Source of the DNA: a virus | Taxonomy: Duplodnaviria; Caudoviricetes | Virus record (IMG/VR): IMGVR_UViG_3300047561_001935 | Span: 1 to 44,158 of that record | Length of the DNA stretch: 44,158 bases | Direction: 5' to 3' (one strand) | In this document: piece after piece, positions 1-44,158 of the stretch | Numbering within the stretch: position 1 is the first letter of the stretch | Layout: each line of letters starts with the position of its first letter | Notes under the pieces: model-generated | What the model was told of the DNA's origin: nothing | The model's database searches: none | Seen by the model: only the letters and a program-made list of their open reading frames with translations | Translations under genes and position numbers: made by a program

Positions 1-911
1 CCACCATGGTCATTGATACTGGAGTTGCCACCTTGCAATTGTGTGCCCACAGTCACTCCACCTGCAGCTGGAGCCGATCCACCTACAGATCCTGTGCCAC
101 CGGTGCCTGCATATGTCCAGAAATTGCCATAAGCTGATTCACCACCACATCCATCATTTCCACCACCCGCTCCCCCGGCGTTCCCTTCACCATCGTTAAG
201 GTACCCAGAGCCTCCAGCACCACCACCACCTGCAATTAACAAAGCATTGGCTGCAATGACTGAGCCTCTGAAAATGCCTGCATACCCACCACCATCACCT
301 GCATATAAATTAGTAGCATTGTTTGCACCACCTCCACCCCCATATCTACTTGCAGGAACACCATTGGTGGTGTAACCACCTCTGCCCACCACCAAGGTGA
401 GTGCTTCTGCAGGTGTAACTGGTATGATGCCTCGGGCATGTCCACCACCCCCACCATCGTTTCCAGTCGTCCATCCACCGGCCCGGCCAGATCCACCACC
501 AGCTCCCCACATTTTTACATACACATACTGCACACCTGCAGGCACTGTGAATGTTTGATTGGCACCAGTGAAATTGTAGACTACCCTGGTCACTGGTGTT
601 CTGGGAATGCATTTGAATGAAGGGATTTTGTACAGATTCAATTTCAATGTGCCACCATACCTCACCATGGTGGTGTCAACACCAACTCCAAATTGTGCAT
701 TGCTGTTGAACACAGCAGATGATGTGTCATTGTTGAGCTTTAATCTGGAGGTGATAATGGTATCTGCAGACAATGATGTGGTGTTCAATGTGGGTGTGCA
801 GAACACATCTGTAATCAATGCACCATCTGTAATGACAACACCACTTAGTGATGTTATGTTGCTGGCACTGATTGTGCTAATGATGCTGTTGGTTATTTGT
901 GTTAAAGGCAT
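1..911 (-). CDS. Glycine-rich-domain virion/tail-tip protein (partial, runs off window start); paralog of 913..2115
   Basis: Not in the ORF track. ATG at 911 reads MPLTQITNSIISTISASNITSLSG...YNFTGANQTFTVPAGVQYVYVKMWGAGGGSGRAGG... with no stop before position 1. The FTVPAGV..WGAGGG Gly-rich domain matches the adjacent gene. Confidence 0.8.
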   Translation of the reverse strand, partial: MPLTQITNSIISTISASNITSLSGVVITDGALITDVFCTPTLNTTSLSADTIITSRLKLNNDTSSAVFNSNAQFGVGVDTTMVRYGGTLKLNLYKIPSFKCIPRTPVTRVVYNFTGANQTFTVPAGVQYVYVKMWGAGGGSGRAGGWTTGNDGGGGGHARGIIPVTPAEALTLVVGRGGYTTNGVPASRYGGGGGANNATNLYAGDGGGYAGIFRGSVIAANALLIAGGGGAGGSGYLNDGEGNAGGAGGGNDGCGGESAYGNFWTYAGTGGTGSVGGSAPAAGGVTVGTQLQGGNSSINDHG

Positions 912-912
912 A

Positions 913-2115
913 TTAGTAATATATAACAATGTATGCATGCCCACCACTGCCTGCACCAGCAGGGCGAGCATTTGCATTTGTTCTGCCTCCCACAGCATTG
1001 ATTATTGGACCACCATTTCTGGTGTTTTGAGCCAAATCTGAATCCCAGAAGAATGCAGGCATTCTTTCACAGCCTGCATATGTGTCACCAAGCAACACAC
1101 TACTATGCACATACCCACTGCCTCCACCTGCACCTGCCATGGTGTTGGCTTCAGAATATGCACCTCCACCGCCACCATACCAACCGCCACCACCTCCTCC
1201 ACCATAAGAATTGGTGCTGGAGTTGCCACCTTGAAATTGTGCGCCTACTGTCAATCCCCCTGCAGCTGGAGCTGAGCCACCTGCTGTTTGAGTGCCTCCA
1301 GTGCCTGCATATGTGGGTTTGTTGTCATGCAGTGAGTCTCCTGTGCAACCTGTTTTACCACCACCTGCACCACCATTGTTGCCTCTCCAGCTGGCTCGTG
1401 CACTGCCTCCACCACCACCACCACCTGCTATCAACAGAGCATTGGCTGCAATGACTGTGCCTCTGAAAATGCCTGCATACCCACCACCAGTGCCTCCATA
1501 TGTGACATCTGCGTTAACCCCTGCAGCACCACCTCCACCATACCTGGCACCAAAACTAGCAGTATAACCACCAATGCCCACCACCAGTGTGAGTGCTTCA
1601 CCTGGTGTGACGGGTATGATGCCCCGGGCATGTCCACCCCCTCCACCATCTGAACCATAACTCCATCCACTTGCTCTTCCTTCACCGCCACCTGCACCCC
1701 ACAATTTAGTGAAAATGTATTTTACGCCAGCAGGCACAGTGAACGTTTGATTGGAACCGGTGTAACTGTATGTTGAAACGCCTGCATAAACAGATGGGCG
1801 CATGGTTGCACCATCCAGCGCAAAGCTGAATTGACCAATGACATTGTCAATTGTTTTGGCGGTGTTATTGAATGTCAGATAGCTTGTGGCAGTAGATGAT
1901 GGTTTTCTACTGTAAATGCGTTGTTCGTTGGTCAATCGAAAGGAAGTTGCATTGCCAACATTTGTGGAGACACTGGACACTATGGTGGTGTTGGACTGAA
2001 TGGTGTTTATGTTCATCACGCCTGAATCATTCCAGGCTGGAAACCCTGCAGGCAATTTATCTATGGTGATAGAATTGGGTTCTATTAAACTGCCAATGAC
2101 TTTTTGTAAAGGCAT
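913..2115 (-). CDS. Glycine-rich-domain virion/tail-tip (receptor-binding-like) protein
   Basis: 400 aa. YTGSNQTFTVPAGVKYIFTKLWGAGGGEG and many GGGGG runs, ending GGHAYIVIYY, typical of phage Gly-rich (polyglycine-II) tip domains. Confidence 0.75.
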   Translation of the reverse strand: MPLQKVIGSLIEPNSITIDKLPAGFPAWNDSGVMNINTIQSNTTIVSSVSTNVGNATSFRLTNEQRIYSRKPSSTATSYLTFNNTAKTIDNVIGQFSFALDGATMRPSVYAGVSTYSYTGSNQTFTVPAGVKYIFTKLWGAGGGEGRASGWSYGSDGGGGGHARGIIPVTPGEALTLVVGIGGYTASFGARYGGGGAAGVNADVTYGGTGGGYAGIFRGTVIAANALLIAGGGGGGGSARASWRGNNGGAGGGKTGCTGDSLHDNKPTYAGTGGTQTAGGSAPAAGGLTVGAQFQGGNSSTNSYGGGGGGGWYGGGGGAYSEANTMAGAGGGSGYVHSSVLLGDTYAGCERMPAFFWDSDLAQNTRNGGPIINAVGGRTNANARPAGAGSGGHAYIVIYY

Positions 2116-2480
2116 TAGATATCTAAGGGAATACTTTGATCGGGTTTGGGATATTTTGCTTTAATTGCAGATATCTGACTGACCCATGTATCCCCTACCT
2201 CCCCAAGATTTGTTCCAGATTCTTTTAAAAAGGCAAACGTTTTGTAAATCACATCCAATTGATCCTTCACATCTGGGTATTCAGCAATCCGTTTGCTTTG
2301 ATGTGATCTGTCAATTCTAGAAGATTTGTACTCCTCTTCACCAGGTGCAGCTGTTAACCATTCATCAAAATCTTGATCATTGAATTGTCTGTGGCCATCT
2401 GCAAAGTAACCAAACTGGGTTTCCTTTGTTATGCCTATTGAAGCGTAGAATGCTTTTTTCTGTTGCAGATTGTTATTCAT
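2115..2480 (-). CDS. Tail-fibre-associated small protein (assembly-chaperone-like)
   Basis: Start more likely the ATG at 2480 overlapping the upstream stop (2473-2475). RIAEYPDVKDQLDVIY...W...ISAIKAKYPKP is a motif typical of small genes next to phage fibre genes. Confidence 0.6.
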   Translation of the reverse strand: MNNNLQQKKAFYASIGITKETQFGYFADGHRQFNDQDFDEWLTAAPGEEEYKSSRIDRSHQSKRIAEYPDVKDQLDVIYKTFAFLKESGTNLGEVGDTWVSQISAIKAKYPKPDQSIPLDI

Positions 2481-5400
2481 AATTTTGATTGGTCTCCCAC
2501 CCTGGTATGCCATACACATTTACTCTGGTGTTGCCGCCCTTGCCTGCATATGCAGTTATGGTTTGCTCTTGCCATCCGTATTGTATGCCAATGATGGGCC
2601 ACACTGTGGCACCATTGTATGTGGTGGATATAGGGTTTTGATATTGCACATGAAAATCTGTGTGTGCACCGTATGCGTATGCAGTTTGATTGTAAGCACG
2701 TGCACTGCCTTGCCAATGACCACTTGAAAATCCATTAGTTCTAATATCTATGATGCTGGTCATGCCTGTGTTACCTGCACCACTCCACCAATAATTACTA
2801 TCACCATTATATGCACTACCCATGCCATAGCTAATGCCAGTGGCATTAGAGCCATTGTTATAAACTTCTGCTACACCTGTATTATTATTGTACCATCTTC
2901 CTCCAGTCCAGTAATTGAGTCCTGTATCAACAACGCCTGTGGCCCCTATGAATCTGAAGTAGAGTCTCATGAGTCCGCTGCCTCTGCCAAAAAACGCTTC
3001 CATTCTGTACCCCAAGTAATTATGATACTGTGCATTGCTTGTGCTGCCCCAGATGATGTTGGCTGAATTGTATTGTTTGGTGAGCACAGTGGAATTTATT
3101 AATTGATGACCTGGTCCAAACCATCCAGGTGTTACTGTTTCTGTACCTCCTGGACCACCAGTGCTTGCTGTGTTGAGTTCAAAGGGGTAATAAGCTTCAT
3201 ATGCACCCAGATCAGTGTTGTACCTGGTGCTGCCTCGTTGACGCAGACCACGATTGGTTATGCCAAAGCTAGGCAACACAAAGCTGCTCAGAGCAAGTAT
3301 GCTGGTGGCTTGCATGGTGCCTTGTGCTGAAAGAGAAGACAATGCAGCAGATATGGCAGTGAAAAAGTTGGTCACATTCAAGTTGTTTGCAGACAATGAA
3401 TTTTGATTGACAGTATAATCATATTTCCAGCCTGGGCCTCCTTGAGAGAGCTTGTCTGGGGTGATTTGTTTGATACCAATGTTGATGCCACTCACTGCAT
3501 CAAATGTTAGTTTGTCTGAATCCACTATTCTGTTTGCTAGCATGGAATACTGTATGGTGCCTGCAGCAGGCAGAGGCAGCACGCTGAAAGGTATTTGTGA
3601 GGGTTTCTGATACACCACTTCAATTTGTGAGCTGTTGGGTGGGGGTGTGGAGAATCTGAGCAAATTGGGTGTGATGAGACTGGAGTATGTTTTGCTTTGA
3701 TACACGCCTGACACAAACACCATGATGTCATTAACTGATCGTGCAGCGCTTAATAATATGAAATCTGTTTGCACACCATTGCCAGTGAACAATTGATAAG
3801 GTAGCAATGTATAGAAACCAACAATGTTAGTGGCAGACAGAGTAGTCACAGACAGTGCACCAGTGATGGTTTGATCACCCACAATTCTGACCATGCCATC
3901 CAGTGATGACAGTGTGCTGTTGATGGTGGTGTTGCCCATGATGGTAGCATTGCCCATCACACTTAGATTTCTGTTGATGGTGGAATTTTCTCTAACTATC
4001 AAACTGCCCATAGTGGCCGTCAAAGCAGACAGCAGAGTTGTAGTGGTGTTGGTGGCGCTGAGTGTGCCATAGAACGCCATGTTACCATAATAAATTCCTT
4101 CAACAAACGGAAAAGTTGGATCACCAATGACAGCTTGAAAGTCTTTGGATGGTCTTGCATTGTTGCCGATGACCAATGTTCTGCTCCAATCACCAGCCTG
4201 TATTGCAGCACTTTGACCAATGATTATGCTGTAGTTTGCCACCACCAAGTTGGCTCCAGCGTTATCACCTATGACAATGTTGTTGCCTCCAAGTGTGAGG
4301 TTTGCTGCAGCTGCATTACCTATAATGGAATTGGAACTGCCTGTTTGAAGATTTGCACCAGCCTGTGAACCAAACATGCTGTTGCCAGATCCTGTGCTGG
4401 ATGTTTGGCCTGCATTCTGACCAACAAAGGTGTTGTTGTTGCCTATGGTGTTGATGCGACCAGCACGTGCACCAATGAACACATTGTTGATGCCAAAGCT
4501 GTTGATGGTGGCTGCATCACGGCCAATGAACACATTGTCATAACCAAATGATAAAATTGTTGTATTCCTGCCCAACACCACATTGCCCTGTGTGTAATTC
4601 ACTGTCAAATCATTGATGTTGCCTGTGGCACTTATCTCACCAACAACAGTTAATGTTTTGTTGGGTATACTTGTTTTGATTCCAATGACACCATCTCTAT
4701 CATTGCCAGCAGGGTCTGAGCTATTGCCCACATGCAGTACTTCTTTGGCAGTATCTGCATCATAGAATGAAGCAATATCACCTGCACCCCGTCCTTGAGA
4801 AACGAACAAAGCTGGACCTGGTCCAACGTTGATGACACTCAATGCACTGGTGGTTGTGATGATAGTGGAAGTGAAATATGCACTGCCAGTTGCAAACAAA
4901 TTTCCAAAAATATTAACATTGCCCAATATGTTAGCTGCACTCAATGTGACCGGTATAGTTGATAGCAATTGAAATGTTACAAGATTTGCACTGTTACTAT
5001 TCAAATAGCTGTAAGAGCTTTCCCATCTGGCACTGTTGGCACTCACAGTGGCATACACCGATTTTAATGTGGGGGGAATGGCATTGAAAATAATTGTGTC
5101 CAATGGCACACCAGCACTTATGATTATACCATCTGTGTACATGTTGCTTGAAGCACTGAAAGTACCAACCACGGTGAGTGTGTGATTGGGGTTGCTTGTT
5201 CTTATGCCCACCACCCCACCAGCAGTGCCTGGGGCAGGAGGCGTGACATTGCCCACATTCAACACAATGCCACCCTCCTTGTCCACAAACCGAGCTATGT
5301 CATAAAACCCATCCTGTTCAACATACAAAGCTGGCCCATAACCAATGTTAATGATGCTCAAAGAACTAGTGGTGGTGGCTTTTGTTGAAATGTATTGCAG

Positions 5401-5853
5401 ACCACTCAGAGCAGACAGAGAGCCATATATGAGCACATTGCCAAAGATGTTCATGCTGCCCTGCAGATCGCCACCAGAAGATTTGTAGTACAATGAGCTG
5501 GCTGAAGCAACTGTGAGCCATGTGCCGCTGTTTGCTCTTAAAGTTGTGTATGTTGATTCCCACTTGCCACTGTTGCTTTGTGTGGTGTTGAATACTGACA
5601 CATAATTACCGCTGGTATTTTTTAAAGTTGTGTAGGTTGAATCGCTGAGAATTGTGGTTGCAAAATATCTGTTGCCTGCAGCATCTGTGGTTAATACCCA
5701 GGTGGCGCTTGCAGGCAGAGCATTAGTGAGTGGCACACCCACATTGGGTTCTGCATCTTTTAAGCTTAAGAATTGATATCTTTGCGGGCTTACACTACCC
5801 GGTGAATTGGGTCTTTGCTTTCCACTTATTAAAAACGGCGTATTGTCTTTCAT
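2473..5853 (-). CDS. Long tail fibre-like virion protein
   Basis: 1126 aa, Ser/Thr/Gly/Asn-rich. ANSxxW helical repeats, two GPAL(Y/F)VxQ...DIAxF...GI(R/K)TSxPNxTLTVVG modules, adhesin-head-like 14-aa NxFIGxxAG repeats and an FTGNGVQTDF..VFVSGVYQ module. Confidence 0.75.
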   Translation of the reverse strand: MKDNTPFLISGKQRPNSPGSVSPQRYQFLSLKDAEPNVGVPLTNALPASATWVLTTDAAGNRYFATTILSDSTYTTLKNTSGNYVSVFNTTQSNSGKWESTYTTLRANSGTWLTVASASSLYYKSSGGDLQGSMNIFGNVLIYGSLSALSGLQYISTKATTTSSLSIINIGYGPALYVEQDGFYDIARFVDKEGGIVLNVGNVTPPAPGTAGGVVGIRTSNPNHTLTVVGTFSASSNMYTDGIIISAGVPLDTIIFNAIPPTLKSVYATVSANSARWESSYSYLNSNSANLVTFQLLSTIPVTLSAANILGNVNIFGNLFATGSAYFTSTIITTTSALSVINVGPGPALFVSQGRGAGDIASFYDADTAKEVLHVGNSSDPAGNDRDGVIGIKTSIPNKTLTVVGEISATGNINDLTVNYTQGNVVLGRNTTILSFGYDNVFIGRDAATINSFGINNVFIGARAGRINTIGNNNTFVGQNAGQTSSTGSGNSMFGSQAGANLQTGSSNSIIGNAAAANLTLGGNNIVIGDNAGANLVVANYSIIIGQSAAIQAGDWSRTLVIGNNARPSKDFQAVIGDPTFPFVEGIYYGNMAFYGTLSATNTTTTLLSALTATMGSLIVRENSTINRNLSVMGNATIMGNTTINSTLSSLDGMVRIVGDQTITGALSVTTLSATNIVGFYTLLPYQLFTGNGVQTDFILLSAARSVNDIMVFVSGVYQSKTYSSLITPNLLRFSTPPPNSSQIEVVYQKPSQIPFSVLPLPAAGTIQYSMLANRIVDSDKLTFDAVSGINIGIKQITPDKLSQGGPGWKYDYTVNQNSLSANNLNVTNFFTAISAALSSLSAQGTMQATSILALSSFVLPSFGITNRGLRQRGSTRYNTDLGAYEAYYPFELNTASTGGPGGTETVTPGWFGPGHQLINSTVLTKQYNSANIIWGSTSNAQYHNYLGYRMEAFFGRGSGLMRLYFRFIGATGVVDTGLNYWTGGRWYNNNTGVAEVYNNGSNATGISYGMGSAYNGDSNYWWSGAGNTGMTSIIDIRTNGFSSGHWQGSARAYNQTAYAYGAHTDFHVQYQNPISTTYNGATVWPIIGIQYGWQEQTITAYAGKGGNTRVNVYGIPGWETNQNYE

Positions 5854-5855
5854 TA

Positions 5856-6209
5856 TTAGGTGTCATTAAATGCTTCAAGCAGTGAAAAACTAACATCAAC
5901 TGCACTTGTTGTGTCGCTGAATGCGACAATGGAATCTCCAGCTGTGATTAACACCTTGCCAAGTGCTACATTGGCTGAATCTTTTACAGGAATAGGAAAA
6001 CCAGAGACCAGGTAAAATAATGTTTTTGTTTCAATGTTTGAAACGCCTATGGTCATGGTGGAAACATTGTTTGATTTGTTGGCACCTTGAACAGTTAAAA
6101 TAATTGTAGCTCGTTGTGATGGACAGGTATAGATAGGTAAAATATTTGTAGTATATGCAGGTAGTGTGAATATTTTACGAACAAATTTATTTAAGGGTAT
6201 CTGTGCCAT
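5856..6209 (-). CDS. Small beta-rich virion structural protein (putative)
   Basis: 117 aa (IYTCP..ATIIL..QGAN...GKVLITAGDSI...SLLE) inside the structural block, with TAAATA 6 nt upstream. Confidence 0.6.
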   Translation of the reverse strand: MAQIPLNKFVRKIFTLPAYTTNILPIYTCPSQRATIILTVQGANKSNNVSTMTIGVSNIETKTLFYLVSGFPIPVKDSANVALGKVLITAGDSIVAFSDTTSAVDVSFSLLEAFNDT

Positions 6210-6218
6210 ATAGTTTAT

Positions 6219-7655
6219 TTATTCCAGAGCCAATACAAATGGGGTTATAAGTGAAAATATTGATCTATTGAAAGTGCGGCCTTCAATGGTGCCTGTGGAT
6301 TGCCTGATGATAAAATCAGTGCCTACTTTGAAGTCACCTTGTTCATTTGTGAGAGTCACAAACACAATGCCACCATCACGTGGGCACACCTCATTTTCTG
6401 GTTTGGATACACCTCCCAACACAGGCAGTGCTGTGCTCAATGTGCTACCTGCACCAACATACTCCATGGTGTAGGCACTGGCCAGAATTGTGCTTCTCAA
6501 ATAAAAATTTACTTTTCCACCAGAAATGTAGGACACTGCTGCATCAGTGGATGCAATTTGATAGGTTGCTGCTCCAATGGAACCTGAAGAAGTTACCTCA
6601 AACAAGGTGCGAGGGGTTTTCCTGTCAGCTTCACATTCGAATACCATCAATTGTGCAGGGGTCAATGCAATTGTTGTTGGATCAACTTTGTTAACAGTGA
6701 AAGATTGTGATCCTGCAGACACATCTGTGACAAGTGTACCGGTTAACACAGGGGTATTTGATTTGCCAAATGCAACAAGACCAGACAGACCAAAAGAAGC
6801 ATTTGAAGTGTTGATGTCACATTGCCCACCTGCACTCACCATGACTGCAGTTGTGCCACCAATGGTGAACACACTCACAAGTTGTGCATACCCATTGTTT
6901 TGTATGATGATGCCATCACCACCTTCATTGAACTGAGTATAAGAATCAAGAACCATGCTGCGTATGAAACCACCCACCCGGTCACCATCCACTCTCATGC
7001 CAGCACCTGCATTGTCCAGACCTGTAGCAGTTGATTGTGTGATGGAGCTGCACCCTTGTATGTATGGACTTGTGACAATATACAAGGGGTGGCCTGGTAC
7101 ATTCTTACTGCCGGTGGGTGGTGTTACCAGGTAACCAGGTGTGTTGAAAGCCACCTGGTATTGTGGATCGGATACATTGATGTTGGGAAAGGCAATGGCG
7201 GCTCCTGGTCGCTTGTGACCTCTGAAAGTGAACCCCCATATGTAATCTGCATTTGTAACCCACAGCAAATCATTGGATGAAAGTTGTGGGTAAATGTTTG
7301 TGCGTCTCAAATTGTCACCAATGATGGAAGTTTTTGGTGGCACATACACAGGATTTTTTTCATAATAGTCTCCTGTCTTCACAAAGATTGTGTATTGGCG
7401 TGTAGGAGCGGCAGCAGCAAACTGACATGCTCTCTTGATGGTTCGAAAGGGGTAGTTTTCTGCTGTGCCTACATTAGTATCTGCACCACTGGTGGTGACA
7501 TACAGCACATTGGGTGTTTGCCACAATCCACCGCTGATGAGGTTGGAGATTGTGTAGAAATCTACCTGAAATTCACCTTGATTGGGCCTGTACCCCACCA
7601 GGAAATCTGAGGGTAGCGGGGTAGTTCTTGAGAAATCCGCAAAAGACCTGTACAT
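6219..7655 (-). CDS. Pectin-lyase-like beta-helix virion/tail protein
   Basis: VLYVTTSGADTNVG...PFRTIKRA, TIFVKTGDYYEKNP, IIGDNLR, SPYIQGCSS, GAGMRVDG, SYTQFN, NGYAQLVS motifs of T4-like cyanophage-type tail proteins. Start placed at ATG 7655, 5 nt after TAAATA. Confidence 0.7.
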   Translation of the reverse strand: MYRSFADFSRTTPLPSDFLVGYRPNQGEFQVDFYTISNLISGGLWQTPNVLYVTTSGADTNVGTAENYPFRTIKRACQFAAAAPTRQYTIFVKTGDYYEKNPVYVPPKTSIIGDNLRRTNIYPQLSSNDLLWVTNADYIWGFTFRGHKRPGAAIAFPNINVSDPQYQVAFNTPGYLVTPPTGSKNVPGHPLYIVTSPYIQGCSSITQSTATGLDNAGAGMRVDGDRVGGFIRSMVLDSYTQFNEGGDGIIIQNNGYAQLVSVFTIGGTTAVMVSAGGQCDINTSNASFGLSGLVAFGKSNTPVLTGTLVTDVSAGSQSFTVNKVDPTTIALTPAQLMVFECEADRKTPRTLFEVTSSGSIGAATYQIASTDAAVSYISGGKVNFYLRSTILASAYTMEYVGAGSTLSTALPVLGGVSKPENEVCPRDGGIVFVTLTNEQGDFKVGTDFIIRQSTGTIEGRTFNRSIFSLITPFVLALE

Positions 7656-7713
7656 AGTATTATTTAGTTTTAACAACCCGTTAACAGGTGTGCTAAATTA
7701 AATTTAATTACTA

Positions 7714-7905
7714 TCAGGCGATAGCTTGTTCTTTTTCAACCGATTCAAGAGGAACAACATCTACGCGGCTTGCAACCCGGGTCCCGCTGATCAATGTGAC
7801 TGGGACAAGTGCGGCTTTGTATTCTGAGAGAAGATCTTCCACCTTCTTCTTGAGTTCCAGCAATTCCTGCTCTCTTGGTGTGAGTGTATTGATTGTTTCA
7901 GACAT
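7714..7905 (-). CDS. Hypothetical small protein
   Basis: ATG 7905 lies 5 nt after TAAATA (7916-7911); helical, charged 63-aa product. Confidence 0.55.
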   Translation of the reverse strand: MSETINTLTPREQELLELKKKVEDLLSEYKAALVPVTLISGTRVASRVDVVPLESVEKEQAIA

Positions 7906-7946
7906 GTAGGTATTTACTGTGTGTATTTTATTTTCCACTATTTTTA

Positions 7947-10900
7947 TTAAAAAATAATGGTGTTAAATACTGGTGTCTTTACAAACACCAGAGGATCACC
8001 TATGGCCAAGGCTGGTAACTTGTTGGCAAAATTATTTGTCACACAATCATAGGCAATGCCTCCACTCAACCATGCTGTAATATGTTTATCATTAAGAGCG
8101 CCAGGGTAATAAGGCTCATAAAGATGTCCTACCCAATTGACAGCTGTGTTCTCATAATTTGATCCACCAAATGCACTTTTGGAAAAATATTGTGTAAAAT
8201 GTGAATGTCTGATGGGTCTCATGCCAGCTGCATACTGCCATGATGTTTTGAATGCAGCAAATGTTTTCACACCAGTGTATGATGTGGGGAAATACCCCCA
8301 GCTGGGTACCAGTGCTGTGTATGGGCCATAAGAGCCACCACCTGGTGATGCATTGAAGGATTCTATTGTGTACACAAAAGACCAATTGTCTGTTTTTTGT
8401 GGATTGTTGAGGGTAAGTTTGCCACTGCTTGCTGGGTCTGTATAATAGGACATGGCTGATAGACCAGCTACCTCACCTTCACCACTGATGTTGTAAATAT
8501 AGGGGCCATTGGGATTGATGAACCGTCTGCCGTTGAAGCCCCATCCACCAAAATAACACATGCTACTGGCTGATAGATTTCCTGTATTGTGAGGCCATGC
8601 ATTGCTATAATTGCAAAACATGCCTGTAGTTTGTCTGACTGACGTTGTCCCGGCTGAAAGTGCTGTTGTTCTGCCAGTTCTATAAAAATACACCCCACTT
8701 AGTGCACGGTAAATATTATCACCTGCACTGTATAGACTAAAATAATCAATACCATACAAATTTGAATCCTCTGCATATGCAGACAATCTGTTGGTGTACA
8801 ACTTTGTTCCATCAGCTGATGCACGAGACAGTTTGTCTATATAGGCTAACACATCTTCCCTGTATTCACCTGCCAGATAGAAAGGAAATATTCCAGTATT
8901 CTTGCTGATATGGTAAGGCACACCTGACACTGATGCTAGTGTTGTGAGGTAGGGCACTGCAGTAGATGTTTGATCAATGATGTGCAGGGGCATGTCAAGG
9001 GAACATACAATGTATTTGGTTTTGATGTTGGATGCAAGGTATGCTTGTATGGGTGCTATCACACTTGCATTGAAATTAATGTTGTGTATCAAGTCATATT
9101 TTCTGCAACCCTCATACGGTACTCCTATATCAGCACCTGCTTCACTGATGATAGTTGCGACAGCTGAGAGTGCGAATCCAACTATTACTGTGCTCAATGC
9201 CATGGTGTATGATTGACCACAAGCCATCTGACTCCAGTTGCCTGTGAGAGCTACAAATGCGTTGGTATTGGTTGTGTTGCCTATGCCCAATTGACCACTT
9301 GTGTTGAGCCCTGTGCCAAACCATTTGTTGGTACCAGCAGACAATACCATGGTAGAATTGCTTACACATACCACATCGCTCCAAACGCCTGTGCACGCTG
9401 CAAATGAAGTTTTGGATATATTATCACCTAATCCCAGCGCACCATTGGCATTTCTCCCAGTAGCATACAATGCATTGGTACCAGCAGACAATGCCATGGT
9501 GTGCGATTGACCTGCAGACACTTGACTCCAATAGCCAGTCAATGCTGTTTGAAAAGTGCCTGTGCTGGATGTGTTACCTATGCCCAATTGACCACTTGAG
9601 TTATCTCCTGCGCCAAACCATTTGTTGGTACCAGCAGACAATGCCATGGTGTGATTATGTCCACATATCACTTTGCTCCAATTGCCAGCTACTGCAGTAA
9701 AACTGTTTTTATAAGTACCAACACCACTGGTGCCCAATCCCAATTGACCATAAAAATTATTCCCTGTGGCAAACAATGCATTGGTACCAGCAGACAATGC
9801 CATGGTGTGACTTGTGCCACATGCCATGCTGCTCCAGTTGCCTGTGAGAGCCACAAATGAAGAGTAGGGATAGATATTATTACCTATGCCCAATTGACCA
9901 TCAAAATTATTCCCTGTGGCAAACAATGCATTGGTACCAGCAGACAATGCCATGGTGTGACCGCCTCCACATACTACGTTGCTCCAAACGCCTGTGAGAG
10001 CCACAAATGTGCTGCTGTCAGTGGTGGTACCTATGCCCAATTGACCACTTGTGTTGGCTCCTGTGCCAAACCATTTGTTGGTACCAGCAGACAATGCCAT
10101 GGTGTGACTCCCTCCTTTGGCGCATACCACGTTGCTCCAATTGCCAGTCACTGCAGTAAAAGTGCTTACAGACAAAGCAACACCACTGTCATCCAATCCC
10201 AATTGACCATTTGAGTTGACTCCTGTGCCAAACAACACAGATGCAGATAAAGCTATTTGAACTGATGTATCAGCTGTTCTTCGTTGTGGGTAGATTTGAT
10301 ATGGAATATTCAGGCCTACTAAGTTTACTTTGGAGAAATTAGGTCTTTTTGTTTTGTAGTAATTGGCAACATCTATACTGTCTGTGCTGTTTTGATTGTA
10401 GAACACTACAACTTCATCACGAGCTGTGTTCAAGATGTTTTGTTGTTGCACAGGTATGCCTTGATAGATATTTTTATAAATCATGCCAGTATTATTTGCA
10501 TATGGATTAAGTAGGTACCTGTTGTAACCTCCAAGCAGGGTGGTGGTGCCAGTATAATCCGTTGATGAACCAGCAGTATCATACAATGCACCACTTGTAG
10601 CTGTCTTGATGGTGAACATCTTGACTTGGTGGGGTAGAGCATCAGGATTCAACTGATAAAATAGTGCACACATGCCGGCAGTTTGTGGACTGGCCATACT
10701 TGTGCCAGATATATTAACTTGTTTGTAGCTTGAGTTTAAAAAGTATGTCATGCCTCCAAATGCATTTGTGTTGCTGGTGCTGCTCATGATATCAGTACCT
10801 GGTGCATACACATCAACACCAGGTCCACCATTGCTATACCCAGCTTTATATTCTGTGGGTGTTGCAGTTGAGTTTACACTTCCAACTATTACTGCACTCA

Positions 10901-11987
10901 AGCTGTATGGGCTTGAACCGCGGTGATAGAACACCTGTGTACCTCCACTGCGACTGAAGTAATTATTATAATCAGCACCACCAGGCACATCAATTTTGAA
11001 ATAATCATTGCCTGCGGCAACACACACCGTGACACCTGCTTGAATTAATTCCTCTAGATCTGTATCCACAGAAGCCACGCGTGCAGGTACACTGCCTGTG
11101 TAATTCACCATGCCATAGGAAGAATTGGGTGTTGAGCCTATCCAATCTACACCTCGGTAATTGCCGCCTGTTAGAGGAGCGAATGCATATGTTGTGCTGT
11201 ATCCCCAACTCATGTTGACAACTGTGGGTCGTTTTTTACCAGTTACTGGGTCAATGGGCTTGTTTAAATGCCACCCCTTCACCACATCAAAACAATATGT
11301 GATGGGTATGCCTGTGCCAGCATCACCAGCACCTTCCAATCCATTTACCTTGAGAGCATATATTGTGGCATTCTTAGCCCATCCATATGTTTTGCCACAC
11401 ATTATGCCACCCACATGTGTACCATGACCGTCAAAATCTCTATAAAAATTTACACTTTGTGTGCCTGCAATGCCTGAAGCTGTATACCAGTCAATTTGCT
11501 GCACCCTAGATGCATTGGTGTTATCAGTGAATTCAGGATGATCTATCTGTAGCCCGCAATCATGTATTACAACATCCACACCTGTGCCATCCAGATGATA
11601 TGGGTATGCACATACTGTGGGAAAACCTGTGCTACCAAAGATTGTATTGTTAACAAACCCACATCTCAGCAATCCCCAGTTCACAAACGGTCCACTGTCA
11701 CTTGTGGTTTTATTAAAATTTGATGATTGTATGTTGAAAGGAGTTATTTTTATGTCATCACGTTGATCAGGTGGAAGCTCCACTGCCAGGACTCTTGGAT
11801 CTTCTTGTAGCACAGAAGCTTCATGATCAGTTAAAAAATAATGTGTGTTTCTCTGTGACAACGGCCTCTCATTGGCAATCTCTACTTGTCTGTTGGGTAC
11901 AAGTGTCTCAGTTGAAGATTGTACCATGGCATCATAAAAAGCATCGTAATCAACACCTGCTTTGAGTGTTACAATGTACTCTTTCAT
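7947..11987 (-). CDS. Subtilase (peptidase S8) fused to a TIGR03790-like domain interrupted by an RCC1-like beta-propeller
   Basis: S8 triad motifs VDVVIHDCG, DGHGTHVGG, ISGTSMASP; about 7 RCC1-like repeats (HTMALSAGTN..FxTGxNxxGQLGxG); flanking VVVFYNQNSTDSIDVANYYK and GHLYEPY...AIGDPL resemble the N- and C-terminal motifs of TIGR03790. Confidence 0.8.
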   Translation of the reverse strand: MKEYIVTLKAGVDYDAFYDAMVQSSTETLVPNRQVEIANERPLSQRNTHYFLTDHEASVLQEDPRVLAVELPPDQRDDIKITPFNIQSSNFNKTTSDSGPFVNWGLLRCGFVNNTIFGSTGFPTVCAYPYHLDGTGVDVVIHDCGLQIDHPEFTDNTNASRVQQIDWYTASGIAGTQSVNFYRDFDGHGTHVGGIMCGKTYGWAKNATIYALKVNGLEGAGDAGTGIPITYCFDVVKGWHLNKPIDPVTGKKRPTVVNMSWGYSTTYAFAPLTGGNYRGVDWIGSTPNSSYGMVNYTGSVPARVASVDTDLEELIQAGVTVCVAAGNDYFKIDVPGGADYNNYFSRSGGTQVFYHRGSSPYSLSAVIVGSVNSTATPTEYKAGYSNGGPGVDVYAPGTDIMSSTSNTNAFGGMTYFLNSSYKQVNISGTSMASPQTAGMCALFYQLNPDALPHQVKMFTIKTATSGALYDTAGSSTDYTGTTTLLGGYNRYLLNPYANNTGMIYKNIYQGIPVQQQNILNTARDEVVVFYNQNSTDSIDVANYYKTKRPNFSKVNLVGLNIPYQIYPQRRTADTSVQIALSASVLFGTGVNSNGQLGLDDSGVALSVSTFTAVTGNWSNVVCAKGGSHTMALSAGTNKWFGTGANTSGQLGIGTTTDSSTFVALTGVWSNVVCGGGHTMALSAGTNALFATGNNFDGQLGIGNNIYPYSSFVALTGNWSSMACGTSHTMALSAGTNALFATGNNFYGQLGLGTSGVGTYKNSFTAVAGNWSKVICGHNHTMALSAGTNKWFGAGDNSSGQLGIGNTSSTGTFQTALTGYWSQVSAGQSHTMALSAGTNALYATGRNANGALGLGDNISKTSFAACTGVWSDVVCVSNSTMVLSAGTNKWFGTGLNTSGQLGIGNTTNTNAFVALTGNWSQMACGQSYTMALSTVIVGFALSAVATIISEAGADIGVPYEGCRKYDLIHNINFNASVIAPIQAYLASNIKTKYIVCSLDMPLHIIDQTSTAVPYLTTLASVSGVPYHISKNTGIFPFYLAGEYREDVLAYIDKLSRASADGTKLYTNRLSAYAEDSNLYGIDYFSLYSAGDNIYRALSGVYFYRTGRTTALSAGTTSVRQTTGMFCNYSNAWPHNTGNLSASSMCYFGGWGFNGRRFINPNGPYIYNISGEGEVAGLSAMSYYTDPASSGKLTLNNPQKTDNWSFVYTIESFNASPGGGSYGPYTALVPSWGYFPTSYTGVKTFAAFKTSWQYAAGMRPIRHSHFTQYFSKSAFGGSNYENTAVNWVGHLYEPYYPGALNDKHITAWLSGGIAYDCVTNNFANKLPALAIGDPLVFVKTPVFNTIIF
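9190..10240 (-). repeat. Intragenic ~150-bp tandem repeats encoding RCC1-like blades
   Basis: Core ttggtaccagcagacaat(g/a)ccatggt at 9328, 9475, 9625, 9781, 9931 and 10078 (periods 147, 150, 156, 150, 147). Confidence 0.9.
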
Positions 11988-11992
11988 TAGAG

Positions 11993-12682
11993 TTAGTTGA
12001 GATCAACCCATCCTACAGAAGCATAACCTTGAAATTTATTTGTGGTGGTGTTGTATATCATGTCACCGTATAGAGGGGTAATTGCGTCTCTTAAAGCTGT
12101 GGTAAAATTTGCTATGCGAAAAGGTGTATTTGTAACTGTGACACGAGTCACAGCATCCAGTCGAATATCACTGCCAGACGATAGTGTGGGAGCGCCTGTA
12201 CCCACAGTGTTTATTTGAGATGAATATATTATGCCTCCAACAGATAGATATGTGGTGACTGTGCATGCACTCAAAATGACATTGCTGGAAGATATGGTTA
12301 CTGTCTGGCTAGCAGGATTGCTCCAACTGGCACTATTGGCATACACTGTGGACTCCACACTTTCCCAACCAGCACTATTATTGCGGGTGGTAGTATACAC
12401 GCTGTTCCATGCGCCGGAAGCAGCTGCTAATGAACTGAGATCTACACTTGTACCGCCTGTGCCCCAACTGGCACTGTTGGTTGCAACAGTAGTAGTTACA
12501 GTTGTAGCACGAAAGAAAGCTTCTGCAGCCACATTCACTGCAATATTCCATCCAGCACTATTTGCATTGGTGGTAGTATATGCACTATCCCATCCCCCTG
12601 CACCACTCAAGCTTGCTGCACTCAATGCATTTCTTATGCCGGTTAGTACGGTGCTGTCGGCTGTTGTGATCTCTATGGACAT
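11993..12682 (-). CDS. ANSAxW-repeat virion protein with a fibre-like C-terminal domain
   Basis: Repeats of WxSxYTTTxxNSAxW; C-terminal TTALRDAI...GDMIYNTTTNKFQGY...W motif common in phage fibres; N-terminus paralogous to 15630..16541. Confidence 0.7.
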   Translation of the reverse strand: MSIEITTADSTVLTGIRNALSAASLSGAGGWDSAYTTTNANSAGWNIAVNVAAEAFFRATTVTTTVATNSASWGTGGTSVDLSSLAAASGAWNSVYTTTRNNSAGWESVESTVYANSASWSNPASQTVTISSSNVILSACTVTTYLSVGGIIYSSQINTVGTGAPTLSSGSDIRLDAVTRVTVTNTPFRIANFTTALRDAITPLYGDMIYNTTTNKFQGYASVGWVDLN

Positions 12683-12759
12683 ATGTTAAGTATTTATTAC
12701 CTCTTCACCTTTTTTAACAAGTGCATCTGCAATGCCGCTATTGACAATTGAGATTAGTA

Positions 12760-15600
12760 TTAAGCTTGTGCTTCACTCCAAGACAGTCTGGAGAAGATTG
12801 AGCCGGTAGATCCAGCAATTAAAGTGGCTGTGATATGTACAGCATCTGGACCATCTGGAAACACATCTGTTGTTGCAGTGGACACATTTGCACCTGCACC
12901 TCCACCCAGTATACTAGTGCCCATCTCACGTATTTGAGAGAGATCTTGACTCAAGCTGTTTGCTGAACCACCTGCAGGGAAGAAGAAGCTATAAACAGAT
13001 TCACCACCTGTTACAACAGCTGCATCATTGGTATAATAAGCAATTTGCGCTAAACTGGAACCACCAGCTGATTGCCATGGCTTGGCAACAGACACTCTGC
13101 CATTCAGAATGAGATTGATGCGCCACACAGAAGTAGCCACATTGGTAAGAACATCCATGGCTCTTAATTTCAATTGCATTCTATTGACAATTTCCCTCAC
13201 ACCCAACGCACCAGTTCTGCCACCATCCACACTGGGTGCCAAGCGCAAACTCATGAGTGCAAAAGTTTGACCTATGGTACTGAATGATGTTCCAGTGTTA
13301 TTACCTGCATTGAAAGCGAACGACAAATCATCATCAAACCTGCCATCCATGATGACACTGGATCCCCAATGTGATACAACAGCATCAGGTGGACCCACCA
13401 ATGGGTCTGCACTCATGCTTGCTAGTTCCACAACAATGGGTGCTGTGGCTGAGTAGGTAAAAGTACTGGCTGCAGCACCACCAGCAACACCCCTGGTCAA
13501 GCCTGTGAATGTGGTGGCAGTCTTGCCAGTGTAGCTCACATATTCAATTGATCCTGCATCACCATTGTCTATGATGCGAAAAGAACCTGCAGATGGAAAC
13601 AGAGATGTGTCTGTAACATTTAAGACTGTGGCAACATTGCTAAATGTTTGAGTAATATTAGTAATTGGTTGCAAGGTGTTTACTTCGTAGCGTGCAGGCA
13701 GGTTGCCAGAGCGCATGTATGCTTCATTATTGACATTGTTGTTGATGAGTTTGTGACAATACACCACATTTCCGTCTGCGCCGCGCATGCCCCAACGGAT
13801 GAAGCCTGCACCATACCAAGAGTAATCAATGTAAAGCATTTGCATCTTGGTAAGATCCAATATGTATCCACTTGGTCCAATGCCATTGAACTTGTCAATG
13901 TTCCATGCACTCTGTGGAATCTTAAGATCAATGGTTTTGCTTATGACTGTGGCGGCAGGTGGTGCAAGAGTTGGTCCTCTAAATTCTGGACTTATGGATA
14001 AATTAGTCTGACTTGCAATGTTTGTAACTTTGTATGAACAACCCTTAAGCACTATGTAGTCACCCACAGTGAGTTGATCCACAAAGCGTGTATTCACACC
14101 GGTGATTGTGTTGGCTGCATTGGTAACATAAGCATTGCCAGCAATTTGTGCAGTGCTGCTTCTGCGTACTGCATATAGTGTCTGACCATCAAACTCAAAG
14201 AATACGCCGTTCTGATTATCAAACATTCCAACCCGCACAGCACTACCATACCAGTTGCTAAGATTCACTGAAATTGGAAAGCCTGTTGCAGGTGAACTTG
14301 CTGGTGCACTGGCTGCAGTGTAAGTGAAGACAAGGTCTGAGAGCACAGCCACTACAGTGAAGATGCCGTTGTAACCACTTTGCGTGGCACCAGACACTGA
14401 CACAGTGCATCCAGGTGTCAGTCCATGTGGGGTTTTGGTGTTAACAGTGACTGTGGTACCAGAACTGGTCAGCTGATCAACATTGAAACTGGGTTTCAGC
14501 AGAGTGCCAGTGCTGAACTGAATGCCTTTGCCAGATTGATAGCGAAAGTATTTGCGTGTTTGACGTATATGTTGCACATTGGGTGATCCTCCAGCAGCAC
14601 CTGCACCAGCAGTAAATTGCACACCACCATCATATGCTCGGTGAATGGAGAAACCGGCTGGTCTTGCAAATAGTGTTGTATTGGCATTGTTAACGGTTAC
14701 TGTGCCTGTGGGTGTGTTGGTGGTTACAAAAGTGAAAGTTTTTGCATTGCTGGTAGAATTTATAACCCAAGCACCATTGGGTGGATTTGTTGTAGCTGTA
14801 GTACCTGCAATATATATTTGATTACCAGCAGCCAGATTGTGTGCAGACTGTGTCACAACAGTAGTTGTGGTGCCCACCGATGTGATGGAGAGAATTGGAA
14901 TACCTGCACCAGAGAAGTAAAAGCCACTGTTTGCTTGTGTTTTACTTGAATCAAAAATAGAAGCATTGGCAACGCTTGCTTTTGCTGTGTAACTGAACCC
15001 ACTTATGGCAGAATTAGTTGAATCAACCAAGTAATAGCCATTTGCATTTGTGTCCAAAGAGTCTTGCACGTAAATGGGCATCCCTGCAACAATGCCAACA
15101 CCTGTTTGCATTCCTCCTTGACCTGAAACTGTTCTAGTGCCTGTACCTGACAACCCTGATAATAAGATGGGTGTAGTTGCATCATAAAATACTGTGGGTC
15201 GGTTGTTTGCTAATTGTACAAATTCCCATTTTGTGGTTTGTAACCCATATTCAAAATCTGTATCAATGAGTGATTGTGGTTGTGATGTGCGAGCTTTGTT
15301 GACTGGATCAAAATACTCTTCTGTAGGCAGTGTGGCAAGTGATGGTGTGTCATATATCACTTGCAGCAAATCTGTTGATGCATATGCACCAGTGTTAGTA
15401 TTCAGATTTAATGTTAGTGTTCTGCCGTTTCTATCCCATGTGCCACCCAACCCACTCTGACCCTCTGCATAGATGATGGTGTTTGTAGTTTGGTTGACTA
15501 CCACCATGAGACGGTTGTTTTGAAAGTTAGGTATACCAGAAAACGCTAGTGTGCTGGTGCTTGGTGTAAAAGTTGGGTTTGAAGTTAAAACAATTTTCAT
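12760..15600 (-). CDS. Large virion structural (tail/baseplate-associated) protein
   Basis: About 946 aa. SQPQSLIDTDFEYGLQTTKWE and RQTRKYFRYQSGKG motifs with repeated small beta domains (TxxHxLxxG...GxxNG). Start is either ATG 15600 or TTG 15606. Confidence 0.7.
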   Translation of the reverse strand: MKIVLTSNPTFTPSTSTLAFSGIPNFQNNRLMVVVNQTTNTIIYAEGQSGLGGTWDRNGRTLTLNLNTNTGAYASTDLLQVIYDTPSLATLPTEEYFDPVNKARTSQPQSLIDTDFEYGLQTTKWEFVQLANNRPTVFYDATTPILLSGLSGTGTRTVSGQGGMQTGVGIVAGMPIYVQDSLDTNANGYYLVDSTNSAISGFSYTAKASVANASIFDSSKTQANSGFYFSGAGIPILSITSVGTTTTVVTQSAHNLAAGNQIYIAGTTATTNPPNGAWVINSTSNAKTFTFVTTNTPTGTVTVNNANTTLFARPAGFSIHRAYDGGVQFTAGAGAAGGSPNVQHIRQTRKYFRYQSGKGIQFSTGTLLKPSFNVDQLTSSGTTVTVNTKTPHGLTPGCTVSVSGATQSGYNGIFTVVAVLSDLVFTYTAASAPASSPATGFPISVNLSNWYGSAVRVGMFDNQNGVFFEFDGQTLYAVRRSSTAQIAGNAYVTNAANTITGVNTRFVDQLTVGDYIVLKGCSYKVTNIASQTNLSISPEFRGPTLAPPAATVISKTIDLKIPQSAWNIDKFNGIGPSGYILDLTKMQMLYIDYSWYGAGFIRWGMRGADGNVVYCHKLINNNVNNEAYMRSGNLPARYEVNTLQPITNITQTFSNVATVLNVTDTSLFPSAGSFRIIDNGDAGSIEYVSYTGKTATTFTGLTRGVAGGAAASTFTYSATAPIVVELASMSADPLVGPPDAVVSHWGSSVIMDGRFDDDLSFAFNAGNNTGTSFSTIGQTFALMSLRLAPSVDGGRTGALGVREIVNRMQLKLRAMDVLTNVATSVWRINLILNGRVSVAKPWQSAGGSSLAQIAYYTNDAAVVTGGESVYSFFFPAGGSANSLSQDLSQIREMGTSILGGGAGANVSTATTDVFPDGPDAVHITATLIAGSTGSIFSRLSWSEAQA

Positions 15601-15629
15601 TTGCAATTAATATTTATTATTTATGCATA

Positions 15630-16541
15630 TTAGCTATATATCACCGCTGCAATAAAACCATATAGAGCACTATTGGCATTCACATTGGTATACACACTGC
15701 TCCAAGCAGCACTATTGGCATTCACATTGGTATACACACTGCTACCTGTTCCCCATGTAGAACTATTTGCATTGGTAGTTGTATATGCACTGATCCATGC
15801 GCCAGAATTTGCACCCATTAGTGTTGCAACAGCTGCAGTCGGAGCACTACTTGCATTCACAAATGTGTACGCACTACCCCATGCAGCACTATTGGCATAT
15901 ACTGTGGACTCTACACTTTCCCAACCAGCACTATTGGCATTCACATTGGTATACACACTGCCCCATGCAGCACTGTTTGCATTGGTGGTTGCATATACAC
16001 TGTTCCATGAAGCAGAAGTGGTGGTTAGCAAGCTAGTGTTTACACCGCCTGTTCCCCACACAGCACTGTTTGCATTGGTGGTGGTGTACACACTGTTTAA
16101 AGTGGCACTGTTTGCTTTGGTGGTGGTATACGCGCTGCCCCATGCAGCACTATTTGCTCTGGTGGTTGCATATACACTGTTCCATGAAGCAGAAGTGGTG
16201 GTTAGCAAGCTGAGATCTACACTTACACCGCCTGTGCCCCAAATGGCACTGTTTGCATTGGTGGTGGTGTATGTACTATCCCAATTGGCACTGTTGGCAT
16301 ACACAGTTGCTGTTGTGTTGTCCCAATTGGCGCTGTTGGCATACACAGTTGCTGTTGTGCCATTCCAATTGGCACTGTTGGCATACACAGTTGCTGTTGT
16401 GTTGTCCCACCCAGCACTATTATTGCGTGTGGTTGTATATACGCTATCCCATGTAAATGAACCACTTAAATTTGCAGCTTTTAATGCATTTCTTATGCCA
16501 GTTATTGTGGTGCTGTCTGCTGTTGTGAGCTCTATGGCCAT
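15630..16541 (-). CDS. ANSAxW 14-residue-repeat protein (putative trimeric coiled-coil fibre)
   Basis: 303 aa made almost entirely of WxSVYTTTNANSAx 14-mers and ending in a hydrophobic tail (LYGFIAAVIYS). Confidence 0.75.
   Translation of the reverse strand: MAIELTTADSTTITGIRNALKAANLSGSFTWDSVYTTTRNNSAGWDNTTATVYANSANWNGTTATVYANSANWDNTTATVYANSANWDSTYTTTNANSAIWGTGGVSVDLSLLTTTSASWNSVYATTRANSAAWGSAYTTTKANSATLNSVYTTTNANSAVWGTGGVNTSLLTTTSASWNSVYATTNANSAAWGSVYTNVNANSAGWESVESTVYANSAAWGSAYTFVNASSAPTAAVATLMGANSGAWISAYTTTNANSSTWGTGSSVYTNVNANSAAWSSVYTNVNANSALYGFIAAVIYS
16279..16409 (-). repeat. Three near-perfect 42-bp tandem repeats (in-frame)
   Basis: Unit tcccaattggcactgttggcatacacagttgctgttgtgttg starts at 16279, 16321 and 16363 with few mismatches. 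Confidence 0.9.
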
Positions 16542-16567
16542 ATGTTAGATATTTATTCTTTTTTTGT

Positions 16568-16921
16568 CTAGATTACTTGAATATAGGAGAACCGTTTGCT
16601 AGAGGATGCAAGTGCATAGCCTGCTTCATTTGCAAATATTATATCCAGTTTTTGTGGGGTGTAGAAGACCGGAAGAGTGAAGGTGAGTGTGTTGTTGGTG
16701 AAGGTTGTGTACATGGGCATGGGATATGCTGAAAATGGTGGATTACCAGCACTGACACTTTTCACAGAACTATACAAATTGTAATATTTTTGTGTGCCAT
16801 CAAATGCATTGGAGCTCAGGTACAATCCCACATCAGTCTTGTAATTGAACATATTGCCATTCACAGTTATTTGTTTCCCAGAAGTACCCACAGTTACTGT
16901 ATAAGAGGGGTAACTTTTCAT
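16568..16921 (-). CDS. Small Ig-like virion protein (putative)
   Basis: 117 aa, beta-rich (ITVNG...LTFTLP...LDIIFANEAGY); overlaps the upstream stop by ATGA. Confidence 0.55.
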   Translation of the reverse strand: MKSYPSYTVTVGTSGKQITVNGNMFNYKTDVGLYLSSNAFDGTQKYYNLYSSVKSVSAGNPPFSAYPMPMYTTFTNNTLTFTLPVFYTPQKLDIIFANEAGYALASSSKRFSYIQVI

Positions 16922-17745
16922 GGCAGAGGTCCCAAGGGAGTGTATAATCTGATATCAGAAATAACAGGGCGACCAGAAACTGTCACAGTTTCAGAATTAG
17001 CAAAAGCAGACAAAGGCGACTCTGCAGTAATTTCTTGTGACTTGAGAAACGCATATGCTCCATAGTCAAGAGACATTCCAGTACTCACTGCAGTGAATTG
17101 TGTATCAATTTTATAAATGTTTTTAACAGGATCTTGAGGGTCTGGAAATAAAAATCCTTTGATTGTGAATCCTGTGTCAGCAATGATTTGTGCTTTTTGA
17201 TTTCCATTGATATCTGTGGGGTAAGACATGTTGATGTTGCCATTCCATAGAACTTCAGATCTTATTTCTTGAGTATAAGGTAAATTGAATTCTTTGGGCA
17301 CAGTCCAGCTGAGAATAATATAAGGATTGTTGAAAGGTACAAAATTGGTGAGAATTTGATCCATGTCAGACTGATAGCGAGCCAAGATGCTCATCTTCAA
17401 CTCAATGTTCACTGGCACTGGTGCTTTGTAATAAAACGTTGCAGGTCCAGGATTATCTTCAAAAGGTGTGCCAGCAGCATAGAATCCTGCATTTTTATTG
17501 AATACTCGATTGTTGTCTCTTGATATGCTGCTTATTGTTATGCTCACAACAGGCAATGTTATGTTTTGTGCCGGGTTAACTAAATCAAATAATACACGCT
17601 CTTTTGGTGCATAAATATATCTTACTTGTTGTATAGCACCAGGTACCCTGTTCTTATCGTACCGCTTGATTACAACATCATCAAATGCAGCTAGAAATTG
17701 GATTAATAAATCCTTGATTTCAAAATAATGACTCTGCATCTTCAT
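16918..17745 (-). CDS. T4 gp15-like tail sheath stabiliser/completion protein
   Basis: FLAAFDDVVIKR, VRYIYAPKER, LPVVS..ISSISRD, PVPVNI..KMSILARYQSDMDQILTNFVPFNNP and FTIKGFLF match the gp15 pattern. Confidence 0.85.
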   Translation of the reverse strand: MKMQSHYFEIKDLLIQFLAAFDDVVIKRYDKNRVPGAIQQVRYIYAPKERVLFDLVNPAQNITLPVVSITISSISRDNNRVFNKNAGFYAAGTPFEDNPGPATFYYKAPVPVNIELKMSILARYQSDMDQILTNFVPFNNPYIILSWTVPKEFNLPYTQEIRSEVLWNGNINMSYPTDINGNQKAQIIADTGFTIKGFLFPDPQDPVKNIYKIDTQFTAVSTGMSLDYGAYAFLKSQEITAESPLSAFANSETVTVSGRPVISDIRLYTPLGPLP

Positions 17746-17779
17746 ATTCTATATTTAGTAGAATACTAGGTGCTATATG

Positions 17780-17983
17780 TTATTTATAGAATTTCCACTT
17801 CAAGGCAGATATCTTGGGGGCTAGCTTGCGTCTCATGGAAGGCTTCATGAAGGTTTTGCGGAGCTTCAGATCTTCCAGCACACCACAACGTTTCACAGCA
17901 TTGGTGAATTGACGAAGTTTTTTATCAAAATAAAGCTTGTTGGAACTCTTACCCTTTTCAAACTTTACCTCACAATTGATCAT
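17780..17983 (-). CDS. rpsU: Phage-encoded 30S ribosomal protein bS21
   Basis: 67 aa, basic; FDKKLRQFTNAVKRCGVLEDLKLRKTFMKPSMRRK fits the bS21 pattern (LRRF...G...E.R.R..Y.KPS..RK). Confidence 0.8.
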   Translation of the reverse strand: MINCEVKFEKGKSSNKLYFDKKLRQFTNAVKRCGVLEDLKLRKTFMKPSMRRKLAPKISALKWKFYK

Positions 17984-18003
17984 AATGTCGCTTATTTATG
18001 CGT

Positions 18004-18357
18004 TCAAATGGCATCTTCAATGACATTTATTTCAAGTTGTGTGTTAAAGAATTTACCAGGTTTTTTGGGCATGAGTTGTCTGGCATGGTGCATAATTTTT
18101 TCTGATCCATGATGAAAAATGGAAGTGTCATAGTTAAGAATAATTTTATTTGCATATTGATCAAACAAATATGGGTAAGGTATTTCAAACATTTTCTTGC
18201 TATGGTTTACACTGATGGTGAATACCAAGTAAAAATCTTTGATACAAAACAGAATCAATTTGCCACTCTTGATGATCTTGTTGTTGATGGTGAAGTTGAC
18301 TCGTTGTTGCAACAAGCTGTTGATGGCCTTTTCCAGTTGTTCTGCTTTCATCATCAT
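18004..18357 (-). CDS. Hypothetical protein
   Basis: 117-aa ORF coupled to the upstream gene by an ATGA overlap. Confidence 0.6.
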   Translation of the reverse strand: MMMKAEQLEKAINSLLQQRVNFTINNKIIKSGKLILFCIKDFYLVFTISVNHSKKMFEIPYPYLFDQYANKIILNYDTSIFHHGSEKIMHHARQLMPKKPGKFFNTQLEINVIEDAI

Positions 18358-18731
18358 GAGTCCATGTAATCTATTTTTTGCGCCACAGAAAGACGGGCCA
18401 AATTATCCCTGAAATACTTCCAGAAAGCGTCACCTGCAGGTATGGATGTGATCAAGTCACAATTGTCACAATTCACAGCACGGTAATCCTGCATGAACAC
18501 ATCCCACACAATGACTAAATTCTTTTGATCTGGATTATACCGGGTGGATTTCATGGTGGGTTTGTAATTCAATGCCACTCTACCATCAGCACTGTTCAAC
18601 AGTGCTTGAGCATTTGTGCACAACATTCTGCGTGTGTTGGGTTTGCCTGGGCGCGGTCGTCGCCGTGCAAATTTAATCTCACACACGTTGTTTTGCAGTA
18701 CGCTTTTTAGACTCATTAATGATACTAGCAT
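18354..18731 (-). CDS. SH3-fold DUF2693/WYL_2-like phage protein
   Basis: LKSVLQNNVCEIKFxR...RRMLCT...LVIVWDVFMQDYRAV pattern; start moved to ATG 18731. Confidence 0.6.
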   Translation of the reverse strand: MLVSLMSLKSVLQNNVCEIKFARRRPRPGKPNTRRMLCTNAQALLNSADGRVALNYKPTMKSTRYNPDQKNLVIVWDVFMQDYRAVNCDNCDLITSIPAGDAFWKYFRDNLARLSVAQKIDYMDS

Positions 18732-19140
18732 CTTGCTTTCTGGGTTGCACAACGCCGAAGATGCGCTGTTCGTTTAAGAAAATGCCATGCTTGACAGCAC
18801 CATGGCTAACAACCTCAATGTTTGCAATGGGCACTCCCATGTTGTTGGGAAAACATACAAAATCACCTTGCTTGACCAACCGGCAACTATTGCCACACAG
18901 TATAACTTTGCCAATGCGCCAGGCATTTGTTTCTGCATTCACTGGCACCAAAATGCCATTGCGTATGATGGTGTTGCCCCCAGACTCACCTTCATCCACA
19001 AACTCCACAAGCAAAATATCATCCAACAAAGCCGACATGTCATATCCAGTGAACAGGCTGTTGAAATTATTTTTGGAATGTGCACTTAAATCAATTAAAC
19101 TTTTCTTTACTGCTAGTTGGTCAATGCATTGTTTGCTCAT
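18679..19140 (-). CDS. groES: GroES-like co-chaperonin (gp31 analogue)
   Basis: DDILLVE...NGILVP...RIGKVILCG...VKQGDFVCFP...FLNEQRIFGVV follows the Cpn10 pattern. Confidence 0.7.
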   Translation of the reverse strand: MSKQCIDQLAVKKSLIDLSAHSKNNFNSLFTGYDMSALLDDILLVEFVDEGESGGNTIIRNGILVPVNAETNAWRIGKVILCGNSCRLVKQGDFVCFPNNMGVPIANIEVVSHGAVKHGIFLNEQRIFGVVQPRKQDASIINESKKRTAKQRV

Positions 19141-19170
19141 ATGGTCACTTATGTGTGAACTGTGTGAAAA

Positions 19171-19443
19171 TCAAGGGATCTTGGGTTTCTTGATATAATT
19201 GATGCGTTGCTTTGGATATGTGGGCAACAGGTTCACCAACAGATTGTATTGATCTTGTGGTGTAGGGAACACGTGACTCATGCGATTGACTGTGTCATTG
19301 ACAATTCTAGCTGCTGCAGGGTCCAACATGGACAACCATCTGTTCACCAAGAAGGGTTGGTATTCCTTCTCTGCTTCTGGTGTATTGAAGATATCTTTTT
19401 TCTTAGAAAAGGCTACACTGTCAATGATATCAAATATGTTCAA
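19171..19443 (-). CDS. T4 gp62-like clamp loader small subunit
   Basis: MNIFDIIDSV..KK...YQPFLVNRWLS...N...QYNLL...LP.....YIKK is the short gp62 family pattern. Confidence 0.75.
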   Translation of the reverse strand: MNIFDIIDSVAFSKKKDIFNTPEAEKEYQPFLVNRWLSMLDPAAARIVNDTVNRMSHVFPTPQDQYNLLVNLLPTYPKQRINYIKKPKIP

Positions 19444-20030
19444 TGCGATATGATTTTGGTGGATGCAATGAAGATGTCATCATTTATCTGATAAAAGGAA
19501 TTGATCACATCTTGCATGAAGCTAGTTGCATCTGTATCACCTAGTTCTGTGCTGAAAGCAAATGCAGGTGCGTGTTTGCCTGCTTGAATGTTGATGCCTG
19601 TGTGACCCAGGGCAGCTGCATCTTTCACATGCACAATGCTCACTGAACATTTGCCAGACTGTTGTGTCACACCACCTTGTGTAAACTCACGCGTCACCAT
19701 CAAATCATCACCATCCACGGTGATGGGTGCCTTGAGGTATTTGAACAAAATATTTGCAACATTTGTATTGAATAATCTTTGATACGCAATGGCGCCAAAG
19801 CTTTCTGTGATCAAAGGAATTTCATACAGAAAGTGCACCATGTCTTCACTGTAAATAAAATCCTTGCTCAAAGCATCTTCTTGATCAATCAATCCTTCAG
19901 TTTCCACTTTTGCAGGAGCACGGAAGGCAATGATGTTGCCAATGGGCAAGCATTGTTTGCGAAAGTACTTGTATGCAAATCTGTGGTGCAATAAAACACC
20001 ATCATAACACTTGATGTCAGTTAAAATCAT
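19440..20030 (-). CDS. DUF366 family protein (lipoate/biotin ligase-like fold)
   Basis: YDGVLLHHRFAY...IIAFRAP...LIDQED...IYSEDMVHF, VDGDDL, GKCSVSI and HTGINI motifs. Confidence 0.75.
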   Translation of the reverse strand: MILTDIKCYDGVLLHHRFAYKYFRKQCLPIGNIIAFRAPAKVETEGLIDQEDALSKDFIYSEDMVHFLYEIPLITESFGAIAYQRLFNTNVANILFKYLKAPITVDGDDLMVTREFTQGGVTQQSGKCSVSIVHVKDAAALGHTGINIQAGKHAPAFAFSTELGDTDATSFMQDVINSFYQINDDIFIASTKIISH

Positions 20031-20036
20031 GCGTGT

Positions 20037-20064
20037 ATTATAAGTTAGCCCACCAAAACTTCAA
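20037..20064 (-). promoter_or_regulatory. sigma70-type early promoter, leaderless
   Basis: TTGAAG-N16-TATAAT-N6-ATG(20030). Confidence 0.75.
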
Positions 20065-20247
20065 CCCTATAATACAAGAAATGTTTATTTCACTTCCAAA
20101 ATCATAACGCATGTACCAACATCCAAAGTTAACATTGTTCATGTGCACACCATATTTTGCATCTCCTTCATGATCTGTTCTTTTAAACAACAAAAGAGAA
20201 GGTACAACAAGCTCAACAAAAAAACTGCCAGTATCAATTAATGTCAT
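20038..20247 (-). CDS. Hypothetical small protein
   Basis: ATG 20247 gives MTLIDTGSFF...WWANL (69 aa); no recognisable motif. Confidence 0.4.
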   Translation of the reverse strand: MTLIDTGSFFVELVVPSLLLFKRTDHEGDAKYGVHMNNVNFGCWYMRYDFGSEINISCIIGLKFWWANL

Positions 20248-20395
20248 GTTCAATTTTCGCGCGCATGCAGGTACTGTGAGTATCAAGTGAAAAGGTGTCA
20301 CTAAGCGTCACGTAAAAGACGTTGTCTAGAGATAAAGACAAGCAGTTAGTAGTTGAATCAAGCGCGTAACTGTTCCGGCAATTTTTTTCTTTCAT
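20234..20395 (-). CDS. Hypothetical small protein
   Basis: ATG 20395 (MKEKNCRN...) lies downstream of TTGATT-N16-TAAAAT (20456-20429) and overlaps the next small ORF. Confidence 0.3.
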   Translation of the reverse strand: MKEKNCRNSYALDSTTNCLSLSLDNVFYVTLSDTFSLDTHSTCMRAKIEHDIN

Positions 20396-20492
20396 TATAA
20401 TAATATACGTCTTAAAAACCCACAACATATTTTAATGAAATTGATGTAAAAATCAACTGTTTTTTTTTAATTGAAATATTATTTAAAACTCA

Positions 20493-20498
20493 TAAATA
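20493..20498 (+). promoter_or_regulatory. T4-like late promoter core (TAAATA) of the portal gene
   Basis: caTAAATA 4 nt before ATG 20503; the same motif precedes most structural genes. Confidence 0.7.
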
Positions 20499-20502
20499 AC
20501 GT

Positions 20503-22320
20503 ATGCCTGACTCAGGAAATGCAGAAAGTGGCCGTGAATCAACATTTGGCCGGTCGCTAATGAATTATGTTAATTCACGTCTGCCATACCAGAGCTACAC
20601 AGCCATTGATACAATCAGTAAGCTCAACCCGAAATACAAGGTCTTCCAGGACACAGGGAGCAAGAGAACAGAGGCTCTTGCAAGACAGAGCATCAGCAGC
20701 AACACAGATTACAACAGTCTTGATCCGTCTGGTATAATTGGACTGGACAACAACTTCACACAATACATGTATGCAAACATACAGCACGACAAAATCTCTC
20801 GGTTACGCGACTATCGCACCATGGCATCATTCTCTGAGATAGCAGATGCATTGGATGAAATATGTGATGAATCCATCAACAGGGATGTACAGGGCAAGGT
20901 TGTCAAGCTCGAGTTCCCAGAGCTTGATATTGACGACAAAGACAAAGATACCCTACAGAAGGAATTTCAGAAATATGTAAACTACTTTGATCTCGCCCAC
21001 AAAGGTTGGGAATATTTTCGTACTCTGCTTGTGGATGGTGAAATTTATTTTGAACATATTATTCATAAAAGTTATGAAGAAGAGGGCATCCTCGGCATTG
21101 TAACCATACCCAATGAATTTGTTGACCCTATTTTCGGCAATGTACAAAACATGATGATTAAAGGCTTCCTTTTACGCAAGCCTGTGTTTGACAAAACCAA
21201 TCCAACTAAAATTCTGGATTACAAGCTGGTACCACTTGACAAGAATCAAGTAACCTACATCAATTCTGGCATATGGAATGAGAACAAGACCATCAGATTA
21301 CCTTTCCTAGAGAATGCCCGTAGAGCATACCGTCAGATCAGTTTATTAGAAGATGCAGTAGTCATATATAGACTTGCAAGAGCACCACAACGCCTGGTAT
21401 TCAATGTGGATGTGGGCAACATGCCGGCACCCAAAGCAGAAGCTTATTTGAAGAAGTTAATGAATCAGTATTGGTCCTCAAAAACCTTTGATTCACAACA
21501 AGGTGGTACTGCTGTAAAGAAATACAACCCACAGAGTATTCTTGATAATTTCTGGTTTGCAAAGAGACAAGGATCTGAGGGCACAGATGTGAAGCAACTG
21601 GAAGGTGCAAATTCTGCTTGGGGCCTGGAAGAGATGCTATATTTCTTAAAGAAACTCTATAAGAGTCTCAAAGTACCTGTTTCTCGGTTGAACGCAGACA
21701 CCGGATACAAGGATGACATGAATATCTTGCGAGAGGAGTTAAAATTTGCAAAATTCATCATTCGTATGCAGCAACAATTCTCTGAAGGACTTAAAAATGG
21801 ATTCATTACCCACCTCAAATTGAAGAACCTTTGGGACAAATATGATCTTAAAGAAAATCATATCAACATAGAGTTTAACGTGCCTGTGAACTTCTTTGAA
21901 ATGAGAGAAGCGCAAAAACAAGAGATCAAGACCAAAACGTTTTCTGACATTGTGCAGTCTTCTGATACCATTAGCAAAACATATGCTCTTAAGAAATACA
22001 TGGATTGGAATGATATTGAGGTGTTGGCAAATAGAGAGTTCATGCGCAAGGACATGGCGTTCGGTTGGGAATTGGAGCAAATTAAATCTGGCGGGCCCAA
22101 TTGGAAAGAAAATGCATTGGCTTCTGCAGCCCCCATGGGCAATGAAGCAGGAGCAGAAATTGGTGGTGCAGGTGTGACAGGCTCCACTCCACCTGCTTTT
22201 GGACCAGCACCTAGTGCTGCAGAACCTGCACCTGAGAGTGGTGCACCTGTGACAGGTGCTGGAGCTGTGCCACCAGAAGCCGCTGCAGCTGAAGCACCTG
22301 GTGTTACGCCAGCGGCTTAA
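20503..22320 (+). CDS. T4 gp20-like portal protein
   Basis: YRTMA...EIADALDEICDE, FRTLLVDGEIYF, LLEDAVVIYRLARAPQRLVFNVDVGNMPAPKAEAYL, YFLKKLYKSLKVPVSRL and REELKFAKFI; Pro/Ala/Glu-rich C-tail. Confidence 0.95.
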   Translation: MPDSGNAESGRESTFGRSLMNYVNSRLPYQSYTAIDTISKLNPKYKVFQDTGSKRTEALARQSISSNTDYNSLDPSGIIGLDNNFTQYMYANIQHDKISRLRDYRTMASFSEIADALDEICDESINRDVQGKVVKLEFPELDIDDKDKDTLQKEFQKYVNYFDLAHKGWEYFRTLLVDGEIYFEHIIHKSYEEEGILGIVTIPNEFVDPIFGNVQNMMIKGFLLRKPVFDKTNPTKILDYKLVPLDKNQVTYINSGIWNENKTIRLPFLENARRAYRQISLLEDAVVIYRLARAPQRLVFNVDVGNMPAPKAEAYLKKLMNQYWSSKTFDSQQGGTAVKKYNPQSILDNFWFAKRQGSEGTDVKQLEGANSAWGLEEMLYFLKKLYKSLKVPVSRLNADTGYKDDMNILREELKFAKFIIRMQQQFSEGLKNGFITHLKLKNLWDKYDLKENHINIEFNVPVNFFEMREAQKQEIKTKTFSDIVQSSDTISKTYALKKYMDWNDIEVLANREFMRKDMAFGWELEQIKSGGPNWKENALASAAPMGNEAGAEIGGAGVTGSTPPAFGPAPSAAEPAPESGAPVTGAGAVPPEAAAAEAPGVTPAA

Positions 22321-22750
22321 TTCGTTTCAACCGGCGCATTACAAATCTTAGTTTGCGTATCTCATATCTACGTGCATCAATTTCTTCTGGTGCATACCAG
22401 TACCGGTCACTCAAATTCATCATGTCTCGGTAAGAATATGAAAACTTAAATTCCATATGCTTAATTTTATATTGTATGAAATGTCGCAGCTCATGCAATA
22501 AGTTTCGTATCATTCTGCGTGTTCTGGAGGACTTATTGGATGTCTTAATATCAACACCAACGTTGATTTCATTTCTACAAATATCAAACTCACTATTCAC
22601 CCCATTGGAGCGAATGTGTATGTGCAAAGTCTTATTAGAAGGGTAACCTTCTTTATAGCATAGATAAATTAATACTTTTTTGAGAGATTTATAGCAAACG
22701 CCATATCTCCTGAGCCAAACGTGTGCAGGCTTTGAAAAAATTATATTCAC
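22304..22750 (-). CDS. HExxH zinc metallopeptidase-like protein
   Basis: LLHELRHFIQY and YWYAPEEIDAR motifs. Confidence 0.6.
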   Translation of the reverse strand: MNIIFSKPAHVWLRRYGVCYKSLKKVLIYLCYKEGYPSNKTLHIHIRSNGVNSEFDICRNEINVGVDIKTSNKSSRTRRMIRNLLHELRHFIQYKIKHMEFKFSYSYRDMMNLSDRYWYAPEEIDARRYEIRKLRFVMRRLKRIKPLA

Positions 22751-22770
22751 CTAGAATAGTCTAAGAATAT

Positions 22771-23379
22771 TTATCTTAACCACACTGTGGTTGGATCAAA
22801 AGCGGAAGTATCAAGAAAATTCCACACCTGGTAATCTGGCTTCACTGTGTTCGTAGCCTTGAGCAAGTTGCTTAGCAAAGTCTCCAGATCCTGAATATGC
22901 CACACATCATCAAGCAATCTCTTGCCAGAAGTTCTGGATTTGTGAGCAATGTGATCTGCATATGAATAAGCAAACCCTGCAAATGGTGGCACCATGCAAC
23001 CCAGACTAACGAGATTGCCTAACATACGAGAACACACCTCTTTGCCTCCCACTGAGTGCATGGTCACAATGGCACATGCTGGTTTGCCTACGAGATACTT
23101 GGAACCCTCCAACACAGTCATTTTTTCAAAGAGCTGCTGCATGGGTGATCCCCAGCTGTCCCAGTATGTGCCAGTTGAAAAGATCAAACAATCTGATTTC
23201 TTGATGCTCCGCTTCACACTATTCCAGCTGAATGAAGGACTTAGATGTATGATTTTTACTTTAATATCAATATCCACAGTTGAATGCCTCAATAACATGC
23301 GCTTGATTTTTTTAAGAAGCATGGCAGTGTTACCTGTTCGGCCACCTATGGCACCATTAATGATCAGAACATTTCTCAC
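22771..23379 (-). CDS. Flavodoxin-like NAD(P)H-dependent FMN reductase family protein
   Basis: NVLIINGA..GRTGNT, FSTGTYWDSWGSPMQ, GKPACAIVT.HSVGG. Start reassigned to GTG 23379, which sits 6 nt after a promoter -10. Confidence 0.8.
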   Translation of the reverse strand: MRNVLIINGAIGGRTGNTAMLLKKIKRMLLRHSTVDIDIKVKIIHLSPSFSWNSVKRSIKKSDCLIFSTGTYWDSWGSPMQQLFEKMTVLEGSKYLVGKPACAIVTMHSVGGKEVCSRMLGNLVSLGCMVPPFAGFAYSYADHIAHKSRTSGKRLLDDVWHIQDLETLLSNLLKATNTVKPDYQVWNFLDTSAFDPTTVWLR

Positions 23380-23385
23380 TACTTT

Positions 23386-23414
23386 AGTATAGACAGAGAT
23401 CACCAAGAAATCAA
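23386..23414 (-). promoter_or_regulatory. sigma70-type early promoter, leaderless
   Basis: TTGATT-N17-TATACT-N6-GTG(23379). Confidence 0.75.
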
Positions 23415-23423
23415 ATTGTTTTA

Positions 23424-24416
23424 CTAGATTATGTTGTTTGTCCGAATTATTGCCTGCTTTATTGCCATCCACATATCCAAATACTTGTAAGTGGCCAGTC
23501 TTCCGAGAAACAACACATTACTTTCATTTTCAGCCATTTGCTTGTATACATTATTGTAGAGAGACATGCCTTCACCAAAAGGTATGGGGTAGAAAGGTAA
23601 ATTAGTTTCATCATGTTGTAGGGGAAATTCTTTTGTTATAACTGTCAACCCTTTGTGATTATATGTAAAAAAGCCATGATCATAAATTCGGGTAAACTTA
23701 TTAAATGAGTTTGTTTGATTGATAACAACATTAAATTGCCGATCACCTGTTACCGTGTGTTCAAAGCGCAATGATCTGTAGGGCAGCCGACCTGCACAAT
23801 AATCAAAGTATTCATCAACTTTGCCTGTGTAAATCGTAAGATCTGCATCATATCTTCTCCATTCATTTGTCTCAATACTGGTGTGCACAGTTATACCATC
23901 CAGCATATTTTTCATCATCTCTGTATAACCATATTTTGGTATACATTGATACTTCTGATTGCCATACCAAGTGGGGTCTTCATGTTGAGGAAGCCGCGGC
24001 ACTCTGTTGATAATTGAAGTGGGAATGTCCTTAAATGGTACTCCCCATTGCTTCTCTGAATACTCTCTAAAAAAATATTCAATGATTTCTTCTTGAGAGA
24101 GTTCTCGACCAAGTTGTAAGATTGTCTTCTGGCTGTATGGCAGTGACACCATGCCTAAGCGAGAATCTGCATATGGCTTATACTCAAATGGCAGAAATTC
24201 CGTATACTCAGATACAAATCTATATACCTCTTCATCATTAGTGTGAAAGATATGTGGACCATAATTATGTACCATGGTGCCACATACATTACTATCATAA
24301 CAATTGCCACCAATATGATTCTTGCTCTCAAATATCTCTACATGGTGGCCACGTTTTTTTAGCAAAACAGCGGCAGTTATTCCTGAGAGTCCACAACCTA
24401 TAATATTAATTCTCAT
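23424..24416 (-). CDS. glf: UDP-galactopyranose mutase
   Basis: IIGCGLSG FAD motif, HIGGNCYD, HNYGPHIFHT, YSEKQWG, LPYRSLRF, GRLATYKYLDM. Confidence 0.92.
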   Translation of the reverse strand: MRINIIGCGLSGITAAVLLKKRGHHVEIFESKNHIGGNCYDSNVCGTMVHNYGPHIFHTNDEEVYRFVSEYTEFLPFEYKPYADSRLGMVSLPYSQKTILQLGRELSQEEIIEYFFREYSEKQWGVPFKDIPTSIINRVPRLPQHEDPTWYGNQKYQCIPKYGYTEMMKNMLDGITVHTSIETNEWRRYDADLTIYTGKVDEYFDYCAGRLPYRSLRFEHTVTGDRQFNVVINQTNSFNKFTRIYDHGFFTYNHKGLTVITKEFPLQHDETNLPFYPIPFGEGMSLYNNVYKQMAENESNVLFLGRLATYKYLDMWMAIKQAIIRTNNII

Positions 24417-24446
24417 AGATACATTTAACTATATTTACCTTTTATG

Positions 24447-24475
24447 TTGATTTTATCTATAGCATATGCTATTAT
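24447..24475 (+). promoter_or_regulatory. sigma70-type early promoter, leaderless
   Basis: TTGATT-N17-TATTAT-N6-ATG(24482). Confidence 0.7.
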
Positions 24476-24481
24476 ATACAA

Positions 24482-24685
24482 ATGGAAAAGTTTACCGCCG
24501 TTATAAAGAGCATACATGCTACTGATAAAAGTAGAAACATTAAAATCACAGCATGGGACCAATGGGAAGCACACAAGTTGGCTACTAATAAATATCATCA
24601 ATATAGAGAAGATATTATTAGCATCAAGGACAGCCGCAATAATGAAGTGTACAATTTGGAAAAAGGCTTTATTTTTGAATCTTAA
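24482..24685 (+). CDS. Hypothetical small protein
   Basis: 67 aa, directly downstream of a promoter. Confidence 0.65.
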   Translation: MEKFTAVIKSIHATDKSRNIKITAWDQWEAHKLATNKYHQYREDIISIKDSRNNEVYNLEKGFIFES

Positions 24686-24748
24686 TTAAAAAATTAATTA
24701 CAAAGAATAAATAAAGTAGATACAATTGAATAGTAATGAAGCGAATTA

Positions 24749-24970
24749 ATGAATAACGTTCACCTGCTTGTTGTAGATCAGAGCAATAATGGGTCGTATC
24801 ACGTGAAGGTAATTGTTGATTCAAAGGAATCTGGTATTTTGTATTTATCTTCTGAACAGTTCCATATATTTTGCACTGGAATAAAGAATGCTTGTTATGA
24901 AAATAATGTTTTCTTTTTAGTTGAAAACCCTTTTGATGTTGAATCAGAAGATGATGAAGATCTAGAATAA
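24749..24970 (+). CDS. Hypothetical small protein with acidic C-terminus
   Basis: 73 aa ending ESEDDEDLE; fills the gap between neighbours. Confidence 0.6.
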   Translation: MNNVHLLVVDQSNNGSYHVKVIVDSKESGILYLSSEQFHIFCTGIKNACYENNVFFLVENPFDVESEDDEDLE

Positions 24971-24978
24971 ATATATGC

Positions 24979-25185
24979 ATGAAGAACATGCAGACATCCG
25001 CAAGAGGATTCTGTGAAGAATTCTCTACACACATCTACGAGGACAAAATTCGTAATAGTATTCTGGTGAATGTGGACCAAGAATGGTTTCCAACGCTAGA
25101 TATAGGCATGTGTAAACGTGGATACAAGCTCGTGCATGCTACAGTGATGCCAAAAACAAATACTTGTGTATATCAAAAAACTTGA
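24979..25185 (+). CDS. Hypothetical small protein
   Basis: 68 aa; TAAATA 5 nt upstream. Confidence 0.6.
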   Translation: MKNMQTSARGFCEEFSTHIYEDKIRNSILVNVDQEWFPTLDIGMCKRGYKLVHATVMPKTNTCVYQKT

Positions 25186-25209
25186 AGTACAGCTAGCTGA
25201 AGCTATACT
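25182..25209 (+). promoter_or_regulatory. sigma70-type early promoter, leaderless
   Basis: TTGAAG-N16-TATACT-N6-GTG(25216). Confidence 0.75.
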
Positions 25210-25215
25210 CAATTT

Positions 25216-25950
25216 GTGGTAAAAAGTAAATCTAAAAAATCACCCGTATTCAATGCAGAGGCACATACCTATACAGACCCAGACGACAAGTTCAAGTATT
25301 GTAGCGTGACACGATGGATTGAACAATTCAAAAAACCTTTTGACCAACAGGTAATGGCAGAAAAAATAGCCAGGCGCGAAGGTGTGTCTGTGGAGTTCAT
25401 ATTGGAGGAATGGCATGAAAAGAGGGAAAGTAGTAAAATTTTTGGAACCAAGGTGCACAAAGCCCTAGAAATATTTCACAAGACAGGTGAAGAATCAGAT
25501 AAAGACTGTAGTGTCATCTTAAGCAGCTTCAAGGCTCTTAATATTAATTTTAGTAAAAAAGATTCTTTTTTTGAGAAATTAGTATACAACCGCGATCTTG
25601 GTGTTGCAGGCACTTCAGATATTATTGTACATAATGCAGATAAAAAAACGTTTAATGTTTATGATTTTAAAACTAATAAAAAGGTAAGATATGCTTCACC
25701 GTTTGGTGATTCTCTTCTTGGCCCACTTAAAAAATATCCTTGTTCGGAATACTTTACATATTCTTTGCAATTGAGCATGTACGCTTATTTGTATAAACTT
25801 ATGACCGGGTTGGAGCCGATGAGATTAAAGATTTTTTGGTATGAAAGAGAGAAGCCTGAAGATTATACAAGCTTTAGCGGTAAATGGCAGATCATAAATG
25901 TACCATATCTCGAGGAAGATCTTATCAATTGTTTGAGTAATGAACACTAG
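25216..25950 (+). CDS. PD-(D/E)XK exonuclease family protein
   Basis: HTYT...SVT, GTKVH, EKLVY...VAGTSD, VYDFKTNK and YSLQLSMYA motifs. Confidence 0.85.
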   Translation: MVKSKSKKSPVFNAEAHTYTDPDDKFKYCSVTRWIEQFKKPFDQQVMAEKIARREGVSVEFILEEWHEKRESSKIFGTKVHKALEIFHKTGEESDKDCSVILSSFKALNINFSKKDSFFEKLVYNRDLGVAGTSDIIVHNADKKTFNVYDFKTNKKVRYASPFGDSLLGPLKKYPCSEYFTYSLQLSMYAYLYKLMTGLEPMRLKIFWYEREKPEDYTSFSGKWQIINVPYLEEDLINCLSNEH

Positions 25951-26356
25951 GAAAACATGGGAAGAATACGCGCTCCTTCTCGCACAGTCTGCATCCAGTA
26001 GAAGTGAAGACCCTTATAATAGGGTAGGTGCTTGTGCGTTAGGATATAATAACAGAGTCCTTGGTGTTGCTTATAATGGGTTAGTATCTGGAAAGAAAAT
26101 ATCAGATTCCTTCTGGCAAAATAGGGATGGTAGACGTCCATATATTATTCATGCAGAACAAAATATATTAAGCTTATTCAAAAGAGGTGAAGCACGTCTT
26201 TTAGCATGTACTTTGTTGCCCTGTTCTGACTGTGCTCGACTAATTTGTAGTTGGGAGATTCCCCTGGTTTGCTATATGGATGATTACCAAAGAGATGCAG
26301 GCGCTATAGATATCTTTAAATTTTACAATGTAAAGCTAAAAAGGATAAAGCTATAG
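25940..26356 (+). CDS. dCMP deaminase
   Basis: SRSEDP...VGAC, AYNG, IHAEQN and PCSDC zinc motifs. Confidence 0.9.
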   Translation: MNTRKTWEEYALLLAQSASSRSEDPYNRVGACALGYNNRVLGVAYNGLVSGKKISDSFWQNRDGRRPYIIHAEQNILSLFKRGEARLLACTLLPCSDCARLICSWEIPLVCYMDDYQRDAGAIDIFKFYNVKLKRIKL

Positions 26357-26389
26357 TAGAAAATAGCTCTCGCAACATAAATAAGCTAT

Positions 26390-26938
26390 ATGGCCGTAGC
26401 TACAATTTCTGTTAATTTTGCAAATTCATCTGATATCACAACGGGTGCCAGTACTATAACTAGTATTAATCCCGCACAATTGAAGAGCGCTCTAACTAGT
26501 GGTGCAGCCATGTATGCATTATCTATTGCCGCACTAACAACCAATGGCAATCTAGCTGTGGTTGGTGCAACGACTGCTACTGGTGATATCACAGCCTATT
26601 CTTCTGATAAACGACTCAAAGATGTGGTGAGTATCATACCCAATGCTCTTGAGAAGGTCAATGCAATTTCTGGTGTACTATACAAACATAATGATGTAGC
26701 AAAAAAATATGGTTTTACAGAAAATGATCAAAAAGTTGGTGTGCTTGCCCAGGAAGTGCAAGCTGTATTACCTGAGGTAATTAAACCTGCACCGTTTGAT
26801 ACAGATGAAAATGGTGCAAGTAAGTCTGGTGAGAACTACCTGACTGTTCAATACGAAAAAATTGTCCCACTGCTGATTGAAGCAATCAAGGAACTTAGCA
26901 AAAAGGTTGAATTACTAGAACAAGCACGGGGTGAGTAA
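26390..26938 (+). CDS. Miniature fibre protein with a C-terminal peptidase S74 intramolecular chaperone
   Basis: GDITAY-SSDKRLK autocleavage motif, ALEKV..ISG, VGVLAQEVQAVLPEV and YEKIVPLLIEAIKEL; only about 71 aa precede the chaperone; TAAATA 6 nt upstream. Confidence 0.85.
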   Translation: MAVATISVNFANSSDITTGASTITSINPAQLKSALTSGAAMYALSIAALTTNGNLAVVGATTATGDITAYSSDKRLKDVVSIIPNALEKVNAISGVLYKHNDVAKKYGFTENDQKVGVLAQEVQAVLPEVIKPAPFDTDENGASKSGENYLTVQYEKIVPLLIEAIKELSKKVELLEQARGE

Positions 26939-26940
26939 TC

Positions 26941-27714
26941 ATGCCTAGCCCTGGCGATAACCTTTCAATAAACGCATTGGCGGCTGCAACAGGTGCTACA
27001 CCAAAGAGCTTAGGAACTATAGCTGGGAGCACAGCAACGCCAATTGCGGTAAGTGAATTCACTGTCACAGGGATTACTACCCCCACAGCAAGCGTGGCAA
27101 CTGTTGCGTATGGCTCAACTATAACTGTAACGTCTAATTTTACTGGAACCGGTGCACGATTTTTGTCCCGTATTGGGAGCCGAGCTGCTAACTTCACTTG
27201 GTCAACACCTGCCAATCTGACACTCACAACTAACAATGGGTACAACAGGATCTACACAAACGCATATAACCCTGGCTCAACTAGCTGCAGTTCTTCCACA
27301 ACAAGAACAGTAGCAGTAACTTTTGCAGACGGGTTTAATCTCACTGCGTCAAATTATAATGTTGCGTTAACAACAACAGCATTTACGACTTATTCACCAC
27401 CCAAGCCGTCCTTGACAGGTATCGGGTTAGTACGCCCACCACAACCTTGTGATACTGTCACTGGTGGTTGCGGTGCAGCATGCTATGGAGCTTCAATAAG
27501 ACTCAATGGCAATGCAGGCAGTTACAATGGTGTGCTGGGTTCTTCTAATTCTTATTATATTGCAGGCGTTCTTCGATCCACTGTTGCAGGCAACACTTCA
27601 ACATACGATTCTGCCGCAATATTTTGCGGCAATACTGCTTATAGCTGCTATGTTATAAATAATTATTCTTGCCAGGGTGATGCAGTTAACGTCACTACAT
27701 TAGCATATCTCTAA
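26941..27714 (+). CDS. Putative fibre-tip adhesin, Thr/Ser-rich with Cys-containing C-terminal half
   Basis: Directly follows the S74 fibre; MPSPGDNLSINAL N-terminus resembles adhesin attachment segments; 7 Cys. Confidence 0.55.
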   Translation: MPSPGDNLSINALAAATGATPKSLGTIAGSTATPIAVSEFTVTGITTPTASVATVAYGSTITVTSNFTGTGARFLSRIGSRAANFTWSTPANLTLTTNNGYNRIYTNAYNPGSTSCSSSTTRTVAVTFADGFNLTASNYNVALTTTAFTTYSPPKPSLTGIGLVRPPQPCDTVTGGCGAACYGASIRLNGNAGSYNGVLGSSNSYYIAGVLRSTVAGNTSTYDSAAIFCGNTAYSCYVINNYSCQGDAVNVTTLAYL

Positions 27715-27747
27715 TAGAATAATCTCTTCTTTTAAATAAATTACTGT

Positions 27748-28371
27748 GTGAACTACAGTACACTGGACATACACCTGGTTGTAGCAAAATACAAAGAAAA
27801 TATAGATTGGGCCGTAAATGCAGGTGTGCCTCACACAATCTATAACAAAGACCAGGAGTGTAAAGATTCACGCTTCATTAATTTACCCAACATAGGAAGA
27901 GAAGCGCATACATACTTGCACTACATCGTGACTAATTACCACAATTTGCCTGATTACGTATTTTTCTCTGAAGGCAACTGTCTGTCCAACAGACCTCTGG
28001 AAACCATGGAACCGATTGAAAATCTTTATAGTGAAATAAAGAATTTTAGAGGCATGCCACGGGTCAAGCCGATGGGTACCCGTGTTGTGGAGCGAATAGA
28101 AGGTGATCAAACATGCTATGAATTAAATTTAAATGTAGTAAGAGTGTATGAAAAGCTATTTAAAATTGAACAAACAGAATTTGTCTATTATATTGGTGGT
28201 CAATTAATTGTACCAAGATCCAGAATAACATTTCATTCACATAATTTCTATAAACACCTATATGAAAATATTTCTGATGTAAGAGGGGTTGGGTATTGTG
28301 CATGGACTCTGGAACGACTTTGGCCTTACATTTACAATGGAAAAACTAAGAGTGTTATAGATGATTGTTAA
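27748..28371 (+). CDS. DUF3431 family protein
   Basis: LVVAKYKENIDW, IYNK, LPNIGREAHTYLHYIVTNY..LPDYVFF and LERLW motifs. Confidence 0.8.
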   Translation: MNYSTLDIHLVVAKYKENIDWAVNAGVPHTIYNKDQECKDSRFINLPNIGREAHTYLHYIVTNYHNLPDYVFFSEGNCLSNRPLETMEPIENLYSEIKNFRGMPRVKPMGTRVVERIEGDQTCYELNLNVVRVYEKLFKIEQTEFVYYIGGQLIVPRSRITFHSHNFYKHLYENISDVRGVGYCAWTLERLWPYIYNGKTKSVIDDC

Positions 28372-29305
28372 ACCAAATTTCATAAACCTAAAAGTACTGT
28401 ATAGAACTGATACAACTATAGCAATTTTTATTAGCACCTGGATACATGATGCAATCCTTTTTACTAAAATTGAAATGCTCTTTAATGAAATTAGATCTCA
28501 TTATAAAAAGGTGTATGTGTTTTTAATACCGTGGTGGTATAAGGATGGTGTCAATCACTATAAGCTGCTGGAAAAATACACTACAAATGTTACAATGCTG
28601 GCAAATTCAATTGATGAGGATCTTTTTTATAAGAGACACAAATTAAATTCAATATATTGCAATCAAAATTGTTGGCTAGATGCATCCATCTTTAATATAA
28701 TATCGATAGAAAAAGAGTATGACCTGGTTATTAATGCCAATAATTCCGAATGGAAAAATCATCATATGCTAGCAGATATTAACAAGAAATACAAAACACT
28801 CTTCATAACATACAATACGTCAATTAATAATTTACAAAGATATAACCCTGCATGTATTTTGAATGAAATTCGTACATATAGGGTAGTAGAAGAGCTTAAC
28901 AAATGTAGAGTTGGATTAGCTCTATCCACAAAAGAAGGATCCTGTTATGCATCTACAGAATATCTGCTGTGTGGATTGCCAGTGATTAGTACGAAGAGTG
29001 TTGGAGGGAGACAGGGATGGTATGACGAGCATAATTCAATTGTGGTTAACCCTAACGGACCAGAGCTAGACAAAGCGATTGAAGGTGCATTAAAGAATAT
29101 TGATACCTTTAACAGTGTGGACATAAGAAACAACTGCATAAAGAAGCAACAAATGTTTAGAACCATCTTTGCTGAACAAATGCAAAAAATCTTACCTGAA
29201 GCGAATGTCAAATTACTTATTGATAATGCATTTACCCACAAAATGCTAAATTACATGAAGGTTGATAACATCACATTAGATTATATAATAAATCATGAAA
29301 TTTAA
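28361..29305 (+). CDS. Glycosyltransferase (GT-B, GT4-like)
   Basis: KNH, LALSTKEGSCYASTEYLLCGLPVIST (ExxxxxxxE) motif. Confidence 0.8.
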   Translation: MIVKPNFINLKVLYRTDTTIAIFISTWIHDAILFTKIEMLFNEIRSHYKKVYVFLIPWWYKDGVNHYKLLEKYTTNVTMLANSIDEDLFYKRHKLNSIYCNQNCWLDASIFNIISIEKEYDLVINANNSEWKNHHMLADINKKYKTLFITYNTSINNLQRYNPACILNEIRTYRVVEELNKCRVGLALSTKEGSCYASTEYLLCGLPVISTKSVGGRQGWYDEHNSIVVNPNGPELDKAIEGALKNIDTFNSVDIRNNCIKKQQMFRTIFAEQMQKILPEANVKLLIDNAFTHKMLNYMKVDNITLDYIINHEI

Positions 29306-30053
29306 TTGTCAGCTCAATATAGAAGAACTATCATTTCTTCAAGCCGCAATTAACAGCTACAGCTACAGTGACAACTTGCTCAAGACGAATCTACTTGCAT
29401 TAATATCTGAAGCAATACAATTAAGGCAGTTTAGCGATAAATTTTGCACACACCTAAGAGCACTTACTGCTAAAGCCAGAATATTAAAGAAAATTAACAA
29501 TCAATATGAGGAGAGTGTGTTGGTTGGAGAACAAGAAGGCACATACAATGATAAATTAAAAAATAATGAAATCTTTACAGATAGAGAGATTCTATTGGTT
29601 TCTTTAATAAAGAATTATTTTTATGATAAAAGGATACTTGAAGTGGGTTGTGGTACTGGGCAAATTGCCATTTTTCTAAAAACTTGTGGTGTTGATATTG
29701 AAGCTTGCGATCTAGCCCCATACAGACAGAACCTCTCTCTACAGATGTGTAAATTCTTTAATATTGATCTGCCAGTATATAATCAACCATTTCAAGAGCT
29801 TGATCTAGGCAAATATGATGTAATTATTGCAGCTAATATCAGACACTCAAAAAATAACTTTTTAAAAGATAGAATACTATTTGAAAATTTTCTATTATCA
29901 GAAAATAAATTTGTCGTATTAGATTGGACAGATTACTCTACTGTTGAAGAGGACAAGGATACAATTAAAAGCTTCGCAAGAATACAGATAGACAGGGTTT
30001 TAAATTTTATTCAAACAAGAAATGGGCTAACACAAAGATATGCAAATCTCTGA
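29295..30053 (+). CDS. Class I SAM-dependent methyltransferase
   Basis: ILEVGCGTG, IEACD, YDVII motifs. Confidence 0.8.
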   Translation: MKFNCQLNIEELSFLQAAINSYSYSDNLLKTNLLALISEAIQLRQFSDKFCTHLRALTAKARILKKINNQYEESVLVGEQEGTYNDKLKNNEIFTDREILLVSLIKNYFYDKRILEVGCGTGQIAIFLKTCGVDIEACDLAPYRQNLSLQMCKFFNIDLPVYNQPFQELDLGKYDVIIAANIRHSKNNFLKDRILFENFLLSENKFVVLDWTDYSTVEEDKDTIKSFARIQIDRVLNFIQTRNGLTQRYANL

Positions 30054-31440
30054 TTCAAGAATAGATGATTTATATTGTAGTTTTAGTGAAATAAACACTA
30101 AAAAACATACAGCTTTTACAAAAGAAGAATTCGTAACAAAGCTGGAATATGAATTACTCAATAATCCCAGAGTAAGAAATAATAACACAGTTTCTTCGGC
30201 TATCGATTATTTAGTTATCTCAGAAAAGCTCCCGTACGAGACAATAGCAGGCTTCGTACACAACGAATTGGTTGAAGAATTTAAATATAATAAACCTATT
30301 AAAAATTTTAAATTTAAAAACAGTAAGAATTGCTGCATTGCGCCATACTCAACCCTAAACTTTGATACCACTGGTAAGATAAGAGTGTGTTGCTATAACA
30401 ATTACTTCATATTGGGTGCATACCCGGTATCCTCAATAGCGGATGCCTGGAATAACCCTGAACGAGATTCATTTATTCAAAAGCTCTCTAGATTGGAATT
30501 TCCCAAGGGTTGCGAGAAATGCAGATTTCAAGTTGTTACAAACAACATCAATAATGCACTATTCACTAAATTTGACGTATATGAACCAGTTCTATCTGAT
30601 ATGCCTATCAATATGGAGTTTGAATTTGGTAACATTTGTAATTTTGAATGTATAATGTGTGGTGGTAAATGGTCTTCATCAATCAGAAAAAATAGAGAGA
30701 AGCTGCCACCAATCATATCGCCATATGATGATAACTTTGTGAATGAGCTTGTACCGTTCATTAAACACCTAAGACTTGCCAACTTCTTAGGAGGGGAACC
30801 GTTTCTAACATCCCTATATTATAAGATATGGGATAAAATATTTGAGCATAATCCTAGCTGTGCAGTATATGTAACAACTAACGGGTCCATATTGTCACCT
30901 AAAGTCAGAGAGTACCTTACCAAGAGTAACATGAGAGTGGTTGTTTCTCTTGATTCTCTCCAGAGAGACACATATGAGCTCATACGCAAGAACGGAAATT
31001 TTAATTTGGTCATGAAGAATGTTTTTGAGTTCTTAGCAATGAAGAGATTATCAACAATTGCGTTTTGCCCACTCATACAAAACGTGTTAGAACTGCCAGC
31101 AATAGCAAAATTTTGTATAGATAATGGTATTGCGCTATATATAAACACTGTCACCAAGCCGCTTGGTGGAAGAATAAAAGGAATTCATGAGGGTGAAGCA
31201 AACAACACGAGCGTTTGGACAGGAGATGATAGCAAGATGGAACAAGTCATTGATGCCAAGGGACCTTTGATACCTGAATTTTGCCTATCCTCTCTAAGTG
31301 CTGAACAGCTAGATACAATTGCCAAAACACTTACCAACCATATAGATACTCTTTCTGCAAATAAGACCATACAGCGACAATATATTGATTTTGTAAAATC
31401 GCTGAACGGTTATAAGTATAACAAAACTGATAACATATGA
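30040..31440 (+). CDS. Radical SAM enzyme with N-terminal twitch/SPASM-like domain
   Basis: CIAPY...G.IRVCC...W...CEKC ahead of CNFECIMC (CxxxCxxC), GGEPF, TTNGS, VSLDS. Confidence 0.9.
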   Translation: MQISDSRIDDLYCSFSEINTKKHTAFTKEEFVTKLEYELLNNPRVRNNNTVSSAIDYLVISEKLPYETIAGFVHNELVEEFKYNKPIKNFKFKNSKNCCIAPYSTLNFDTTGKIRVCCYNNYFILGAYPVSSIADAWNNPERDSFIQKLSRLEFPKGCEKCRFQVVTNNINNALFTKFDVYEPVLSDMPINMEFEFGNICNFECIMCGGKWSSSIRKNREKLPPIISPYDDNFVNELVPFIKHLRLANFLGGEPFLTSLYYKIWDKIFEHNPSCAVYVTTNGSILSPKVREYLTKSNMRVVVSLDSLQRDTYELIRKNGNFNLVMKNVFEFLAMKRLSTIAFCPLIQNVLELPAIAKFCIDNGIALYINTVTKPLGGRIKGIHEGEANNTSVWTGDDSKMEQVIDAKGPLIPEFCLSSLSAEQLDTIAKTLTNHIDTLSANKTIQRQYIDFVKSLNGYKYNKTDNI

Positions 31441-32348
31441 ATATTGTAACAGATAATGTAATAAAAATAAGATTTACTACTCAGCTGCACGGCCCAATAC
31501 AAGAGGACTACCTTCTGCAAGGACGAAGCATATTAACTGGTCGCGACTTTAGCAAAGAGATAATAGACATCAAGCAAATTGAGTACCAAGTGGATCAAAA
31601 TGAAATGAAGTATTTCAGGAAAAATAAAAATCATGCTAGTTCCCTAGCAACTAACGACCCTACGATTAATCTTACATCAGAGCATTTCTTCATAGCCCGT
31701 AGCCTAGGTATCAATGTGCAAGACGTTTTTTATAGAAGAGAAGATATCCTATTAGCTGCCTATAGAAAAAAATTATTATTATTTCTAGAGCATAAGTACT
31801 GTAGAAATCGCTATTCAGAAAAAATTCATTCCAATATTGTATCCATTACAGATGGATCCATACTGCTGCAATATCTGCCGTTCAATACATTCTATCGAGA
31901 GAATAACACCTCACGTGCATACAATTACATTCATTCAATTAGGGTTAAGCTCTACAATATGCTGTACCCGGGGTTACAGGAATTTATTGAGTTGCACGAC
32001 AGGGAATACAATTGGATAACTGAATGTCTTAAGACGTTCAATATACAAGGGTTAAGATTTGCAGATTTTAATAGCGCAAATGAATCAGTGATGCAATCCA
32101 TGAGAATTCATTGGAAGCAGCTCATCTTTCAAACTTATGAAAAAGCCTTGGAGTTGTTAAGAGAAGAACAAGAGAGTGCCACTAAATTTGATGATAAAGA
32201 ATCTTTGAGAGAGATAGACTCAATACAAAGCGAGCTACAGAATACAGTATCAAATTTAAATCTTGAAAACTATATAACTCCAAATGAGTTGTTAAAATTT
32301 TGGCCAGATATCTTAGCTCCAGGACCGTCACTATTGTTCCCATATTAA
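31437..32348 (+). CDS. Hypothetical protein with C-terminal tail-assembly-chaperone-like helical domain
   Basis: C-terminus WKQLI...KAL..L...EID.I..EL...ELLKFWPDILAP is shared with 37272..38162. Confidence 0.6.
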   Translation: MNIVTDNVIKIRFTTQLHGPIQEDYLLQGRSILTGRDFSKEIIDIKQIEYQVDQNEMKYFRKNKNHASSLATNDPTINLTSEHFFIARSLGINVQDVFYRREDILLAAYRKKLLLFLEHKYCRNRYSEKIHSNIVSITDGSILLQYLPFNTFYRENNTSRAYNYIHSIRVKLYNMLYPGLQEFIELHDREYNWITECLKTFNIQGLRFADFNSANESVMQSMRIHWKQLIFQTYEKALELLREEQESATKFDDKESLREIDSIQSELQNTVSNLNLENYITPNELLKFWPDILAPGPSLLFPY

Positions 32349-33232
32349 TGAGTGTGTTTGATAGCGGTGCAGAGGATTTAGATCCCTTTATAACAAACAA
32401 GAGTACTGTGATAATAACCAGTACCACGTATGATTTTGTAGAAATGCTTTTAAACTGGTATGAGTCATTAAGGAGAGTTAATTTGCATGAATTAGCCTTT
32501 GTTATAGCATTAGATACAAAATCATACGACACACTACAGGCTAAAAATATTCCTTGTGCGCTTATAGATGCAAAGGTTGAAAACAATACTGCCGCACAAT
32601 GGATAGAGAATGCAAAGAGATTTAAGCCTCGAGGTGTTCTGCACTTATATAAGAACTACCCAGTAAATCTCATACATCTAGATACAGATATTATTTTTTT
32701 TAAAAACTTTATTCCAAGATTAGAACAAGATGTTGTTGGTTATGATATGATCATGGCATCAGACAGACGATTTGATGCCTTTACTCACAAACGGGTCAAA
32801 GATAGAATTATTACAGTAGACCATGGCAAGACAGCTGTTTCTGATTGGGGGCTGGCTGAACAAACAAAATTTGGAGAAAAAAACGGTGCTATAATGTACT
32901 TACCACAGAATAATAAAGAAAAAAATTTAGTATATCTAGAGAAAAATACTAGCGAGGAAATGTATAAAAAGTTTCCAATTGGCGTGCAGGAGGGTAGCTT
33001 GCAAACAATATCTAATAGCAAAGCATTAATTGAAGAAACAGGAATCAATATTAAGGTACTCTCAGTATATGATTTTCCAAATGGTAGTTTGTGGAAAATC
33101 CCGTATTTGAGAGACCAAATTAAAGATACGTGTTATCTTGTCCATTACAATTTTCACTCTCATGCAGATCCGAAAAATAGGTTAAAAGAGAAAATTGAAG
33201 CAATGAAATTATACGAACACTGGTATTTGTAG
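32348..33232 (+). CDS. Nucleotide-diphospho-sugar transferase (GT-A, GT77-like)
   Basis: EMLLNW..SL, VIALD, LDTDIIF (DxD), FPNG, VHYNF. Start at ATG 32348 overlapping the upstream stop (TAATG). Confidence 0.75.
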   Translation: MSVFDSGAEDLDPFITNKSTVIITSTTYDFVEMLLNWYESLRRVNLHELAFVIALDTKSYDTLQAKNIPCALIDAKVENNTAAQWIENAKRFKPRGVLHLYKNYPVNLIHLDTDIIFFKNFIPRLEQDVVGYDMIMASDRRFDAFTHKRVKDRIITVDHGKTAVSDWGLAEQTKFGEKNGAIMYLPQNNKEKNLVYLEKNTSEEMYKKFPIGVQEGSLQTISNSKALIEETGINIKVLSVYDFPNGSLWKIPYLRDQIKDTCYLVHYNFHSHADPKNRLKEKIEAMKLYEHWYL

Positions 33233-33264
33233 ATTTTTCAGTTAAATACTATAGAATAATATAT

Positions 33265-33513
33265 ATGGTGTCAACGAAAGATCACTTAATTGAGAGTAAT
33301 ATGAGTTATATATACCACTGCAAACATGGTATTATAAATGGTACTAGACTACTGCTTGGAGCTCTTGCAAGCTACGTACATAGCTTCTTTCCATCGCTTT
33401 TTCCTAGATATAGTATAATGACAGTGTTATCACTATACCATGAAATTAAGCGCTACTGCCATATTCAGAAGATTGAGCGTAGATATCTAGATGAACACAA
33501 AGAAAAAGACTAA
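33265..33513 (+). CDS. DUF6356-like small membrane-associated protein
   Basis: HL.E.NMSY..H...VHSFFP.LF pattern. Confidence 0.55.
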   Translation: MVSTKDHLIESNMSYIYHCKHGIINGTRLLLGALASYVHSFFPSLFPRYSIMTVLSLYHEIKRYCHIQKIERRYLDEHKEKD

Positions 33514-35026
33514 AGTCTGTATAGTTGGTGGAGGCTCAGCGGGCTGGATAACACTTGCATATTTGGCAGCCACAACCGACTTGGATTTAACTATGGTCTA
33601 TAGTGATGAGATAGATATTATTGGTGTTGGCGAGAGCACCACACCTACAGTGAAGTATATTGCTAGTACTGTGGGTATAGATGAGAGGACCTGGATGAAA
33701 GATTCAAAAGCCACTTTCAAGTACGGTGTAGATTTCATAAACTTTAACCGGATAGGTTCGCGCTGGTTCCATTCTTTTGATGATTTAATACCTCATCAGT
33801 GCTTTAGTACACCCCTCACACATTTTGGAAAAGAAATCTTTACACAAGATATAAGTAGTGTAGAATATTTCCTGACAAAGAGAAAAACCGATGCAACTTA
33901 TAATACAGATTGGTTCAACACAACACACGGTTGTCAACAGTTTTTGCTGGAGAATAAACTAAGCCCATACAATAAACACTACAAATCTAATATAGGCGAA
34001 TTTCCAGGCTATAGTTACCATGTTAATGCTTTTGAATTTGGAAAGTGCTTGAAAAAACATACACCTCCTCACAAATATAAGGAAATCATAAGCACAGTGG
34101 TTAAGGTTAATCATAATGAAGATGGTGTCAAGAGTATTTTATTAGATAATGGACGGACAATAGAAGCAGATGTATTTTTTGACTGCTCAGGCATGAAACA
34201 TGTCTTAACTAAAAGTCTTACCAAATGGGTAGAATATGCAGGACTACCTAACAATAGTGCTGTATTTGGACCCATTAAGAATTTACAACTTTTCAAGCCT
34301 GCTACTGAAGCAATTGCTCAAGAGGCTGGATGGGCATGGGTCACTCCAACACTAGGACAGGTGGGCACTGGTTACGTATTTTCTGATAATTTTATCTCTG
34401 AAGACAACGCAGTTCAAGCATTGAAAAATTTATGGAAGGCTAGAGGCCAGAGTTGGGAGCCTCTCAAAAGTGTTAAATTTAGCGCTGGTAGATTGGCAGA
34501 GGTGTCGTGTAAGAATGTTGTGAGCAATGGTCTTGGTCAGAGCTTCATAGAGCCTCTTGAAGCTACGAGCATTATGGTTACATGTGTAACAGTAATATTG
34601 TTTGCAAAAATCTTTAATAAGCACAAAGAATGGAATATTAGAAGCACAAGAGCACACAACTCAATAATGATAAAGTTTCTAGAAAATACGAAAAATTTCG
34701 TAAAATACCATTACCTTTTAACAGAGAGAACTGATAATGATTATTGGAAGCAATTTAAAAATAGTACTGCTGCACAAGAAGTTAGTAATACTATTAAAGC
34801 TAATCTTAAAGCTAAATGGGTAGATAGAGGTCAGACGCTATTTAATAAATGGAACTGGGCCAGCATGCTCATGGGGTATGACAAACCATACACGAGCACT
34901 CTACCAGATTTATGTAGCGATGAAATCTCTGAGTACACACATTACACAGACTTATTAATACGTAATTATAAGTTTTTGAACAAAGACAACCTTTCAATCA
35001 AGGAAGTATTGGAATCATTAAAATGA
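33491..35026 (+). CDS. Flavin-dependent tryptophan halogenase family protein
   Basis: IVGGGSAGW, IGVGESTTP, ATFKYG (catalytic Lys position), FFDCSG, GWAWVTP (WxWxIP variant), FIEPLEATSI. Confidence 0.9.
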   Translation: MNTKKKTKVCIVGGGSAGWITLAYLAATTDLDLTMVYSDEIDIIGVGESTTPTVKYIASTVGIDERTWMKDSKATFKYGVDFINFNRIGSRWFHSFDDLIPHQCFSTPLTHFGKEIFTQDISSVEYFLTKRKTDATYNTDWFNTTHGCQQFLLENKLSPYNKHYKSNIGEFPGYSYHVNAFEFGKCLKKHTPPHKYKEIISTVVKVNHNEDGVKSILLDNGRTIEADVFFDCSGMKHVLTKSLTKWVEYAGLPNNSAVFGPIKNLQLFKPATEAIAQEAGWAWVTPTLGQVGTGYVFSDNFISEDNAVQALKNLWKARGQSWEPLKSVKFSAGRLAEVSCKNVVSNGLGQSFIEPLEATSIMVTCVTVILFAKIFNKHKEWNIRSTRAHNSIMIKFLENTKNFVKYHYLLTERTDNDYWKQFKNSTAAQEVSNTIKANLKAKWVDRGQTLFNKWNWASMLMGYDKPYTSTLPDLCSDEISEYTHYTDLLIRNYKFLNKDNLSIKEVLESLK

Positions 35027-35319
35027 TTTTTGAAAATATAAAAGATAGCATTACGATATTGAGCAAATATCGGCAAAGATCATATTGGTCAAAACCCAAT
35101 GTAGTAGAGCTTTTATGCTTTATGAATAAGCTTTTAATTATTATTCCTGGTCTGCTGTTCGGATATCAGTGGTGGTGGCTATATATATTTGCTATCGTGT
35201 CAAGCTTGGGGCTTATCTGGAGCGGTACAATAAAGTTGCAACCAACTATCGTACTCTTTAATTATGCATGGACTGCACTCGCAATATGTGCTATAGCAAA
35301 GCATTTTTTATGCAATTAG
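35023..35319 (+). CDS. Small multi-pass membrane protein
   Basis: 98 aa with about three hydrophobic segments; ATGA overlap with the halogenase. Confidence 0.65.
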   Translation: MIFENIKDSITILSKYRQRSYWSKPNVVELLCFMNKLLIIIPGLLFGYQWWWLYIFAIVSSLGLIWSGTIKLQPTIVLFNYAWTALAICAIAKHFLCN

Positions 35320-35780
35320 TCTTTAAGCTCATTAATCCAAAATGCAAAGAAGAGGTTGAATATACCTACAGTCTTCTTGTCAAGAGGTATAGTATAGAAA
35401 ATACTGTAATTCGTGATACACCGAAACCTACATACGAACAGCACAAAACTAATATTACTAAGAAATTTTTGGATTATAGAATTATTTTTTTTAAGAATAT
35501 ACGCTTAGGTATTGTTGCGCTAAACAAAGACGGGTCACTGACTCACAACTATGATTTTAAATCGATCAAGACAAACATTAAGAACATATCACGCAAAAGC
35601 TTTGAGATTAGTTACAGCATATATTCTCAGTATATAAAATTATTAAATCTTAAGAAGAGTTTTGTTCGAATTAATCCGAGAAACCAAAAAGCACTTATTC
35701 TTTTTATGAAAATGCTTCAAACGCACCCAGAGCATGGCATATACGTTAAAGATATACAATTGAACCTCGTGCATGACTAA
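35310..35780 (+). CDS. Hypothetical protein, possibly degenerate GNAT acetyltransferase
   Basis: PTYEQH and RINPRNQKALILF recall PseH-like GNATs; start ATG 35310. Confidence 0.45.
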   Translation: MQLVFKLINPKCKEEVEYTYSLLVKRYSIENTVIRDTPKPTYEQHKTNITKKFLDYRIIFFKNIRLGIVALNKDGSLTHNYDFKSIKTNIKNISRKSFEISYSIYSQYIKLLNLKKSFVRINPRNQKALILFMKMLQTHPEHGIYVKDIQLNLVHD

Positions 35781-36402
35781 CACGTCTCCATTTACTGTGG
35801 TAGATCAATTTGAAGCAGAGATCGCCGCCTACGCTGGTTCAAAGTATGCAGTCGCTGTGGATTGCTGTACTAATGCTATCTTTCTATGTTTAAAGTATAT
35901 TAACAACCCACAAACTATTACTATACCAAAAAAGACATACATCTCTGTGCCATCTTCCATTATTCACGCAGGGTATGGAGTACAATTTGAAGATATAAGC
36001 TGGTCAGGTGTGTATCAGTTGAGGCCGCTTCCTGTTTTTGATGGAGCCGCAAGATTTAAAAGAGGAATGTATCAAGGTGGTTACCACTGTCTCTCCTTTC
36101 ACATCAAAAAACATATAAAAATCGGTAAGGGTGGTATGATTCTGACAGACGACAGAGAAGCTTACGATTGGCTCAGGTTAGCGAGATTTAACGGCCGCAA
36201 TCCTGTGCCATATGATGTGGATAAGTTTAATATGGTCGGGTGGAATTACTATATGACAGGCATGGACGCTGCCCGTGGTCTGTGGCTGTTGGCATGTGGT
36301 GAACAGGAATACCCTGACTTGCCCATGGAGAATTACCCTGATCTGTCCATATACAGCCTTGATCGTGCAAGAGGTGGGGATAAATTATACAGATATGATT
36401 GA
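35773..36402 (+). CDS. DegT/DnrJ/EryC1/StrS PLP-dependent sugar aminotransferase (short form)
   Basis: FEAEIAAYAGSKYAVAVDCCTNA, FDGA, CLSFHIKKH..IGKGGMILTD, GWNYYM. Confidence 0.85.
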   Translation: MTNTSPFTVVDQFEAEIAAYAGSKYAVAVDCCTNAIFLCLKYINNPQTITIPKKTYISVPSSIIHAGYGVQFEDISWSGVYQLRPLPVFDGAARFKRGMYQGGYHCLSFHIKKHIKIGKGGMILTDDREAYDWLRLARFNGRNPVPYDVDKFNMVGWNYYMTGMDAARGLWLLACGEQEYPDLPMENYPDLSIYSLDRARGGDKLYRYD

Positions 36403-37270
36403 ATACCTGTCAAAAATTACTGTTAACGGTAGAGCCATTGAGATTCCAGTAACAGCGGAAAGAATTGAGGCTGGCGAAGATGTGGTGTTATTCAATCAAG
36501 ATATGCCACCTAGTTTTGAAGCAGATTGGATGCAGACAGGGTACACAGTTCAAGACTTCTTAACTCCAGAAGAAAATGAATCTATCAAACAAGCTGCACA
36601 AACTGGCATAAAGAACAGCATGGACGAGCTTAATATCCCTTCAGAGGGATTTACACTGGAGAAGTATCATGAATTTGTTAATGATGAAACGCACATGCAG
36701 GTTGTTGATCAAATTCGTGCAGGGGGTGATGGTACTGGTGGCATTCCATATAATAGATTGCCTGTGTCTTTGGAGCGTATAGAAGAACGTATCAGTCAAA
36801 TATGCAATTGTAAGGTTGTAGGCAGAAAAACCTTCAATTGTGGTGAAGGAAAAACTATAACGTCGAGTTGTTTCTGGGTGAGAATTGTTAGGCCCCAGAA
36901 ATTCAAAGACAACAATCCTCCACACAGAGACAATCATCTTGATCGTGGTGGTGATGAAGGCAAGAAAGCAGTAAACTTGTATTATCCATTAGCAGGTAGC
37001 AATGAGAATTCAGCATTACCAATTATACCAGGCAGCCACTTGTGGTCAGAGAAGGACACAGTTAGAACGTTCGGCCAAGTATTTGTTAACGGTGTCAAAT
37101 TTACAAACCCAGCAATTGTAGACTCTGTGCATGGTCTTAATCTAATAACTCCAAACCCTAAGTTTAATCAAGTCATGGTATTTACCCCTTATGTTATTCA
37201 TGGTGGTGGGTTCAATTTCAATAGTGATGTGACACGGGTTTCATTGGAAATGCGATTCTGGCGACCATAA
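36395..37270 (+). CDS. Fe(II)/2-oxoglutarate dioxygenase (phytanoyl-CoA dioxygenase-like)
   Basis: PPHRD (HxD), LPIIPGSH, IHGG, TRVSLEMRF; start ATG 36395. Confidence 0.85.
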   Translation: MIEYLSKITVNGRAIEIPVTAERIEAGEDVVLFNQDMPPSFEADWMQTGYTVQDFLTPEENESIKQAAQTGIKNSMDELNIPSEGFTLEKYHEFVNDETHMQVVDQIRAGGDGTGGIPYNRLPVSLERIEERISQICNCKVVGRKTFNCGEGKTITSSCFWVRIVRPQKFKDNNPPHRDNHLDRGGDEGKKAVNLYYPLAGSNENSALPIIPGSHLWSEKDTVRTFGQVFVNGVKFTNPAIVDSVHGLNLITPNPKFNQVMVFTPYVIHGGGFNFNSDVTRVSLEMRFWRP

Positions 37271-37271
37271 T

Positions 37272-38162
37272 ATGCACAATGGGTCACTGTTGGCGCTGAC
37301 CACCACTCTGCTTGACCGCGGGGTGGTGATTAAGATTTTCTTTTCGGAAAACTCTTTAAAAAAATTTGTTATAGTTTGTAGCTCGAAGCATGCCACTCGG
37401 TTTGGTGTATCTCAAGTCGCTGCAGATTTTGTAGATGTAATTAGTGACAAAGCAGTAGATATTAGTACTCTTAGTATTGATGTACTGGAGTATCAGCATC
37501 TACCACCAAATGTTTATCTGGATGATTTAACAAAGGATGTAGGACTTGCGCAAACATTTGGTAAAGATTTTCTCATGCAGGACAAAAGTTACGTAGAGAA
37601 TATTGAGAATTTTATTAGTCAAGAACGCACACGGTTTATTTCTTATGTTATAGAATCAATGGGTGTTGTGCATAAATCGGATAAAAATCTAATCAATGCA
37701 AGCTATTTGGTTAGATTCCTGGAACTGCCTCCGCAGAGTGAATCTGCCGAAATAATTAGCAATAAAATTAAGCAAGATGCAATTAATAAATTTTTTATTG
37801 TCAAGGATAGTGATCAGTACATATTACCTGGTCTACGACAAATTGGCACTACAAACAGCATTATTAAGAATGAAGATATTAACATTCTTAATGCAGTTAA
37901 AGTGCTCTGGTATCATGAAATACAAAAGCAGAAAGAAAATGCTTTGATATACATAGAGAATATACTAAAGCAGTTACTGGAAAACACTACAGACTTGAGT
38001 GATGTGGAGAAGCAAGAATATCTAGCACAAAGCCATCAATACAAGGAAGTAATTGAAAATATTAACGGAGACCTTCTCAATGATTGCCACAATATAAAAG
38101 AAGTTATTAATTTATGGCCTGACATACTCTATCCCCTACCATGGTTTGCATATGGAAATTAA
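37272..38162 (+). CDS. Hypothetical protein with C-terminal tail-assembly-chaperone-like helical domain
   Basis: C-terminus WYHEI...NAL..I...EVINLWPDILYPLP is shared with 31437..32348. Confidence 0.6.
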   Translation: MHNGSLLALTTTLLDRGVVIKIFFSENSLKKFVIVCSSKHATRFGVSQVAADFVDVISDKAVDISTLSIDVLEYQHLPPNVYLDDLTKDVGLAQTFGKDFLMQDKSYVENIENFISQERTRFISYVIESMGVVHKSDKNLINASYLVRFLELPPQSESAEIISNKIKQDAINKFFIVKDSDQYILPGLRQIGTTNSIIKNEDINILNAVKVLWYHEIQKQKENALIYIENILKQLLENTTDLSDVEKQEYLAQSHQYKEVIENINGDLLNDCHNIKEVINLWPDILYPLPWFAYGN

Positions 38163-38895
38163 TTTTTTATGGATTGGAGACAAATTAGGTAAGCTTGAAC
38201 AACTCACTCTAAAGTCCTTTCTTGATAACGGCCATCAGCCAGTGGTATGGTTGTATGATATGGATTGTGCAGGCATACCTGAAGGTACCCTTGAGAGAGA
38301 TGCAAATGAGATTCTACCATCATCCAGAATTTTTTCTTATGAAGGTCGTGGAGATTGCAGAGCAGGTAGTTATGGTGGCTTCTCCGATCTCTTTAGATAC
38401 TATCTGTTAAGAGCTGTGGGTGGATGGTATTGTGACATGGATGTTACCTGTCTGCAATCGTTTGCTGCTATTAGCAACAGTGAGTATGTAATACGCCCGC
38501 ACAACAAGGTGGAGATAGTAGGTAATATAATAAAGACACCCAAGAATGCACCGTTTCTTAATGATTGCATAGCATTAACAGAGAAGCACATAGACAAAGA
38601 CAATGACAGATGGGTCAAGCCAGTGGAAATATTGAGAGATTGTGTCAAGAAGCATTCCCTTGAGCAATACCTTGCACCAATTGATTGGTTTGGAAATGAT
38701 AACATTGAAGACATAAGACAGATGCTCAGTATCGGTGTTTTTTGTAAAAAAGAATTACAACCAAAATATGCGCTACATTGGTGCAATGAAGCAACATCCA
38801 CAGGTCAATGGGATTATTCCATAAAAAGAAATTTTAATAAACCTATACCAACAACATTATTTTATAATTTATTGAAGAAGCATAAGCTACTATGA
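38152..38895 (+). CDS. Glycosyltransferase (GT32-like, DxD sugar-binding)
   Basis: FLWIG..L..LEQL.LKSF...GH, DANEILP, FSDLFRY, GGWYCDMDV. Confidence 0.85.
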   Translation: MEINFLWIGDKLGKLEQLTLKSFLDNGHQPVVWLYDMDCAGIPEGTLERDANEILPSSRIFSYEGRGDCRAGSYGGFSDLFRYYLLRAVGGWYCDMDVTCLQSFAAISNSEYVIRPHNKVEIVGNIIKTPKNAPFLNDCIALTEKHIDKDNDRWVKPVEILRDCVKKHSLEQYLAPIDWFGNDNIEDIRQMLSIGVFCKKELQPKYALHWCNEATSTGQWDYSIKRNFNKPIPTTLFYNLLKKHKLL

Positions 38896-39752
38896 ATGCT
38901 GCCTTTGTAACAACCTTGGATGATAATTTTGTACCAGGCTATATGGTTGCAGTTTCGACATTAATTGCAACGACAGTAAACTTTAATTATGATATTGTTA
39001 TTCTTGAATGGGGCACACTCAGCGAGGATAATAAAGAAAAGATAAGACAGCTATACCCCCGTACAATTTTCAAACATGTACATGCAGCAGATTACCCAGA
39101 TGTTACATATGATACAGAGCATCGTACATGGACATACAACTGCGGCTATCGATTTGATGTATTTTTATTGAATGAATACGAAAAAATAATATTTTTTGAT
39201 TGTGATATTGTGTTTAATGTTGATATGACATCTTTAATTTTATCTAATATTAATTTTGGTGCTGTTCCAAGACCAGCTACACGCATGCTTCAATTTGAAG
39301 GTAGAATAGGTTTTGATGCCGGGCTTATGGTTATAGGGAAGCCATTCTTGAATTTCACAACTAGAGATGGCTTAATTGATCTGCTCAAACAAGAGCCACC
39401 AGTGGATGAGAGAGTTCTATCAAAAAAATGGGTTGGCAATGAACCCATTCTAAATACTTTTTTTAAGGAAAAGGTTACCTGGCTTCCTAAGCAATATAAT
39501 TTATGTACTGATGAAGTTGGACATGATACCTTGAAGAATATGATGCCAAATTTACAATATATTGGACACAAGAAACCTTGGTACAGCGAGAATATAGCAG
39601 ATCAATTTGATCCCTATATTGTACAAGCATTAACAACACTAAATGGGAGATCATATGTAAATATTTTACTAGGAAAACTATCAAAGTATTTCTTGAGCAA
39701 ACAACAAAACGTACAAAACGTGCAGTTGAGTATCTGCAATTATCACATATAA
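38892..39752 (+). CDS. Glycosyltransferase family 8-like
   Basis: DDNFVPG, IFFDCD (DxD), FDAGLMVI, NEPILN, LPKQYN, QYIGHKKPW. Confidence 0.85.
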   Translation: MNAAFVTTLDDNFVPGYMVAVSTLIATTVNFNYDIVILEWGTLSEDNKEKIRQLYPRTIFKHVHAADYPDVTYDTEHRTWTYNCGYRFDVFLLNEYEKIIFFDCDIVFNVDMTSLILSNINFGAVPRPATRMLQFEGRIGFDAGLMVIGKPFLNFTTRDGLIDLLKQEPPVDERVLSKKWVGNEPILNTFFKEKVTWLPKQYNLCTDEVGHDTLKNMMPNLQYIGHKKPWYSENIADQFDPYIVQALTTLNGRSYVNILLGKLSKYFLSKQQNVQNVQLSICNYHI

Positions 39753-39753
39753 T
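39726..39753 (+). promoter_or_regulatory. sigma70-type early promoter, leaderless
   Basis: TTGAGT-N16-TATAAT-N6-ATG(39760). Confidence 0.75.
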
Positions 39754-39759
39754 AAATCA

Positions 39760-40416
39760 ATGGAGAGAGTTGTCATAGTAGTTCCTCATGGTGATGATGA
39801 GGCTATTGGGTTTGCAGGAGCTATGCAAAAACATATTCAAGCAGGAGATAATGTCACAGTAATTTTTGCGCGTAGTGCTGCACCCAATGATCAGAGATCT
39901 GAGCATCAGCTAGAGTGTACCAAGACAGCCAAAGATGTTTTAAAATATCACGATATAAGATACTTGCACATACCCGAGGACACTATATCTGATAATCCTT
40001 TAATACTTTTCCGTGCACTAGAGACTGCCCTATATGAGCTAGAACCTTCAATTGTTTATACTACGTTCTGGGGCGACAATCACCAAGATCATCAGATAAC
40101 ATATGATTGTGTATCTAGACTCATACGTGTATGGGGTGGATTAAAGGTCAAGAAATTTTTAGTAGGTGAGATAGCGAGCTCCACTGATCAATCATTAAAA
40201 ATACCCCATAACATGTTTGTACCAAATTACTATATTAAACTGTCAGATAAAGAATTCCGCAACAAGGTAAATTCACTCTTATGTTACACAGGTGAATTAA
40301 TGAAAGAACCCCATCCCAGATCAGCAAAAGGTCTGGAAACTCTTGCAAGATTCAGAGGCATGGAATGTAATTCGGAATTTGCAGAAGCTTTTATGTGTCT
40401 CAGGCACATTGCTTAG
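39760..40416 (+). CDS. PIG-L/LmbE family N-acetylsugar deacetylase
   Basis: VPHGDDE, DNHQDH, HPRS, RG....FAEAF motifs. Confidence 0.9.
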   Translation: MERVVIVVPHGDDEAIGFAGAMQKHIQAGDNVTVIFARSAAPNDQRSEHQLECTKTAKDVLKYHDIRYLHIPEDTISDNPLILFRALETALYELEPSIVYTTFWGDNHQDHQITYDCVSRLIRVWGGLKVKKFLVGEIASSTDQSLKIPHNMFVPNYYIKLSDKEFRNKVNSLLCYTGELMKEPHPRSAKGLETLARFRGMECNSEFAEAFMCLRHIA

Positions 40417-41206
40417 CATACGAATCAAAAATTCTTTTAAGATTTTCCGCGTCTTTACTTGTATCAACAGCTACTTTGCTCAATTCATCAAATACAAATG
40501 GCTCAAAGCATTTTTCGAGGTCATCTGAATGCCATGGCTTAGTGAATCCATGATACTGTATGATATTTGCACTCTGAAGCATTTTCTCTGTAGCTATTGA
40601 ACTCACCACATTAAATTCTTGTGGAAGATATTCTACAGTATCTTCAAAGCAAATATTAAAGACAGGTTGATCGCTTGACCAGCTCTGCCGTGACGCTATT
40701 CGTATTAGCTTATCCTTATAATACGGTCTGAGAATATTTTTGGATATTGACATTAACCCGCAATTGAAACGCTCTCTGTCCCTAACCTTGGGATCATTAG
40801 GGCCTATTTCAGGAATGCCTAAATGCTTTTTACAAGATCCAAAATCGTAATCATAATTAAACAACTCTGATATGTCCTTGAGTACAACCATGTCAGAGTC
40901 CATAATTATAATTCTATCGTATCCCAGGTCACCCATTTCGAAAACATCAAACCTATAGAAGAGATTATACCCCCATTGCTCTGTAGTAGGCTTGCACCCC
41001 GCATAGTCATTTTTCTTAGGCTGCAATACTTTGATATGCTTGTATAGTAATTTGACCGATCTTATATTTTCATCAGAAAGATTACCATCAGACAGCAGCA
41101 AGATATCTCCTTGAAACCAGGGATTAGTTTCAATTAAGCTCAGTAAAAACACTTTCATACTAAGAATGAAGTTGTCATTTAGTGCAAAAAGTAATGCCGT
41201 ATTCAT
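40400..41206 (-). CDS. Glycosyltransferase family 8-like
   Basis: NDNFI, IMDSD (DxD), FNCGLM, SDQPVFN, LPQEFN, QYHGFTKPW; paralogous to 38892..39752 (WxYNxxYRFDVF). Confidence 0.85.
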   Translation of the reverse strand: MNTALLFALNDNFILSMKVFLLSLIETNPWFQGDILLLSDGNLSDENIRSVKLLYKHIKVLQPKKNDYAGCKPTTEQWGYNLFYRFDVFEMGDLGYDRIIIMDSDMVVLKDISELFNYDYDFGSCKKHLGIPEIGPNDPKVRDRERFNCGLMSISKNILRPYYKDKLIRIASRQSWSSDQPVFNICFEDTVEYLPQEFNVVSSIATEKMLQSANIIQYHGFTKPWHSDDLEKCFEPFVFDELSKVAVDTSKDAENLKRIFDSYAKQCA

Positions 41207-41235
41207 AAGCTTAACTGTTAATTTAGCTTAATTTC

Positions 41236-41263
41236 TTGATTTTACAACAAGTTATACTAAAAT
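41236..41263 (+). promoter_or_regulatory. sigma70-type early promoter, leaderless
   Basis: TTGATT-N16-TAAAAT-N6-ATG(41270). Confidence 0.7.
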
Positions 41264-41269
41264 TGCAGT

Positions 41270-41449
41270 ATGGATGTGTCAACAGTATTACAGTTTTTTG
41301 ACTTATCTAAGCCATGCCCGGGCTCTATTAAAAACGGTGAAACACTTCGACAGACCTTTGCAGAGGAAATTAATAATATTTCTGCACAATGCAAGGAGTG
41401 TGAGCGTATAAAAATTCGCGATAAATACATAAAAATAATTAGATCATGA
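41270..41449 (+). CDS. Small Cys-containing hypothetical protein (59 aa, below ORF-track cutoff)
   Basis: MDVSTVLQFFDLSKPCPG...QCKECER...IIRS*; promoter upstream and ATGA overlap with the next gene. Confidence 0.65.
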   Translation: MDVSTVLQFFDLSKPCPGSIKNGETLRQTFAEEINNISAQCKECERIKIRDKYIKIIRS

Positions 41450-42216
41450 AAGTGTTAATTATTGGCCATGGCTATGTTGGGTCTGCAGTATCTTCAGTTT
41501 TCAGCAAAGCGGAAAAGGTTATTATTGATCCACGTATCAACAACATATCAATTGCCTGTGTTTCGCAAATTAGCTTTGACGCAGTATTCGTTTGCGTAGA
41601 TACACCTGCAACTAATAGCTTCAAAACTCTTGATGGTATACTTGAGCTGCTCAACAAGCACATGAAAAAAGGAACTATTGTATGTTGCAAGTCAACAGCC
41701 ACTCCCGCATTCTATGAGTGTGCAGAAAAGAGATACAATAATATACATGTAATTCATAGTCCTGAATATTTGTCCCATCATTCAAACATCCGCGACTTCC
41801 AGTCACAAAAATTTGCCATATTTGGGGGACAGCATTCAGCATGCATTATTCTATCTAAAATACTAAAACCTAGATTGAGACTCTTGAAGCACATAGAATT
41901 TACAGACATCAAGACTGCAGCGTTTGTGAAGTATGCTGAAAACGGATTCTTATCTTATAAGATTACGTTCTTTAATGAGCTATATAATATTCATAAGAAG
42001 TTAAACATACCAGTATCATATGAGAGATTGGTCGAACTCTTGGTATTGGATGAGCGCATAGGGTCTTCACATACACAAGTACCTGGTAGAGATGGCAAGA
42101 GAGGATGGGGCGGACATTGTTTTGATAAAGATAATTTGCAATTGGAAAAATTTAGTAAAAGTAAATTAATTAAATTCATGAGAAATATTAACAAACAACA
42201 CAGAGCACAAAAATGA
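41446..42216 (+). CDS. UDP-glucose/GDP-mannose dehydrogenase family protein (short form)
   Basis: IIGHGYVG, FVCVDTP, KST, SPEYL, KYAEN.FL..KITFFNE, GWGGHCFDKD. Confidence 0.85.
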   Translation: MKVLIIGHGYVGSAVSSVFSKAEKVIIDPRINNISIACVSQISFDAVFVCVDTPATNSFKTLDGILELLNKHMKKGTIVCCKSTATPAFYECAEKRYNNIHVIHSPEYLSHHSNIRDFQSQKFAIFGGQHSACIILSKILKPRLRLLKHIEFTDIKTAAFVKYAENGFLSYKITFFNELYNIHKKLNIPVSYERLVELLVLDERIGSSHTQVPGRDGKRGWGGHCFDKDNLQLEKFSKSKLIKFMRNINKQHRAQK

Positions 42217-42542
42217 TTGAATACTACCTCACTGGATTATGCACAACTCTCACAGCACTATTGATATGGTTCTACAGTCCAATGAGAACAACTATGGGTC
42301 AGATTTTTATCAGCAAAAACATCAACTCAAATGATGACTTTGAGACAGCATTGCTGTATAAATCACCATTTTTTGGGAAATTATTTGGCTGCTACATATG
42401 CTGTTCATTCTGGGGATCACTTGTTGTGGGTGTTATTTTTTATGCAATGTTTGATTTACCTGGGTATTTCCCGTTTTTAACCTGGTCCACCTACCCCAGT
42501 CTTGCTTATCTTTATAAGACAGTGATTGATATGAATAAATAA
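42213..42542 (+). CDS. Small membrane protein with CxxC..FW motif
   Basis: Hydrophobic segments and LFGCYICCSFW. Confidence 0.6.
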   Translation: MIEYYLTGLCTTLTALLIWFYSPMRTTMGQIFISKNINSNDDFETALLYKSPFFGKLFGCYICCSFWGSLVVGVIFYAMFDLPGYFPFLTWSTYPSLAYLYKTVIDMNK

Positions 42543-42545
42543 TGT

Positions 42546-42881
42546 ATGAGTAATTTTTGGCAGCCAAAGATAGATCGCTGGAGTGAAAGTGTTAATGTTA
42601 ATAATACAGCTGCCTTTTCTACCAGCTACCAATATGCTCCCGCTGAAGGTGAAGAAGGCAATCACAAAACACATATCAGTGGTGTTGGCACTATGACATT
42701 TCAACAATTGAGAGACAAGATAAAAGATAAGCTCAGCACTCTTGCTGGTGCAGCAGATTCTGAGGATCTTGGCAGCATGGAGCATGTGTACTATGAATTG
42801 TTCACTTCACCAGAACTTAATAATTTACTCAAACAATACACAGAGATTTTAAGAAAGATCAAAGCAAGTAAGATTGCTTGA
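42546..42881 (+). CDS. Hypothetical protein
   Basis: 111 aa; TAAATA 4 nt upstream. Confidence 0.65.
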   Translation: MSNFWQPKIDRWSESVNVNNTAAFSTSYQYAPAEGEEGNHKTHISGVGTMTFQQLRDKIKDKLSTLAGAADSEDLGSMEHVYYELFTSPELNNLLKQYTEILRKIKASKIA

Positions 42882-42890
42882 TTATAGTCC

Positions 42891-43070
42891 ATGTCTACAG
42901 GCAAGACAAAGACTAAGATCACTGCTGACTTTGTGTTGGATGTGTATGAACGGAGCAAGAAGGCCAAGGGCAAGGTGGCAGCTGACCTTCTGCAAACAAC
43001 AGTCACTCTTAGCAAGCATTTGAATGAATGGTTAGTAGTTGCTGATGTGTTATTGAAGAAAAAACCTTGA
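42891..43070 (+). CDS. Small basic hypothetical protein (59 aa, below ORF-track cutoff)
   Basis: MSTGKTKTKITADFVLDVYERSKK...LLKKKP* fills the gap between neighbours. Confidence 0.6.
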   Translation: MSTGKTKTKITADFVLDVYERSKKAKGKVAADLLQTTVTLSKHLNEWLVVADVLLKKKP

Positions 43071-43094
43071 AATTTTGATAGTGCCAGTTATCAT
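43067..43094 (+). promoter_or_regulatory. sigma70-type early promoter, leaderless
   Basis: TTGAAA-N16-TATCAT-N6-ATG(43101). Confidence 0.7.
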
Positions 43095-43100
43095 GTTGGG

Positions 43101-43553
43101 ATGCCTGATAGACTGCATTTGAGTTGGGATGATGTGCATGAATTGACATCAAAAATTCATCGTGAAACTTTAGATGCAGATAAAGTTAATTCAGCCATCA
43201 TAGGCATTAGTCGTGGTGGATTGGTACCAGCAGTATTGATGTCACACATGAAAAATCCTTCATTATTTTGCACTGTGGGCATAAAGAGCTATGAGGGTGA
43301 AGAAAGAAAGCAGGATCAGATATACCAGTTCCCACCCATGGAACTATTGCAAAATAAAGACGTTATCTATCTCATTGATGATATATGTGATACAGGTAAA
43401 ACACTGCTAAATTTAAAAGAAAATATGTTGCACTTGAATGTGATTTCCATTAGTCTAGTTTATAAGAAAAATGAATTATACAAACCAGATCATTATGGAT
43501 TTGAGCATTTGGACGACACATGGGTGGTTTTCCCATGGGAAACCCATAAATAA
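43101..43553 (+). CDS. Purine phosphoribosyltransferase (Gpt-like type I PRT)
   Basis: LSWDD, IIGISRGGLVPA, LIDDICDTGKT PRPP motif, WVVFPWE. Confidence 0.9.
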   Translation: MPDRLHLSWDDVHELTSKIHRETLDADKVNSAIIGISRGGLVPAVLMSHMKNPSLFCTVGIKSYEGEERKQDQIYQFPPMELLQNKDVIYLIDDICDTGKTLLNLKENMLHLNVISISLVYKKNELYKPDHYGFEHLDDTWVVFPWETHK

Positions 43554-43603
43554 CACAGCAATTCTTTCAGTCTTAACGCCGCCATTGTTGCCGCGTTCTT
43601 TTT

Positions 43604-44158
43604 ATGAAAACCACAAATAAAAACAACAAAATAGTTGCGTTAACATGCTTAACGCTTCTACTAACATCATTAAAACTGAGCACCGGTTCATTCATACCAG
43701 GGCCCAGGAATATTACTGAACTCAAGAAAGAGCTAAAAGCAATGCCAAGAGCACAAGAAAAACTTGCTGCAAAAACTATTAGCATCAAGAATGATGGCAT
43801 CAGTTACAAAGATACACTCATACCCAAAACAGGCAGCAAGGAGTTGAAGATATTAACTGTGCGTCTCACTGTGTATTGGGCTAGAGGTTCAGGTACAGAT
43901 GCTGATAGCAGAAGAATGCGTAGCTCCACTGGATATACATTGAAACAGGGTGACTCCATAGCCGTAGACCCAAGAATCATACCGTACAACAAAGAGGTCA
44001 TCATACCTAATGTGGGTCTGGTGCAAGCAGTGGACACAGGCACAGCTGTGGTGGGCAAGGTGGCTTCTCATGGCAAAATGCCTGTCATAGATGTGTTCTT
44101 TGTCAATAAGAGTGAAGCTCTGGAGTTTGCTAATAGCAATCCAAAGGTAGTAAAAGTG
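43604..44158 (+). CDS. 3D-domain (MltA-like, cell-wall-acting) protein with N-terminal signal/anchor (partial)
   Basis: Not in the ORF track. MKTTNKNNKIVALTCLTLLL...RLTVYWARG...IAVDPRIIPY...AVDTG...VIDVFF carries the three conserved Asp motifs; no stop before the window end. Confidence 0.8.
   Translation, partial: MKTTNKNNKIVALTCLTLLLTSLKLSTGSFIPGPRNITELKKELKAMPRAQEKLAAKTISIKNDGISYKDTLIPKTGSKELKILTVRLTVYWARGSGTDADSRRMRSSTGYTLKQGDSIAVDPRIIPYNKEVIIPNVGLVQAVDTGTAVVGKVASHGKMPVIDVFFVNKSEALEFANSNPKVVKV

Follow-up and report, generated by a model that had tools for sequence, protein, structure and literature searches.

Among the ribosomal proteins that phages encode, bS21 is the most common, and the copy described here raises the question of whether such a protein turns the ribosomes of the host towards the mRNAs of the phage. 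The gene belongs to an uncultured, T4-like myophage and was analyzed in a stretch of 44,158 nucleotides, hereafter the window (IMG/VR record IMGVR_UViG_3300047561_001935). No cultured relative was found, the best matches of the portal and gp15 proteins being about 30% identical. A preliminary description of the window had proposed that its promoter layout and bS21 form one takeover system, in a genome that appears to avoid Shine-Dalgarno (SD) initiation and to produce leaderless or short-leader mRNAs.

Identity of the phage bS21

The ORF at positions 17780-17983 (minus strand, ATG start) encodes 67 amino acids. Its assignment to bS21 passed the proposed search against Pfam PF01165, with 29.4 bits for a curated family cut-off of 27; the proteins of four relatives scored 29.1 to 39.2 bits, and the window protein also matched PHROG 21469 (S21) with an E value of 4e-6. 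With the NCBIfam equivalog TIGR00030, which describes cellular bS21, it reached 23.9 bits, under the cut-off of 28.95, and its best sequence match in the PDB had an E value of 4e-4. A structure model derived from 40 sequences (pLDDT 84) has helices at residues 16-33, 35-43, and 48-64 and a K-P-S hinge, a helical fold as expected of bS21. The sole Foldseek match of this model was the B. subtilis bS21 chain 7qv1_b (E 3.4, rmsd 2.6 Å, 49 columns), while the top three VIA matches were chain u of chloroplast ribosomes, which we take to be bS21c (best Z 6.1, rmsd 2.8 Å, 62 aligned residues). An earlier model from 11 sequences (pLDDT 73) gave no bS21 match in Foldseek. Modest fold-match scores are expected because the protein has only 67 residues.

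The gene displayed dN/dS values of 0.01-0.06 in five pairs and of 0 in a sixth, three more pairs being saturated; these values indicate that it is under purifying selection. The divergence noticed earlier was also recovered. The window protein carries FMKPS and a WKFYK tail, the alignment with host proteins reveals an insertion of five residues before helix 1 in the phage subfamily, and most members end in K-W-K-F/Y-Y. The tail is basic (net +7), and its residues W63 and Y66 are invariant in 11/11 sequences. The register of Tyr54 in the Flavobacterium protein, counted from the hinge proline and not from a structure, corresponds to Leu61 in the window; this position is variable, and the aromatic residues stand at 63, 65, and 66. 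In a phylogenetic tree the 21 phage sequences formed one clade (support 0.942), which nests in neither the 47 Verrucomicrobiota nor the 37 other bS21 sequences included. This monophyletic family spans two genomic sites, one at gp15 and the other at a helicase gene. At the level of sequence, these data confirm that the ORF is a genuine, conserved, and divergent phage bS21.

Verrucomicrobiales-type bS21 ends in K-W-R-F/Y, a similar tail placed four residues later. An origin of the phage protein from this order is unproven: a Trp at the same register was also found in four unrelated representatives, and the tree joins no such pair. In one related locus (L129:4964-5191) bS21 is split over two frames, by a frameshift or an assembly error.

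Organization of the locus

As first described, bS21 lies next to gp15 and near the portal gene. Its downstream neighbor gp15 (16918-17745, minus strand; Pfam PF16724, E 1e-19), the tail sheath stabilizer, followed bS21 in 32/32 related loci checked. The portal gene gp20 (20503-22320, plus strand; Pfam PF07230, E 7e-98) starts 2.5 kb away on the opposite strand, and bS21 thus lies within ten genes of core structural genes. Upstream on the minus strand are two unknown ORFs (18004-18357 and 18354-18752), a GroES-like gene (18679-19140), the gene of the clamp-loader small subunit (19171-19443), and a DUF366 gene (19440-20030). This co-directional run from DUF366 to bS21 is conserved wherever related contigs reach. 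No defence-related neighbor of bS21 was found in the window annotation. The DUF366 gene is 77-97% conserved in the clade and had one match among 50,697 phage records, in Microcystis phage MaAM05 (33%).

The TAAATA motif reported upstream of bS21 is present at 17993-17998 (minus strand), 9 nt before the ATG, and is the predicted core of a T4-type late promoter. A second TAAATA overlaps the bS21 stop codon (17781-17786, minus strand), and a third stands 6 nt before the gp15 ATG (17752-17757, minus strand), where it predicts a leaderless late start; the same spacing to gp15 occurs in many sister phages without bS21 at the gp15 site. The portal gene has TAAATA 4 nt before its ATG (element from 20493). 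A sigma70-type promoter (TTGAAG, 16 nt, TATAAT; 20037-20064, minus strand) is located 6 nt before the DUF366 ATG and predicts a leaderless early or middle start. Since it heads the run 18004-20030, read-through into bS21 is possible. Among 20 distinct loci, the bS21 start is preceded by an exact TAAATA at 4-9 nt in 14 and by a sigma70-type TATAAT at 6 nt in two. The claim that bS21 has its own late-type promoter therefore holds for the motif, from which late expression would follow.

Members of the subfamily also occur between the helicase and gp32 genes of four sister genomes (G004, G141-G143), where they abut or overlap their neighbors. This position in a replication operon implies that late timing is not fixed for the family, though it is likely for the window, where the TAAATA promoter of bS21 itself probably drives late synthesis. 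The copies at the helicase-gp32 site are L168:1435-1644, L536, L537, and L538, of which L537 apparently has no ATG start. Sequestering of the bS21 start in a read-through RNA, as for T4 gene e, was considered and rejected (z -1.6, 13/200 shuffles as good, mixed across relatives).

Other features of these genomes deserve mention. Positions 15630-16541 of the window encode a 303-amino-acid low-complexity repeat protein behind TAAATA; in N-terminal codons and 8-nt spacer this gene is very similar to the ORF at 11993-12682, which suggests a duplication. A cluster at 23424-42216 comprises glycosyltransferases, UDP-galactopyranose mutase, tryptophan halogenase, PhyH dioxygenase, radical SAM, and UDP-glucose dehydrogenase. 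The close relative G001 has 8 tRNA genes, together with QueF, QueC, GTP cyclohydrolase I, and PTPS genes (L174:2040-2957, L177:14928-15671, L178:13992-16994), a set which suggests that it makes 7-deazaguanine.

Promoters on start codons and scarce SD sequences

TAAATA was found 4-9 nt before the start of 11/48 window genes, whereas 2000 shuffles gave 0.63 such genes on average and 4 at most. Leaderless or short-leader mRNAs, as proposed earlier, are thus predicted. The proposed avoidance of SD initiation stands for the window, where 1/48 genes has a site of SD strength, and fails for the capsid and sheath genes of close relatives, located outside the window, which keep their SDs. No SD precedes bS21, whose predicted leader measures about 3-5 nt.

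The same core precedes structural genes in the T4 gp55 late promoter (TATAAATA; NATAAATA in cyanophage S-PM2), as given in PMC7892883 and PMC2984593, and the late motif is also given in PMC3014915. The adenines of the T4 promoter are placed at -12, -9, and -8 (PMC7892883). With this numbering the last A of the motif falls at -6, so that a spacing of 5 nt would put the ATG at +1 and the spacing of 9 nt would give bS21 a leader of about 4 nt. T4 promoter geometry hence predicts leaderless starts in the lineage. The spacing differs from that of known phages: the late motif lies 9-46 nt from the start in T4 and Syn9, whereas it peaks at 4-7 nt in this lineage. The hexamers of sigma70-type promoters likewise peak 6 nt before the ATG (e.g. 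23 cases in G001 and 21 in G003). A gp55 gene was identified in G001 (PHROG 234, E 2e-24), gp55 being outside the window fragment; together with the enrichment of the core, it marks TAAATA as a predicted late promoter of the T4 gp55 type.

Control phages, treated with the same gene caller, behaved differently. TAAATA at 4-7 nt preceded 0/50 genes in T4, 0/42 in Syn9, and 2/57 in the bS21-carrying phage HTVC008M, while SD words preceded 26/50, 12/42, and 27/57 genes, respectively. Gene calls were made with a rough in-house caller that covered 75-89% of nine genomes. Judged from these comparisons, the short promoter-to-start spacing and the scarcity of SD in the lineage are real.

The gp15 starts vary among the loci. 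They are often GTG or TTG (L006, L031, L048, L065, L142, L146, L151, L163, and others), some loci of this set have no standard start near the aligned N-terminus, and L006 has an SD-like word before ATT. In two sister subclades (L049-L062, L066, L075, L081) gp15 has a leader of 15-22 nt, in several cases with AGG or AGGAG, and this leader was thus gained more than once.

No association of the predicted leaderless layout with bS21

The preliminary description had suggested correlating the presence of bS21 with the leaderless fraction across related phages. Leaderless-type starts were found in 247/782 genes (31.6%) of five bS21-carrying genomes and in 166/533 genes (31.1%) of four relatives without bS21 at either known site (p 0.90, treating genes as independent, which they are not). 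These four genomes (G002, G003, G005, G006) are 44-70% complete, so that a bS21 gene at a third site is possible. G007 (41% leaderless-type) and G010 (30%) were excluded from the comparison because their helicase site is unseen. In a gp15 tree, phages with bS21 at gp15 formed one clade (support 0.955), and the nearest lineages outside it, G006, G010, and G002, have no bS21 gene there. HTVC008M represents the converse case, with bS21 present in a leadered and SD-rich genome. Furthermore, early sigma70-type promoters also lie on start codons, which implies that host ribosomes would have to read such messages before late bS21 exists; this timing argument is void if bS21 is packaged or made by read-through.

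These comparisons show, within the predicted starts of the lineage, that bS21 is dispensable for the leaderless-type layout, and the idea that promoter layout and bS21 work as one coupled takeover system is not supported. Phage bS21 may still tune initiation quantitatively. Since relatives without a detected bS21 share the layout, the protein is likely a spare part of the ribosome and not the cause of the layout.

SDs before the capsid and sheath genes, and the 4-nt spacing

The capsid gene is preceded by AAGGAG in 7/7 of the closest distinct genes and also in many sister phages; a search of five further clade contigs for a capsid gene gave one partial match. For the sheath gene, 13/19 distinct upstream regions of at least 71% identity to G001 contain an SD of -8.4 kcal/mol or stronger, for 0/23 among regions of at most 66% identity, 21 of which have TAAATA at 5-9 nt. 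Among the 29 closest gp18 sheath loci examined, 25 carry TAAATA 44-48 nt upstream. A script found in 18 of these 25 a mini-ORF of 10-11 codons that includes the SD position and ends 1-5 nt ahead of the sheath ATG; in the other seven it chose an earlier ATG, and six of them show the same mini-ORF by eye. The regions upstream of gp18 are those of L458-L503, with that of G001 at L176:17900-17950. The arrangement resembles a natural coupling of two cistrons. In more distant phages the sheath gene has a plain leaderless start, as it does in G004, which carries bS21 at the helicase site. The sheath SD and mini-ORF share a contig with bS21 in G001 only.

A spacing of exactly 4 nt between TAAATA and the start was found in 10/12 clade loci as compared to 0/14 sister loci, where spacings begin at 5 nt. 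It occurs 19 times in G001 and 0 times in each of nine sister genomes; examples in the window are 20493-20503 and 42536-42546. Its confinement to the clade indicates that something in initiation changed on this branch. The 4-nt spacing, the sheath mini-ORF, and bS21 at gp15 appear to have arisen on one branch as a single event. This event could reflect a change of gp55 or of the host, and bS21 could also have taken a specialized role.

A probable host in the Verrucomicrobiota

No host-diagnostic gene was found in the window itself, and the lead on its host comes from genes of the relatives. For an amylase-like gene of G001, the best 80 of 459 genome matches all bore names of Verrucomicrobiota in their record titles, and two of these were Kiritimatiellia. 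Both complete relatives have genes of PEP-CTERM proteins. Host-like genes of G001 (L180:3915-7073, 8295-9863, 11806-11994) and G141 (L539) encode a Verrucomicrobiota-type amylase family, PEP-CTERM, histone H1-like Hc1, and prepilin-type N-methylation proteins. No photosynthesis family was detected among 244 G001 proteins. The promoter consensus of Bacteroidota differs from the sigma70 type, and the canonical sigma70-type promoters therefore argue against a Bacteroidota host. Taken together, we infer a host in the Verrucomicrobiota, a phylum reported to be in part SD-scarce and to use leaderless mRNAs. In this phylum Akkermansia is described as SD-scarce (PMC10783764), and about 10% of its start sites as leaderless, versus 0.4% in E. 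coli (PMC4782308). When five Verrucomicrobiota genomes were sampled, SDs were not clearly more frequent than in control windows, while 400 kb of five genomes held too few TANNNT sites, with rough start calls, for a leaderless share of candidate hosts. Short DNA matches to 12/401 genomes of one Verrucomicrobiota class were rejected as CRISPR-type host evidence, since the 10 checked had no array-like repeats.

All 121 Verrucomicrobiota genomes searched (121/121) have their own bS21, which means that the phage protein would face competition from a resident host protein for its site. In a sample of 53 Verrucomicrobiota rpsU genes biased to high Pfam scorers (L302-L336, L357-L376), 31 are preceded by an SD of at least -10 kcal/mol in strength, the strongest reaching -18. 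These strong SDs recall the autoregulation of bS21 in Bacteroidota, and L305 has one despite little SD excess in its genome sample. Opitutales-type bS21 proteins (L304, L362, L366, L357-L361, L369) have Phe at the register of Flavobacterium Tyr54; an independent masking of the anti-SD in such hosts is possible.

Comparison with known systems

That phage bS21 lies near structural genes with late expression is already published: Chen et al. 2022 reported a core structural gene within ten genes of bS21 in 388/900 phages and proposed late expression (PMC9723584). Their freshwater myoviruses, predicted to infect Bacteroidota, resemble our phage as large myophages with bS21 near structural genes. 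By sequence, the present lineage differs from these cases in strand, neighbors, residue at the Tyr54 register, and likely host. Their bS21 is on the strand opposite to TerL, portal, and capsid genes, whereas that of the window is co-directional with gp15 and ends the DUF366-clamp loader-GroES run; their protein is Bacteroidota-like and keeps Tyr54, whereas ours lacks an aromatic residue there and comes with a host lead in the Verrucomicrobiota. Neither the strand arrangement nor the Bacteroidota-like sequence of their clades a-e was found in the window, and its promoters are canonical sigma70-type. The main text of that paper mentions neither leaderless mRNA nor promoters, and its supplementary tables of 900 phages could include the lineage of the window. 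Judged by title and the start of the abstract, no paper listed connected a phage-encoded bS21 with leaderless mRNA or with phages of Verrucomicrobiota, subscription papers being mostly outside this search.

The Pelagibacter phage HTVC008M is also T4-like with a bS21 gene, and its protein, the only phage bS21 found with a test in the literature, enters the E. coli 70S ribosome (Mizuno et al. 2019, PMC6375957). This protein shares 54% identity with that of its host, whereas the window protein has the insertion and the aromatic tail and groups with no candidate host protein. In Flavobacterium johnsoniae the anti-SD is sequestered by bS21, bS18, and bS6, and the C-terminus of bS21 sets the selectivity between SD and SD-less mRNAs (Jha et al. 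2021, PMC7797042; McNutt et al. 2023, PMC9976891). As described there, sequestration depends on Tyr54, on a tail of less basic character, and on residues of bS18 and bS6 specific to Bacteroidota, and it concerns SD-less leadered mRNA, not leaderless mRNA. The phage tail differs by its basic character and by aromatic residues 2-5 positions further on; by register, the aromatic residue at the Tyr54 position is missing from the window protein. According to PMC7550191, the tails of phage S21 proteins are not clearly related to ribosome-binding sites.

Possible roles of the phage bS21

The role put forward in the preliminary description was that phage bS21 may retune ribosomes to leaderless or short-leader mRNAs; it would do so in place of the host copy, for example by hiding the anti-SD or by favoring 70S initiation. 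Protein bS21 lies next to the anti-SD and is able to determine which mRNAs are selected (PMC7797042, PMC9976891), the aromatic tail of the phage protein is conserved, about one third of the genes have leaderless-type starts, and the 4-nt spacing is confined to the clade. Several observations nevertheless weigh against such retuning, which we regard as improbable: the leaderless share is equal without the gene, the SD-rich HTVC008M carries bS21, the early sigma70-type starts are leaderless-type too, and no aromatic residue occupies the Tyr54 register. Hiding the anti-SD would moreover hurt the capsid and sheath genes, which keep their SDs, and E. coli ribosomes are reported to favor the leaderless lambda cI mRNA on loss of uS2 and bS21 (PMC10491246). 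In the reverse effect, the anti-SD would be masked by the host bS21 until the phage protein takes its place, which would free SD pairing for the few SD-led late mRNAs in highest demand, those of capsid and sheath. In its favor are the SDs of these genes (13/19 versus 0/23 for the sheath, 7/7 for the closest capsid genes), the Phe that Opitutales-type host bS21 has and the phage protein lacks, and two Chthoniobacterales-type rpsU genes with strong SDs (L305, L365). However, many sister phages likewise have capsid SDs, G004 combines bS21 with a plain leaderless sheath start, the coincidence of sheath SD and bS21, seen on one contig in G001 only, amounts to a single evolutionary event, and the precedent for masking comes from outside the Verrucomicrobiota; we find this effect quite improbable.

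An action mainly against the host, on or off the ribosome, is doubtful to the same degree. Phage bS21 would then poison initiation on host mRNAs or counter a translation-arrest defence, as its distance from host bS21, the counter-defence proposed in PMC9723584 and PMC7550191, and the activity of about 5% on a reporter in vitro of E. coli ribosomes with the HTVC008M protein (PMC6375957) could suggest. That activity was measured in a foreign host, a poison made late would also damage phage synthesis, and no defence-related neighbor was found. That the ORF arose by chance, or is a passenger that is neutral or in decay, is very improbable indeed and largely refuted by the selection acting on the sequence: the raw scores are weak (E 4e-4 in the PDB, under the TIGR00030 cut-off) and no copy was found in several relatives, but dN/dS is 0.01-0.06, the gene holds the same place in 32/32 loci, and it is monophyletic across two sites.

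On balance we lean towards phage bS21 being a spare or replacement subunit, made late, in a lineage whose scarce SDs match its host. The gene would be transcribed late from its own TAAATA promoter, with read-through from the sigma70-type promoter before DUF366, and its product would load onto the platform of the host 30S subunit. Protein bS21 is exchangeable (PMC6375957), and the benefit may be that an exchangeable protein is topped up after host synthesis stops. Flavobacterium ribosomes without bS21 are described as slower to initiate on SD-less mRNA (PMC9976891); a late supply of bS21 likely keeps ribosomes fit for SD-independent initiation, and the predicted leaderless, SD-poor layout likely mirrors the host. 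The insertion and tail, which are conserved, not host-like, and under strong selection, fit a specialized role better than a plain spare. We consider it rather unlikely that the subfamily is a true switch of initiation specificity in Verrucomicrobiota phages, which would express many of their genes from leaderless mRNAs; this switch would re-weigh leaderless against SD-led mRNAs late in infection and, on the branch that acquired its late promoter, would have co-evolved with the 4-nt spacing and the sheath mini-cistron.

The lineage offers a natural test set, with bS21 at two sites or apparently absent and predicted leaderless starts throughout, and the likely host phylum includes a culturable member, Akkermansia. 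If phage bS21 did switch the initiation preference, the outcome would be a specialized ribosome made by a virus.

Follow-up and report, generated by a model that had tools for sequence, protein, structure and literature searches.

A Fibre-Tip Gene Block in a Freshwater T4-Like Phage, with Sugar Enzymes That May Decorate Virion Proteins

1. Introduction

What is modified by the sugar enzymes that a phage encodes directly behind a fibre gene? The question is raised by a block of about 16 kb in an uncultured T4-like freshwater phage, in which an S74 mini-fibre and an adhesin are accompanied by proteins X1 and X2 and by a series of sugar enzymes. The window, that is, the whole stretch of 44,158 nucleotides analysed, encodes Portal_T4 and T4-gp15, and the sequencing runs are of freshwater origin, which marks the phage as a T4-like aquatic myophage; the portals of the closest cultured phages are only about 30% identical to that of the window. 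Islands in which glycosyltransferase and radical SAM genes are linked to fibres are already described in published accounts of such phages (PMC7029224, PMC7824862). For the present block, a sequence-only reading had proposed that the cassette modifies the adjacent virion proteins in the manner of a RiPP-style locus, with a substrate and its tailoring enzymes.

2. Gene Content and Late Promoters

The block is located between a dCMP deaminase and a phosphoribosyltransferase region. Its features are as follows.

26378..26383, + strand: TAAATA, T4-type late-promoter motif, 6 nt 5′ of the fibre ATG
26390..26938, +: mini-fibre, 182 aa, a mature part of about 71 aa plus a Peptidase_S74 intramolecular chaperone (Pfam E 5.5e-12)
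26941..27714, +: adhesin-like protein, 257 aa (model pLDDT 89; 22 homologues)
27733..27738, +: TAAATA, 9 nt 5′ of the DUF3431 gene, absent from this place in L001 and L012
27748..28371, +: DUF3431 protein (Pfam E 3.7e-16)
28361..29305, +: GT-B glycosyltransferase, GT4-like (Glyco_trans_1_4 E 2.4e-6; PHROG 2170)
29295..30053, +: SAM-dependent methyltransferase (Methyltransf_23 E 1.5e-6)
30040..31440, +: radical SAM enzyme, N-side SPASM/twitch domain, CxxxCxxC intact (Radical_SAM E 1.1e-10; NF033640 E 2.7e-41)
31437..32348, +: X1, small beta domain, helical body, C-terminal helical-hairpin WP domain (tail-assembly-chaperone-like)
32348..33232, +: GT-A glycosyltransferase, GT77-like, DxD present (Nucleotid_trans E 2.2e-15)
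33243..33248, +: TAAATA, 16 nt 5′ of the DUF6356 gene, left edge of the swappable module
33265..33513, +: DUF6356 protein (Pfam E 1.6e-8)
33269..37263: swappable central module, 4 kb, no DNA match in relatives G001/G002 save 174 bp
33491..35026, +: flavin-dependent halogenase family protein (Trp_halogenase E 3.1e-87; PHROG 2928)
35023..35319, +: 98-aa hydrophobic, likely membrane protein (no family)
35310..35780, +: GNAT-like acyltransferase (Atlas feature score 0.95 against GNAT clusters; no Pfam match)
35773..36402, +: DegT-family PLP aminotransferase, short form, 209 aa (DegT E 3.4e-21)
36395..37270, +: PhyH-like Fe/2OG dioxygenase (PhyH E 1.2e-7)
37272..38162, +: X2, second WP-domain protein, directly 5′ of the GT32-like gene
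38152..38895, +: GT-A glycosyltransferase, GT32-like, core gene (Gly_transf_sug E 1.3e-7)
38892..39752, +: GT8 glycosyltransferase, core gene (Glyco_transf_8 E 7.4e-12)
39760..40416, +: PIG-L family de-N-acetylase (PIG-L E 1.7e-16)
40400..41206, −: second GT8 glycosyltransferase (Glyco_transf_8 E 5.2e-19)
41446..42216, +: UDP-sugar dehydrogenase, short form, 256 aa (UDPG_MGDP_dh E 1.2e-13; TIGR03026 E 1.6e-34, below cut-off)

All genes named by the sequence-only reading were found in place, and the run is mostly overlapping, as it had stated (13 of 19 junctions). Some of its assignments need qualification: one of the two GT8 genes lies on the minus strand, DegT and the dehydrogenase are short forms, and the GNAT-like assignment is carried by the Atlas score; the DUF6356 and 98-aa proteins had been missed. 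The short DegT form is kept in 8/8 aligned copies, and the 98-aa protein has a 71% homologue in L017. A single contig from an independent run covers positions 27480-39513 of the block, which is therefore not an assembly artefact. The CAZy labels GT4, GT77 and GT32 are our mapping of Glyco_trans_1_4, Nucleotid_trans and Gly_transf_sug.

The chemistry of the cassette points to sugars. The radical SAM enzyme scores 142 bits on N_Twi_rSAM (NF033640), below the curated cut-off of 170, while two paralogues in the cassette of the complete 230-kb relative G004 reach 198 and 241. Bacterial homologues of the dioxygenase (37-44%) are encoded in polysaccharide loci, beside genes for a Wzm/Wzt-type exporter, WbqC, DegT and GTs, and carbamoyltransferases are found in relatives of the block. 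In agreement with the earlier claim, Pfam revealed neither a membrane flippase nor a polymerase, exporter or integral GT in the cassette, and Pfam, PHROG and NCBIfam revealed no base-modifying enzyme. By hydropathy (19-residue window, >2.0), the 98-aa protein stands alone among the cassette proteins and none of the enzymes is hydrophobic.

The TAAATA late-promoter sites, noted before at the fibre and adhesin pair, are real by position. Their total number in the window is not raised (38 versus 41.6 by chance); yet they end 3-12 nt 5′ of 10/42 gene starts, against 0.18 expected. The spacing of 6 nt to the fibre recurs in 7/9 scanned regions bearing a fibre. In G004, the motif precedes 10/19 structural genes (a hand-picked set) versus 2/22 replication or metabolic genes, and none of the 8 other sugar genes of that phage. 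The internal sites of the block are not conserved in its closest relatives.

3. Mini-Fibre, Adhesin, and the WP-Domain Proteins

The mini-fibre matches S16 gp37 (PDB 6F45) by sequence (E 9e-7), and S72, D73 and K77 of its S74 cleavage motif are invariant in 7/7 sequences. The adhesin, correctly described before as rich in Thr, Ser and Cys, contains 28% Ser+Thr, 7 Cys, 1 Trp and 10% Gly; six Cys positions are each kept in 90% or more of 19 sequences. Its model (pLDDT 89) shows three short N-terminal helices of low local confidence, followed by two Ig/FN3-like sandwiches (Z 9.0, rmsd 2.4, 87 aligned residues against an FN3-like fold). As in the S16/T2-type gp37-gp38 tip, an S74-bearing fibre is followed by a tip gene whose product has short N-terminal helices in the model. 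Unlike that system, the mature fibre part comprises only about 71 aa, and the adhesin has Ig/FN3 sandwiches in place of the polyglycine domain, while its sequence does not match S16 gp38 (6F45).

X1 and X2, each of about 300 aa, share the WP domain (hhalign 95.8%, E 7e-9). The domain occurs in two copies per cassette, either as X1 and X2 or in tandem within one gene; in G004 it is found twice in the cassette and nowhere else. The earlier assignment of both proteins to a fibre-chaperone-like domain holds transitively: the WP domain has no direct match in Pfam or PHROG, and 4/144 distant homologues, one of them above cut-off, match Phage_tail_APC (PF16778), so that a role as tail-assembly chaperone would follow by a transitive link only. 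Like Mu Tfa and Pam3 gp25 (PF16778), as described in PMC9608196, the X proteins combine a variable N-terminal part with a conserved C-terminal domain, a helical hairpin in the model, and are encoded behind fibre genes; they differ from these chaperones in their length, their two copies among enzymes, and the lack of a direct family or PDB fold match. For X1, no Foldseek match at E<=0.001, no PDB sequence match and no usable Atlas match were obtained. A sulfotransferase-like identity suggested by eye was rejected, there being no family match, no conserved catalytic motif and a mostly helical model, and a GT25-WP-domain fusion (P0066) was set aside, as it was met once only, on a contig of 2.3 kb.

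Complex prediction of X1 with the fibre trimer and adhesin gave a score of 0.57, versus 0.00 for the best control and 0.00 with the adhesin replaced; the runs share at least 80% of contacts at a partner pLDDT of at least 81. The mark applied is reached by 116/157 solved complexes and 2/215 mismatches; the range from the mark to 0.60, in which the value for X1 falls, holds 18/157 solved complexes and both mismatches and is weak. The prediction weakly supports binding of X1 to the adhesin.

4. Linkage to the Fibre Tip and Exchange of Modules

In 11/11 lineages with upstream DNA in view, the cassette is preceded by a fibre gene, a gene in the adhesin position and X, so that homologous cassettes are linked to fibre and adhesin genes as the sequence-only reading implied. 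This linkage spans two unrelated adhesin families (A and B; a profile of the family-A N-terminus fails to pick up family-B adhesins) and two genomic settings, with an exonuclease and dCMP deaminase upstream in five of the 11 lineages and large structural genes in five. Six of the 11 were found by an X1, GT77 or GT32 query and not by the adhesin. Left out of the count were L021/L058, L066, L068 and L069, where the contig ends within the cassette (records 13-27% complete, with no S74), L018 (1.2 kb), and L076-L078, with partial GT32 matches of 26-29% and no further cassette gene or fibre. Since all linked lineages are related phages, shared ancestry plus a single block move could account for the linkage.

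The core, consisting of two WP domains, the GT32-like enzyme and GT8, remains at the fibre tip in both adhesin families and both settings; the GT32-like gene is present in 11/12 compared cassettes and PIG-L in 9/12. Around this core, gene content is highly variable (Jaccard 0.11-0.88 versus the window). The 4-kb central module, halogenase included, has been exchanged while the adhesin stays 89% identical; in sequencing run X2 (not the protein) the joint of the module lies at 33167-37178. Co-variation of adhesin type with cassette content, which the sequence-only reading suggested checking, is not supported: content changes while the adhesin does not, and one cassette with a family-A adhesin is nearer to a family-B cassette than to that of the window (Jaccard 0.58 versus 0.28; G004/L072). 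The split of the GT32 tree follows the adhesin family (support 100/99); the adhesin tree is mostly unresolved. Viral contigs scanned for the halogenase gave no match, though relatives carry the gene, and such scans are therefore insensitive; in a GT32 scan of bacterial genomes, 0/16 candidates were confirmed.

5. What Is Modified?

At a probability of about one half, we favour the reading that the soluble enzymes of a conserved fibre-tip block make a late glycan decorating the adhesin, the fibre or other virion proteins. This is based on the conserved linkage, the fixed WP pair, the late promoter at the head of the block, the soluble enzymes, the predicted contact of X1 with the adhesin, the sugar chemistry and the mycobacteriophage precedent. 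According to accounts in PMC12363180 and PMC12619734, which cite Freeman 2023, a few phage-encoded GTs act there on capsid and tail tube; the same kind of virion protein decoration is proposed for the block, which differs in having five GT-like genes together with tailoring enzymes and in its link to the fibre tip.

The mini-fibre would trimerise via its S74 domain and then self-cleave, and the N-terminal helices would let the adhesin cap the fibre tip, as gp38 does on gp37 in S16. The chaperone-like X1 may hold the adhesin, a step suggested by the weak complex prediction, and X1 and X2 may present the substrate to the neighbouring GT77-like and GT32-like/GT8 enzymes. Acidic and N-acyl amino sugars would be supplied by the dehydrogenase, DegT and GNAT, and the glycan or its substituents would be edited by PIG-L, radical SAM enzyme, dioxygenase, methyltransferase and halogenase. 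A swap of the central module would alter this coat with the adhesin unchanged. A more far-reaching version, which we regard as tentative, is a dedicated adhesin-maturation line, in which repurposed chaperone domains, two per system and each paired with a GT, deliver the tip adhesin to a swappable glycan pathway, so that the receptor-binding surface is varied by chemistry and not by sequence.

Several observations count against decoration of the virion. The adhesin of the window shows no enrichment of N-x-S/T sequons (8 versus 5.7, p 0.2), nor is enrichment significant in any of 14 adhesins tested. The internal TAAATA sites are not conserved, the complex score is weak, and in KVP40 a GT4 and twitch radical SAM pair (23% identity) adjoins nrdA, where the nearest 5 kb are free of annotated fibre genes. 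Soluble GTs are, moreover, a usual feature of O-antigen synthesis. The module of one relative encodes a lipid hydroxylase resembling OlsC/LpxO (E 4e-42 and 4e-31, both below cut-offs). Furthermore, tail-fibre islands are known recombination hot spots, and the readings given in PMC7029224 and PMC7824862 favour host O-chain modification.

The main rival, which we consider rather unlikely, is that the enzymes modify the surface glycan or lipid of the infected host (O-chain, capsule, lipid A) via host carriers and exporters, blocking superinfection or aiding release; enzymes and fibre would adjoin since each has to suit the surface of the host. It is the reading given for the host recognition cluster of pelagimyophages and cyanomyophages (PMC7029224) and for cyanophage clusters (PMC7824862). 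The former cluster, between vrlC and gp14 and 44.6 kb on average, resembles the block as a variable T4-like aquatic island with tail-fibre genes, GT8, UDP-glucose dehydrogenase, radical SAM and gradual module change; the block is smaller (16 kb), lies outside the structural operon and that interval, begins with the pair of mini-fibre and adhesin, and has a chaperone-like domain fixed at two copies. Modification of the host would agree with the best match of GT8, an LPS galactosyltransferase model, with the polysaccharide loci of the dioxygenase homologues and with the lipid hydroxylase, and host matching would predict the GT32 split too. It accounts less well for a late promoter heading the block, two chaperone-like genes among the enzymes and the weakly predicted X1-adhesin contact; the cassette also lacks a membrane GT, flippase or exporter, which the host could supply.

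We think it unlikely that the block is a recombination island of mixed purpose, with fibre, adhesin and X1 as a usual fibre module and enzymes piling up behind it that serve other ends, for instance the making of a small halogenated metabolite derived from sugar. Section 22 of PMC7824862 proposes such a metabolite, or decoration of the capsule, for cyanophage clusters of sugar- and amino-acid-modification genes, which share halogenase, 2OG-Fe oxygenases, methyltransferases and GTs with the block, and carbamoyltransferases with its relatives; that section describes them without a fibre link. The variable gene content, further GT clusters elsewhere in G004 and the unlinked KVP40 pair would suit such a mixed island, but the core is fixed to the fibre tip with two adhesin families in two settings, and X2 lies deep among the enzymes, immediately 5′ of the GT32-like gene.

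The RiPP-style proposal has fared worse and is now improbable. In it, radical SAM enzyme, halogenase, dioxygenase and methyltransferase would directly cross-link Cys, halogenate Trp/Tyr and hydroxylate residues of the adhesin, and X1 would serve to recognise this substrate, in line with the conserved Cys positions, the weak X1-adhesin prediction and weak matches of the halogenase to the protein maturases QhpG and GoxB. However, the halogenase module was swapped out beside a nearly unchanged adhesin, which has a single Trp and whose Cys could simply form disulfides; the match of the radical SAM enzyme to N_Twi_rSAM is far better than that to peptide maturases, the family of this enzyme has no homologue in L027, L073 or L074, and the chemistry points to sugars. 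Of the original claim, modification of virion proteins remains the favoured reading; a dedicated RiPP-style substrate is not supported.

Decoration of phage DNA bases by the GTs and tailoring enzymes is very improbable, for although DNA glycosylation by phage GTs is known (reported in PMC12619734) and a dCMP deaminase precedes the block in five lineages, the cassette has no recognised base-modifying enzyme, is placed late, adjoins structural genes in five other lineages, and the Que/FolE genes of G004 are located elsewhere.

6. Significance

Aquatic T4-like phages commonly carry islands of GT, radical SAM and halogenase genes, whose target is usually given as "host LPS" without data; a literature search, mostly of open papers, revealed no study in which such an island had been examined on virions. 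The present block is compact: its fibre is reduced to 71 aa, its adhesin is small and foldable, an adaptor is predicted, and modules have been exchanged in nature. The question of virion versus host therefore becomes approachable by co-expression in a laboratory strain, although the phage is uncultured. If virion proteins are indeed modified, virion glycosylation would extend to receptor-binding tips, and an uncharacterised chemistry of twitch radical SAM enzymes and halogenases would be opened up.

Composition of the Block and Its Promoters

All enzymes which the sequence-only reading had listed for the cassette were recovered by Pfam, PHROG or NCBIfam matches, the GNAT-like protein via Atlas only. 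The catalytic motifs CxxxCxxC, GxGxxG, DxD, HxDD and HxD..H are intact in the cassette proteins as read by eye, and 13 of the 19 gene junctions overlap. A further ORF is without family match:

41270-41449, + strand: small ORF of 59 aa with a CxxC, preceding the dehydrogenase

The motif TAAATA is not more frequent in the window than expected by chance; it ends 3-12 nt upstream of 10 of the 42 starts (0.18 expected), and this placement supports the proposed late-promoter sites. In the complete relative G004 (229.7 kb, with the usual T4-like core), it stands ahead of 10 of 19 hand-picked structural genes, of 2/22 replication or metabolic genes and of none of eight sugar genes outside the cassette. 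It is located 6 nt upstream of the fibre in 7 of the 9 fibre-bearing regions scanned.

The 44-kb record encodes a T4-type portal, matching cultured phages at about 30% only, and gp15. The metagenome runs containing the stretch are of freshwater or lake origin; in run X3, probably not the source of the record, a single contig spans 27480-39513. Possible host clues in G004 are two PEP-CTERM proteins and a ferredoxin-dependent bilin reductase-like gene (L032 13611-14327, L040 12295-13863, L040 15082-15759). G004 also encodes FolE, QueD, QueE-like, QueC and QueF proteins and a glutamine amidotransferase (L037 18238-19671, L038 17992-18648, L039 341-2521, L034 6040-6957); DpdA was not recognised there by Pfam.

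Linkage to the Fibre and Putative Adhesin Genes

Loci with upstream DNA in view were grouped into 11 lineages, namely the window clade (G001, G002, L012), L006, the G004 group, L011, L017, L027/28, L030 (which ends just past X1, its enzymes being out of view), L056/57, L072, L073 and L074/75. The count excludes truncated records (four), a short contig (one) and GT32 matches judged weak and unrelated (three). The claimed linkage of the enzymes to the fibre/adhesin pair held, since an S74 fibre, a gene in adhesin position and an X protein, carrying the chaperone-like WP domain, form the head in 11/11 lineages; because the phages are kin, these are not 11 independent events. X follows the adhesin immediately in eight lineages and after a single gene in two; in the window clade, four genes lie between them. 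X1, GT77 or GT32 queries led to six of the lineages, and the adhesins of L072-L075 belong to another family than that of the window. The block lies behind exonuclease-dCMP deaminase genes in five lineages and behind large structural genes in another five.

Fibre, Putative Adhesin and WP-Domain Proteins

The product of 26390 matches gp37 of phage S16 (E 9e-7), has kept both the Ser and the Lys of S74, and would mature to about 71 aa. Its counterparts in relatives measure 173-787 aa, so this protein is probably what remains of a longer fibre, cut down to its tip. The 26941 product has no match to the tip protein gp38, so that an adhesin is what we infer from position and fold. In its confident model (pLDDT 89), two Ig/FN3-like sandwiches follow on three short N-terminal helices; structure matches include tandem adhesin and FN3 folds, residues 150-255 aligning with an FN3-like structure at Z 9.0 (rmsd 2.4, 87 aligned). 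A further protein, P0030, has the N-terminal 150 aa in common with the adhesin; behind these, one Hint-like and one FN3-like region can be made out by eye.

X1 (31437..32348) and X2 (37272..38162) have a common C-terminal region (hhalign 95.8%). The X profile retrieved 172 cluster representatives, mostly via a helical domain of ~90 aa with WP at its end; of 144 scanned, four matched Phage_tail_APC, one over the cut-off, and almost all others were without any match. Two WP copies occur in every cassette visible far enough, as X1 and X2 in the window, L006, L011, L017, L027, L056 and G004, and in tandem within one gene in L072, L073 and L074, where the first copy is weak (E 0.01-0.06). The domain profile found no further copy in complete G004. 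Known fibre chaperones are built on a similar modular plan (PMC9608196). X1, whose model is confident (pLDDT 93), has no PDB match by sequence, nor by fold in a Foldseek search at E<=0.001.

When X1 was modelled together with the adhesin and a trimer of the mature fibre, the complex scored 0.57 (best control 0.00), falling to 0.00 once the adhesin was replaced; contacts agreed to at least 80% across runs, with partner pLDDT of at least 81. The score mark was reached by 116/157 solved complexes and 2/215 mismatches. As 18 of the 157 solved complexes, and both mismatches, passed the mark with scores no higher than 0.60, an X1-adhesin contact counts as weakly predicted.

Module Exchange and the Conserved Core

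The expectation that adhesin type and cassette content co-vary was not borne out. G001 and G002 are 84-87% identical to the window on both flanks; 33269-37263 is replaced by a dioxygenase, an Asp/Asn-hydroxylase-family gene, another GNAT-like gene and two DegT genes instead of the halogenase module, and yet the adhesin is 89% identical. Metagenome run X2 has a joint over the same module. By gene-family Jaccard index, G004, with a family-A adhesin, is nearer to family-B L072 (0.58) than to the window (0.28). The GT32 tree, in which family-A and family-B lineages stand apart at 100/99, and GT77, present in 7/8 family-A and 0/3 family-B rows, would favour some coupling, which ancestry explains equally well. 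In L021 (7258-8155), a 93-aa partial DegT immediately before a full short DegT is a duplication scar of module exchange. The fixed core consists of two WP domains, a GT32-like protein and GT8 in 11/12 cassettes (L017 is cut); PIG-L is found in 9/12.

Chemistry and Probable Target

Homologues of the dioxygenase occur in 14 bacterial loci, 13 of them at 37-44%, and five of the six examined are of one type. In L085, Pfam identifies an ABC-2 exporter, WbqC, DegT, GT4, an epimerase, GT2 and an acyltransferase; the phage cassette has the tailoring genes of these loci, without the exporter. Because the homologues sit in such sugar loci, a glycan product is favoured over a peptide. That a glycan decorates the tip or virion is given about an even chance. 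Among the genes outside the block are:

7947-11987, - strand: subtilase S8 fused to RCC1 repeats, 1346 aa, among likely virion genes
11993-12682 and 15630-16541, - strand: paralogous repeat proteins, 30-32% Ser/Thr, bearing late-promoter motifs
23424-24416, - strand: UDP-galactopyranose mutase, TAAATA 15 nt upstream, 2 kb ahead of the block

The subtilase has 31 N-x-S/T sequons against 18.9 expected (p 0.0025, uncorrected) and is the sole one enriched among the proteins tested; the Ser/Thr-rich proteins would be alternative O-glycosylation substrates. The mutase, in whose slot L006 has a GT10 fucosyltransferase and GT4, may feed the cassette's glycan or another. G004 has sugar genes near structural genes, namely two GT2 and a GT-D beside a glycine-rich protein, a GT17 and a GT32-like gene, and its sulfotransferase adjoins the major capsid gene (L039 4588-11549, L035 760-1542, L033 3736-4530, L032 2596-3291).

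Modification of the host surface is the strongest competitor, though rather improbable. Against a virion target stand a relative's hydroxylase, which resembles OlsC and LpxO, the adhesin sequons, which are not enriched, and phage KVP40, where a distant GT4 and twitch radical SAM pair lies apart from annotated fibre genes:

L081 3692-6014 (KVP40): GT4, small gene and twitch radical SAM trio, beside nrdA

A mixed island, or one serving a metabolite, is less probable still. RiPP-style tailoring, as the sequence-only reading had suggested, is improbable given that the chemistry points to a glycan, and DNA as the substrate is the least credible of all.

The block itself is genuine and conserved, and its general type has been published before. 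In PMC7029224, a host recognition cluster in which tail fibres occur together with GT8, UDP-glucose dehydrogenase and radical-SAM cassettes is interpreted as host O-chain modification, and halogenase/2OG/carbamoyltransferase clusters have been described (PMC7824862). To these the analysis adds a mini-fibre head that can relocate, a chaperone-like domain kept strictly at two copies and paired with glycosyltransferases, and a weakly predicted tie between one cassette protein and the adhesin. The trio of cultured KVP40 is a tractable model for the twitch radical SAM enzyme family.
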